A DNA stretch of 32,000 nucleotides, taken from the NCBI RefSeq assembly GCF_000227685.2, contig NZ_CP007029.1, forward strand, positions 306,047 through 338,046, written 5' to 3'. Below are positions 1 to 32,000 of the stretch, piece by piece; position 1 is the first letter of the stretch; the number at the start of each line of letters is the position of its first letter. Under the pieces are notes generated by a model. It did not search any database and had not been told where the DNA came from. It saw only the letters and a program-made list of their open reading frames with translations. The position numbers and the translations under genes were made by a program. Source of the stretch: Thioalkalivibrio paradoxus ARh 1 (lineage in GTDB: Bacteria > Pseudomonadota > Gammaproteobacteria > Ectothiorhodospirales > Ectothiorhodospiraceae).

Positions 1-81
1 ACCCATTCCCGTTCCCCGCTGACCATATCGACACTGGTCTCGCCCGGCTCGCCGCACCAGGGACAGGGAAAGCTGACGAAT

Positions 82-1296
82 TCAACGGGTCGGGTCATGA
101 TCGCTCAGGAAGATTTGCAGCAGGTCGTTCAGGAATTGCAGGCCCAGCGGGGTGGCGCGGAGTTGATCGGGGTCGCGACTCAAAAGGCCGCGCGCGCGTG
201 CCTGTTCCAGCCGCGCAGCGAGCCTCTCTGGCGGCAGTCCGGTGCGTTCGCGAAACATCGCTGCCGGGACGCCGCCAGTCAGACGCAGCGCGTTGAGCAT
301 GAATTCGAAGGGCAGCGATTCGCGTGCGACCGGGGTCGCGGTGATCGCGGCAGGATCGCGCAGGTAGGCTTCGGGCTGCCGCGGTTTCGTCAGGCGTCGG
401 ATGGTTCCGTCCGCCGCGTCCGTCAGCTTGCCGTGCGCGCCCGCCCCGATTCCGAGGTAGTCGCCGAACTCCCAGTAGTTCAGGTTGTGCCGGCATTCGT
501 TGCCCGCCGTTGCATGGGCCGAGACTTCATACCGAGTATAGCCCGCGGCCTGCAGGAGCGAGTGTCCGCGCGCGAACAACTCGTCGATCGTCTCGTCGGC
601 CGGCAGCGGCGGCGGCCGGTGCGCGAACAGCGTATTGGGTTCGAGCGTCAGCTGGTACCAGGAGATATGGCCCGGATCCACGGCCACCGCGGTCTGGAGG
701 TCGGTCAGGCCCTGCTCCAGCGACTGTCCGGGCAGCCCGAACATCAGATCCAGGTTCAGGCGCTCGAAGCCGGCAGCGCGCGCCTGGGCAATGGCCGCAT
801 GCGCATCGACATCGTCGTGGATCCGGCCGATCCGCTCCAGCGCGGCGGGGTCGAAGCTCTGGATTCCCAGCGACAGGCGGTTCACGCCCGCGTCACGGTA
901 GCCGGCGAAGTATCCGCGTTCGGCGGTTCCGGGGTTCGCCTCCAGCGTGATCTCGAGATCCGGGCGCCAGGGCAGGCGCGCGCGCAGGCCGGCGAGCAGG
1001 CTTTCGATCGCCTGGGGCGAGAACAGGCTGGGGGTGCCGCCGCCGATGAAGATGCTCTCGAGCCGGCGGCCCCAGATTGCCGGGAGCTGGGACTCGAGAT
1101 CCTTCAGCAGGGCGTCGACGTACGCCTCCTCGGGAAGCGCACCGCGGACCTCGTGCGAGTTGAAATCGCAGTACGGGCACTTGCGCAGGCACCAGGGCAG
1201 GTGCACGTAGAGCGCGAGCGGCGGCGGATAACGCAGCGGCGATCCGGTGCCGGATCGGGCGGTTCCGCCGGCGATGCCTGCAGCGGAGTCCGTCAT
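82..1296 (-). CDS. hemW: radical SAM HemN-like protein (HemW/YggW family heme chaperone)
   Basis: 404-aa ORF with radical-SAM CxxxCxxC motif (CLRKCPYCDF) near the N-terminus and HemN-like remainder; directly downstream of rdgB. Confidence 0.85.
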   Translation of the reverse strand: MTDSAAGIAGGTARSGTGSPLRYPPPLALYVHLPWCLRKCPYCDFNSHEVRGALPEEAYVDALLKDLESQLPAIWGRRLESIFIGGGTPSLFSPQAIESLLAGLRARLPWRPDLEITLEANPGTAERGYFAGYRDAGVNRLSLGIQSFDPAALERIGRIHDDVDAHAAIAQARAAGFERLNLDLMFGLPGQSLEQGLTDLQTAVAVDPGHISWYQLTLEPNTLFAHRPPPLPADETIDELFARGHSLLQAAGYTRYEVSAHATAGNECRHNLNYWEFGDYLGIGAGAHGKLTDAADGTIRRLTKPRQPEAYLRDPAAITATPVARESLPFEFMLNALRLTGGVPAAMFRERTGLPPERLAARLEQARARGLLSRDPDQLRATPLGLQFLNDLLQIFLSDHDPTR

Positions 1297-1357
1297 GGCC
1301 TCGATCTGGAAGCGGTGCGCTGAACCGGGTGGGTGCAGCGGGCGGCGCCCGCGGGCA

Positions 1358-1969
1358 TCAGCCGTGCGCCATGCGCCGGGTCAGCTGTGCAACCATCGAG
1401 TTCAGTGCCTGGGCCCGATGGCTGCGCCGGTTCTTGACCTGCTCCGGCACGTCTGCCGAGGTGCGCCCGTACTGCGGGAGAATGAAGATCGGGTCGTAGC
1501 CGAAGCCTCCGTGGCCGGAGGGCTTGGTCGCGATCAGGCCTTCCCAGGTCCCCTCGGCCAGGATCGGCGAGGGGTCTTCGGCATGCGTGAGAAAGGCCAT
1601 CACGCAGCGGAAGCGAGCGGTGCGCTCCGGCCGCGGCACGCCCGCCAGCGCCTCGAGCAACTTCTCGTTGTTGTCCTGGTCGTCGGCATCCGGGCCGGCA
1701 TAGCGCGCGGAATAGATGCCCGGTTGCCCGTTCAGCGCGTCGACCTCGATTCCGGAGTCGTCGGCCAGCGCGGGCATGCCGGTGTGCAGTGCCGCGTTCC
1801 GGGCCTTCAGGATCGCGTTCTCGACGAAGGTCAGCCCGGTCTCCTCTGCTTCCGGGACCGACCAATGCGACTGCGGAATCAGCTCGATGCCGATCGGCTG
1901 CAGCAAGGTCGTGAACTCGCGGATCTTGCCGGGGTTGCCAGAGGCCAGCACGAGGGGGGTCATGTTCAT
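1358..1969 (-). CDS. rdgB: dITP/XTP pyrophosphatase (Ham1/RdgB family)
   Basis: ORF 1358..2113 trimmed to Met at 1969 (MNMTPLVLASGNPGKIREF...); RdgB motifs ASGNPGK and GFGYDPIF. Confidence 0.9.
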   Translation of the reverse strand: MNMTPLVLASGNPGKIREFTTLLQPIGIELIPQSHWSVPEAEETGLTFVENAILKARNAALHTGMPALADDSGIEVDALNGQPGIYSARYAGPDADDQDNNEKLLEALAGVPRPERTARFRCVMAFLTHAEDPSPILAEGTWEGLIATKPSGHGGFGYDPIFILPQYGRTSADVPEQVKNRRSHRAQALNSMVAQLTRRMAHG

Positions 1970-2015
1970 CGGTTCTCTTGCTTCGTGGTCTGTCGGTCGG
2001 GGCGCGCGGCACCGT

Positions 2016-2732
2016 TCATGCGGCCAGCGCTTCCTGTTGCCAAGCGATGATTTCGCGGATGCCTTGCTCGCCGAGTTCCAGCATTGCGTCGAGTTCATCG
2101 CGGCGGAACGCATGGCCCTCGGCGGTGCCCTGGATCTCGATCACGCCGCCGGCCTCGTTCATCACCAGGTTCATGTCGGTCTCCGCCTGCGAGTCCTCGT
2201 CGTAGTCGAGGTCCAGCACCGGAACGCCCTGATAAATGCCCACGGAGATCGCGGCGAGCTGTCCGTGCACCGGGTTGCGCTTGAGTACACCAGTCTTCAG
2301 ACAGTGCGCGACCGCGTCGCGCAGTGCGACATAGGCGCCGCTGATCGCGGCAGTGCGGGTGCCGCCGTCTGCTTGTAGTACATCGCAGTCGATGATGACC
2401 TGGCGCTCGCCCAGCGCCTCGAGGTCGACGACCGCGCGCAGCGCCCGGCCGATCAAGCGCTGGATCTCCATTGTGCGGCCCCCGAGCTTGCCGCGTGCCG
2501 CCTCGCGCGCCATGCGGTCATGGGTCGCGCGCGGCAGCATGCCATACTCGGCGGTGACCCAGCCGCGGCCCTTGCCCTTCAGGAACGGGGGCACGCGGGA
2601 CTCGACGGTGGCGTTGCACAGCACGCGGGTGTCGCCGAATTCGACCAGCACCGAACCTTCGGCATGGCGGGTGAAATGTCGGGTGAATCGCACCGGACGC
2701 AACTGATCCGGCTGGCGGCCGCTGGGGCGCAT
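2016..2732 (-). CDS. rph: ribonuclease PH
   Basis: Last 238 codons of ORF 2016..3515 starting [14 protein letters not shown] at 2732; RNase PH motifs ([34 protein letters not shown]). The upstream part of that ORF is antisense to yicC. Confidence 0.95.
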
Positions 2733-2840
2733 GAGCAGTCCTTGGAACGTGAATGAAACCCGCAAGTATACGGGAGCCGCGACGCCTGCGGGGCTACAAT
2801 GGCCGTTTCGTATCACGAACTCGTTGCCAGAGGAGGCCAG

Positions 2841-3707
2841 ATGACCGCCAGCATGACCGGATTCGCGCGCCACGCACTCGAGGTCGAGGGCCAGTTGCTG
2901 GTCTGGGAGCTGCGCAGCGTGAATCATCGCTACCTCGACCTTCGCCTGCAGCTTCCGGAGGGGCTGCGCGAGTTGGAGCCGGAGCTGCGGGCCGCGATTC
3001 AGCAGGCCATCGCGCGCGGCAAGATCGACGCCCAGCTGCGCGTCGAGGCGACCGGGGCGGATGTTCAGATCGCGTTCGACGCCGCTCGCGCGAAGGCACT
3101 GATCGGCGCCATCGGCGAGGTCGACCACATGATGGTCAACGGAGCCCGGGTTTCGCCGCTGGAAATCCTCGCCTGGCCTGGCGTGCTCGAGTCGTCGGTC
3201 AGCCCCGATGCCGATGCTCTCCGCGAGCGAGTGTTGCAGGCGTTGCGGGCGGCGATCGACGATTTGCGGGCGATGCGGGCGGCCGAAGGCGACGTGCTGC
3301 GCCAATCGCTGCAGCAGCGGCTCGACGCGTTCGCCGGTCTGGCAGCGCAGGTGCGCGAGCGCCGTCCCGAAGTGCTGCAGGAACAGCGCGAACGGCTGCA
3401 GGCGCGGATCGGGGAACTGGACCTGACACTGGATCCCCAGCGTCTCGAGCAGGAGGTGGCGCTGCTCGCGCAGCGGCTCGACGTGGACGAGGAGCTCGAT
3501 CGACTCGACGGCCACGTGGCCGCGATGCGGGAGATCCTGGAGCGCGACGAGCCGGTGGGCCGGCGGCTCGATTTTCTGATGCAGGAGTTCAACCGTGAGG
3601 CGAACACCCTGAGTTCCAAGTCACACGATCTGCTGACGACCCAGGCGGCGATGGAGATGAAGGTGCTGATCGAGCAGATGCGCGAACAGATCCAGAACGT
3701 CGAATAG
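2841..3707 (+). CDS. yicC: YicC-family stress-induced protein
   Basis: Start [10 protein letters not shown] at 2841 preceded by AGGAGG (2831-2836); YicC C-terminal signature ([16 protein letters not shown]). Confidence 0.85.
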
Positions 3708-3721
3708 CGCCGGTTCGAGGC

Positions 3722-3750
3722 CTTGAAAAGCGCGTCTGCGGCCCCACTCT
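3722..3750 (+). promoter_or_regulatory. sigma-32 (RpoH) type heat-shock promoter for the Hsp20 gene
   Basis: CTTGAAA (3722-3728), 13-nt spacer, CCCCACTCT (3742-3750); close to the CTTGAAA-N13-15-CCCCATNT consensus and 39 nt upstream of the hsp20 ATG. Confidence 0.55.
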
Positions 3751-3788
3751 CGTGACAGGAAAAACTAGAGACCCCTGGAGGTGGAATC

Positions 3789-4220
3789 ATGGCACTGATG
3801 CGTTACGAACCCTGGAGCCTGCTGAACCAGTTGTCGCGCGAACTCGAGCGCATGCAGGGCTCGGATCAGCGCGAAGAGCCGGCGATCACCGCGGACTGGA
3901 GCCCGGCCGTGGACATCCGCGAGGAGTCGGACGGCTACGTGCTGCACGCCGACCTGCCCGGCGTCGACCCGAAGGACATCGAGGTGCACATGGAGAGCGG
4001 CGTGCTCACGATCCGCGGCGAACGGCGTCACGAGAGCAAGGAAGAGCGCGAGAATTACAAGCGCATCGAGCGCGTCCGCGGCACGTTCTTCCGGCGCTTC
4101 TCGCTGCCCGACACCGCCGACTCCGACAACATCTCGGCGCGCTGCCAGAATGGTGTCCTGGAAGTCCGCATTCCGAAGCACGCCCAGGTGCAGCCCCGCC
4201 GGATCACGGTGGAAGGCTGA
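3789..4220 (+). CDS. small heat-shock protein, Hsp20/alpha-crystallin family
   Basis: 143 aa with alpha-crystallin domain (AVDIREESDGYVLHADLPGV...GVLTIRGER...GVLEVRIPK); GGAGG RBS at 3777-3781. Confidence 0.9.
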   Translation: MALMRYEPWSLLNQLSRELERMQGSDQREEPAITADWSPAVDIREESDGYVLHADLPGVDPKDIEVHMESGVLTIRGERRHESKEERENYKRIERVRGTFFRRFSLPDTADSDNISARCQNGVLEVRIPKHAQVQPRRITVEG

Positions 4221-4369
4221 CGCGCCCGCTCCGCGGGTGCAGCAACAGGGTGCGCCGCCCGAAACTCCGGTCGGCGCACCTTCGGCTGTGCGGGTGTTTG
4301 CGCGGCCGGTGTTCCGGATCAATCATGAGGGCTTCTGCCCAGTGAGCCACGAGGACAACTGACCCGCCG

Positions 4370-5266
4370 ATGCACTTCAGGGACTACTACAAAATCCTCG
4401 GCGTGGGCCGCGGCGCCAGCCAGGACGAGATCAAGAAGGCCTACCGGCGCCTGGCGCGCAAGTTCCATCCGGACGTGAGCCAGGAGGCCAACGCCGAAGC
4501 GCGGTTCAAGGAGATCAACGAGGCCAACGAGGTGCTCGGTGATCCGGAACGCCGTGCCGCCTACGACCGACTTGGTTCCGACTGGCGCGCGGGCCAGGAC
4601 TTCCGGCCGCCTCCGGGCTGGGCCGGCCGGTCGGGTGCGCGGGGCGCCGGCGCGGACGGAGGCTTCGACGGCTTCTCCGATTTCTTCGATTCGATGTTCG
4701 GCGGCCGCCCCGGGGGGCGCCGCGCCGGACCCGGTTTCCGTGCCCGCGGGGCGGATCGTTCGGCAGTCGCCGAGATCAGTCTGGAGCAGGCGCTGCATGG
4801 CACCGAGCTGACGGTGAACGGTGCCGCCGGCGAGGGCCGGCGCGTCCGGATTCCCCCGGGCGCACACAATGGCACGCGCTTGCGCGTCCGGGGGCAGGGC
4901 GCCCCGGGGATGGGCGCCGGGTCTGCCGGCGATCTGTTGCTCGAGATCCGGGTGCGCCCGGATCCGCGCTACCGGCTGGAAGGCCGCGACCTCCATCGGG
5001 ATGTCCCGATTACGCCTTGGGAGGCGGCCCTCGGGGCGACCATCGAGGCGCCGACGCCCCAGGGCACGGTCAAGCTGAAGATTCCTGCTGGCTCGCAGTC
5101 CGGCAAGGTGATGCGCCTGAAGGGCCGCGGGCTTCCGGGCAAGACCCCGGGCGACCTGTACCTGCGGCTGATGATCGCGGTTCCGCCGGCCGCAGAGGCG
5201 GGCCAGTGGTACGAGGAGATGGCGCGGGTGTCCTCGTTCCGGCCCCGGGAAGGGCTGCAGCCCTGA
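4370..5266 (+). CDS. cbpA: curved-DNA-binding J-domain co-chaperone (CbpA type)
   Basis: J domain with HPD (DYYKILGV...YRRLARKFHPDVS), Gly-rich linker, DnaJ C-terminal domains, no Cys-rich zinc finger, ~300 aa. Confidence 0.8.
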   Translation: MHFRDYYKILGVGRGASQDEIKKAYRRLARKFHPDVSQEANAEARFKEINEANEVLGDPERRAAYDRLGSDWRAGQDFRPPPGWAGRSGARGAGADGGFDGFSDFFDSMFGGRPGGRRAGPGFRARGADRSAVAEISLEQALHGTELTVNGAAGEGRRVRIPPGAHNGTRLRVRGQGAPGMGAGSAGDLLLEIRVRPDPRYRLEGRDLHRDVPITPWEAALGATIEAPTPQGTVKLKIPAGSQSGKVMRLKGRGLPGKTPGDLYLRLMIAVPPAAEAGQWYEEMARVSSFRPREGLQP

Positions 5267-5363
5267 GGCCCTGAGGCCGGTGCGCCGCGTGGCGTGAACG
5301 CGGCCGGTCGCGCGGCCGCGCTCGGTTCGTGTCGTGTTCGTATCCTGGATGCGGAGTGCAACG

Positions 5364-6713
5364 ATGATGGCGAAGACATTCCTGGCCGTTCTGGTGCTGC
5401 TGCTGGCGGCCGTGCCGGTTCAGGCACAGCTGCCTGCTGCGGTGGATGGCGAGCCGCTGCCGACCCTGGCGCCGATGCTGGAGCGCACGGTCCCCGCGGT
5501 GGTGAACGTCGCCACCCGCGCGCTGGTGGTGGAACCGGTCAGCCCGCTGTTCGACGACCCGTTCTTCCGCCGCTTCTTCGACCTCCCGTCGCAGCAGCGC
5601 GAGCGCATCCGGCAGGGCCTGGGATCCGGTGTGGTGGTCGACGCCGGTCAGGGGCTGATCCTGACCAACAACCATGTGATCCAGCGTGCCGACGAGATCG
5701 TGGTCACGTTGCACGACGGGCGCCGTTACGATGCCGAGGTGATCGGTGCCGACCGCGAGACGGACATCGCGCTGATCCGCATCGAGGCCGACCGCCTGCA
5801 GGCGCTGCCGTTCGCCGACTCCGACGCGCTTCGAGTCGGCGACTTCGTCGTTGCGATCGGCAATCCCTTCGGGTTGGGGCAGACGGTCACCAGCGGGATC
5901 GTCAGCGCGCTGGGGCGCAGCGGTCTCGGCGTCGAGGGCTTCGAGGATTTCATCCAGACCGACGCGTCGATCAATCCCGGCAATTCGGGCGGTGCGTTGG
6001 TCAATCTGCGCGGCGAACTCGTCGGGATCAATACGGCGATCCTGGCCCGCGGTGGCGGCAACATCGGCATCGGCTTCGCGATTCCGATCAACATGGCCCG
6101 TCAGGTCCAGGAACATCTGATCGCCGATGGCGCGGTGACCCGCGGGCAGCTCGGGATCGCGGTCCAGGACCTGACGCCGGATCTGGCCCAGGCCTTCTCG
6201 CTGCAGGTGTCCAGCGGGGCGGTCGTGACCCGCGTCGAGCCCGGTTCGCCCGCCGACCGCGCGGGGCTGCGTTCCGGCGACGTGGTGCTCGAGACCGACG
6301 GCCGTCCGGTGCGCAACGCGACCGACCTGCGCAACCGCATCGGGCTGCTGCGCGTCGGGACCGAGGTCCGGCTGCGCGTCCTGCGCAATGGCCGGGAGCA
6401 GTTCGTGGTCGCCCGTATCGAGGCGCCGCAGCGCCAGGAGATCGACGGCGCGTCGATCGATGCCCGGCTCGCTGGCGCGCAGTTCGCCCGCATGCTGCAG
6501 CGCGACGGTGAACCGCGCATCGCGATCAGCGCGGTCGAGCCGCGTTCGGCGGCGGCTCGTGCCGGCCTGCGCGAGGGCGACGTGGTGCTGTCGATCAACC
6601 GGCGCGAGGTCAGCGAGCTGGACGACCTCCGCACAGCGGCCCAGGCTGGCCGGGGCGGGCTGCTATTGAACATCCAGCGCGGTGACGGTGCGTTCTTCCT
6701 GATGCTTCAATAG
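5364..6713 (+). CDS. periplasmic serine endoprotease, DegP/DegQ/MucD family (two PDZ domains)
   Basis: ORF 5334..6713; likely start MMAKTFLAVLVLLLAAVPVQA (signal peptide) at 5364 with GGAG 7 nt upstream; trypsin-like His/Asp/Ser context (TNNHV, DIALIRI, GNSGGAL); two PDZ-like segments. Confidence 0.9.
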   Translation: MMAKTFLAVLVLLLAAVPVQAQLPAAVDGEPLPTLAPMLERTVPAVVNVATRALVVEPVSPLFDDPFFRRFFDLPSQQRERIRQGLGSGVVVDAGQGLILTNNHVIQRADEIVVTLHDGRRYDAEVIGADRETDIALIRIEADRLQALPFADSDALRVGDFVVAIGNPFGLGQTVTSGIVSALGRSGLGVEGFEDFIQTDASINPGNSGGALVNLRGELVGINTAILARGGGNIGIGFAIPINMARQVQEHLIADGAVTRGQLGIAVQDLTPDLAQAFSLQVSSGAVVTRVEPGSPADRAGLRSGDVVLETDGRPVRNATDLRNRIGLLRVGTEVRLRVLRNGREQFVVARIEAPQRQEIDGASIDARLAGAQFARMLQRDGEPRIAISAVEPRSAAARAGLREGDVVLSINRREVSELDDLRTAAQAGRGGLLLNIQRGDGAFFLMLQ

Positions 6714-6744
6714 CGGAGGCGTCGGGGCAGCGGGCCGTTGGGCA

Positions 6745-6761
6745 GGGCCGCTCAGCGGCCC
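6745..6761. terminator. hairpin between convergent degP-like and moaE genes
   Basis: GGGCCGC-TCA-GCGGCCC, 7-bp stem; the loop is the moaE stop codon; weak T-rich tract follows on + strand. Confidence 0.3.
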
Positions 6762-7189
6762 GGCGTGTTCTGTTCTACCCAGCGTTCGCTGCCGTCCGGC
6801 AGGCGCTCGCGCTTCCAGAAAGGGGCTTCGTGCTTCAGGCGTTCCAGGATTTCGGAACAGGCGTCGCGGGCCGCGACCCGGTGGGCCGACCAGACGGCAA
6901 CCAGCACCAACGTGTCGGACGGTTCGATCGCACCGACCCGGTGCGCCACCTCGCAGGCTTCCAATGGCCACTTTGCCTCGGCTTCGGCGACGATCCGTTC
7001 CAGTTCGCGCTCGGTCATTCCCGGGTAATGTTCGAGGAACATCCCGCGCACCTCGCGCCCGTCGTTGAAATCGCGCATGCGCCCGACGAACACGGCCGCT
7101 GCGCCCAGTCGGTGCAGCGGCAGCCCGCGTTCGCGTTCCCGGATCACCGCCCAGGGATCGAACGGCTCGGCATGAAGCTGTACGGCCAT
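6752..7189 (-). CDS. moaE: molybdopterin synthase catalytic subunit
   Basis: 145 aa MoaE-like (FVGRMRDFN...HRVGAIEPSDTLVLVAVWSAHR); directly downstream of moaD. Confidence 0.9.
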   Translation of the reverse strand: MAVQLHAEPFDPWAVIRERERGLPLHRLGAAAVFVGRMRDFNDGREVRGMFLEHYPGMTERELERIVAEAEAKWPLEACEVAHRVGAIEPSDTLVLVAVWSAHRVAARDACSEILERLKHEAPFWKRERLPDGSERWVEQNTPGR

Positions 7190-7193
7190 CGGT

Positions 7194-7427
7194 CTACCCG
7201 CCGGTGACCGGGGGAAAGAACGCGACCTCGTCGCCGTCGGCGACGGGGCTGTCGAGGCGGGCGTGCGCCTGGTTCACCGCGGCCATCAGCCGCGGTGGCG
7301 GTGGTGCCCGGTGCAGGTGTTGCCAGACGTCGGCGACTGTCGCGATGCCGTCGCCCGATGGCACCTCGTCGCTTGCCCGGCCGACGTCGGCGCGCAGCCG
7401 GGCGAAGTAATGCACGGTAATCGTCAC
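7194..7427 (-). CDS. moaD: molybdopterin synthase sulfur-carrier subunit
   Basis: 77 aa, ThiS/MoaD-like, C-terminal Gly-Gly (FFPPVTGG); 4 nt upstream of moaE. Confidence 0.85.
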
Positions 7428-7470
7428 GATACGGACCTACACATCGACGGATCTGTCGAGCATTATAGCG

Positions 7471-7965
7471 GTGATGAGCGAACTCACACATTTTGACGCG
7501 CAGGGTCGGGCGCATATGGTCGATGTCGGCGCCAAGCCGGTCAGCCACCGGGTCGCGATTGCCGAGGGGGTGATCCACATGAAACCCGAGACTGTGGCAA
7601 CCCTCCGCGCCGGAGATCACCGAAAGGGGGATGTTCTCGGCGTGGCGCGGGTCGCCGGGATCATGGCGGCCAAGCGAACCGGAGACCTGATCCCGCTCTG
7701 CCATCCGATCGGACTCACCCGGGTGGCGCTCGAATTCGATACCGGCACGGACCGAATACGGGTGCAGGCCACCTGCGAGGTGCAGGGCCAGACCGGGGTG
7801 GAAATGGAGGCGCTGACTGCGGTCAGTGTCGCGCTGCTGACCGTCTACGACATGTGCAAGGCGGTCGACCGTGGGATGCGCATCGACGCTGTGCGGCTGC
7901 TCGAGAAACACGGTGGCCGCAGCGGAAGCTGGGTCGCGGAACCTCAATCGGGAGAACCGAAATGA
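7471..7965 (+). CDS. moaC: cyclic pyranopterin monophosphate synthase
   Basis: 164 aa MoaC-like ([18 protein letters not shown]...[27 protein letters not shown]); GTG 7471 or ATG 7474. Confidence 0.9.
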
Positions 7966-10193
7966 AATGGCTTTTCCGTCTGCTGGGCCTGCTCGGCGTC
8001 GTGGTGCTGCTCGCGGCGGTGGTTGCAGTGTACCTGGTGGCCACCTTCGACCCCGGCGCGTACCGTGAGCGCATCGAGGAGCAGGTCACCGAAGCGACCG
8101 GGCGCGAATTTCGCCTTGCCGGCGACATCGGCCTGACGCTGTTTCCCGCGATCGGCCTGCGCCTCGAGGGCGTCAGCCTTGCCAATGCGCCGGAATTCGG
8201 TGATGTCCCGTTCGCCGAGGCCGAATCGGTCGATGTCGCAGTCGCGGTGCTGCCGCTGCTGCGCCGGGAACTGGAGGTGCTGCATATCGACGCCGATGGC
8301 GTGTCCGTTGCGCTGACGCGCGAACAGGACGGCCGCAACAACTGGGACGACCTGGTCGAACGGCTGGCCGGAGAAACCGCGCCGCCCGATGCCGGCACCG
8401 AGCGCGGCGATCCCGAGCGCGCCGTGCTGGGCGATTTTTCCGTGGCAGGCGTCGATCTGACCCGGGTGCGGGTCGAATGGGACGATCGCCAGGCGGGTAC
8501 GCGCATGGTGCTGGACCCCGCGAACCTGCGGCTGCGGCAGTTCCGGCCCGGGGCGGATGCGCCGCTGGAGCTGGATGGTTCGGCTCGGCTGGAACAGCAG
8601 GGCGAAATGGCCGGCGCGATGCATGTGCGGCTCGACGCGCTGCTGAACGCCGATCCTGCGGCCCAACAGTATGCACTGCGCGGCCTGGCATCCGACCTGG
8701 AACTGCAACTGCGCGGTGTGGCCGGGTTGCTGCATTCTCGCCTGACCACCGATGTATCCCTGGACCTGGCCACGGGAGTGGTCCGTATCGAGGATCTTTC
8801 CGCGGCACTTGGAGGCATGGAGCTGGCTGGGGACCTGGAAATCGGCGAGCTGGGGCGCGAGGCCGTCGTATTCGATGGGCGGCTGCGCAGCAACGTTTTC
8901 AACCCGCGCCTGCTGCTCTCCGAGCTGGGGCTGCCTGCCCCGGACACCGCCGATCCTTCGGCGCTGCAGCGCATGGAGCTGGAACTCGCGCTTTCGGGCA
9001 ACGCCCGCGAGCTGGCGCTCGATCCGCTGCGGATCACGGTCGATGAGTCGACGCTGCGGGGCAACGCCGGTGTCCGGTTTGCCGAGGCGCGGCCGGCCCT
9101 GAGCTTCAGGCTGGAAGGGGATCGGCTCGATCTGGACCGCTATCTGCCACCCGAGGTCGAACAGGCACGGGTATCGGAGGCCGAGCCGCCGCCCGGCGCC
9201 CCCCCGGTTCCCGAAGAGGTTGACGTCCCGGTAGATCTTCCGGCGGAACTGATGCGCGCAGTCGACCTGGACGGGCGCTTGACGCTGGGCACGCTGACGC
9301 TGCTGGGCCTGACTCTGGAGTCGATCGAGATCAATCTGCGGGCCCGCGATGGCGAGTGGAAGGTTGAGCCTTTCAGCGGGCGCGGGTACGAAGGCAGGAT
9401 CGAGGGGCAGGCCACGGCGGATGCGAGCGCAGAGGTGCCTCGCTACGCTCTGGCGGTATCGCTTACCGGGGTCGCGATCGAGCCGCTGCTGGCGGCGTTC
9501 AGGCAGGATGAAAGCCGTCTGATCGGTACCGGCAACCTGGCACTGGACGTCACCGCCGCCGGTGCCAGTGTCGGGGCGCTGACCTCCAGCCTGAATGGCA
9601 GCGGTAATATGCGCTTCGCCGACGGTGCGGTCCGCGGAATCAACATCGCCAGGATCATCCGCCAGGCCGATGCACGGCTGCGGGGGGAAAGGCCTGAGGA
9701 CGACGGCGAGCCCAACCAGACCGACTTTACCGAACTGAGCGGCAGCTTCCGGATCGTCGATGGCGTGGTGCACAACGACGATCTCGCGGCCAGTTCGCCG
9801 CTACTGCGGGCCACGGGGCGCGGTTCGGCAGATCTTCCCGAGCAGGCGCTCGATTACCGCGTCGACGCGACGCTGGTGGCCACGATCGAGGGGCAGGGGG
9901 GGCGCAGCCTCGACGACCTGCGCGGAGTCAACCTGCCCATCCGCATCACCGGAGCCTTCGCCGAACCACGCTTCCGGCTCGACCTCGACGATGTGGTCCG
10001 GGAACGCGTCGAGGACCGCGTCCGGCGCGAGGCGGGGCGGCTGCAGGAACGTCTGCTGGAACGGCTCGGGGTCGAGGATCGTGATGCCGATGTTGACGCT
10101 GATGCCGACGCCGATCCGGCGGCCCCAGCCGAAACGCCTTCCGGGTCCCGGATCGAGGATGAGTTGCAGCGCCTGCGGGATCGTCTTCGCTAG
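7962..10193 (+). CDS. AsmA-family outer-membrane biogenesis protein
   Basis: ORF 7854..10193 trimmed to [25 protein letters not shown] (N-terminal TM anchor) at 7962, ATGA overlap with the moaC stop; ~740 aa repetitive beta-rich AsmA-like composition and a C-terminal AsmA-like segment. Confidence 0.7.
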
Positions 10194-10199
10194 CCAGCA

Positions 10200-10786
10200 A
10201 TGCACCGTCTGCCGTGGTGGTCCCTGTCGCTGGTGCTCGTGCTGTGGCCAATGCCCGCCTCAGGCGGCGTGTCCGACGTCCATGTGGCATTCGACGGTGC
10301 CCGTGTGGAGTTCCGCCTCGACGCGCTGGTGGACGCCGCGGCCGACGATGTGCGCGCGGTGGTGCACGACTACGAGCGCCTCGACCGCGTGTTTCCGCTG
10401 GTGGTGGCCAGCCGGCAGATCGAGGGAGGCGAAAGCGGTACGGAACGGGTCTTCACCCTGATGCGGGGCTGTATCCTGTTCGTGTGCCGGGAACTCGAAC
10501 ACACCATCGATATTCGGGAGGTCCCCGGCGGCTGGTCCTCCGCCGTCACGGTGCCGGACCTCAGCCGGGTCCGGCGTGGCCAGTTCTCCTGGTTGATCGA
10601 ACCCGGTGCCGGGAATCCGGAGCACGCAAGAATCCGGATCTACGGGTTTTTCGAGCCGGATTTCCGGGTGCCGCGCCTGCTGGGCGCTTCTTTGGTCCGG
10701 ATGCGGATCCTGTCCGAACTGCGTGACAGCGTCGGAAACATCGAGCGCGCCGCCCGCGAACACGCAGCCGCCGCGGACGCGCCGCG

Positions 10787-10790
<4 letters not shown>
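10200..10790 (+). CDS. secreted SRPBCC/START-like protein (hypothetical)
   Basis: 196 aa with N-terminal signal-like segment; weak resemblance to SRPBCC ligand-binding fold proteins; call is tentative. Confidence 0.4.
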
Positions 10791-11834
<1,044 letters not shown>

Positions 11835-11851
<17 letters not shown>

Positions 11852-12113
11852 CTGCGTGTACCTGGGCAAAGAGGCCGAGGGGCTCGACTACCCGACCTAT
11901 CCCGGCGAACTGGGCAAGCAAATCTTCGCGAACGTCTCGAAGGAAGCCTGGCAGACCTGGCTTCGGCACCAGACCATGCTGATCAACGAGTATCGGCTGA
12001 GCCCGGTGGATCCCAAGGCCCGCAAGTTCCTTGAGGAGGAGATGGAAAAATTCTTCTTCAAGGGCGGGGCAGCGAAGCCGGAAGGCTATGTCGACCCCGA
12101 TCAGGCGAAGTAG
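11835..12113 (+). CDS. yggX: Fe(2+)-trafficking protein YggX
   Basis: 92 aa ([18 protein letters not shown]...[17 protein letters not shown]); classic mutY-yggX pairing. Confidence 0.85.
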
Positions 12114-12161
12114 GATCAAGTCGCGGCCGCCGTCGGGAGCCGGTCTGCGATCTGCACCGGC

Positions 12162-12190
12162 TTGACGCCCGACGCGGCGACCGGTTTAAT
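12162..12190 (+). promoter_or_regulatory. sigma-70-like promoter for tRNA-Phe
   Basis: TTGACG (12162-12167), 17-nt spacer, TTTAAT (12185-12190), ~39 nt upstream of the tRNA. Confidence 0.4.
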
Positions 12191-12228
12191 ACGCCCCTTC
12201 GCAGCGATGCGATCCCGCGCGGTATACC

Positions 12229-12304
12229 GGCCAGGTAGCTCAGTTGGTAGAGCAGGGGATTGAAAATCCCCGTGTCGGCGGTTCGATTCCGTCCCTGGCC
12301 ACCA
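12229..12304 (+). tRNA. tRNA-Phe (anticodon GAA)
   Basis: 76 nt; acceptor stem GGCCAGG/CCTGGCC, D-arm AGCTCAGTTGGTAGAGC, anticodon loop ATTGAAAAT (GAA), T-arm GGTTCGATTCC, encoded CCA. Confidence 0.95.
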
Positions 12305-12307
12305 TTT
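12297..12307. repeat. attL core (direct repeat GGCCACCATTT)
   Basis: Exact 11-bp match to 29901-29911; overlaps the 3' end of tRNA-Phe. Confidence 0.75.
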
Positions 12308-12337
12308 AACGTTCTGACAAGGTTCAAAGAAGTCACC

Positions 12338-12363
12338 AAGCCGCTGAAAAAGCGGCTTTTTTT
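12338..12363 (+). terminator. rho-independent terminator downstream of tRNA-Phe
   Basis: AAGCCGCT-GAAAA-AGCGGCTT followed by a 7-T run; an almost identical copy lies at 29942-29966. Confidence 0.75.
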
Positions 12364-12403
12364 ATGCCTGTAAGGTCGCAGGAGGTCCAGAGCGGTCGCT
12401 TGA

Positions 12404-12466
12404 GTTACCCCGAGGGATAGGGGTAACTTGTGGGGTAACTGGTCGAGCGGAAAAGGGAGTTACCCC
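12404..12466. promoter_or_regulatory. cluster of four GGGGTAAC/GTTACCCC motifs upstream of int (candidate arm-type sites)
   Basis: GTTACCCC 12404-12411 and 12459-12466; GGGGTAAC 12420-12427 and 12432-12439; same motif twice near attR (29813-29832). Confidence 0.45.
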
Positions 12467-12469
12467 ACT

Positions 12470-13699
12470 ATGCCCCTCACAGACGCCGAAATCCGCGCCC
12501 TGAAGCCCGGGGAACGCCCGTTCAAACGCTACGATGAACACGGGCTCTTCATCGAGGTGCCGCCGTTTGGGGCGCTACGCTGGCGGTTCCGCTACAAGTT
12601 CGCTGGCAAGGCGAAGCTGATGAGCCTGGGCACCTACCCCGCCGTCCGCCTGAAGGCGGCCCGAACCGCCCGGGACGATGCCCGCGACCTGCTGCGCAAG
12701 GGGATCGACCCCAGCACGCGCAGGCAGGCCGAGAAACGCGCGCAGGCTCGGGCGGGCCAGCGCTCCGTCGAGGCCGTGGCGCGGGAATGGTTCGAGGCGG
12801 TGCACCAGAAAGCCGTGGTGGCAACGCACTCCGGACGCAACCTGCGTCGGCTCGAGCGCTACGTGTTCCCCAAGATCGGCCGCCGTGCCATCGGGGAGAT
12901 CGAGCCGTCAGACGTGCTCGCCCTGCTGCGCGGCATCGAGAAGGCCGGCAAGCTGGAGACGGGCCACCGGGTCAAGACCCTGCTCGGGCACGTATTCCGG
13001 TATGGGATCGCCACCGGCCGAGCGAAGCGCGACCCAACCGCCGATCTGAAGGGGCTGCTGGCCAGCGCCGAGACACGCCACCATCCGGCCGTGACCGACC
13101 CCTCCGAACTACCGGGGCTGTTGCGCGCCATCGACGGATACACCGGATACCCCCCCACCGTGGCCGCGCTGAAGCTGTCCGCGCTCCTGTTCGTCCGCCC
13201 CGGGGAGATGCGGACAATGGAATGGGCGAGCCTGCGCCTGGATGCCGCTGAATGGAACTATCGTCCGAGCAAGGGCGGAATCCCACTGCTGGTGCCGCTA
13301 CCGACGCAGGCGGTGGAGATCCTGCGGGAACTGCAACCGCTGACCGGGCTTGGGACGTATGTGTTCCCGAGTGCACGCGGCCGCGGCCGGCCGATGAGTG
13401 AAAACACCGTGAATGCTGCGCTGCACCGAATGGGGTACAAGGACCAGATGAGTGCGCACGGCTTTCGAGCCATGGCCCGCACCATCCTGGTCGAGCGCCT
13501 GGGCTGGGATGAGCGCTACGTAGAAATGCAACTCGGGCACGCGGTACGCGACGCCAATGGCCGTGCCTACAACCGGGTCACGTTCCTCGATCAGCGCCGG
13601 GAGATGCTGCAAAGCTGGGCCGATTATCTGGACGGGCTGCGCGATCCAGCGGCGAACGTCGTTCCGATACGGGCAGGTAGCGCGGCGGCTGTCCGATAG
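12470..13699 (+). CDS. int: tyrosine-type integrase, P4/CP4-57 family
   Basis: ORF 12428..13699 trimmed to MPLTDAEIRALKPGERPFKRYDEHGLFIEV at 12470 (typical P4-integrase N-terminus); C-terminal catalytic region (HGFRAMARTIL, LGHAVRD, RAYNRV). Confidence 0.9.
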   Translation: MPLTDAEIRALKPGERPFKRYDEHGLFIEVPPFGALRWRFRYKFAGKAKLMSLGTYPAVRLKAARTARDDARDLLRKGIDPSTRRQAEKRAQARAGQRSVEAVAREWFEAVHQKAVVATHSGRNLRRLERYVFPKIGRRAIGEIEPSDVLALLRGIEKAGKLETGHRVKTLLGHVFRYGIATGRAKRDPTADLKGLLASAETRHHPAVTDPSELPGLLRAIDGYTGYPPTVAALKLSALLFVRPGEMRTMEWASLRLDAAEWNYRPSKGGIPLLVPLPTQAVEILRELQPLTGLGTYVFPSARGRGRPMSENTVNAALHRMGYKDQMSAHGFRAMARTILVERLGWDERYVEMQLGHAVRDANGRAYNRVTFLDQRREMLQSWADYLDGLRDPAANVVPIRAGSAAAVR

Positions 13700-13781
13700 T
13701 TAGGAAGCACAGGTATTGCGAAACGGATAGGTAAAATAGTTTAGGGTCGTGGACACTCGCCTGATGTCGTGACAATAGTAT

Positions 13782-13813
13782 GGGTGTCGCCCACTCACAG
13801 CGAGGCGACACCC
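13782..13813. promoter_or_regulatory. 10-bp perfect inverted repeat abutting the alpA-like start
   Basis: GGGTGTCGCC (13782-13791), 12-nt spacer, GGCGACACCC (13804-13813); ATG at 13814. Confidence 0.35.
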
Positions 13814-14059
13814 ATGACCCACATGCAGACCCGTAGTGCCCCCCGCCCCACCGAGCAGCCGAGCCCGATCGGCGACCCTTTACTCCGGATGCCCGCAGTA
13901 CTCGCGGCGACCGGAATATCTCACAAAGCAACGATTTATGCGGCGATGGCCGCTGGCACGTTCCCGAGGCCGGTTCGGATCGGCTCGCGTGCTGTGGCGT
14001 GGCGATCGAGCGATATTGCGGCCTGGATCGCCACGCGCCCGGTTGCGGGTGATGAGTGA
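13814..14059 (+). CDS. alpA: AlpA-family HTH protein (excisionase/transcriptional regulator type)
   Basis: LLRMPAVLAATGISHKATIYAAMAAGTFPRPVRIGSRAVAWRSSDIAAWI matches the AlpA/prophage CP4-57 regulatory pattern; start uncertain (GTG 13769 or ATG 13814). Confidence 0.75.
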   Translation: MTHMQTRSAPRPTEQPSPIGDPLLRMPAVLAATGISHKATIYAAMAAGTFPRPVRIGSRAVAWRSSDIAAWIATRPVAGDE

Positions 14060-15489
14060 TGGACGCGCAAAACCACCGACCCGGGGGTGGCAGCCCCCGG
14101 GCGGATCGAGCAGATAGTGGGATCGCCGATGGACACCGGCCCCGACATTATGCCGCAACGCATAACCAGGCGCTAGCCCGCCAACTGAGCCCGGACCAGG
14201 CCCGCGCGCTGGAAGAACTGATCGCGTTCGACCGGGGCACCGAGCCCGTGCACGCGCTGGCCGGCCCGGCAGGGAGCGGCAAGACATTCCTACTCGGCGA
14301 GTTCGTGGGGCGGTGCAGCCGTCGTTTGGAGATCACGGCGACGACCAACAAGGCCGCAAGAGTCGCCGCGCTCGCGACCGGCACCGAGCCCAAGACGATC
14401 CACGCCCTGTTGGGGCTCCAGCCGCGCGACGATGAGAACGCCGGCCGGACCGCCCTGAAGCAAATCCGCGACCCAGAGGTTGAACCGGGCTCGCTGGTGG
14501 TGGTGGATGAAGCGTCAATGATCGACTCCGATCTGCTCGGCGCGATCGAGCGTCACGCGCGGACCCTCCGGTTCAAGGTCCTGTTCGTCGGCGATGCGTA
14601 CCAGCTCCCACCGATTTTCGAGGCGCGGAGTCCGGTATTCGCCGGCGTGCCAACCAGCCACCTGACGACCATCCACCGGCAGGCCCTCGACAATCCGGTG
14701 CTCGCCATCGCGAACGAGTTTCGGGCCGTGCTGGACGGCAGCCCGATGCCGCGCGTGCGTGCGCTTGGAAGCGAAGTTCGGGTTCTGCCCGAAGGCGAGT
14801 TCCTGGCGCGCATGCTCGAGGCGTTCGAGCGGGCGAGTGACCCGTCGGAGGTCCGGGCGCTGGCCTGGACGAACCAAACCGTCCGGGAGCTGAACCAGGC
14901 CGTCCGGCGCCACCTGATCGGTCCCGAAGCCGAGGAATTGGCGCACCTGCCCGGCGAGCGATTCATTGCGAATTCCGCAATCAAGGACGGCGACCGCGTG
15001 GCAGTGCCGACCGAAGCCGAAGTCGAGGTTGTGAGCAGCCAGCGCGTGAACTTCGAGGCGGACGGGATCACATTCGCCGGCGAGCTGGTGTCCGTCCGCT
15101 ACCGCGATCGCGTGCTCGAGCTGCACGTCCCGACGGACTGGGATGGCGCTCGGCGCGCGATAGCCGCTTCGGTGGCAGCCGCCAACGAGCTGCAGCGCCG
15201 CTATCGGGCTGGCGATCGCACTGTGGACGGGGACCGCCGCGCGGCGTGGCGCGCCTTTTTCCGGCTGAAGGAGTGGCTGCACGACCTGCGTCCGGTCTAC
15301 GCGTCAACCGTCCACAAATCCCAGGGCAGCACCTACGCGCACGCGTTTATCGACGCGGGAGACATCGGCCGGTGCACCCGAACCGACGTGATCGCGCGAC
15401 TGATGTACGTGTCCACGAGCCGGGCCGCGCAGTCGGTGACGCTGACTGGCGAGCTGCCGGAGCGACTGTACCGGGAGGTGGCGGCATGA
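14056..15489 (+). CDS. SF1 RecD/Dda-like DNA helicase (AAA_30 plus UvrD_C-like)
   Basis: Walker A GPAGSGKTF, Walker B VVVDEASMI, FVGDAYQLPPI, TIHRQ, STVHKSQGSTY; start overlaps the alpA-like stop. Confidence 0.8.
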   Translation: MMDAQNHRPGGGSPRADRADSGIADGHRPRHYAATHNQALARQLSPDQARALEELIAFDRGTEPVHALAGPAGSGKTFLLGEFVGRCSRRLEITATTNKAARVAALATGTEPKTIHALLGLQPRDDENAGRTALKQIRDPEVEPGSLVVVDEASMIDSDLLGAIERHARTLRFKVLFVGDAYQLPPIFEARSPVFAGVPTSHLTTIHRQALDNPVLAIANEFRAVLDGSPMPRVRALGSEVRVLPEGEFLARMLEAFERASDPSEVRALAWTNQTVRELNQAVRRHLIGPEAEELAHLPGERFIANSAIKDGDRVAVPTEAEVEVVSSQRVNFEADGITFAGELVSVRYRDRVLELHVPTDWDGARRAIAASVAAANELQRRYRAGDRTVDGDRRAAWRAFFRLKEWLHDLRPVYASTVHKSQGSTYAHAFIDAGDIGRCTRTDVIARLMYVSTSRAAQSVTLTGELPERLYREVAA

Positions 15490-16307
15490 CGGCACCGGCA
15501 TTCACCTTCGCCAGCGTCGGCGATCGTGCCCGCGGCCGGTGGCCCGAGATCCTGGCCGGGCTGGGGATCGACCCGGCCGCACTGCGCAATCGTCATGGGC
15601 CGTGCCCCGGTTGCGGTGGGCGGGATCGGTTTCGGTTCGATGACCGGGAGATCGGCCGCTTCTACTGCAACGGCGGTGGCGAGCCGGTATCTGGCGACGG
15701 GTTCGCGCTGTTACAACACGTCTTCGACTGGACCGCGAGCGAGGCCCTACAGGCCGTTGCGCAGTCGCTCGGCATGGACAGCACACACCCGCCCCCGAAA
15801 CCGGCACCACGCCCGCCGACGAAGGCCCCGGGGCCCTCCAGGCTGGCCGCCTACGCTCGCGAAACGTGGCTGGCCGCACGGAAAGATGATGCTGCCGTGG
15901 GCTCACATCCATACGCCCGGCGGAAGGGAGTTCCTTGGGCCGCCGGAGCCGGGCGCGCTCGAGCATCGGGACGCATCATCGGGCGGGATTCTGACTGCCT
16001 GATCGTGCCGATCCGAACTCTGGTGGGAAAGCTCCTGGCGGTTCAGGCAATCAATCCCGACGGCGCCAAGCAGACTTTCGGCTCGATGGGCGATGGCTGC
16101 CTGGTGCTCGGGAACACCTTGGATGCGCGGGCGCCGTGGATCGTCGCCGAGGGATGGGCCGATTGCGCGTCCTTCTGCTTCCACCTGCATCGGGGCAACG
16201 CCGTAGCTGTTGTGGCCTTTGGCGCGAGTCGGCTGCAAAAAGTCGCAGAGGCGGTTGCCGCGCACTATGCGCCGCCCCGTGTGACCATCATGGAGGATGC
16301 CCCGTGA
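15486..16307 (+). CDS. primase: zinc-ribbon (P4-alpha type) plus Toprim domain
   Basis: ORF 15246..16307 trimmed to MTAPAFTF at 15486 (ATGA overlap with the helicase stop); HGPCPGCGGRDRFRFDD...GRFYCNGGG zinc-binding motif; Toprim-like WIVAEGWADCAS. Confidence 0.75.
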   Translation: MTAPAFTFASVGDRARGRWPEILAGLGIDPAALRNRHGPCPGCGGRDRFRFDDREIGRFYCNGGGEPVSGDGFALLQHVFDWTASEALQAVAQSLGMDSTHPPPKPAPRPPTKAPGPSRLAAYARETWLAARKDDAAVGSHPYARRKGVPWAAGAGRARASGRIIGRDSDCLIVPIRTLVGKLLAVQAINPDGAKQTFGSMGDGCLVLGNTLDARAPWIVAEGWADCASFCFHLHRGNAVAVVAFGASRLQKVAEAVAAHYAPPRVTIMEDAP

Positions 16308-17923
16308 CTGAACTTTATCGAGGGACATTGGCGCGGGGACCGAACGGCGAGAAGGATATCAATGATGCCGTCCTCAACAATCACCCCGATCTTGTTGACG
16401 AGGCGTTTCGTGGCGCAAAGCCGGTAAACGGCGAGAAGGAAAAAACCAAGTCGAGCCTGATTACCTACGACGAGGCCGCTGGCGCCAATCCGAACACCGA
16501 ACAAGGGGCCGCGCTCATCAAAGCCTACCGGAAGCAGGAGCGCGAAGCGTTCAACGCCCGGTACGGAATGCTGATGATCGAGGGCAAACCAGTCGTGGTC
16601 TACCGAGAGCGGAACGGGAATACGGGCGAGATCGAAACGAAGTTCTCGAGCCCGGAGGCCATGGCGACCTTCACCGCCAACCGGAAAATCCCGTTCGTTG
16701 TCGAGACAGGGAAGGAGTCCCGTATCGAGTGGAAGCCGATCTTCCAGGACTGGAAGCAGGGCCGGTGGCGGCGTTCCTACGATCAGCCCGTGTTCGCGCC
16801 GGCCGCGAATCTTGAGGCCAGCACGGACATGCCACCAGCCGGGGGCACCTACAACCTCTACGCCGGGCACCAGTTCAAACCCAAGCCCGGCAACTGTGAA
16901 CGCATCTTGCAACATATCGGGGAGGTGTGGTGCGCGGGGAATTCTGAAGCCTTTGATTACATCGTCAACTGGCTGGCGCGAATGGTGCAAAAGCCGCGAG
17001 AGCAGGGGCGCACCGTCATTGTCCTGCGGTCTGGCGAGGGCACCGGCAAAAACATCCTGTTCGACACCTTTAGCCGGTATTACGGAAACCATGCCTGCAT
17101 GCTGACGAAGCCGGAGGATCTGGTTGGCTTCAACGACCATCTGGCGACGGCGGTATTCGTGTTCCTGAACGAGGCGTTGTGGGGCGGAAACAGGAGCGCG
17201 GAAGGCCCGGTCAAGAGCGCGATTACCGACGACACGCTGATGGTGGAGCGCAAATGGGTACCCAAGTTCAAGACGGCGAACTGCACCCACATCGTCGTCG
17301 CCACCAATAACGACTGGGCGGTTCCCGTCGGTATAGACGACCGCAGGTTTCTGATTCTCGATCTGGATGAGAAGCACAAGGGAGACGCCGCCTACTTCGA
17401 CGGGCTCCTGCGTGAGATCCACAACGGCGGTCAGGAGGCTTTCATCCACTACCTGATGGCCCGCGACATCACCCGGTTCGACGTGCGCGCCATACCTGAG
17501 ATTCAGAGCGCATCGAAACTGGACCACAAAGTGAGGACCAGTGACCCGATCACTCAGTGGTGGATCGACACGCTGACCGACGGCGAGTTTGCCCACGAGA
17601 TCGAGGATACGGACACCCACGGTCGGCCGGTTCGGCGTGTTGCAGTGACCGCTTGGCCAATGGACAAGCCGCTAATCATCGAAGAACAGGCAGTCTTTAA
17701 CTGCTACTGCCGCGCGCACCGGAGCCGCCACCTGGACAGCAAGGCGGTGCTCACGAAGAAATTGCGTGAGCTGTGCCCCGGCCTACGGACCGGCCTGCGC
17801 CATCGCACATCTGCGTCCTCGCGCCCGAGGCTTTACGGCCTCCCCGCCCTGAGCACGGCGCGGGAAGCGATGGAACTGCGGCTGCGCCAGCGAGGGCCAT
17901 GGGCCGATGAGGCAGACCAGTGA
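16304..17923 (+). CDS. SF3 helicase-type NTPase (D5 / P4-alpha C-terminal / DUF5906-like)
   Basis: ORF 16136..17923, probable GTG start at 16304 (GTGA overlap with the primase stop); Walker A SGEGTGKN, Walker B VFVFLNEA, motif C VVATNN. Confidence 0.75.
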   Translation: MTELYRGTLARGPNGEKDINDAVLNNHPDLVDEAFRGAKPVNGEKEKTKSSLITYDEAAGANPNTEQGAALIKAYRKQEREAFNARYGMLMIEGKPVVVYRERNGNTGEIETKFSSPEAMATFTANRKIPFVVETGKESRIEWKPIFQDWKQGRWRRSYDQPVFAPAANLEASTDMPPAGGTYNLYAGHQFKPKPGNCERILQHIGEVWCAGNSEAFDYIVNWLARMVQKPREQGRTVIVLRSGEGTGKNILFDTFSRYYGNHACMLTKPEDLVGFNDHLATAVFVFLNEALWGGNRSAEGPVKSAITDDTLMVERKWVPKFKTANCTHIVVATNNDWAVPVGIDDRRFLILDLDEKHKGDAAYFDGLLREIHNGGQEAFIHYLMARDITRFDVRAIPEIQSASKLDHKVRTSDPITQWWIDTLTDGEFAHEIEDTDTHGRPVRRVAVTAWPMDKPLIIEEQAVFNCYCRAHRSRHLDSKAVLTKKLRELCPGLRTGLRHRTSASSRPRLYGLPALSTAREAMELRLRQRGPWADEADQ

Positions 17924-17965
17924 CCCGGACTTGGGCGCGACCGATGCAGCCACGACACCCTGGCC

Positions 17966-18217
17966 TGGACCACTTGGACCAAAAAAAGGCATTTTTAAAC
18001 AGCTACTTACGGTTGGTGGTCCAGGTGGTCCAGGTGGTCCAAAGAATTTCAAAAAGTATCCAAAGGCCCAGATTGGCCCCTGGGGGGAACAAGTTGGAAA
18101 AGTGCCCCGGATCTTGGACCACCTGGACCAGAAGCCCAGTTGGCCAGGAAAAACAACCACTTGTGGTGGTCCAGGTGCCTGGACCACACCTGGACCACCT
18201 GGACCACACCTGGACCA
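17966..18217. repeat. iteron block: 12 copies of TGGACCA/TGGTCCA (consensus ACCTGGACCAC) with AT-rich tracts; candidate replication origin
   Basis: TGGACCA at 17966, 17975, 18115, 18124, 18180, 18191, 18200, 18211; TGGTCCA at 18017, 18026, 18035 (9-bp phasing) and 18167; AT-rich 17981-18000 and 18041-18062. Confidence 0.7.
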
Positions 18218-18233
18218 CAACAGGAGGCATCCC

Positions 18234-18497
18234 ATGGGGACGATCCGCAGCCAGAGCCCACGCCACGAGATGAGCGCGCCGAGCCTGAACGACAGCATCC
18301 GCACGGTTTCCGCTGCGTGCGAATCCCAGGGGCTGGATGCTTCTCCAGACGCGAGGCTTGCCGCAGCCGTGGAGCTTTTCCGGCACGGTCACTGGATGAA
18401 TGACCGGGACACGCACGACGAACAGGCTGGCGGCATCGCTGACTGCCTGGATCGCATCGCTGCCGCTATCGAGCAGTTCAGCGGGGCGCCACCATGA
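18234..18497 (+). CDS. hypothetical protein (87 aa)
   Basis: ATG 18234 preceded by AGGAGG (18222-18227), immediately after the iteron block; no recognisable domain. Confidence 0.5.
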   Translation: MGTIRSQSPRHEMSAPSLNDSIRTVSAACESQGLDASPDARLAAAVELFRHGHWMNDRDTHDEQAGGIADCLDRIAAAIEQFSGAPP

Positions 18498-18582
18498 CCC
18501 GCCCGCCGCCGCTGTCCCCGTTCCGGAGAAACCCGTTCCGCCTGCGACCGCGCCGCAAGCCGGCGCCGAAGGAGTGACGACC

Positions 18583-18741
18583 ATGACACAGCAACGCGAC
18601 CTTTTCCGAGGCAAACCGGCCCGAAAGCCCCGCCGCCCCGGGAGCTACCGCCGGCAGGAGCCGCCGAGGACGCCCAGAGACACGGCTTGGGAGCTGCCCG
18701 AGGATTTCCAGCCGGCCGCAACGAGCAAGGAGGATCAGTGA
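18583..18741 (+). CDS. hypothetical small basic protein (52 aa)
   Basis: MTQQRDLFRGKPARKPRRP..., AAGGAG upstream, stop overlaps the next start; short, so uncertain. Confidence 0.3.
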   Translation: MTQQRDLFRGKPARKPRRPGSYRRQEPPRTPRDTAWELPEDFQPAATSKEDQ

Positions 18742-19145
18742 TGGGCGCGATGAGCCGAACGAAAGGAGCCGCGGGAGAACGCGAACTGCGCCGGTTGCTC
18801 GAGGCCGAGTTGGGACCGGGGATCAGCCGGAACCTGTCCCAGACCCGGGATGGTGGGCATGATCTGACCGGCGTCGGGCCGTTTGCCATCGAAGTGAAGC
18901 GCTACAAGCGGGCGACCGCTTCGATGCTGGCCGCGTGGTGGACGCAGGCTGAGGCTCAGGCGGAATCCGCCGGCCTACGTCCTGCCCTGGCCTGGCGCGA
19001 GGATCGCGCGCCCTGGCGCGTCCTGGTGCGCCTGGCGGACGTTCGGCCCGGGCTGGGACCGTGGCCCGGGATCGAGTGGACCGCCGCTGTTACGCTGCCC
19101 GCGTTCGCTGCGCTGGTGCGGGAAACGGGGAGGGCTGTCCGATGA
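18741..19145 (+). CDS. PD-(D/E)XK nuclease, Hjc-like Holliday-junction-resolvase type
   Basis: Start MGAMSRTKGAAGERELRRLLE at 18741 with AAGGAGG RBS; motif order KG..GE(R/E)...D(L)...IEVKR fits Hjc-like PD-(D/E)XK resolvases common in phages. Confidence 0.55.
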   Translation: MGAMSRTKGAAGERELRRLLEAELGPGISRNLSQTRDGGHDLTGVGPFAIEVKRYKRATASMLAAWWTQAEAQAESAGLRPALAWREDRAPWRVLVRLADVRPGLGPWPGIEWTAAVTLPAFAALVRETGRAVR

Positions 19146-20017
19146 CAGCACAGATTGCGCGCCTTGATGGGAGCGGAGGAACCGGCGTGAGCGACAAGAC
19201 CAGGGAGCGCAAGGCTGGGGAATTGTGGGCACGTGCATCACGGGACGTGGAGTCCGGAGATAGTTCCCTATGGCGCATCGCGCTGCACATTCAGCAAATG
19301 GTGGAAGGCGTGAGGGACTTCCCTGGTCCGCTGTGGCGAGACCGGGAGGTACCGCCAGACTGGAAGCGGGTGCATCTGGATCGCTTCGAGGATTACCTGT
19401 TGAAGCCGCCGCGGGAGGGGATTGGGGTGCCGTCCCTGCTGCGGCTGCACAACCACATGCAGGGGCACGACGAAGGCGAGCGTGCCATCGAGATCCTGCG
19501 TCGCGAGATCCCGGACTATGACGCCCGCATCCAGGCCGAGCGGATGCGGGCGGTGAAGCCGGTGGCCAGGCCGGGCGGTACCGGGGCGAACCAGCACACG
19601 GTTGATAAGAGCAAAGGTGCCAACGGCACATCTGCTCAGGTTAAGGCCCCCAAGCCGAGAGGTACCAATAGCCGCGACCACATCATCGGCCGCCTAAAGC
19701 GTGACGCGCGCGAGGATCCGAAGGCGAAGGAGGTGCTTGCCCGTGTGGAGAAAGGTGAGGTGAGCGCGCGAGCGGCTGGTATCGAGATGGGTTGGGTGAA
19801 GCCTGCGGATCCTGCGCGGATTGTCGAGAAGCAGGTGGAGCGGCTGAGCGACGACGAGGTCGTCGATCTCTACAAGAACCTCGCCAGATCCCTCCCCGAA
19901 GCCAAGTGGAACCACCTTGAGGCCGCCAAGGAAGCCGTCATGGCGCTGAGCGACGACGAGATGGCCGGGTTCGAGGCTTGGTACCGATCCTTGGCTGGCG
20001 TTGGGGGTGACCAGTGA
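19142..20017 (+). CDS. hypothetical DNA-binding-like protein (carries the GGTGANQ...RGTNSRDHIIGRLKRD...GEVSARAAGIEMG module)
   Basis: ATG 19142 (ATGA overlap); C-terminal module shared with ORFs at 24183 and 27115; family not identified. Confidence 0.6.
   Translation: MTAQIARLDGSGGTGVSDKTRERKAGELWARASRDVESGDSSLWRIALHIQQMVEGVRDFPGPLWRDREVPPDWKRVHLDRFEDYLLKPPREGIGVPSLLRLHNHMQGHDEGERAIEILRREIPDYDARIQAERMRAVKPVARPGGTGANQHTVDKSKGANGTSAQVKAPKPRGTNSRDHIIGRLKRDAREDPKAKEVLARVEKGEVSARAAGIEMGWVKPADPARIVEKQVERLSDDEVVDLYKNLARSLPEAKWNHLEAAKEAVMALSDDEMAGFEAWYRSLAGVGGDQ
19484..19704. repeat. 221-bp segment duplicated (diverged) at 27316-27536
   Basis: Same length in both copies; first ~42 bp differ at one position; encodes AIEILRREIPDYDARIQ...GGTGANQ...IIGRLKRD in both. 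Confidence 0.8.
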
Positions 20018-20196
20018 GCGCCCTGCTGAAACTGTTGCAAGCCGATACCGCGGTCGCCGAGGCCCGCGTGCTCGATGGCCGTCTTGTGGTGCGCATGACC
20101 CACCGGGCGCCGTCGGAGGACTGGACCCGAGTGGACCGGTTGATCGGCGAGTTCGCATCGAAACGAAAGCCCCGGCGCCGCCGTCGGGCTGCATGA
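20014..20196 (+). CDS. hypothetical protein (60 aa)
   Basis: GTG start in GTGA overlap with the upstream stop; Arg-rich tail. Confidence 0.4.
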   Translation: MSALLKLLQADTAVAEARVLDGRLVVRMTHRAPSEDWTRVDRLIGEFASKRKPRRRRRAA

Positions 20197-20214
20197 CCAA
20201 GGGAGACACGAGAC

Positions 20215-20655
20215 ATGAACCACGAAAGCCGCGTAGCGAAGGCGCTGCGCACCCTGGATGCCCCGGCCCGCCGGGCTCCGATCGTGTGGACCGGGGCGCG
20301 TATCCAGGAAGAGCTGGCGAAGGCATTGTTGCCGCTGGTCCGGAAACAGCGCCGCGAAGCGGAAGAGCGCACCTACCTGGAACGCGAGGCTCGGTTCCTC
20401 CGCGGAACAGACAGCCCGTTCCTGCAGGCGCGTCTGGCCAGGATCGAGGCCCGAATCGCTGAGATCGCACCACCGGAGCCGGAACCCACGCGGAGACAGC
20501 GCCGGGAGTATCGCAAGCGCCTGGCCGAAGAACTCGCCGACCTGCGCCGTCGAGCGGATCGCTTCGACCACGATCCTGCCTGGGCCGAGGTATTGGCCAG
20601 AGAGACGATTGCCGAGCGCCGCGCCCAGCTCGCGGAGAGCCGCCGCGCGTCGTGA
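20215..20655 (+). CDS. hypothetical coiled-coil protein (146 aa)
   Basis: ATG 20215; charged, helical composition; no recognisable domain. Confidence 0.5.
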   Translation: MNHESRVAKALRTLDAPARRAPIVWTGARIQEELAKALLPLVRKQRREAEERTYLEREARFLRGTDSPFLQARLARIEARIAEIAPPEPEPTRRQRREYRKRLAEELADLRRRADRFDHDPAWAEVLARETIAERRAQLAESRRAS

Positions 20656-20718
20656 TGCGACCATGGACCTGTACGACGTACCACGGTGCCGACGGGCGCC
20701 ATAACCGAGGACCGACCG

Positions 20719-21093
20719 ATGATGAACACCGATCCTTACGCGGAGCTCGACCGCCTCGTTTCCGAGTTTTCCAAGAGCGCTGTGCCCCCTGACCTGCCCG
20801 ACCGCCGACCATCGAGCAAGCAGTTCACCGACAGCAGCCGCCGGCTGCGCGACTACAACTCCGATCGCGAGTTGCAGCTTGAGCAGATCCGCCGTGATCG
20901 CCAGCAAATGAAGGCCGACTTCGAGGCTGGCAAGCTGGACCCGGCTGGCGTGATGCGCCGCGAGGTTGAGCTAAACCGGGCTGAGAACGCAGTCATGACG
21001 AAAGTTGCACCGCTGGTTGCTGCCGGTGCCCGGATGGCCGGTGCTGCCATGGCTGGGGCCGCTGCCTCGCCACCGCCGAGGGATCGGCACTGA
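20719..21093 (+). CDS. hypothetical protein (~124 aa)
   Basis: ORF 20686..21093, likely start MMNTDPYAELD at 20719; hydrophobic Ala/Gly-rich C-terminal segment. Confidence 0.45.
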   Translation: MMNTDPYAELDRLVSEFSKSAVPPDLPDRRPSSKQFTDSSRRLRDYNSDRELQLEQIRRDRQQMKADFEAGKLDPAGVMRREVELNRAENAVMTKVAPLVAAGARMAGAAMAGAAASPPPRDRH

Positions 21094-21314
21094 TGGCCCG
21101 CATCCACGGGCCGCGGCACCTGGAAGAACTGCTGCACACGGTCCGAAAGGTCCAGCGCAACCAGCAGGACATGATGAAGGCGCACGCAGCCCGGCGCCGC
21201 GCCCTGGGTGAGATGCTTCAGCGGCCCGGCGTGGACCCCATGGACGTTGCGCGCGCGGAGGTCGCCTTGAACCACGCGGCCCCGGTCCTGACGGTCCTGC
21301 GCCGCGACGGATGA
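21093..21314 (+). CDS. hypothetical protein (73 aa)
   Basis: TGATG overlap with the upstream stop; followed by a strong terminator. Confidence 0.45.
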   Translation: MARIHGPRHLEELLHTVRKVQRNQQDMMKAHAARRRALGEMLQRPGVDPMDVARAEVALNHAAPVLTVLRRDG

Positions 21315-21347
21315 CCCGAATTCTCGTGTCGGCTCCTGCCAGAGTTG

Positions 21348-21372
21348 CCCGGCCTCGTGCCGGGTTCTTTTT
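21348..21372 (+). terminator. rho-independent terminator
   Basis: CCCGGC-CTCGT-GCCGGG followed by TTCTTTTT. Confidence 0.7.
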
Positions 21373-21398
21373 GCCCGTTTCGGCCCGGGTTTTACCCC

Positions 21399-21447
21399 GT
21401 TTCGTATCGTATCGGAATACGTATTCGCCAATGCATGCGGATACGAA
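21399..21447. promoter_or_regulatory. nested inverted/direct repeats of CGTAT/ATACG (candidate operator)
   Basis: TTCGTATC (21401-21408) vs GATACGAA (21440-21447); CGTAT at 21403 and 21408; ATACG at 21417 and 21441; central ATGCAT; locally AT-richer. Confidence 0.35.
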
Positions 21448-21650
21448 GCAGCCCTGGGCAGGAAGGGTTCCCGTCTGGCGGCAGGCAGAAAAACGCCCCG
21501 CCTACATGAGCCTGACAGACGGGGCGACCCGCGTCGGAGACCGAGGAACCGGGCGGGCGGGGGCAGTGTAGTGTCACGCCGGTCTGGAGCGCTTCACAGC
21601 GCGCAGCGTGGTACGTTTGCAGCCATCGGAACACGGCCCAGGAGGCGGCC

Positions 21651-24134
21651 ATGAGCGACGTTCGATTTTCTGCAGATCCCAGCAGTGTCCTGCGCGCGAT
21701 GCAGGACATCCAGCGCGCGATCCAGCGCGCGGGACAGGAAGGCAAGGCCTTCTCCGAGATGGACCTGTCGCATCCGGAGTTGAAGGACCTGGAGCGCGAC
21801 ATGGCGCGGCTGCGTTCGAGCATGCTGGCGCTGCAGCGGATTTCCCCGGGAAGCCAGTTTGCGCGGGGGCTCAAGCAGTCCGGGCAAGCCGGGATGGACC
21901 CATGGGCGGTGGATTGGCGCCGTGCGTTTCCGGAGCAGCAGCAGCGGGACAAGGCGCTGCATCGGCTGGTGCAGGGATCCGGGCATGCCTACGGTGGCGA
22001 TGGCGGCCAGCGTCCGCCGGGTGGTGGTGGTTTCGCGGCGCCGATGGGTGGTTCGCTGGGGACGCTCGCACGCACGGCGCTGCCGATCGCGATGGGCGGT
22101 GGCCTCGTGGCCAGCCTGATGCGCGGGTTGCGTGAGGCCGACCAGACCAGCGAGGCCACCGATACCCTGATGCGTTACGACGAGCTGGGGCGCACATTCG
22201 ACGAACTGCGCGACAGCGTGACCGGGTTGCTGACCCAATTCGGGCTGGCCAATGCCGAGGCCGCCCGGCTGGCCGAGGGCTATGCGCGTGCTTCGGGCGA
22301 GGTGGAAGGCGCGACCGATGCGGTCAAGGATTCGGTGGCGCTGGCCCGCGGCCTGGGGATGAATGCCGAGGGCACGACGCGAGCGTTCGGCAGCCTGCAA
22401 TTCTCGGGCGTGTTCGATCGTCAGGACCGGCGCGAGTTCGCGACCATGCTGGCCGAGATGATCGGCCGGTCCGGCATGTATGCCCGCGGCGACGAACTCC
22501 TGGGCCAGGTGACGCGGATGGCGGATCGGGTGTGGGAGGCGACGCTCGAGGCGCCGAACACGCGGGCGATCATGGAAGCCTACTCGGCGATGTTCGACGT
22601 ATCGGCCGCGACCGGGAAAACCGCGCTGAAGGGTGGTGCCGGCGAACGCATCCTGGCCGCGGCCGATGCCGGGGTCCGCAACATCGGTGGCGGCGAGGCC
22701 GGCGAGTTCTTCATGTACCGGGCGCTGTCCGGGGTGACCGGCGACATCTACAAGCAGCGCTACCTGCGCGACTACGGCGCGTTCGGGACGCCTGGGCAGG
22801 CCTTCGGTGGCGACGACAATCGCACCCTGCTGCAGATCGTGATGGACCAGTTCCGGCGCGATGCCAAGAACCTGAACAACCCGTATGCGTCGTACTCGGC
22901 GCTGGGCGGGTTCTTCAACATATCCAGCCGGCAGGCCGAGGCCATGATGGCGGTGGACAAGCAGATGCGCCAGTCCGGCCTGGGCAACATGCAGTCGCTG
23001 CTGGAGCAGTCCGGCGTTGACCTGTCCGAGATGGACGCGTCGGGCCTGGGGCAGATCGCGAAGATCATCGAGGAAGCGCGCGCGGCCGGACCGGTGAACG
23101 TCGAGGACGTGGCGGATGCGATCCGGCGTGCGGCCGAGGAAGGGCGGATTCAGACCGTGGCGTCCGAATCGAACCGGGAAATGGCCCGCCTGTCCGACCA
23201 GCTCGAGCAACTGATGCGCGATGCACGCCCGTTGCTGACCAACCTGACGGGCTACCTCGCGGATGGGGTCGGCGTGGTGAACGATCTGATCGGAGAGATC
23301 AAGCAGGTCAACGAAAACCTCGCCTGGATCCGCAATCGACTGGGTTTCAGCCCGCTCCAGGCCCCGGAAGGGGTGCCCCCGGCGCAAAGCGCGATCATGG
23401 AGCAGATGATGCGCCTGCCGCTGTCGCTCTGGCAGGGTAGGCGCTCGGCGCTGGACTGGATGCGCGAGCGTTTCTCCCGGGAAGATAAGCCGGAGTCGTC
23501 CGAGCCAGAACCGTCTGGCGGCCTGGGCCGCATCGGCCCCGGGATCATCCCGTGGTCTGACCTGCACACGGTCGGGCCGGAGATCGGCTTGACCGATGGA
23601 ATCCCATCACGGGCCGCGATGGAGCGCGTGGATGCCCATTACAACCTGCCTCGGGGCACGATCTGGGCGCTGACCCGCACCGAGAGTAATCACGACCCGA
23701 ACGCCGTTTCCCATGCGGGTGCGATGGGGATCGCGCAGTTCATGCCGGGGACCGCCCGGGACATGGGCCTGAACGACCCGTTCGACCCGTATGCGTCGAT
23801 CGAAGCGGCCGGCCGCTACATGCGCCACCTGCTCGACCAGCCCTACATCCACACGCTGCAGGACGCTCTGGCTTCCTACAACGCAGGCCCCGGCAACTTC
23901 CGGGACCGCGGCGCCTACTACTGGCGCGAGCCCACCGAGCACCGGGAACGCTTCGAACGTCACTTCAGCGCCTACCAGCGCGACAACCCGGATCCGGTCA
24001 ATGTCGTGGTGCATGTGCATCCGCAACCGGACGGGCCGCCGGAGGTCGAGGTCGAGGTCGATGGCCGCGTCCGGGACACCAGCGTTGGCGAAGGCGCCTA
24101 CCACCTGAGCGACTTCGCGTTCGGGGCCGGCTGA
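21651..24134 (+). CDS. tape-measure-like protein with C-terminal lytic transglycosylase (SLT) domain
   Basis: 827 aa, RBS CAGGAGG; C-terminal SLT motifs (LTRTESNHDPNAVSHAGAMGIAQFMPGTA...ASYNAGPGN); Gly-rich and helical repeats in the N-terminal two thirds resemble phage tape-measure core regions. Confidence 0.7.
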   Translation: MSDVRFSADPSSVLRAMQDIQRAIQRAGQEGKAFSEMDLSHPELKDLERDMARLRSSMLALQRISPGSQFARGLKQSGQAGMDPWAVDWRRAFPEQQQRDKALHRLVQGSGHAYGGDGGQRPPGGGGFAAPMGGSLGTLARTALPIAMGGGLVASLMRGLREADQTSEATDTLMRYDELGRTFDELRDSVTGLLTQFGLANAEAARLAEGYARASGEVEGATDAVKDSVALARGLGMNAEGTTRAFGSLQFSGVFDRQDRREFATMLAEMIGRSGMYARGDELLGQVTRMADRVWEATLEAPNTRAIMEAYSAMFDVSAATGKTALKGGAGERILAAADAGVRNIGGGEAGEFFMYRALSGVTGDIYKQRYLRDYGAFGTPGQAFGGDDNRTLLQIVMDQFRRDAKNLNNPYASYSALGGFFNISSRQAEAMMAVDKQMRQSGLGNMQSLLEQSGVDLSEMDASGLGQIAKIIEEARAAGPVNVEDVADAIRRAAEEGRIQTVASESNREMARLSDQLEQLMRDARPLLTNLTGYLADGVGVVNDLIGEIKQVNENLAWIRNRLGFSPLQAPEGVPPAQSAIMEQMMRLPLSLWQGRRSALDWMRERFSREDKPESSEPEPSGGLGRIGPGIIPWSDLHTVGPEIGLTDGIPSRAAMERVDAHYNLPRGTIWALTRTESNHDPNAVSHAGAMGIAQFMPGTARDMGLNDPFDPYASIEAAGRYMRHLLDQPYIHTLQDALASYNAGPGNFRDRGAYYWREPTEHRERFERHFSAYQRDNPDPVNVVVHVHPQPDGPPEVEVEVDGRVRDTSVGEGAYHLSDFAFGAG

Positions 24135-24155
24135 CCAGTCCGTCATTCCCACCTG

Positions 24156-24183
24156 AGCCCCGGCACGTCCGGGGCTTTCTCGT
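24156..24183 (+). terminator. hairpin terminator candidate
   Basis: AGCCCCGG-CACGT-CCGGGGCT followed by TTCTCGTT (weak T tract). Confidence 0.45.
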
Positions 24184-24956
24184 TGTGGGCGGCCGACATC
24201 GCGGCGAGGGTTCAGGAGTTGCGCGAGCAGAACCCCGACGTCACCCAGCGGGAGATTGCGGAAAGCGCGGGGGTGACGCAACAAAGGGTGTCACAAGTAA
24301 TTACTTGTACCCCTGAGAAGAAGCAAGCCGAGTCGAAGCGCCTATCCGCCCGCCAGCTCTACCTGCCGAAGGATGCGGCGCAGGCGGCCGACATCGCGGC
24401 GAAGGTGCGGGAGATGAAGGAGCAGAACCCGGAGGCGACGCAGAGGGAGATTGCCGCCGAGGTTGGTATCAGTGATCGGCATGTGAGGCGGATCAATGAG
24501 GACACAACTGTGTCCGCTTCCCGCAAGGCCCGTAATTCCGCCAACACGACCGCCCGCCAGCTCTACCTGCCGAAGGATGCAGCGCAGGCGGCCGACATCG
24601 CGGCGAAGGTGCGGGAGGCTGCGGAGAATCCGTTGCGGGAAAGCACCGGCAGACCGGAAGGGAAGAATGTTGTTAATAACAACATTAGAGCGGGCAATCA
24701 TGACCAGACCTACACCCTTCGCCGCCTGGCCCGCGATAACCCGGAACTGCTGGACAAGGTAGAAGCCGGCGAACTGACAGCCAATGCCGCCGCGATCCAG
24801 GCCGGGTTCCGGAAACCTACCAAGACCATCCCGGTGGACTCGGCAGAATCTGCAGTCCGGGCACTGCTGCGCGTGTTCCTGGCGGCCGAAATCCAGGCCG
24901 CGATTACCGAGGACAAGGAGCCGAGCGCGGGGGCGGTGGCCCCGGATGTGTCGTGA
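24183..24956 (+). CDS. protein with three tandem HTH-like modules plus a YTLRRLARDNPELLDKVEAGELTANAAAIQAGF DNA-binding-like module
   Basis: TTG start per ORF track (no nearby ATG); modules ADIAA(R/K)V(Q/R)E..EQNP..TQREIA...G; contains a 68-bp near-exact in-frame duplication. Confidence 0.55.
   Translation: MWAADIAARVQELREQNPDVTQREIAESAGVTQQRVSQVITCTPEKKQAESKRLSARQLYLPKDAAQAADIAAKVREMKEQNPEATQREIAAEVGISDRHVRRINEDTTVSASRKARNSANTTARQLYLPKDAAQAADIAAKVREAAENPLRESTGRPEGKNVVNNNIRAGNHDQTYTLRRLARDNPELLDKVEAGELTANAAAIQAGFRKPTKTIPVDSAESAVRALLRVFLAAEIQAAITEDKEPSAGAVAPDVS
24346..24617. repeat. 68-bp direct repeat (24346-24413 and 24550-24617), one mismatch, 204-bp offset
   Basis: CCGCCCGCCAGCTCTACCTGCCGAAGGATGC(G/A)GCGCAGGCGGCCGACATCGCGGCGAAGGTGCGGGAG in both copies; offset of 68 codons keeps the frame. 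Confidence 0.9.
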
Positions 24957-25019
24957 CGGCAACCTCTCGTTACCGGGCTGGAATTCGCCAGAACCCGGTC
25001 AACCGAGGAAAAGACCGAG

Positions 25020-25763
25020 ATGCAGAACATGACCGAGAAAGCCCGCGATCGCGTGGCCGCGGCGCAAGCCGAACTGGACGAGGCCGTATCCCGTGGCGAG
25101 GACACGAGTTCGATCCGTGCGACGTTGGGCCTGGCCATCGAGGAACTGGACCGGGTCGAAGCCGAAACCGAGGCACAGGCTCGCGCGGCGGCCGGTGCCG
25201 CGCAGGATGCTGTTCGTGCCGACGCTGAGCGACTGGCGAACGAAGCCGCCGCAGAGATTCAGGATGTCGTGGACCGGGTGCTTACGATCTCGAAGCCCGA
25301 GGTCGAGGTGCCAGCGGATCGCGCGGTGGACCTGTTGCTGGCGCAACAGAAGGCCCAAGCCGAGGATTCCGCGATTCGGGCTCACCGCCACAAGGTCGGG
25401 GAGCTTCGGGAACGCCTTGAGCGCCTGAAGGCCGAGCGTGCCGAGATCGGACAGCGACGGGCTGCGGGTGATGAACGCCCCGACGATGCCGCGCGGGTCC
25501 ACCTGCTGGCGACGGATGCCGAAGCGCTGGAGGATCTGATCGCGCGAGTCGAAGCCGAAGCGCCGGCCCGGGACGAACTCGTGACCAAGGCGCTGCGCGA
25601 GTGGGAGCGCGGCTGGAACAACGCGGTCAAGGAGGTTCGCGTTCACGCGCTGGCGTTGACCTGCCAGCGTCTTGAACTGGCGTTGATGGCCGCGGCGACC
25701 GCGCACCGAGACGCCGGCGGTATTCGGCGCATGGACGCGCGGTTGGCGCAGTGGGTGCGGTGA
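25020..25763 (+). CDS. hypothetical coiled-coil protein (247 aa)
   Basis: Ala/Glu/Arg-rich helical composition; no recognisable domain. Confidence 0.5.
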   Translation: MQNMTEKARDRVAAAQAELDEAVSRGEDTSSIRATLGLAIEELDRVEAETEAQARAAAGAAQDAVRADAERLANEAAAEIQDVVDRVLTISKPEVEVPADRAVDLLLAQQKAQAEDSAIRAHRHKVGELRERLERLKAERAEIGQRRAAGDERPDDAARVHLLATDAEALEDLIARVEAEAPARDELVTKALREWERGWNNAVKEVRVHALALTCQRLELALMAAATAHRDAGGIRRMDARLAQWVR

Positions 25764-25966
25764 TGGCCGCCCCGACTGGACGCAAGCCTGGCCGACCGCG
25801 GAACCTCGGACGCCAAACGCGCCTGGCGCTGCATGATCGCCTGGCGCCTGAGATTCCTGGGCTCATTGAAGGCATGATCCGGCAGGCCAAGCTGGGCGAC
25901 TCGCGGGCGATCGCTTGGTGCCTGGACCGGGCGCTGGGGCCGGGTAGTCTGCCCGCCGATGGCTGA
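25763..25966 (+). CDS. small protein with AT-hook-like N-terminus (GRKPGRPR)
   Basis: ATG 25763 overlapping the upstream TGA; pattern ...IRQAKLGDSRAIAWCLDR resembles small phage packaging/regulatory proteins; tentative. Confidence 0.4.
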   Translation: MAAPTGRKPGRPRNLGRQTRLALHDRLAPEIPGLIEGMIRQAKLGDSRAIAWCLDRALGPGSLPADG

Positions 25967-26252
25967 TGAGCGGCCGGACCCGGAGGGCTGGCGTGTCACT
26001 GACCACGTGTGCCGGTACTGCCTTGGGCGCGTCCTGGAAGGCCAGCGGGAGGACGGCAGCATCGTTGCCCGCTGTGCCGACTGCGGAGCCCGCGGTGAGG
26101 GGCCGCACGACAGCGTATGCTTCTGCGGTGCGGCACTACCGAACGGCCGGCATGCTGGGCTGGCCTGCGTGCCGAACGAGAATCCGACCCCGGAGCGCTC
26201 GGCTGAGGTTGTGGTGATCTACGTTGGGGAGGATGTGCGATGCCGAGGTTGA
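25959..26252 (+). CDS. Cys-rich zinc-ribbon-like protein (97 aa)
   Basis: CRYC...CADC plus CFC...C spacing; overlaps neighbours on both sides. Confidence 0.45.
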   Translation: MADERPDPEGWRVTDHVCRYCLGRVLEGQREDGSIVARCADCGARGEGPHDSVCFCGAALPNGRHAGLACVPNENPTPERSAEVVVIYVGEDVRCRG

Positions 26253-26815
26253 CGAAAGACGAGTGGGCCGAGGCGCGCGCCCTGCGGGAAGGGGCCGGGT
26301 TGCCGTTCTCGGAGATCGCCGAGCGGATGGGCGTGGACCGTGCCGCAGTGTCCCGCCGAGCGAAGAAGGAACAGTGGGACGACGGGCAGAATGTCGCCGT
26401 AGCCATCCAGAAGAAAGTCACGGAAAAGCTCACGCGGATAGTCACGCCGAGTGACCCGGTAAAAAAGGCCGAAGCCATCGACGCCGAGGCCGCCCGCCGG
26501 GCTGGAGTGATCGACAAGCACCGGGACGAACTCGAGGCCGCGCGGGTGATGGCCCGGGCCGCGAAGGAGAACCACCAGAACGTTGGGGACCAGATTCCCG
26601 CGGACATCCACGATCCGATGGAGCGGGCGCAGGCTCTGCTGTCCATGAAGCGCGGTGCCTTCGAGGACCTGAAGGCCGCGAAGATCCACGTTGAGACCCT
26701 GAAGCTGATTCAGGAGGGCGAGCGCAAGGCCTGGGGGCTGGATATGCCGGTGGACCTGAGTGCATTGACCGACGAGCAGCTTGCAGCGCTGGCATCCGGG
26801 CGGATGCCGGTCTGA
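26240..26815 (+). CDS. HTH protein resembling Mu gp27/DUF1804-type small terminase subunit
   Basis: N-terminus LTKDEWAEARALREGAGLPFSEIAERMGVDRAAVSRRAKKEQWDDG fits the Mu-like gp27 pattern from memory; helical C-terminus ending ERKAWGLD. Confidence 0.45.
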   Translation: MPRLTKDEWAEARALREGAGLPFSEIAERMGVDRAAVSRRAKKEQWDDGQNVAVAIQKKVTEKLTRIVTPSDPVKKAEAIDAEAARRAGVIDKHRDELEAARVMARAAKENHQNVGDQIPADIHDPMERAQALLSMKRGAFEDLKAAKIHVETLKLIQEGERKAWGLDMPVDLSALTDEQLAALASGRMPV

Positions 26816-26821
26816 AGGAGC

Positions 26822-27022
26822 CTACCCGAAGTCTCCCTCTCGGTCCTGGGCGGGCTTCCCGCCCTCGGTGCCCCCCGGCTGCTTCACCTTCGAGAGTTCC
26901 GCGTCGATGCGCCGGTCTACCTCGGCAACGTCCACCCCGTAGTCCTCGGGGTCGACCTGGCCCATGATCTCCTTCATGCGCCGGTCCACGCTCTCGCTGA
27001 TACTGTCGATTGAGCCGCCCAT
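26822..27022 (-). CDS. hypothetical acidic protein (66 aa); only minus-strand gene in the element
   Basis: GGAGG RBS 5 nt upstream of the ATG; convergent with the TerS-like gene (6 bp between stops). Confidence 0.5.
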   Translation of the reverse strand: MGGSIDSISESVDRRMKEIMGQVDPEDYGVDVAEVDRRIDAELSKVKQPGGTEGGKPAQDREGDFG

Positions 27023-27114
27023 GGCTACCTCCGTCTGTCCGGTCCGTCCACCTTAATTGTAGGTTCTACCGGGATTCCGTGCCGTTTCCGGTGCGTTTCG
27101 TCGGGCTGGGAGCG

Positions 27115-27645
27115 ATGGCCCGCCGTGATACCAGACCCCCGATCCAGCGGGAGCGGGCCAAGGCCGGTGCCGAGAAGGCGAGGGCGAATCCTCTGGATAG
27201 CCACGGCGGAGACCGGAAAGGGGATCAAGGTTCGGGCCGAACCTTGAAGCCCAAGCGAGGGGAGAACCGCGACTACATCCTGTCCAGGCTGGCCCGGGAG
27301 GCGAAAGGCGGTGATGCCATCGAGATTCTGCGTCGCGAGATCCCGGACTATGACGCCAGGATCCAGCGGGAGCGGACGGCTGCGGTGAAGCCGGCGGCCA
27401 AGCATGGCGGGACCGGGGCGAACCAGTACACAGGCGAGGAGAGCAAACCTGACAATGTAAGGTCTGCTACTCCTGACCCCAAGCCCAAGGGTTACGGCAA
27501 CAGCAAGGACTACATCATCGGCCGCCTGAAGCGTGATTCGCGTCTCAATGGAGAAGCCTCGGGGCGAACCAATACACGGTCAATCAGAGCAAAGCTGATA
27601 ATATCAACTTTGCTTGTGCCAGTGAGCCAATGCCAGAAAGGGTGA
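27115..27645 (+). pseudogene. truncated/decayed paralog of the 19142-20017 gene
   Basis: Shares AIEILRREIPDYDARIQ..GGTGANQ..IIGRLKRD but then runs into AT-richer, non-homologous sequence; lacks the C-terminal domain of the full copy. Confidence 0.5.
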
Positions 27646-27820
27646 AAACAGCAGTGACAATGTAACGGCTGTTTCCCGGCGAGCCTAAGACCCGGGCGCG
27701 AACGGAGAGGAAAACAAAGCTTATAAAATAACCTTTGTTTCCATGCCCAAGCCCTGATGGTGGGAAAGGGAAGCGGCCGAAAGTTGGCTAAGCCCCGAGG
27801 GTAGGAAAGGCAAAGGAACT

Positions 27821-27880
27821 AAAGGTGCCAATGGCACAGTTAGTTCCGGGCGGGCAACCAAGCCGAGAGGTACCAACAGC
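27821..27880. repeat. third fragment of the same paralogous module
   Basis: AAAGGTGCCAATGGCACA...AAGCCGAGAGGTACCAACAGC matches 19613-19672; no intact ORF around it. Confidence 0.6.
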
Positions 27881-27987
27881 AAGAACAGCGAGCCGGTACC
27901 GTACCGACCGGGAACGCCCGCGTTGACCTGGCTACCGTCCTGGCCGATCCTTCCCGTACCCACCAACAGCCAGCGAGGGAACGCGCC

Positions 27988-28167
27988 ATGCTCGTACTGA
28001 CCCGCCGTGTCGGCGAAACGCTCATCATCGGCGACGAGATCGCCGTCACCATCCTGGACGTGAAGGGCAATCAGGCCCGCGTCGGCATCGAGGCGCCCAA
28101 GGACGTGACCATCCTCCGCGAGGAACTGAGGGACCGGCCGGCCCCGGCTGTGCGCAACGCCCGCTGA
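27988..28167 (+). CDS. csrA: carbon storage regulator CsrA/RsmA homolog (59 aa; below the ORF-track length cutoff)
   Basis: My translation: [59 protein letters not shown]; near-canonical CsrA signature (MLxLxRRxGE...VKGNQVRIGIxAPK...REE). Confidence 0.85.
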
Positions 28168-28192
28168 ACGTCCGTTCGGCCGGCCTGGGTAT

Positions 28193-28218
28193 CCCAGACG
28201 GAACCTGCTGGGTTTTCT
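28193..28218 (+). terminator. weak terminator candidate after csrA
   Basis: CCCAG-ACGGAACCTG-CTGGG followed by TTTTCT; the loop contains GGA. Confidence 0.3.
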
Positions 28219-28241
28219 GAGCGAGCAACCTGCCCTGGCGA

Positions 28242-28273
28242 GGGCAAGGCACTGCCTGGACGGTGCCTTGCCC
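28242..28273 (+). other. 11-bp perfect stem-loop with GGA in the loop
   Basis: GGGCAAGGCAC-TGCCTGGACG-GTGCCTTGCCC; no T tract after it. Confidence 0.5.
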
Positions 28274-28359
28274 GGTCGCGTGCGGGCGGTCGATACCGCT
28301 GGCATTCCTTTCAACCCGGTGCCATACTCCAATCAGAGGGCACGATTCAGGAGGCGGCA

Positions 28360-28536
28360 ATGCCGCGAGGTGGTAAGCGTCCGGGAGCAGGCAGGAAATC
28401 GCTGCCGGAGGACGTGAAGAAGCACAAGATCACGGTTCGGCTGAAGCGCGAGGCGGTTGAGTGGTTACGCGAGCAGCCGGTGAGCCAGGGACAGGCCATC
28501 GAGGACCTGATCGAAGGAGCACGCAGGAAGGAGTAG
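28360..28536 (+). CDS. ribbon-helix-helix (CopG/Arc-like) DNA-binding protein (58 aa; not in ORF track)
   Basis: My translation: MPRGGKRPGAGRKSLPEDVKKHKITVRLKREAVEWLREQPVSQGQAIEDLIEGARRKE; RBS CAGGAGG; beta-strand/helix/helix pattern typical of RHH. Confidence 0.55.
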   Translation: MPRGGKRPGAGRKSLPEDVKKHKITVRLKREAVEWLREQPVSQGQAIEDLIEGARRKE

Positions 28537-28612
28537 AGAAACGCCCGAGCCGAGCGGGGGCAACCGCAAGGCCCGGACTTCCCACGACGGAACACCTATG
28601 GAGGCCACCGTC

Positions 28613-28813
28613 ATGAGCACAGCAAGTCTAGCAGTCCGTCCACGTTCCGTGGACGCATCCCCCGAAGCCCATCCCGGTATCCGCTGGTGGAACAGCCTGC
28701 CCGAGTCCGAGCGCAAGGACTGGCTGAAGCTGGCCAACAGCGCCGTGCCGGCCGATGCCTGGAAACTCCGGAACCAGTTGATGACCGGGATCCACGGGAG
28801 GGACGCGGCATGA
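28613..28813 (+). CDS. hypothetical protein (~66 aa)
   Basis: ORF 28598..28813; ATG 28613 preceded by GGAGG. Confidence 0.4.
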   Translation: MSTASLAVRPRSVDASPEAHPGIRWWNSLPESERKDWLKLANSAVPADAWKLRNQLMTGIHGRDAA

Positions 28814-29079
28814 ACGCCCGCATCCGCCTGGCGCGCGCCTATCGGCATGGGTTCAGTCGTGGCTGGTTGAACCTCAGCATGGACCCACCGCGCTCGTTGC
28901 GCCTGACCGACACCGAGGCCACCGTCTACCGCGATGGCTGGGAATCCGGCCGCAGGGAGCGCCTGGAGATCCCGGTGGCGTTCCAGGTTCGTAGGGTCGC
29001 CACGTTCGCACCCGCAGCAAAAGCGCCCAGTCCCAGCGGTAGCACCCGCCCGGACCGGACTTCCCACACGGCAACCTGA
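28810..29079 (+). CDS. hypothetical protein (89 aa)
   Basis: ATGA overlap with the upstream stop; MNARIRLARAYRHGFSRGW... Confidence 0.4.
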   Translation: MNARIRLARAYRHGFSRGWLNLSMDPPRSLRLTDTEATVYRDGWESGRRERLEIPVAFQVRRVATFAPAAKAPSPSGSTRPDRTSHTAT

Positions 29080-29095
29080 GAAGGAGGAAGCCGAC

Positions 29096-29284
29096 ATGAG
29101 CACGAGCGAGCATACCGCAACCCCGCGGATCGACCCGATCAACGCCCTCTGGGCTCGCATCTACGAGGTCCGCGACCGATTCTATGCCGCGGTCGACGAC
29201 CTGGACGTTCAAGCAGCCACCGAGCAGCGCATCCGCGCCGACGAACTCTACCAGGCCATCCGGACCCTGCGGGGTGCCGCATGA
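29096..29284 (+). CDS. hypothetical acidic protein (62 aa)
   Basis: ATG 29096 preceded by GAAGGAGGA. Confidence 0.45.
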   Translation: MSTSEHTATPRIDPINALWARIYEVRDRFYAAVDDLDVQAATEQRIRADELYQAIRTLRGAA

Positions 29285-29535
29285 ACGCCCTGCGCCTGGA
29301 AGCGGTGCCCACCGGCACGGACGAGTTCGAGCAGGCGTATCACCAGGCTATGGGCCGCATCACAGCGCTGACCGGGATCGTCGGCACCCTGGCCCGCGCG
29401 ACCGCCCATAGCCCCGGTGGCGACGATGGCGAAACCTCGGACGCCTGCGCGCTCTACTGGCACCTGCGCGACGAACTCGAATCCCTGAGCCTGGAAGTGC
29501 AGGAGCTTTCGCGTAGGCGTCACGATCCGGGCTGA
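29281..29535 (+). CDS. hypothetical acidic protein (84 aa)
   Basis: ATGA overlap with the upstream stop; followed by a strong terminator. Confidence 0.45.
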   Translation: MNALRLEAVPTGTDEFEQAYHQAMGRITALTGIVGTLARATAHSPGGDDGETSDACALYWHLRDELESLSLEVQELSRRRHDPG

Positions 29536-29566
29536 CCTGCTGCCGCTGATCCCGCCGCCCTACCGA

Positions 29567-29591
29567 CCCCGGCCGCTGTGCCGGGGTTTTT
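29567..29591 (+). terminator. rho-independent terminator
   Basis: CCCCGGC-CGCTGT-GCCGGGG followed by TTTTT. Confidence 0.75.
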
Positions 29592-29611
29592 CGTGGGTGG
29601 GGGCTCTTGCC

Positions 29612-29702
29612 GGTTCCCCCGGTTCCCCCGCCGGGGAACCCTTGGGGAACCGGAAAACCCCAATTAAATCAACGAGGTTCCCCCGGTTCCCCCGGTTCCC
29701 CC
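29612..29702. repeat. second iteron block: GGTTCCCCC x5 direct, GGGGAACC x2 inverted, AT-rich centre
   Basis: GGTTCCCCC at 29612, 29621, 29676, 29685, 29694 (9-bp phasing); GGGGAACC at 29633 and 29644; CAATTAAATCAA at 29661-29672. Confidence 0.75.
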
Positions 29703-29812
29703 GGAAAAACATCGACCCCGAGCGTATCCGGACCGGGCTCCGAGGGTTCAGAATTCGCAGCCGGGGCGCGAGGGTCCGCGAGCGCGGCAGGCTGGGTACC
29801 AGGGAAATCGGA

Positions 29813-29832
29813 GGGGTAACAAGAGGGGTAAC
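29813..29832. promoter_or_regulatory. two direct GGGGTAAC motifs (candidate arm-type integrase sites, attR side)
   Basis: GGGGTAAC at 29813-29820 and 29825-29832; same 8-mer as the four copies upstream of int. Confidence 0.45.
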
Positions 29833-29900
29833 AGATTTTCTTGGTCTCTCACAAAGGTATTGTTATCAATGTGTTGCCGTGGGTTTTCGGTGGAGTCCCG

Positions 29901-29911
29901 GGCCACCATTT
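29901..29911. repeat. attR core (direct repeat GGCCACCATTT)
   Basis: Exact copy of 12297-12307, preceded by a degenerate T-arm-like sequence (GGTTTTCGGTGGAGTCCCG). Confidence 0.75.
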
Positions 29912-29941
29912 CACCTTCCAGCAAGGCCCAAAGAAGTACCC

Positions 29942-29966
29942 AAGCCGCTGAAAAAGCGGCTTTTTT
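29942..29966 (+). terminator. duplicate of the tRNA-Phe terminator hairpin
   Basis: AAGCCGCT-GAAAA-AGCGGCTT plus a T run, as at 12338-12363. Confidence 0.6.
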
Positions 29967-30074
29967 GTGCCCTGCAGTATCGCAAGAGGTCTAAAGCGGG
30001 CGTTCGAGTTACCCCGAGTGAGAGGGATAACTTCCGGGGTAATACGTCGACCCGGAAAAGGGGTTAGCCCGCTA

Positions 30075-30302
30075 CAGCCACTCACCGACGCCGAAACCCG
30101 CGCTCTGAAGCCCGGGAAGCGCCCGGTCAAACGCTTCGATGAGAATGGGCCGTACCTCGGGGTGCCGCTGTCCGGATCGTTGCGCTGACGGTTCGGCTAC
30201 AAGTCTGCTGGCAAGTCGAAACTCATGAGCCAGGGGACCTTTCCCGATGTCCGCAGCGAAGGCGGCCCGGGGATGAGGCCCACCGCCCCCTCGATCGGCC
30301 CG
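30075..30302 (+). pseudogene. N-terminal remnant (~76 codons) of a second P4-type integrase
   Basis: Aligns to int codons 1-~76 (LTDAETRALKPGKRPVKRFDENG...); start codon replaced by CAG (30075), Trp codon replaced by TGA (30186-30188); homology ends at the CRISPR array. Confidence 0.8.
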
Positions 30303-31207
30303 GCTTCAATTCCACCCCGGCGTTTGGCCGGGGATCACGTAAACGCGATGGGGCCGGCGGCGTAGGGGGTGCCGGGCTTCAATTCCACCCCGGCGTTTGG
30401 CCGGGGATCACCTGGTTTTCCTGCGGCGCGGCGTCGGCGGTTGCAACGCTTCAATTCCACCCCGGCGTTTGGCCGGGGATCACCTGATGGCGCTGCTGCC
30501 CACCGCCGCGGCAGCCGCCGGGCTTCAATTCCACCCCGGCGTTTGGCCGGGGATCACCTGCGTGAACACGGCGAGCCGGAACCTGGTGTGGGAGCTTCAA
30601 TTCCACCCCGGCGTTTGGCCGGGGATCACCAGCACGGCTGCACTGTCGATTCCGAGGGCAAGCGCTGGCTTCAATTCCACCCCGGCGTTTGGCCGGGGAT
30701 CACAGCACGTCGCCCGGCACCTCTTCGCCGCGCCCCAGGCTTCAATTCCACCCCGGCGTTTGGCCGGGGATCACGTTCAGCCGGCTGAGCGCCGCGGGCC
30801 AGCTCGCCGGGCTTCAATTCCACCCCGGCGTTTGGCCGGGGATCACGTCGCCCTTGGCCTGCAGCTGCGTCATCGCTTCGGTGCTTCAATTCCACCCCGG
30901 CGTTTGGCCGGGGATCACGCTGTTCGCGCGGGTCCCAATAGCGGAAGTAGCGCTGGCTTCAATTCCACCCCGGCGTTTGGCCGGGGATCACACGATGGCG
31001 CGGACGGGTGCGAAATCTACGCGCTCGGGCTTCAATTCCACCCCGGCGTTTGGCCGGGGATCACATGACCTCGGTGCCGCCCAGGCCTGATGCTTTCTTG
31101 CTTCAATTCCACCCCGGCGTTTGGCCGGGGATCACCACGCCGCCGCGGAGGCGTTCGCGGCCGGTCGCGATGCTTCAATTCCACCCCGGCGTTTGGCCGG
31201 GGATCAC
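30303..31207 (-). CRISPR. CRISPR array: 13 identical 36-bp repeats, 12 spacers (35-38 bp)
   Basis: Repeat (+ strand) GCTTCAATTCCACCCCGGCGTTTGGCCGGGGATCAC at 30303, 30376, 30448, 30522, 30594, 30668, 30739, 30811, 30883, 30956, 31029, 31100, 31172. The minus-strand reading GTGATCCCCGGCCAAACGCCGGGGTGGAATTGAAGC ends in ATTGAAGC, so minus-strand transcription is inferred. Confidence 0.95.
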
Positions 31208-31384
31208 AGCCCTCTCGTGGACCCGCGTTGGTGCTGGGCCAGCGACGGCTTTTTCGAGCGCTCGGTCTGTCGCGGCCGTTCTGCGGGTCGTACGCGATCA
31301 GGATACGGCATACAGCACGATGATCTCCATGATTTCTCAGCGAAAACATAGTTGCGAGCGCTCCCCAGGGCTGGCGGCATCACG
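31208..31384 (-). promoter_or_regulatory. probable CRISPR leader
   Basis: 177-bp noncoding stretch between the cas gene stop and the first repeat in the inferred transcription direction; locally AT-richer (GATGATCTCCATGATTTCTCAGCGAAAACATAG). Confidence 0.4.
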
Positions 31385-32000
31385 TCACCGCTCGAAAGCC
31401 GCGAGCAGACCGAGCCCCCAACCCGATCCGGCGCCGAGAACGATCGGTCCCGCGACTGGTTGGTGAAACTCGATCGTCACATAGGACCGCGGGTACTTCT
31501 GCAGGTGCCTGGGCACAAGGAATCGCCCGCGTCCGGCCAGCCCGTGAATGCGTGGGTACGGATGCAGATGGACCGCTCGCACGGACTCCTGCGGGATGCC
31601 CGCGTGTTGCAGCAGGCGGCGGGCCGTGCGTGCGGGGCGTGGCTTGCCGCGGCGGCTGTCGTAGCCGGGGAGAATCACGGGGGTTACCGCCGTCCATGTC
31701 GTCGCCGGCGCCAGGAATCGCCGCAGAACGGAATCCCCTTGTCGTTCCGCGATCGGCAGCAGGACCGCCGAAGCATCTATATCACCCTCGGCCGTGAGTT
31801 CCGAGTGGCCGAGCCGCAGTTGCAGCCCGTGCCAGTGCTCGGCGCTCACCGCCGGGCTGGGCGCCACCAGCACGCGGCGTACCCGGCCGTCGGCCCAGCG
31901 GTGCCCCGCATTCGGTACCGGCAGGATCGCAACCCGGCCGTCGCCTCCGTGGCCCATGAGTTCGGTGATGGCGGCTGCATCGAGCCCCGCCCGCTGCGCG
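31385..32000 (-). CDS. RAMP-superfamily Cas protein, C-terminal part (Csb2/Cas5-Cas6-like, possibly type I-G/I-U); partial, runs off the window
   Basis: Frame stays open upstream of the listed Met to the window edge; C-terminal glycine-rich RAMP loop (GPIVLGAGSGWGLGLL); adjacent to the leader; subtype assignment rests on memory of Csb2-like C-termini and the ATTGAAGC repeat end. Confidence 0.5.
   Translation of the reverse strand, partial: AQRAGLDAAAITELMGHGGDGRVAILPVPNAGHRWADGRVRRVLVAPSPAVSAEHWHGLQLRLGHSELTAEGDIDASAVLLPIAERQGDSVLRRFLAPATTWTAVTPVILPGYDSRRGKPRPARTARRLLQHAGIPQESVRAVHLHPYPRIHGLAGRGRFLVPRHLQKYPRSYVTIEFHQPVAGPIVLGAGSGWGLGLLAAFER

Follow-up and report, generated by a model that had tools for sequence, protein, structure and literature searches.

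In phage satellites of the PLE type, integration relies on a large serine recombinase and replication on a RepA_N initiator. P4 is not known to carry either a small terminase gene (terS) or a tape-measure gene (tmp), and in PICIs terS is a further marker beside the core set. [quoted passage not shown] PLEs encode their own tape-measure protein (TMP), TAC and baseplate hub, giving chimeric tails on the myophage ICP1 into which the PLE TMP enters, and tmp genes also occur in other putative satellites (bioRxiv 10.1101/2025.01.29.635557). A satellite class with both a TMP and a small terminase is represented by EPIP of Mycolicibacterium aichiense (PMC12822802).

Here we describe a 17.6-kb island (12297-29911), a mobile-type insertion at a tRNA-Phe gene of Thioalkalivibrio paradoxus ARh 1, within a window of 32,000 nucleotides whose positions we use throughout; stranded features lie on the + strand unless stated. 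We favor, with somewhat better than even confidence, the explanation that it is an integrated, helper-dependent phage satellite that combines a PICI/P4-like layout with a PLE-like tape-measure gene.

The integration target is tRNA-Phe(GAA) at 12229..12304 (ARAGORN; Rfam RF00005, 71 bits). The 11-mer GGCCACCATTT has exactly two exact copies in the window, with 0.03 expected by chance, at 12297..12307 (attL core) and 29901..29911 (attR core). As the sequence-only reading had described, a degenerate copy of the tRNA T-arm stands ahead of the second 11-mer; it occupies the preceding 22 nt and matches at 13 of 20 aligned positions. The empty site that this reading proposed to look for is present in the sister species T. 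nitratireducens. The hemN...asmA-mutY-yggX-tRNA-Phe synteny is common to both species, and in T. nitratireducens mutY-yggX-tRNA-Phe lacks the 17.6 kb, the tRNA gene being followed directly by the sequence that comes after attR in the window. Its identity is 86.6% with the attR flank and 81.7% with the attL flank. Because T. nitratireducens keeps the same site without the 17.6 kb, the island is, by comparison with that species, a true insertion at the tRNA-Phe 3' end, and the crossover falls within the 11-bp core GGCCACCATTT. The attL junction is set by the empty site, and attR by the exact second copy together with the empty-site comparison.

A terminator hairpin at 12338..12366 (terminator scan) is borne by the element in place of the native tRNA-Phe terminator and recurs at 29942-29962 and at the T. 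nitratireducens tRNA-Phe site (L110). Four GGGGTAAC/GTTACCCC repeats at 12404..12466 (repeat family D14), as read from the sequence, and two more in the right arm at 29813-29832 are candidate arm-type integrase sites. The terminal similarity had been given as the 11-mer, which stands, but its extent does not: 29886-30254 is 77% identical to 12282-12649, far longer than the 11-mer, because attR is followed by a ~380-bp relic left by a related, older element. This relic (29912..30290; 77% identical to 12308-12649) retains the hairpin, the arm sites and approximately the first 95 integrase codons, with no start codon. It lies outside the 17.6-kb element. An orthologous relic in T. nitratireducens shows 86.6% identity to it, and since the sister species' orthologous site lacks the element, integration took place after the relic had formed.

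The left part of the island encodes integration and replication functions. The 409-aa tyrosine integrase of P4/CP4-57 type (12470..13699; Pfam Arm-DNA-bind_3, Phage_int_M and Phage_integrase) has all of its RPGE...HGFR...GH...Y motifs intact, and its start is the same as in the L111 gene call. It is followed by an AlpA-family excisionase/regulator (13814..14059; Phage_AlpA, 1e-15; phrog_66; start taken from L111) and a Dda-like SF1 helicase (14059..15489; AAA_30, AAA_19 and UvrD_C_2; phrog_325, 1.8e-91) that keeps its Walker A GSGKT and Walker B DEAS motifs. A DNA primase with a Zn ribbon (15486..16307; Zn_Ribbon_Prim; phrog_510, 3e-38) and an SF3 replicative helicase of D5/P4-alpha type (16304..17923; DUF5906, 6e-16; phrog_1156, 6e-35) complete the series, and by motif check every integration and replication gene of the window copy is intact. 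Next to the SF3 gene, at 17950..18220, lies a putative origin with the iteron block noted before: ~11 copies of GGTGGTCCAGG at 17964-18219, facing either way and separated by AT-rich patches. Matches to GGTGGTCCAGG with ≤2 mismatches number 38 versus 14 expected, those with 0-1 mismatch being concentrated in this block. Judged by gene content, the SF1 helicase, primase, SF3 helicase and adjacent iteron/AT-rich putative origin form a complete-looking replication module. The sequence-only reading had counted an ORF at 17907-18233, which is probably not a gene, the sequence there being the putative origin; the same holds for its ORF 21311-21571, which is unconserved in the T. nitratireducens element and contains a terminator-like hairpin.

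Two virion-type genes in the island are orphans whose homologs occupy complete phage modules elsewhere. The first is an 827-aa TMP (21651..24134) with a C-terminal SLT lytic transglycosylase domain (5.5e-20), for which the top PDB match is a tape-measure protein. Its full-length homologs P0004 (46% identity) and P0005 (29%) both sit in the tape-measure slot of myophage contigs, with tube/chaperones on one side and the baseplate on the other; the module of the former reads protease, MCP, sheath, tube, two small ORFs, TMP, and the latter lies upstream of PAAR and baseplate genes. The second is a 191-aa small terminase subunit, TerS (26240..26815). The label 'Mu gp27-like' given to it earlier did not hold, as no Pfam family of any kind scores above its cut-off, and the assignment rests on phrog_1206, matched by the query and by 30/30 relatives tested, and on the gene neighborhood of its homologs. 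An exhaustive HMMER search yielded 357 relatives. A homolog is followed by Terminase_6N/6C (TerL) in 7/10 IMG/VR contigs tested with Pfam, and a TerL-like gene lies ≤2.5 kb past it in 47/71 IMG/VR contigs (tblastn); in the window, tblastn with seven Pfam-verified TerLs returned noise only, with no TerL behind TerS. Directly upstream, at 25751..26252, are a 71-aa ORF and a 97-aa Cys-rich Zn-ribbon ORF. The latter is a conserved TerS partner, its homologs directly preceding the TerS homolog in phage contigs L117, L118, L127, L156, L159, L163 and L164.

Pfam and PHROGs searches of all candidate ORFs found no capsid, portal, TerL, sheath, tube or baseplate gene, and on the element's ORFs Pfam gave no match to a relaxase, a coupling protein or any T4SS component. 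The profile searches thus revealed no full virion or conjugation gene set, as the sequence-only reading had anticipated, and they bore out its naming of the integrase, AlpA, SF1 helicase, primase, SF3 helicase, PD-(D/E)XK nuclease, SLT protein, small terminase and CsrA. No homologs of the conserved small ORFs were detectable. The two largest ORFs of no known family have all-helical AF2 models and are therefore not capsid or portal folds.

Several further ORFs separate these genes. An 87-aa ORF with an AGGAGG ribosome-binding site (18234..18497; sequence and L111 gene call) and a 52-aa ORF (18583..18741) conserved in the related T. nitratireducens element (L107) and in L113 (tblastn) precede the PD-(D/E)XK nuclease (18741..19145; PDDEXK_15, 2.5e-11; phrog_244, 4e-22), which is 88-94% identical in the T. 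nitratireducens element. PHROGs places this nuclease in a 'RusA-like resolvase' family. The next product, a putative DNA-binding protein of 292 aa (19139..20017), has a low-confidence all-alpha AF2 model, gave no match in family searches and is a paralog of the 27010-27645 product (common repeat family D4). Four small helical ORFs of 60, 146, 135 and 73 aa (20014..21314) gave no family match in Pfam/PHROGs profile searches; they show 73-93% amino acid identity to the T. nitratireducens element across aligned stretches, the 146-aa ORF aligning at its two termini only, and L113 retains just the 60-aa one. Downstream of the TMP gene lie a probable regulator with three tandem HTH repeats (24183..24956; Sigma70_r4 and HTH_24; repeat families D6 and D7) and a 247-aa antiparallel coiled-coil protein (25020..25763), modeled by AF2 as four long helices (pLDDT 79). 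The latter has just 3 homologs among 5.8e9 proteins and a dN/dS of 0.23, and its fold search matched generic coiled coils only; a capsid-scaffold-like role is speculative. The sole conserved minus-strand gene, in line with the earlier count of one, is a 66-aa acidic ORF (26822..27022, - strand), 84% identical in the T. nitratireducens element.

Variable cargo fills 27010..29535: a 211-aa DNA-binding paralog, CsrA (27988-28167; 1e-22) and four small ORFs, with no match in a PADLOC defense search. It is missing from the T. nitratireducens element except for the first ~120 nt (blastn block 26875-27133). Beyond it, a non-coding stretch at 29573..29768 carries seven GGTTCCCC(C) repeats between two blocks that match the T. 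nitratireducens element at 100% identity; in that element the same blocks enclose a second copy of its own origin iterons. We regard this repeat region as a candidate pac or crr-like cis site.

The T. nitratireducens relative is ~17.0 kb long, sits at tRNA-Ser and possesses a 12-bp core together with arm sites and iterons of its own. Amino acid identity across the shared core module is 65-93%; the relative's integrase is just 30% identical to that of the window, and its replication genes are DUF3987 and SSB, with the SF1 helicase absent. As further members of the family, we list a metagenomic contig with the o52-o60-TMP arrangement and a second paralog in T. paradoxus. Between the two elements, core-gene dN/dS is 0.13-0.47 (0.13-0.14 for TMP; 0.39-0.47 for three of the four small helical ORFs, those of 60, 135 and 73 aa, with that of 146 aa left out), and dS is similar to that of host genes. 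These ratios indicate that purifying selection keeps the core module, including TerS and TMP, in a second element. An inter-element dS so close to that of host genes gives no evidence of recent horizontal movement.

The gene order int, alpA, primase/replicase, accessory genes, terS is that of Gram-negative PICIs of the EcCICFT073/PmCI172 type, which the island further resembles in site-specific integration, in belonging to the 8-18 kb class and in the absence of virion structural genes. The earlier statement that the layout fits no canonical satellite was therefore too broad, although the tape-measure gene is indeed unusual: a tail gene sets the island apart from these PICIs, as do the extra SF1 helicase and the lack of a recognizable capsid-morphogenesis or Rpp/Ppi gene. 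With P4 it shares the integrase type at a tRNA gene, AlpA, the primase and SF3 helicase functions of P4 alpha (here split over two ORFs), an iteron origin adjoining the helicase gene and, presumably, a myophage helper, and the second iteron cluster of the T. nitratireducens element recalls P4 crr. It differs in that no ORF has a Pfam/PHROGs match to Sid, Psu, Delta/Ogr or Epsilon, the Zn-ribbon ORF giving no Ogr_Delta match. The likeness to PLEs lies in a size of ~17-18 kb, nearly all genes on one strand, an own replication module, and an own TMP related to that of a contractile-tailed phage despite the lack of capsid/tail structural genes. Against this, the island has a tyrosine recombinase at a tRNA gene rather than a large serine recombinase, and a primase and SF3 helicase in place of RepA_N. 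In addition, an SLT domain is present in its TMP, whose identity to a phage TMP is 46%, versus ~20% between PLE and ICP1; TAC, baseplate hub, TcaP and NixI equivalents were not recognized; its ORFs lack Pfam/PHROGs matches to characteristic PLE families, a comparison of profiles only and not of PLE sequences; and its host is a soda-lake sulfur oxidizer. EPIP differs by its serine integrase, by its head-to-tail adaptor, stopper, scaffold and major capsid protein, none of which is in the island, and by Actinobacteria hosts and a siphophage-like helper (PMC12822802).

With integration and replication genes of its own but, among virion genes, just a lone TerS and a lone TMP, the island resembles a parasite that exploits a contractile-tailed phage. 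Gene content and the empty site thus support the earlier satellite-like reading of an element that would supply its own excision and replication and lack packaging and transfer genes. Counting against this are the lack of any recognized tail assembly chaperone, capsid-remodeling protein or helper-sensing repressor; a protein search in which neither Thioalkalivibrio genome yielded a further TMP homolog; the narrowness of the family, with 3-4 loci and no match in metagenome scans; and the T. nitratireducens frameshifts in TMP (split into 709 + 157 aa) and the PD-(D/E)XK gene, which could mean decay. A defective prophage, in which integrase, replication genes, TerS and TMP are what a once complete temperate myophage retains after loss of head genes and most tail genes, no longer transmitted and maybe partly domesticated, would account for these two frameshifts, for the closest homologs of TerS, its Zn-ribbon partner and TMP being in complete phages, and for the host-like dS, which is compatible with long residence; the truncated integrase relic shows that elements do decay at tRNA-Phe. 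We consider it unlikely, since two elements with unrelated integrases, different tRNAs and different replication modules, near-equal in size (17.6 versus 17.0 kb), would not converge on the same headless gene set by independent decay. Purifying selection on the core genes, with TMP at 0.13 among them, the intact integration and replication genes of the window copy, and integration after the relic formed also argue against it.

Smaller still is the chance that the island is an integrative mobilizable element or integrated plasmid-like replicon, moved by conjugation or transformation, with the SLT protein opening the cell wall and the HTH proteins serving in partition or regulation. On paper its replication is autonomous, VirB1-type proteins contain SLT domains, the RecD/TraA-like SF1 helicase fold is found also in conjugative relaxase-helicases, and natural competence is reported to mobilize satellites in a 2026 paper (PMC13376191). 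The absence of relaxase, coupling protein and T4SS matches in Pfam speaks against such an element, however, as does the absence of the SF1 helicase from the related element; the SLT protein is homologous to myophage tape-measure-slot proteins over its full length, beyond the SLT domain, and the family of the 191-aa HTH protein normally precedes TerL. Very improbable, in our estimate, is a small virus that is autonomous and has diverged beyond recognition in its capsid and packaging proteins. For about half of the ORFs no family was detectable, and the size fits small tailless dsDNA phages, whose genome range includes ~17.6 kb; but the conserved core has no packaging ATPase of any class, the only NTPases being in the swappable replication module. 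The largest ORFs of no known family are predicted to be all-helical, with no jelly-roll or HK97 fold, the others are ≤146 aa and look low-complexity or coiled-coil, and a tape-measure protein has no known role if there is no tail tube.

For the satellite that we favor, gene content suggests excision, replication and helper dependence along the following lines. Upon infection or induction of a contractile-tailed helper, AlpA and the integrase would excise the element, which would replicate from its own putative origin. TerS and its Zn-ribbon partner could then redirect the helper's TerL toward a pac site on the satellite, for which the GGTTCCCCC repeat cluster near attP is a candidate, and the element's coiled-coil proteins may remodel assembly. 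By analogy with PLEs, the island's TMP would be built into helper-made tails, yielding island-carrying particles with chimeric tails. Alteration of a helper's tail by a satellite has so far been shown only for the PLEs of Vibrio cholerae, and the T. paradoxus island may share the trick.

The element is integrated at a tRNA-Phe(GAA) gene (12229-12304, + strand) that is called by both ARAGORN and Rfam. The sequence-only reading had placed the 11-mer GGCCACCATTT at both ends of the element, and it is indeed found there, with only two copies in the window (12297-12307 and 29901-29911) against a chance expectation of 0.03. The left flank (1-12228) is housekeeping sequence with hemN, rph, yicC, a dnaJ-like gene, degP, asmA, mutY, and yggX. 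The same synteny occurs in the sister species T. nitratireducens, where a MutY ortholog of 86% identity is followed by yggX and tRNA-Phe. The 3' side of that tRNA gene carries no element and continues directly with sequence matching the window downstream of the second 11-mer; the empty tRNA-Phe site that had been proposed as a check in relatives therefore exists. Past the core, T. nitratireducens shares 86.6% identity with the attR flank, the typical level for orthologous DNA between the two species, and 81.7% with the attL flank. Because the T. nitratireducens tRNA leads straight into attR-flank sequence, the 17.6 kb are an insertion with the crossover inside the 11-mer. The 22 nt to the left of attR are element-derived, with only a loose likeness to a T-arm.

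Further sites are located near both ends. An element-borne copy of the tRNA terminator hairpin lies at about 12338-12358 (terminator scan), and GGGGTAAC repeats in both arms (12404-12466 and 29813-29832) are candidate arm-type sites for the integrase, which has an Arm-DNA-bind_3 domain. The predicted excision products are an attP of ...GGTGGAGTCCCG-GGCCACCATTT-AACGTTCTGACAAGG... and a repaired attB of ...CCGTCCCT-GGCCACCATTT-CACCTTCCAGCAAGG....

The right end has a longer history than its 11-mer conveys. The earlier description of the repeat holds for the 11-mer itself, but the likeness is not limited to this and a T-arm copy, as 29886-30254 is 77% identical to 12282-12649. Directly 3' of attR lies the relic of an older related element (29912-30290), which retains a tRNA terminator hairpin, arm sites of the GGGGTAAC type, and about 95 first integrase codons with no start codon. 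The relic is also present at the T. nitratireducens tRNA-Phe locus (L110 11519-11920), where it ends at the same position, cut by a CRISPR repeat, and it must therefore be older than the split of the two species. As this older relic follows tRNA-Phe in both species, the gene is a recurrent target for this integrase lineage.

The CRISPR array adjoining the truncated integrase relic meets it at one breakpoint shared by both species. In the window, the array (30303-31207) alternates 13 identical 36-nt repeats (GCTTCAATTCCACCCCGGCGTTTGGCCGGGGATCAC) with 12 spacers that are 35-38 nt long, and a Cas_GSU0054 (type I-G/I-U Csb2) fragment comes after it on the minus strand (31385-31957); in T. nitratireducens, only one or two degenerate repeats are left at the breakpoint. 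None of the 12 spacers matched the element or any fetched phage locus. Past the relic in T. nitratireducens (L110 11997-16167) are a T6SS Tle1-like lipase gene, an IstB fragment, and a HepT-like toxin gene, which make the tRNA-Phe neighborhood an island region of variable content there as well.

Genes were assigned with Pfam and PHROGs, and their starts follow a gene call made independently on a Logan contig from this strain. These searches confirmed the genes that had been named from sequence: a tyrosine integrase (12470-13699), AlpA (13814-14059), a Dda-like SF1 helicase (14059-15489), a Zn-ribbon primase (15486-16307), a DUF5906 SF3 helicase (16304-17923), a PD-(D/E)XK nuclease (18741-19145), and CsrA (27988-28167). 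Catalytic and NTPase motifs are intact in the element's proteins. Thus, between its att repeats, the element has an intact tyrosine-type integrase of its own, a satellite trait. The iteron block is likewise real, with about 11 GGTGGTCCAGG copies in both orientations and AT-rich patches in between, directly after the SF3 helicase gene (17964-18219). By its sequence, this region is a putative origin of typical form, and the ORF that had been called across it is not a gene. The presence of these genes and sequences gives the element a predicted replication module and origin of its own, as in satellites.

Several of the remaining ORFs are repetitive or helical. A 240-bp block is 80% identical between 19473-19710 and 27305-27542, within ORFs 19139-20017 and 27010-27645; these encode paralogous putative DNA-binding proteins with the motifs GGTGANQ(H/Y)T and IIGRLKRD, and a related C-terminal motif is found in a triple-HTH protein. 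The gene for this HTH regulator (24183-24956) consists of three tandem repeats of ~200 bp, and a 68-nt stretch is 99% identical between two of these repeats, which suggests a recent internal duplication. A 247-aa core protein (25020-25763) was modeled, at pLDDT 79, as four long helices in antiparallel arrangement; a fold search with it returned only generic coiled coils, none significant, and there was no informative sequence match. A 292-aa protein was modeled as all-helical with low confidence. Judging from these models, neither protein can be a hidden capsid or portal. Sequence searches of the PDB were uninformative, apart from the tape-measure match given below.

The lack of virion and transfer genes noted in the sequence-only reading was upheld across all ORFs. 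Pfam and PHROGs gave no match for capsid, portal, large terminase (TerL), sheath, tube, baseplate, or holin; Pfam gave none for relaxase, coupling protein, or T4SS; and tblastn found no TerL in the window or in the related element. As is typical of satellites, virion-building genes (capsid, portal, TerL, tube/sheath, lysis) are thus lacking, with the proviso that very divergent versions would escape profiles. No tail assembly chaperone was recognized: when all the element's proteins were compared by phmmer with the ORFs of loci L108 (a 54-kb myophage contig) and L081, only the tape-measure protein (TMP) discussed below gave a match. PADLOC found no known defense system in the cargo, its helicase matches being generic RecD-like similarity. 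Rfam identified tRNA only, with neither a P4-type immunity RNA nor a Csr sRNA, and matches in a promoter scan were not above chance. Megablast of the whole element against GenBank phages and PLSDB plasmids gave no match.

The unusual feature of the element is a tape-measure gene. Its 827-aa product (21651-24134), with a C-terminal SLT domain, has only seven matches at E<=1e-20 among 5.8 billion proteins. One of these, P0004, aligns along the full length at 46% identity and is encoded on L108, a metagenomic contig, in the order head protease, major head protein, tail sheath, tail tube, two small ORFs, P0004, and tail/baseplate proteins. This position is the tape-measure slot of a myophage. A second homolog, P0005 (29% identical), holds the corresponding position, with PAAR, tube-initiator, and baseplate J genes downstream of it. 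The PDB entry that matches best is an SLT-bearing tape-measure protein, and the 827-aa protein also matches the tail families phrog_2013, phrog_58, and others. By homology and gene neighborhood, then, we identify it as a TMP. At 1.5-1.6 A per residue, 827 aa would correspond to a predicted tail length of about 125-130 nm. A scan of genome contigs with the whole 827-aa query yielded 80 unrelated loci dominated by SLT-domain patterns, the source genome not among them. Metagenome scans with TMP N-terminal and TerS alignments confirmed nothing; in IMG/VR, a single distant phage contig of 81 kb was all that matched the TMP N-terminus, and nothing matched the 247-aa coiled-coil protein.

A second phage-type gene, for a small terminase (TerS), encodes a 191-aa HTH protein (26240-26815) that matches phrog_1206 (“terminase small subunit”), as do 30 of the 30 relatives tested among the 357 found by exhaustive HMMER. 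In IMG/VR, TerL follows the homolog in seven of 10 loci checked by Pfam, and tblastn places a TerL-like gene <=2.5 kb downstream in 47 of 71. A homolog of the element's 97-aa Zn-ribbon ORF lies just upstream of the TerS homolog in several IMG/VR phages. In the GenBank phage Dolphis, a methyltransferase rather than TerL follows the TerS-like match. On family membership and gene neighborhood, the 191-aa protein is assigned as a small terminase. Because homologs of TerS and TMP sit in phage modules and no TerL follows in either element, both genes are phage-derived orphans. Their homology and gene neighborhood point to a hijack function toward helper assembly and packaging, as satellites possess.

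A related element of ~17.0 kb occupies tRNA-Ser(TGA) in T. nitratireducens (locus L107). It has a core of 12 bp (CACCTTCTCCGC) as well as arm repeats and iterons of its own, with one iteron set after the helicase gene and one near the right end. Both elements carry the PD-(D/E)XK nuclease, the 247-aa coiled-coil protein, parts of the HTH protein, small ORFs of 52, 60, 71, 73, 97, 135, and 146 aa, and a minus-strand 66-aa ORF, together with the TMP (92% aa identity) and TerS (65%). The integrases are only 30% identical, and the T. nitratireducens replication genes are DUF3987 and SSB. The cargo there is a HigBA-like pair and an HD-domain protein, whereas the window has CsrA and small ORFs. In T. 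nitratireducens, the TMP gene is split into a 709-aa ORF and a following 157-aa ORF that carries the SLT domain (L107 10001-12591), and the nuclease gene is frameshifted (L107 6074-6524); these frameshifts reflect either early decay or sequencing error.

Between the elements, dN/dS is 0.13-0.47 across the core genes tested (0.13-0.14 for the TMP), and dS is 0.22-0.60, similar to 0.37-0.43 for host genes. This comparison shows purifying selection on the core genes and holds no proof of recent transfer. We had considered recent horizontal transfer from the TMP being more alike between species than housekeeping genes and rejected it, as dS is at the host-gene level. Parts of the core also occur elsewhere. 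A 3.3-kb metagenomic contig carries 52-aa-like and 60-aa-like ORFs followed directly by a TMP that is 78% identical over the N-terminal ~545 residues and 68% overall. A second 247-aa coiled-coil paralog (P0009, 84% identical) is encoded elsewhere in the T. paradoxus genome, and its existence implies a second related element there. A Logan assembly contig of the strain breaks at about window position 18668, the exact start of the shared core.

Two noncoding blocks (29573-29603 and 29744-29768) are 100% identical between the two Thioalkalivibrio elements. Seven GGTTCCCC(C) repeats lie between them in the window (29612-29702), whereas the T. nitratireducens element has a second copy of its origin iterons between these blocks (L107 17265-17393) and GGGGGAACC repeats beside its integrase gene (L107 2096-2239). 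These repeats may be pac-like or crr-like sites, the GGTTCCCCC cluster being a candidate satellite pac site.

Among known satellites, the element is alike to PICIs of Gram-negative bacteria and to P4 in its int, alpA, and primase/SF3 helicase backbone. The PICI core set of int, AlpA, primase/SF3 helicase, and TerS is present in full and in that order. A packaging gene (terS, ppi, or rpp) is a further PICI marker. The core markers are int, AlpA, and primase/replicase (PMC10085698). A PICI capsid-morphogenesis gene gave no match. SatelliteFinder treats tail genes as “forbidden” for PICIs and as a ground for rejecting candidates (PMC10085698); PICIs should have no tail or holin genes, and the element departs from this since its 827-aa protein matches tail PHROGs. 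It has the integrase, AlpA, and alpha functions of P4, the last divided between two ORFs; Sid, Psu, Delta, and Epsilon had no Pfam/PHROGs match at E<=0.01. The PLE core includes a large serine recombinase, a RepA_N initiator, TcaP, NixI, and others. The element differs in its tyrosine recombinase and primase/SF3 replication, and PLE-type families had no Pfam/PHROGs match, a separation drawn from profiles. From the cfPICI set (capsid, portal, protease, head-tail connectors, terminase), only TerS was detected. At the gene level, it does share one PLE-like trait, namely a gene for a TMP of its own related to myophage TMPs. The first demonstration that a satellite encodes a TMP came in 2025 from V. 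cholerae PLEs, which form chimeric tails on the myophage ICP1, and predicted tmp genes occur in other putative satellites (10.1101/2025.01.29.635557); EPIPs are a second TMP-carrying case (PMC12822802). By gene content, the element is placed outside the PLE, P4, cfPICI, and EPIP families.

In our judgment, the element is probably a phage satellite that depends on a contractile-tailed helper phage, in agreement with the phage-satellite-like nature first proposed for it. This reading follows from tRNA integration with an empty site, AlpA and integrase, a replication module with an origin, the lack of virion and conjugation genes, orphan TerS and TMP, purifying selection, and a conserved core around which integration and replication modules can be exchanged. 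In addition, the two elements, at 17-17.6 kb, are about a third as long as the L108 contig, whose 54 kb is taken as an approximate genome size for a phage with the closest TMP. A defective prophage is an unlikely explanation, since the same head-less architecture recurs in elements with unrelated integrases and the genes are intact and under purifying selection. That the island is instead a mobilizable element is quite improbable, given the lack of relaxase or T4SS and a TMP homology that is full-length. Least probable is an unrecognized autonomous virus, whose genes would have to lie among unknown ORFs that are all-helical and in a core devoid of a packaging ATPase.

As a helper-dependent satellite, the element would plausibly be packaged in the manner of a PICI and deal with tails in the manner of a PLE. 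More tentatively, it and its Thioalkalivibrio relatives could form an undescribed satellite family that parasitizes a soda-lake myophage with a minimal hijack kit of orphan TerS, with its Zn-ribbon partner, and orphan SLT-bearing TMP. TerS and the Zn-ribbon protein would redirect the DNA packaging of the myophage, the element's TMP would take the place of the helper's tape measure to give chimeric tails, and replication and integration modules would be swapped freely around the conserved TerS/TMP kit.

Before 2025, satellites were believed to use helper tails unaltered. PLEs are so far the only family with experimental proof of its own tape measure in helper tails, and EPIPs may do likewise. 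The island described here is of the tyrosine-integrase/AlpA/primase type, in an extremophilic sulfur oxidizer, with an orphan TMP and TerS; its site has a documented record of repeated tRNA-Phe use, with the older relic fused to a CRISPR array. If our reading is true, the island would be a concrete case probably missed by current satellite finders and a compact system that pairs two hijack genes with candidate cis sites, a control species whose site is empty, and a helper of predicted type. Tail remodeling would then have arisen independently of the Vibrio PLEs, on a PICI/P4-type backbone, and tail manipulation would recur across unrelated satellite lineages and hosts.

Follow-up and report, generated by a model that had tools for sequence, protein, structure and literature searches.

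The window analyzed here (the whole 32-kb stretch of Thioalkalivibrio paradoxus ARh 1 DNA, to which all coordinates refer) contains an island at a tRNA-Phe gene, in which a dense block of short repeats directly follows the gene for an SF3 helicase. The attachment-site cores at the two ends of the island are identical at 16 of 17 positions, which sets its length at ~17.6 kb. The gene order runs int, alpA, SF1 helicase, primase, SF3 helicase, proposed origin and cargo (including a TerS-like gene), with int, alpA, primase, SF3 helicase and proposed origin all on the plus strand:

12229–12304, plus strand: tRNA-Phe gene (ARAGORN); its 3′ end GTCCCTGGCCACCATTT (12291–12307) is the left attachment-site core, from alignment with the right copy
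12428–13699, plus strand: island tyrosine integrase (Pfam Arm-DNA-bind_3, Phage_int_M and Phage_integrase; phrog_1)
13769–14059, plus strand: AlpA-type excisionase/regulator (Pfam Phage_AlpA, 1e-15)
14056–15489, plus strand: Dda/RecD-like SF1 helicase, accessory (Pfam AAA_30 and UvrD_C_2; phrog_325, 1.8e-91)
15246–16307, plus strand: zinc-ribbon/toprim DNA primase (Pfam Zn_Ribbon_Prim; phrog_510)
16304–17923, plus strand: SF3 (DUF5906/D5-like) helicase, proposed initiator (GTG start behind GGAGGA; Pfam DUF5906)
17924–18233: non-coding gap holding the proposed origin (57% GC)
18234–18497, plus strand: first gene after the proposed origin (87 aa; ATG start; AGGAGG at 18222–18227)
26240–26815: TerS-like protein (phrog_1206)
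29895–29911, plus strand: right attachment-site core GTCCCGGGCCACCATTT (16/17 positions shared with the 3′ end of tRNA-Phe)

The primase is homologous to the primase region at the N-terminus of P4 alpha, with 35% identity across 255 aa (E=4e-26). Elsewhere the island encodes several HTH proteins and an 827-residue protein carrying an SLT lytic-transglycosylase domain and matching tail-lysin PHROGs. Family searches of the island, several ORFs of which lack any match, gave no capsid, portal or TerL hit, and the 20 island ORFs scanned include no member of a Rep_3-type family. A DNA search of 17500–18700 against a phage collection returned no match, that collection containing no close annotated relative, and the CRISPR spacers adjoining the island do not match it.

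Repeats and composition of the block at 17966–18217

Twelve exact heptamers occupy the 252 bp of the block, where ~0.03 would be expected. On the plus strand, TGGACCA starts at 17966, 17975, 18115, 18124, 18180, 18191, 18200 and 18211, and TGGTCCA at 18017, 18026, 18035 and 18167; within groups, successive copies are spaced by 9, 9, 9, 9, 11, 9 and 11 bp. Placed in a common orientation, the heptamer contexts yield the consensus (A)CC-TGGACCA-C. The elements of the block, mapped from motif positions and composition, are as follows:

17966–17981, plus strand: iteron pair G1 (TGGACCA at 17966 and 17975; 9-bp phasing)
17981–18000: AT tract 1 (80% AT), separating G1 from the opposed G2
18017–18041, minus strand: iteron triplet G2 (18017, 18026, 18035; 9-bp phasing), which the layout of related loci identifies as the family-wide first triplet
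18041–18062: AT tract 2 (77% AT), at the start of the 73-nt G2–G3 spacer; candidate unwinding element
18115–18130, plus strand: iteron pair G3 (18115, 18124), opposed to G2
18166–18187: GTGGTCCAGG-tg-CCTGGACCAC, a perfect 10+10 palindrome formed by facing iterons at 18167 (minus) and 18180 (plus)
18180–18217, plus strand: four direct iterons (18180, 18191, 18200, 18211; 11/9/11-bp phasing), the last of them stopping 4 nt short of the next gene's ribosome-binding site

These positions bear out what the first-pass annotation had described at this locus: 12 heptamers within 252 bp, in pairs or triplets of both orientations with 9–11-bp phasing, and two AT-rich tracts interleaved with them in a GC-rich context (the window has 67% GC). 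The distance of 43 bp from the helicase gene is likewise confirmed, the first heptamer starting at the 43rd base past the stop codon, which ends at 17923. The spacer between the plus-strand pair 17966/17975 and the minus-strand triplet 18017–18035 is 68% AT, and the central 73-nt spacer (18042–18114, from G2 to the opposed G3), taken whole, is 51% AT; AT-richness is restricted to the two ~20-bp tracts. The stretch 17980–18059 is the second least stable 80-bp segment of the 32 kb (z=4.2) and the least stable within the island.

The degenerate heptamer TGGWCCA occurs 14 times in the window, as against 3.2 ± 2.0 copies (maximum 9) in shuffled sequence. The two copies outside the block are isolated singles (at 17520 and 22843), such that neither the island nor the rest of the 32 kb holds a second cluster. 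Membership of the repeats in a widespread genomic family unrelated to the island had been named as an observation that would refute the origin reading; within the window they do not behave as such, the 14 kb of flanking chromosome being free of copies.

An open frame (17907–18497) traverses the block and was considered, and rejected, as a coding candidate. Its third-position GC is 0.49 (compared with 0.69–0.81 in the adjacent genes), and the heptamer motif is stop-free in all six frames; on these two grounds the block is non-coding. The 87-aa product of the first downstream gene has no family match and is not conserved in related loci. Three terminator-like hairpins were returned by a scan of 17600–18600, all on the minus strand and uninformative.

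Repeat blocks behind related helicase genes

We compared the window with 43 non-redundant loci that encode homologs of the SF3 helicase (28–53% identity). In 24 of the 43, the 400 bp past the helicase stop codon outranked the rest of the locus in 6-mer repeat count (3.6 expected); by the measure used here, simple exact 6-mer repeats, about half of the related loci have a clear block. At least six repeat copies were present in 23 of the 43 post-helicase stretches but in only 8 of 679 background windows (Mann–Whitney p=2e-19).

The arrangement of the repeats recurs along with their position: two or three copies just past the stop codon, a 9-bp-phased triplet, an AT-rich spacer and an opposed triplet. 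Opposed groups of at least two copies each were found in 14 of 25 clear-repeat sequences (the window and 24 related loci), and the spacer between them, with a median length of 104 nt (34–111), is AT-enriched in all 14 (p=6e-5). The G2–G3 spacer of the window (73 nt, 51% AT) is shorter and less AT-rich than that of most relatives.

In most of the 24 related clear-repeat loci the repeats are variants of one core, including CCTGGACCAC (the window and L053), CCTGGACACC (L065 and a Roseomonas plasmid), TGGACTG (L003, L204 and L205), CCTAGACCAC (L063), CCTGGACCGC (L004), CCCGGACCAC (L052) and CCTGTGCCA (L005 and L024). Conservation of the heptamer in relatives, which had been put forward as a check on the origin reading, takes the form of a recurrent position, a recurrent layout and variants of one core behind homologous helicase genes. 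The closest homologous helicase is only 56% identical, and no near-identical element exists from which short-range selection on the repeats could be read.

Other island genes do not recur in this way. Each of 16 other island proteins tested was found in at most two of the 24 iteron-bearing related loci: AlpA and the downstream ORFs in none, the toprim primase in one, and the island HTH proteins and the TerS-like protein without a homolog in any of the 24. The loci were gathered by way of the helicase, so that its being the only shared gene is partly built into the comparison; the other island genes are nevertheless excluded as necessary partners. The block tracks the helicase and none of the other island genes tested. 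What lies downstream of the repeats is also variable: a convergent TrwC relaxase gene in L003 and L205, Cas9 in L204 and TerL in L144.

The vehicles that carry the helicase and its block are diverse, comprising PICI-like islands, TrwC/TraG mobilizable elements, a Cas9-carrying island, small plasmids (of Roseomonas and Methylobacterium) and phages; the loci come from gammaproteobacterial (several of them Chromatiales-type), alphaproteobacterial and chlamydial assemblies and from uncultured viral contigs. In one of them, a complete circular 9.7-kb Roseomonas plasmid, the only recognizable replication gene encodes a DUF5906 primase-helicase, and directly 3′ of this gene lie 11 TGGACA repeats in the same layout. 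This block outranks every other repeat window of the plasmid and is its only cluster.

An exact 16-mer scan of viral contigs matched more than 120 loci, most of them coding repeats of the collagen-like type from giant-virus bins. Origin-like blocks were confined to L116/L201, L191, L144, L132 and L168, and no link to a helicase was found for L132, a short stretch, or for L168, whose tested ORFs have no Pfam match. In L191 and L144, the identical TGGACCA heptamer stands 3′ of far more distant D5-like helicases, the former 28% identical and the latter recognized solely by Pfam DUF5906/D5_N/RFX.

The comparison with related loci supports reading the block as a putative origin, and we consider 17966–18217 to be, probably, the vegetative replication origin of the 17.6-kb tRNA-Phe island. 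The first-pass annotation had arrived, from the window itself, at an iteron-type island origin probably recognized by the 16304–17923 protein; position, repeat layout and AT-rich spacer recur behind homologous helicase genes in unrelated elements, and all of the computed evidence agrees with that reading.

The candidate initiator and competing readings of the block

Sequence and structure comparisons establish the fold class of the SF3 helicase. A PDB sequence search matches it to the NrS-1 helicase, and Foldseek matches of its model comprise NrS-1, the SaPI PriRep1–DNA complex, the SaPI5 primase-helicase (PriRep5) and poxvirus D5/E5; the invariant columns of the family alignment include a Walker A segment (S243, G244, G246, G248, K249 and N250). 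The C-terminal 139 residues are modeled at pLDDT 91, and within them a winged-helix-like domain is predicted (approximately residues 461–535). The best fold match of this C-terminal model is the RFX5 winged helix (probability 0.99, with a weak E-value of 0.035), followed, with poor E-values, by PadR/LmrR, RTP and Orc1/Cdc6 bound to origin DNA; all hits of the search were winged helices, with no match to a SaPI Rep C-terminal domain or to a P4 alpha domain. Covariation of iteron sequence with the C-terminal subdomain is suggestive at best (Mantel rho 0.22; p=0.014, uncorrected for the five tests), and the ATPase core gave no such signal.

We propose this helicase as the candidate initiator for the iterons, and infer binding, melting, loading and firing, by analogy with SaPI Rep, along the following lines. 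After excision, the helicase would bind the CC-TGGACCA-C repeats via its C-terminal winged-helix domain. The opposed groups (17966/17975 versus 18017–18035, and 18017–18035 versus 18115/18124) would set two hexamers of the helicase head to head on either side of the AT tracts that melt easily (17981–18000 and 18041–18062), at which the DNA would melt and the helicase load itself without a separate loader. First primers would be made by the P4-alpha-like primase encoded just upstream, with the host polymerase then continuing. The palindrome at 18166–18187 and the four direct copies reaching 18217 may provide additional binding sites; as the last repeats abut the ribosome-binding site of the next gene, origin occupancy may be coupled to downstream expression.

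Phage P4 offers a different precedent, in which a repeat block behind the helicase gene is an auxiliary cis site that binds the helicase, while initiation occurs at a second site. In P4 (NC_001609) the repeats directly 3′ of the alpha stop codon are crr, which contains type-1 octamers in both orientations with pairs at 9-bp spacing, and ori is 4.5 kb away; the clear homology of the island primase to the primase domain of alpha gives this precedent some weight. We nonetheless judge a crr-like role quite unlikely here: the 32 kb holds no second TGGWCCA cluster, only the two isolated copies, the complete Roseomonas plasmid with a helicase of the same family also has a single cluster, and the least stable DNA of the island sits inside the block itself. 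The resemblance of the island helicase to P4 alpha, moreover, is marginal (24% across 169 aa; E=0.002), and this helicase scores 33 bits against TIGR01613, for which the cut-off is 108.7.

The block might instead be an operator array, with no role in replication, through which AlpA or an island HTH protein controls the genes from 18234 onward. The proximity of the last four repeats to the ribosome-binding site, the number of HTH proteins in the island and the resemblance of the 18166–18187 palindrome to a dimer-binding operator would all suit such an arrangement. Against it, no sigma-70-like promoter was found in 17600–18600, and 12 sites distributed across 250 bp, interspersed with AT-rich spacers, are atypical of operators. 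The blocks of related loci follow the helicase gene whatever lies downstream, including convergent genes that would need no promoter (L003 and L205), and none of the 24 iteron-bearing relatives has AlpA, the HTH proteins or the downstream ORFs. We regard this reading as decidedly improbable.

Arrays of short repeats are also common at packaging (pac) and partition (centromere-like) sites, and the island encodes a TerS-like protein that might bind a pac site. The block, however, adjoins the helicase gene and lies 8 kb from the TerS-like gene, a homolog of which is missing from the related block-bearing loci, and the scan of 20 island ORFs detected neither a ParA nor a ParB family; binding by a TerS-like or partition protein is thus a very remote prospect. 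That the block is non-functional, whether as a product of chance or of slipped-strand expansion, as a repeat dispersed in the host or as part of a collagen-like (Gly-Pro-Pro) gene, is hardly credible: although TGGACCACCTGGACCA translates as G-P-P-G-P, most of the exact viral-contig matches are coding repeats of this kind and an open frame traverses the block, the repeats are enriched ~400-fold above expectation, occur in both orientations with AT tracts interleaved, lack the codon-position GC of real genes and copies in the flanking chromosome, and keep their layout in dozens of loci with differing motifs.

A replication origin at 17966–18217 would identify the island as a mobile element of PICI-like or satellite-like kind that replicates itself, and not a dead prophage remnant, and exact coordinates are now available for building a minimal replicon. 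We further put forward, tentatively and as something short of an even prospect, that the origin in the window is one case of a large and so far undescribed replicon family. Its members would share DUF5906/D5-like self-loading helicases with an RFX-like C-terminal winged helix, (C)C-TGGAC-type iterons with 9-bp phasing and a fixed geometry (triplet, ~100-bp AT-rich spacer, opposed triplet), in a portable cassette with specificity set by the iteron. If so, the helicase and its origin would form a module that moves between very different vehicles, in which iteron changes of one or two bases set incompatibility or specificity groups. The comparison of loci also shows that the rule of iterons right after the helicase gene, drawn from staphylococcal and E. 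coli PICIs, extends to the wide and poorly annotated DUF5906 family; the rule could serve the automatic annotation of origins and the prediction of replicon specificity from iteron sequence.

Relationship to known replication origins

It is well supported that the block is a new example of an already known kind of origin, overturning nothing known. Classical iteron plasmids (pPS10, RK2, R6K and F, of the Rep_3/TrfA type) use iterons of 17–22 bp, mostly direct and helically phased, bound by a WH1–WH2 Rep that recruits host DnaB through DnaA and DnaC. The block resembles these in that repeated initiator-binding sites adjoin an AT-rich unwinding element, and differs in that its repeats are of 7–9 bp and lie in both orientations, the candidate initiator being itself a helicase.

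The repeats of P4 (TGTTCACC) are bound by the C-terminal domain of its own primase-helicase. Like the island repeats they are short (8 bp in P4), and present in both orientations with 9–11-bp phasing, and one block of them (crr) is situated directly 3′ of the alpha stop codon; the island primase, at 35% identity to the alpha N-terminus, adds to the likeness. Yet the repeat sequences are unrelated and the helicase parts marginally similar, alpha is one fused protein whereas the island primase and helicase are separate genes, and P4 needs two cis sites, ori and crr, where the island has one cluster. Of the P4-type precedent cited in the first-pass annotation, iterons beside an AT-rich element are retained; the two-site ori/crr layout of P4 itself does not fit, SaPI/PICI origins being closer.

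SCCmec Cch2 is a D5-family helicase whose C-terminal domain binds short direct repeats just 3′ of its own gene, with a separate primase encoded alongside (PMC7581432). The island shares with it intergenic repeats 3′ of a D5-type helicase gene and a neighboring separate primase; the SCCmec iterons differ in being three 5-nt units (AAGTG) without opposed sets around an AT-rich spacer (PMC7581432). The SCCmec host is Gram-positive and the primase is of another type.

Gram-negative PICIs are of small size; the island measures 17.6 kb. Their terminal int with an att site, adjoining alpA, pri and rep followed by ori, and unidirectional organization (PMC6092414) are all mirrored in the island. PICIs of this group lack phage structural or lysis genes of their own, and depend on a helper phage for induction, packaging and transfer (PMC6092414).

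The closest known model is the single-site origin of SaPIs and PICIs, whose initiator is a self-loading, hexameric helicase of the SF3/D5-like type, rather than that of P4. Published accounts (PMC9371898, PMC7581432 and PMC6092414) locate these origins immediately 3′ of rep and describe 6–12 short iterons divided into two sets that flank an AT-rich region, at least two per side in opposite orientation, and that are bound by the C-terminal winged helix of Rep; a rep–ori segment drives plasmid replication, which for EcCICFT073 was scored as maintenance under a restrictive condition (PMC6092414) (for SaPIs, the origin work is that of Ubeda et al. 2007, as cited in PMC7581432 and PMC9371898). The island departs from this pattern in its iterons (7-bp cores in a 9-bp unit and of other sequence, compared with the penta- or hexamers of SaPIs), in its extra SF1 (Dda-like) helicase and in its P4-alpha-type toprim primase, and its SF3 helicase has no detectable sequence similarity to SaPI Reps, resembling them in predicted fold alone. 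The correspondence otherwise extends across the locus: a block of 12 short iterons immediately 3′ of the initiator-helicase gene, with opposed sets of at least two flanking AT-rich DNA; an SF3/D5-like helicase with a predicted C-terminal winged helix and a primase gene just upstream; and an int–alpA island transcribed in one direction that carries a TerS-like gene.

The repeat block and its island

The TGGWCCA heptamer occurs 14 times in the 32-kb window, compared with 3.2 ± 2.0 copies in dinucleotide-preserving shuffles (largest 9), and 12 of these 14 copies fall within 17966–18217, where ~0.03 would be expected. This recount reproduces the dense block described in the first-pass annotation, together with its arrangement as pairs and triplets in both orientations at 9–11 bp phasing: sorted by position and orientation, the copies form five groups with a within-group spacing of 9 or 11 bp and, when commonly oriented, share the extended consensus (A)CC-TGGACCA-C. 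Both of the AT-rich tracts reported there were also recovered.

Features of the block and flanking genes (iterons located by heptamer search)
12229–12304, tRNA-Phe gene
16304–17923, + strand, DUF5906 SF3 helicase (GTG start, GGAGGA upstream)
17966 and 17975, + strand, iteron pair
17981–18000, AT tract, 80% AT
18017, 18026 and 18035, − strand, iteron triplet
18041–18062, AT tract, 77% AT
18115 and 18124, + strand, iteron pair
18167, − strand, single iteron, forming a perfect palindrome (18166–18187) with the next + copy
18180, 18191, 18200 and 18211, + strand, four iterons
18234, start ATG of the next gene, with AGGAGG upstream at 18222–18227

The block sits in a 310-bp gap between the helicase stop (17923) and the next ATG. 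The open frame that crosses it is not coding, given its low third-position GC (0.49 vs 0.69–0.81 in adjacent genes) and a heptamer motif free of stop codons in every frame; the block is thus non-coding. Duplex stability at 17980–18059 (80 bp) ranks second lowest in the window (z = 4.2) and lowest within the island. A GC-rich hairpin, CCAAAGGCCCAGATTGGCCCCTGG, lies at 18060–18083 within the putative origin spacer and has a terminator score on the minus strand only.

On the + strand, the tRNA-Phe gene is followed by a tyrosine integrase, an AlpA-type regulator, a Dda-like SF1 helicase, a zinc-ribbon/toprim primase and the DUF5906 SF3 helicase; 3′ of the block lie small unknown genes, a RusA-like resolvase, an 827-aa SLT-domain protein, HTH proteins and a TerS-like protein. 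The tRNA-Phe 3′ end recurs at 29895–29911 (16/17 identical), giving an island of ~17.6 kb. A family search of the island's genes detected no capsid, portal or large terminase; the sole virion-like or lysis-like gene encodes the 827-aa protein (21651–24134), whose C-terminal SLT lytic-transglycosylase domain is accompanied by weak matches to phage tail-lysin families.

Several further repeats were observed in and beside the island. Two ORFs of unassigned function (19061–20017 and 27010–27645) have a ~240-bp segment in common (19473–19710 and 27305–27542, ~80% identity), an internal duplication, and ORF 24183–24956, with repeated helix-turn-helix modules, contains ~200-bp internal tandem repeats, one pair of which (24346–24413, 24550–24617) is 99% identical. 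Immediately after attR, 29886–30254 repeats the island's left end in degenerate form (77% identity), comprising the att core, hairpin and approximately the first 70 integrase codons, and has the appearance of a remnant left by a second tRNA-Phe island, related to this one and arranged in tandem. It ends ~50 bases short of a CRISPR array (30303–31207) just beyond the island's right end, in which the 36-nt repeat GCTTCAATTCCACCCCGGCGTTTGGCCGGGGATCAC occurs 13 times, separated by 12 spacers of 35–38 nt; these spacers have no match in the rest of the window at up to 5 mismatches.

Repeats downstream of related helicase genes

The closest relative of the helicase is only 56% identical, and there is no near homolog. 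Homolog-encoding loci (L-handles below) were drawn from viral contigs as well as assemblies, genomes and metagenomes. After finding the helicase stop codon in each, we counted 6-mer repeats on both strands of the following 400 bp in the 43 non-redundant loci with enough downstream sequence. This interval held the locus-wide maximum in 24 of 43 loci (3.6 expected if all windows are exchangeable), and at least 6 copies of a repeated 6-mer were present in 23/43 downstream windows vs 8/679 background windows (Mann–Whitney p = 2e-19). The repeat layout is remarkably uniform. Two or three copies lie no more than a few tens of bases beyond the stop; next come a triplet phased at 9 bp, a spacer rich in AT and an opposed triplet, often followed by additional copies. 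Opposed groups, each with two or more copies, occur in 14 of the 25 clear-repeat sequences (the window plus 24 related loci), separated by a spacer (median 104 nt, range 34–111) that is more AT-rich than its locus in all 14 (p = 6e-5). The repeat sequence itself varies by locus, most being variants of one core.

Repeat variants in the window and related loci
CCTGGACCAC, window and L053
CCTGGACCGC, L004
CCCGGACCAC, L052
CCTAGACCAC, L063
CCTGGACACC, L065
TGGACTG, L003, L204 and L205
ATGGACA, L001
CCTGTGCCA, L005 and L024

Two viral contigs, L191 (28% identity) and L144, carry the identical TGGACCA heptamer in mixed orientation directly 3′ of far more distant D5-like helicase genes, that of L144 being recognizable solely through Pfam DUF5906, D5_N and Pox_D5 plus an RFX-type winged helix. 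Separately, many viral contigs retrieved from IMG/VR by pattern (L083–L202), especially giant-virus bins, contain the 16-mer TGGACCACCTGGACCA because it encodes Gly-Pro-Pro-Gly-Pro collagen-like repeats, a trap when searching for the iteron by motif.

When 17 island proteins were tested against the 24 related clear-repeat loci, the SF3 helicase alone recurred throughout, although these loci were selected via the helicase and its sharing with the block is thus no proof that it is the binder. The integrase was found in 2, the SF1 helicase and toprim primase in 1 each, AlpA in 0, and every ORF downstream of the block in 0/24, which shows that such a block can exist in the absence of any other island gene. 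The genes 3′ of the blocks are mutually unrelated: a convergent TrwC relaxase (L003, L205), Cas9-Cas1-Cas2 (L204) or a large terminase (L144). In L003 (3246–8732) and L205 (2163–7655), the helicase-plus-iteron module adjoins the relaxase, ArdC and a TraG/TrwB coupling protein, placing the helicase-family replication cassette also in mobilisable or conjugative elements. L204 (5664–9953) is a related island with an integrase, a DUF5906 primase-helicase (51% identical) and a TGGACTG iteron block; Cas9, Cas1 and Cas2 follow its putative origin immediately, a type II CRISPR-Cas system carried by an apparently self-replicating island.

The complete, circular 9.7-kb Roseomonas plasmid NZ_CP024585 encodes a DUF5906 primase-helicase (34% identical) as its sole recognizable replication gene. 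Directly 3′ of this gene, 11 TGGACA repeats (6128–6399) in the same layout form the plasmid's top repeat window, with just three further copies elsewhere; the PLSDB gene table, which covers coding genes only, holds no annotation for this stretch. A plasmid must possess an origin, and the stretch is probably that of NZ_CP024585. Methylobacterium pMNOD07 has the same arrangement with a CTGCAC-type repeat. A helicase-plus-origin cassette with a common TGGAC-type core and fixed geometry appears to be present in islands, mobilisable elements, a Cas9-carrying island, small plasmids and phages, a by-product of more interest than the island's own origin. No paper combining “DUF5906” and “iterons” was among the top-ranked literature matches, a search of limited coverage that does not prove novelty.

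The helicase and a proposed route to initiation

At the sequence level, the protein matches the helicase portion of the NrS-1 primase-helicase, and the family alignment includes the Walker A segment among its invariant columns. Its AlphaFold model (pLDDT 77) structurally matches NrS-1, ASFV PrimPol, the SaPI PriRep1–DNA complex, the SaPI5 primase-helicase and poxvirus D5/E5. Modeled alone, the last 139 residues (pLDDT 91) form a small β-rich subdomain and then a helix-helix-strand-strand unit. Every top structural match of this C-terminal domain is a winged-helix DNA binder: RFX5 (probability 0.99, E = 0.035), PadR/LmrR, RTP and Orc1/Cdc6 on origin DNA. With E-values this weak, the matches are support for, rather than proof of, a C-terminal winged helix. 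Across loci, iteron similarity shows a weak correlation with that of the C-terminal subdomain (rho 0.22; p = 0.014 without correction for the five tests made) and none with that of the ATPase core (rho −0.005), which is suggestive only of a link between the two.

In SaPI Rep systems and an E. coli PICI, the origin lies immediately 3′ of rep and comprises 6–12 iterons in two sets flanking an AT-rich region, at least two per side in opposite orientation; binding is ATP-independent via a C-terminal winged helix, and the rep-ori segment supports plasmid replication (PMC9371898, PMC7581432, PMC6092414). We consider it likely that the island block is its replication origin, an iteron origin of this known kind just 3′ of the gene for a self-loading SF3 helicase, in an island that resembles PICIs. 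By analogy with these systems, we infer that the helicase would bind the repeats via its winged helix, the opposed groups positioning a head-to-head pair of hexamers around the AT tracts; DNA would melt there, the helicase encircle and unwind the single strands, and the adjacent primase begin synthesis. The four direct copies, which adjoin the ribosome-binding site of the next gene, may serve as extra binding sites or may tie origin occupancy to downstream expression.

Competing readings and known systems

An auxiliary site resembling the crr of satellite phage P4 seems unlikely: the P4 repeat block after alpha is crr, with the origin proper 4.5 kb away, whereas the island, like NZ_CP024585, has a single cluster, and AT-rich, easily melted DNA lies within it. 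That the block is purely an operator array is also unlikely, as the promoter scan found no promoter-like site and the related loci argue otherwise: between convergent genes, a block could not control a downstream gene as its promoter or operator. The probability of a pac or par site is very low in view of the block's position and the absence of the TerS-like protein from related loci. A chance cluster, dispersed repeat or collagen-like coding sequence is a negligible prospect, ruled out as far as the 32-kb window allows.

Of these readings, an origin with one site, served by a self-loading helicase, is the best supported. The likeness to P4 proposed in the first-pass annotation held in part. 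The P4 alpha primase domain is clearly homologous to the island primase (35% identity, E = 4e-26), and type-1 repeats, oriented either way and including pairs spaced 9 bp apart, directly follow the alpha stop. Alpha is, however, a fused protein, whereas the island primase and helicase are separate genes, the latter just marginally similar to alpha; together with the single cluster, these differences set the island apart from what defines the two-site P4 system. Classical iteron plasmids have repeats of another length and orientation and another type of initiator. The annotation's reading of the block as an origin is sound; comparative position, layout and helicase type agree with a SaPI/PICI origin, and the block displays the computationally testable features of such origins. 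The island order int–alpA–pri–rep–(repeats)–cargo–terS, in a single direction, also matches the one published for phage-inducible chromosomal islands of Gram-negative bacteria (PMC6092414).

Follow-up and report, generated by a model that had tools for sequence, protein, structure and literature searches.

Why should the DNA that follows a tRNA gene recur downstream in a diverged and shortened form that ends against a CRISPR array? The 32-kb stretch of the Thioalkalivibrio paradoxus ARh 1 genome analysed here (hereafter the window; 66.8% G+C) raises this question at its only tRNA gene, tRNA-Phe(GAA) at 12229-12304 on the plus strand (ARAGORN; Rfam tRNA model, 71 bits), which is the integration target and contributes its 3' end as attL. 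The left 12 kb of the window is housekeeping backbone (yicC, hsp20, dnaJ, degP, moaE/thiS/moaC, asmA, mutY and yggX), and the T. paradoxus ARh 1 genome paper leaves the locus unmentioned. Our analysis leads us to read the recurring segment, 29912-30302, as the left end of an older tRNA-Phe island that became fused to the array in an ancestor shared with Thioalkalivibrio nitratireducens, with a related island arriving later and the spacers turning over since; we put the probability of this account as a whole at roughly three in four (about 0.75).

The duplicated flank of tRNA-Phe

The tRNA-Phe 3' fragment is present in exactly two copies in the window by pattern search, namely the 16-nt attL core TCCCTGGCCACCATTT at the gene itself (12292-12307, plus strand) and the attR core TCCCgGGCCACCATTT, a displaced tRNA-Phe 3' fragment at 29896-29911 on the plus strand. 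This single recurrence of the tRNA 3' end sets the bounds of an apparently intact integrative island of about 17.6 kb (12308-29900, plus strand; Pfam domains and gene calls on an identical Logan contig). The two cores lie in direct orientation and differ at one position, on the island side of the crossover, and their perfect shared block is GGCCACCATTT, found at 12297-12307 and again from 29901. Because the attR copy has an island-type G to the left of GGCCACCATTT and chromosome-type bases, matching those of T. nitratireducens, to its right, the crossover falls inside the core, as site-specific integration predicts. An intact tRNA gene with a direct copy of its 3' fragment, an adjacent tyrosine integrase and an unoccupied site in a relative together identify the 17.6-kb element as a tDNA island.

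The island encodes a P4-type integrase, AlpA, a PIF1/AAA_30 helicase, a primase zinc ribbon with DUF5906, an SLT-domain protein of 827 aa and HTH proteins. The integrase gene (12470-13699, plus strand) is intact and specifies 409 aa with Arm-DNA-bind_3, Phage_int_M and Phage_integrase domains (Pfam); gene calling on the Logan contig predicts it as well, and the viral contig collection yielded no relative of the protein. Between the regenerated tRNA and the integrase lies a terminator-like hairpin with a T-run (12338-12364, plus strand), the hairpin AAGCCGCTGAAAAAGCGGCTT followed by a T-run being called at 12338-12358 and a second time at 29942-29962. Four exact GGGGTAAC motifs, in the forms GGGGTAAC/GTTACCCC, are spread over both strands between attL and the integrase start (12404-12466; minus strand at 12404 and 12459, plus strand at 12420 and 12432), and two more stand at the right end of the island, 70-95 nt left of attR (29813-29832, plus strand). 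All seven exact copies in the 32-kb window are at island ends (4 + 2, and 1 in the flank of the old stub); with one mismatch allowed, the window holds 28 matches against 15.5 expected. This placement is the layout expected of arm-type integrase-binding sites, and we regard the motifs as putative sites of this kind, with the right-end pair probably serving the other arm.

Several repeats occur inside the new island. Near its right end an iteron-like cluster at 29609-29704 comprises GGTTCCCCC twice, inverted GGGGAACC twice, the AT-rich AAAACCCCAATTAAATCAAC and GGTTCCCCC three times, and may serve the element as an origin of replication or as an array that binds a protein. A duplicate of about 240 nt (19473-19710 and 27305-27542) is 80% identical between copies 7.8 kb apart, tandem units of about 200 nt lie within an HTH-protein gene (24188-24617), and the arms of a perfect 21-nt inverted repeat, GTGGTCCAGGTGGTCCAGGTG, are located 150 nt apart at 18016-18036 and 18187-18207.

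The initial annotation described 29912-30302 as a diverged copy of 12308 to about 12700, and alignment bears this out, with 77-80% identity over about 390 nt (MAFFT, blastn) and a blastn E value of 9e-80 for 29886-30254 against 12282-12649. Both flanks contain the hairpin, GGGGTAAC-type motifs and the integrase N-terminus, as the same annotation had proposed. The first part of the copy (29912-30074, plus strand) is the left flank of the older island, in which the hairpin that first served tRNA-Phe as terminator (29942-29962) is followed by degraded arm-type motifs, one exact at 30008 and three with one mismatch each at 30024, 30036 and 30063. This part is 82% identical to the T. nitratireducens sequence 3' of tRNA-Phe and 77% identical to the new island.

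The remainder (30075-30302, plus strand) is an integrase pseudogene stub of about 76 codons from the arm-binding domain, cut at about codon 76 of 409. As first noted, its start ATG has become CAG (30075) and a Trp codon has become TGA (30186-30188), so that 30075-30302 translates as QPLTDAETRALKPG...SLR*RF.... Compared with the intact gene, it also has a +1 insertion near 30256, following GTCCGC, and lacks 8 nt near 30272. Significant homology, at 79% nucleotide identity, combined with these disabling lesions establishes it as an integrase pseudogene, and an Rfam search of the stub returned no match. The claim that homology runs to 30302 holds in part: the stub reaches up to the repeat, but integrase sequence is secure only to about 30292-30298 (..ARDEAHxLLDR). 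The intact gene reads ..ARDDARDLLRKGIDP at this point, and the final 4-10 nt before the repeat are not firmly integrase. A likeness between GGCCCGGGGATGAG (30264-30277, inside the stub) and the 3' side of the CRISPR repeat led us to consider a hidden degenerate repeat there; the sequence is instead integrase-derived, since T. nitratireducens and the intact gene both read ..ARDEA.. there.

The corresponding locus in T. nitratireducens

The comparison that dates the duplicated flank comes from T. nitratireducens DSM 14787 (CP003989.2; L083), which was reached through a 171-aa Csb2 fragment and is the one close relative on which the junction comparison rests. The backbone of the window is syntenic with that of the sister species and 86% identical over 9.9 kb, and the tRNA-Phe genes are 100% identical. 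In the sister locus the order is yggX, tRNA-Phe, stub, a degenerate repeat, one spacer, a 13-nt partial repeat and the interior of csb2. The 17.6-kb island is absent from this syntenic site, and tRNA-Phe runs directly into the same terminator hairpin, decayed arm motifs and an integrase stub orthologous to that of the window, supporting the earlier proposal that a related island had previously occupied tRNA-Phe. The T. nitratireducens stub reads ..GCTACAGCCACTCAC.. in place of the ATG and ends ..GATGAGGCCCACGGCCTTCTCGATCGGCCGG, after which GCCTTCGATTCCACCCCGGCGCTGAGCCGGGGATCAC follows; this last element is the CRISPR repeat with 4-5 of its 36 positions changed, adjoining the stub as the repeat does in the window.

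Stub against stub, the two species are 86.8% identical (341/393, gaps excluded; window 29912-30302 against sister-locus positions 10585-10993), and the stubs show 77% (77.3%) and 81.5% identity to the new island. On these figures the two stubs are mutual closest relatives. Directly to the right of the attR core, the window copy likewise groups with T. nitratireducens, not with the new island. Both stubs have lost the start codon (ATG to ACAG), carry the +1 (mod 3) insertion after GTCCGC and are truncated at the repeat. Other lesions are private to one lineage, the TGA codon and the 8-nt deletion belonging to the window and insertions of +5, +2 and +3 to T. nitratireducens. The junction, the lost start and the frameshift being common to both species, the fusion of integrase and CRISPR array predates the species split.

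These observations also bear on whether a second island is needed at all. One could suppose that the flank is a long target duplication, or a block of attP/attB identity, arising from the single 17.6-kb insertion, and the copies do point the same way and lie exactly on either side of the island, as such an origin would have them. The copies are only 77-79% identical, however, the right one holds part of an integrase reading frame, and the unoccupied T. nitratireducens site already has the stub; we therefore give this explanation next to no credence. A new insertion beside an old stub makes the flank look duplicated, and the two copies are then the left ends of two homologous islands. The absence of the island from T. 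nitratireducens could also, though less parsimoniously, reflect precise excision instead of later arrival in the window lineage.

The older island can be placed in time from the other side as well. At tRNA-Phe in outgroup Thioalkalivibrio lineages there is no stub, no integrase and no such repeat, from which it follows that the clade gained the older island on its stem. The scan of the genome collection used MutY, for which the closest match was 68% identical, and among the fetched loci no locus but that of T. nitratireducens carries the stub. Metagenome scans gave 0 matches for the junction TCGATCGGCCNGGCNTTCNATTCCACC and 0 for the repeat.

Beyond the stub, the T. nitratireducens region is a CRISPR-Cas relic (sister-locus positions 10306-10585), in which only the 171-aa csb2 fragment is left, beside a Tle1-like gene and an IS21 fragment. 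Across the csb2 part that both species retain, codon positions 1/2/3 are 93/97/78% identical, a pattern which indicates that purifying selection acted on csb2 through most of the period after the species separated and which suggests that CRISPR-Cas was lost from T. nitratireducens fairly recently.

The CRISPR array and its outer boundary

The structure against which the stub ends is an array on the minus strand at 30303-31207, with its trailer end at 30303. It consists of 13 identical 36-nt repeats (GCTTCAATTCCACCCCGGCGTTTGGCCGGGGATCAC, zero mismatches; first 30303-30338, last 31172-31207; GTGATCCCCGGCCAAACGCCGGGGTGGAATTGAAGC when read on the minus strand) and 12 unique spacers of 35-38 nt, and with repeats that are identical, evenly spaced and in direct orientation, and spacers that are all different but alike in length, it is identified as a CRISPR array. 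Further along the minus strand lies the 3' part of csb2 (31385-32000; PF09609, E = 1.3e-11), which runs past the window end and matches profile positions 331-551 of 552 of the Cas_GSU0054 family above the gathering cut-off (Pfam). This gene marks the locus as a probable type I-G (formerly I-U) system.

Repeats of this group usually end, at their 3' side, in ATTGAAGC. The 3' end of the window repeat on the minus strand is ATTGAAGC, csb2 reads toward the array, and the same order of csb2, leader and array recurs in L100, the locus of the nearest Csb2 relative (48% identity), where csb2, about 180 nt and an array follow one another on one strand with a similar repeat (..CCCCGGCGTTCTGCCGGGGTGTCGTTGAAGG). 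The placement of the stub at the trailer end, which had been part of the first description, thus finds agreement from all three directions. Because the array is read on the minus strand, the roughly 177 nt from the csb2 stop to the first repeat (31208-31384, minus strand) would be the leader, as position and composition suggest, and the stub lies on the trailer side. No cas1, cas2 or cas4 stands in the roughly 177 nt between csb2 and the array; adaptation genes must sit elsewhere or be missing.

The best Csb2 relatives in the protein collection, at L099 (10001-11044) and L100 (10001-12245), have 47-48% identity and are truncated fragments beside transposase genes; neither locus has an intact cas operon. 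For the window's own csb2, the protein collection contained no matching protein of that genome, and the gene may be annotated as a pseudogene. None of the spacers has a match in the window or in any fetched locus, so that the new island is not self-targeted, and the whole array gave no match against phage and plasmid collections.

The repeat abutting the stub (30303-30338) is, as originally described, identical to the other 12, and the window contains no degenerate trailer repeat. From this it had been argued that a deletion or recombination starting in the integrase reached inside the array and took the degenerate trailer repeat and the older spacers with it. The last 4-10 nt of the stub could, on this view, be the end of a former spacer. 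The argument from the perfect repeat is weakened by two arrays: the sister species has the same junction with an abutting repeat that is degenerate at 4-5 of 36 positions, and the array in L100, the closest related one, with at least 18 repeats, also ends in a perfect repeat. There is in addition no long microhomology between the integrase break point and the repeat. We consider a cut into the array interior unlikely and prefer a fusion of the stub to the trailer-end repeat. Inspection of the break showed only TCGA..CCA common to the repeat start and the integrase sequence past the break, and a role for long microhomology was dismissed on that ground.

The initial annotation had looked to relatives for a full second island or additional spacers on the trailer side. 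T. nitratireducens supplied the shared junction, but neither a full second island nor a shared trailer spacer, and the comparison of spacers across species left no trailer-end spacer by which to follow the array, which points to later turnover between repeats. No spacer is common to the two species, including the one beside the stub, and at least one of the arrays has therefore lost its oldest units. When repeats recombine with one another, the downstream repeat retains its boundary, and collapse of an array followed by refilling has been documented (PMC8047081). For the combination of 13 identical repeats and no shared spacer, normal turnover in an array that was being maintained is accordingly the best explanation.

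The stub ends 0-10 nt from the edge of the repeat, for which we estimate a chance of about 1/7 to 1/30 per 72-nt unit. For a random deletion this end point would be a mild coincidence, and we do not think that a special mechanism is needed to account for it; the original deletion may conceivably have ended a few bases inside a former spacer. We also considered birth of the array by ectopic spacer integration within the integrase gene and rejected it, the leader side facing csb2 and not the remaining integrase.

A separate question is where the array itself came from. The type I-G CRISPR-Cas locus could have been cargo of the older tRNA-Phe island, a reading that is compatible with our main account, differs from it in the origin of the array, and strikes us as possible without being the favoured one. 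Many outgroup lineages keep a conserved housekeeping set 0.3-6 kb past tRNA-Phe (class II glutamine amidotransferase, aldolase II, phosphomannomutase, NrdJ and a TonB-dependent receptor), and this set is absent within 10 kb in T. nitratireducens, where the 10 kb are of accessory type: besides what is left of csb2, they contain genes for a Tle1-like lipase and a HepT toxin and an IstB fragment of IS21. Such a flank indicates that the array lies in inserted DNA, which fits an origin as cargo, as does the lack of a close Csb2 relative elsewhere (best 48%), expected of a horizontally acquired module; integrase-bearing islands with CRISPR-Cas are moreover known in Vibrio (PMC6360697). Against these points, the 10 kb to the right of the T. 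nitratireducens stub contain no older attR with up to 3 mismatches allowed in 16 nt, and the outgroups differ among themselves at the site, so that the ancestral right flank of the clade is uncertain. In the window, no tRNA-Phe fragment occurs after 29911.

The tRNA-Phe site is a general insertion hot spot. In the outgroup loci L084, L101-L105, L108 and L111 the inserts just past tRNA-Phe differ, comprising a group II intron reverse transcriptase, a 344-aa ORF with no known domain and a roughly 6-kb block containing radical-SAM and LplA genes; the conserved flank comes after them.

Probable serial use of the site and conservation of the stub

The two genomes show directly that the flank is duplicated, that the copy carries lesions, that both species have the junction and that the sister site is empty; our preferred account arranges these observations as serial use of one tRNA-Phe gene. 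An older island would have left its left end at the gene, consisting of the tRNA terminator, arm-type sites and the first ~76 codons of its P4-type integrase. Before T. paradoxus and T. nitratireducens separated, a deletion would have joined this remnant to the repeat at the trailer end of a type I-G array, and the stub would then have been carried along as a pseudogene. Later, in the window lineage, a related 17.6-kb island would have entered the GGCCACCATTT core of the same tRNA-Phe by site-specific recombination, setting its own terminator, arm sites and integrase beside the tRNA and shifting the old stub and the array 17.6 kb downstream. Spacers would have turned over as spacer-repeat units dropped out when repeats recombined or slipped, or as the array collapsed to one repeat and refilled, a course that makes all its repeats uniform; either route leaves the outer edge of the last repeat in place.

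How the deletion came about, in what order the ancestral events fell and how the spacers turned over are our reconstruction from these data. A full-length older integrase or cargo of the older island was found in no genome, and the deletion itself is for this reason something we infer.

One aspect of the stub is not anticipated by this account. Between the species the stub is 87% identical, against 74% for backbone third codon positions (n=2721) and 82% for intergenic DNA. With the new island as outgroup, 31 substitutions are private to the window stub and 13 to that of T. nitratireducens; in the ex-coding part the counts are 16 and 3, and 2 of the latter 3 are synonymous. Backbone third-position changes are symmetric between the lineages (246 against 259). 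The private changes of the window stub are mostly non-synonymous and have accumulated at about the synonymous rate of the backbone genes, as in a neutral pseudogene. Conservation at 87% together with so few changes in T. nitratireducens is not what neutral decay in both lineages would predict; possible reasons for the slow T. nitratireducens stub include gene conversion by a paralogous integrase, recombination with new-type islands, a local mutation rate or constraint.

Constraint would imply that the stub has been kept for a function, whether as the 3' end or terminator region of the pre-crRNA or as the source, if only temporarily, of a short arm-binding peptide that interferes with related islands. 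The 87% identity, set against 74% at third positions and 82% in intergenic DNA, would be in keeping with this, as would the mere 3 private substitutions in the T. nitratireducens ex-coding part, 2 of them synonymous, and the position of the stub against the array in both species. Yet no reading frame is conserved, with four indels between the species, a stop in one and the start lost in both, an Rfam match is absent, the window copy decays in a roughly neutral and mostly non-synonymous manner, and the counts are small. Retention for function is in our judgement highly improbable. A combined version, in which CRISPR-Cas was cargo of the older island, was locked in by the fusion of integrase and repeat, and has kept the stub as a functional trailer that forms the transcript end, appears quite unlikely to us. 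If it were true, cargo together with a functional trailer would account for a stub better conserved than synonymous sites and for its place next to the repeat in each of the two species.

Serial occupation of a single tDNA is common, with 125 tandem arrays among the 3919 islands in Islander (PMC4383910). The locus resembles the tandem and serial islands of that collection with P4-family tyrosine integrases in having an intact tRNA beside the integrase, a displaced 3' tRNA fragment at the far end, a second related integrase directly after that fragment and an empty site in a relative. It differs in that the older member has shrunk to about 390 bp with no cargo and no distal tRNA fragment in view. 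Islander requires of each tandem member an integrase and a tDNA fragment; the older member here, with an integrase stub only, would fall short of that rule.

Cryptic P4-like prophages of enterobacteria leave integrase pseudogene remnants beside tRNA genes. The stub matches these remnants as a truncated, start-less and frameshifted integrase N-terminus that sits by a tRNA and is vertically inherited, and departs from them in that its truncation is fused to a terminal CRISPR repeat and conserved in two species. At the trailer end, a degenerate terminal repeat in one species and a homogeneous array in the other, with the boundary unchanged, recall the dynamics described in PMC8047081, although turnover here is deduced from two genomes. 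The setting of a cas locus and array beside integrase sequence, in a variable zone at a tRNA site, is similarly reminiscent of the Vibrio CRISPR-Cas islands (PMC6360697), from which it is set apart by an integrase that is dead and truncated and by a far-side island boundary that was not found.

Taken together, the locus represents an ordinary case in which successive islands used one tRNA site and the first left a decaying remnant, a new and tidy example of known processes that implies no new mechanism. It carries two lessons for annotation: a perfect last repeat is by itself no evidence that an array has been truncated, and a duplicated att flank can be the ends of two homologous islands and not a true duplication. 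For the biology of this clade it offers a clean and dated case of tRNA hot-spot reuse, in which an older island was reduced to a 390-bp stub before the species split and a related island came in later, and in which the adjacent CRISPR array exchanged all its spacers within an unchanged outer boundary.
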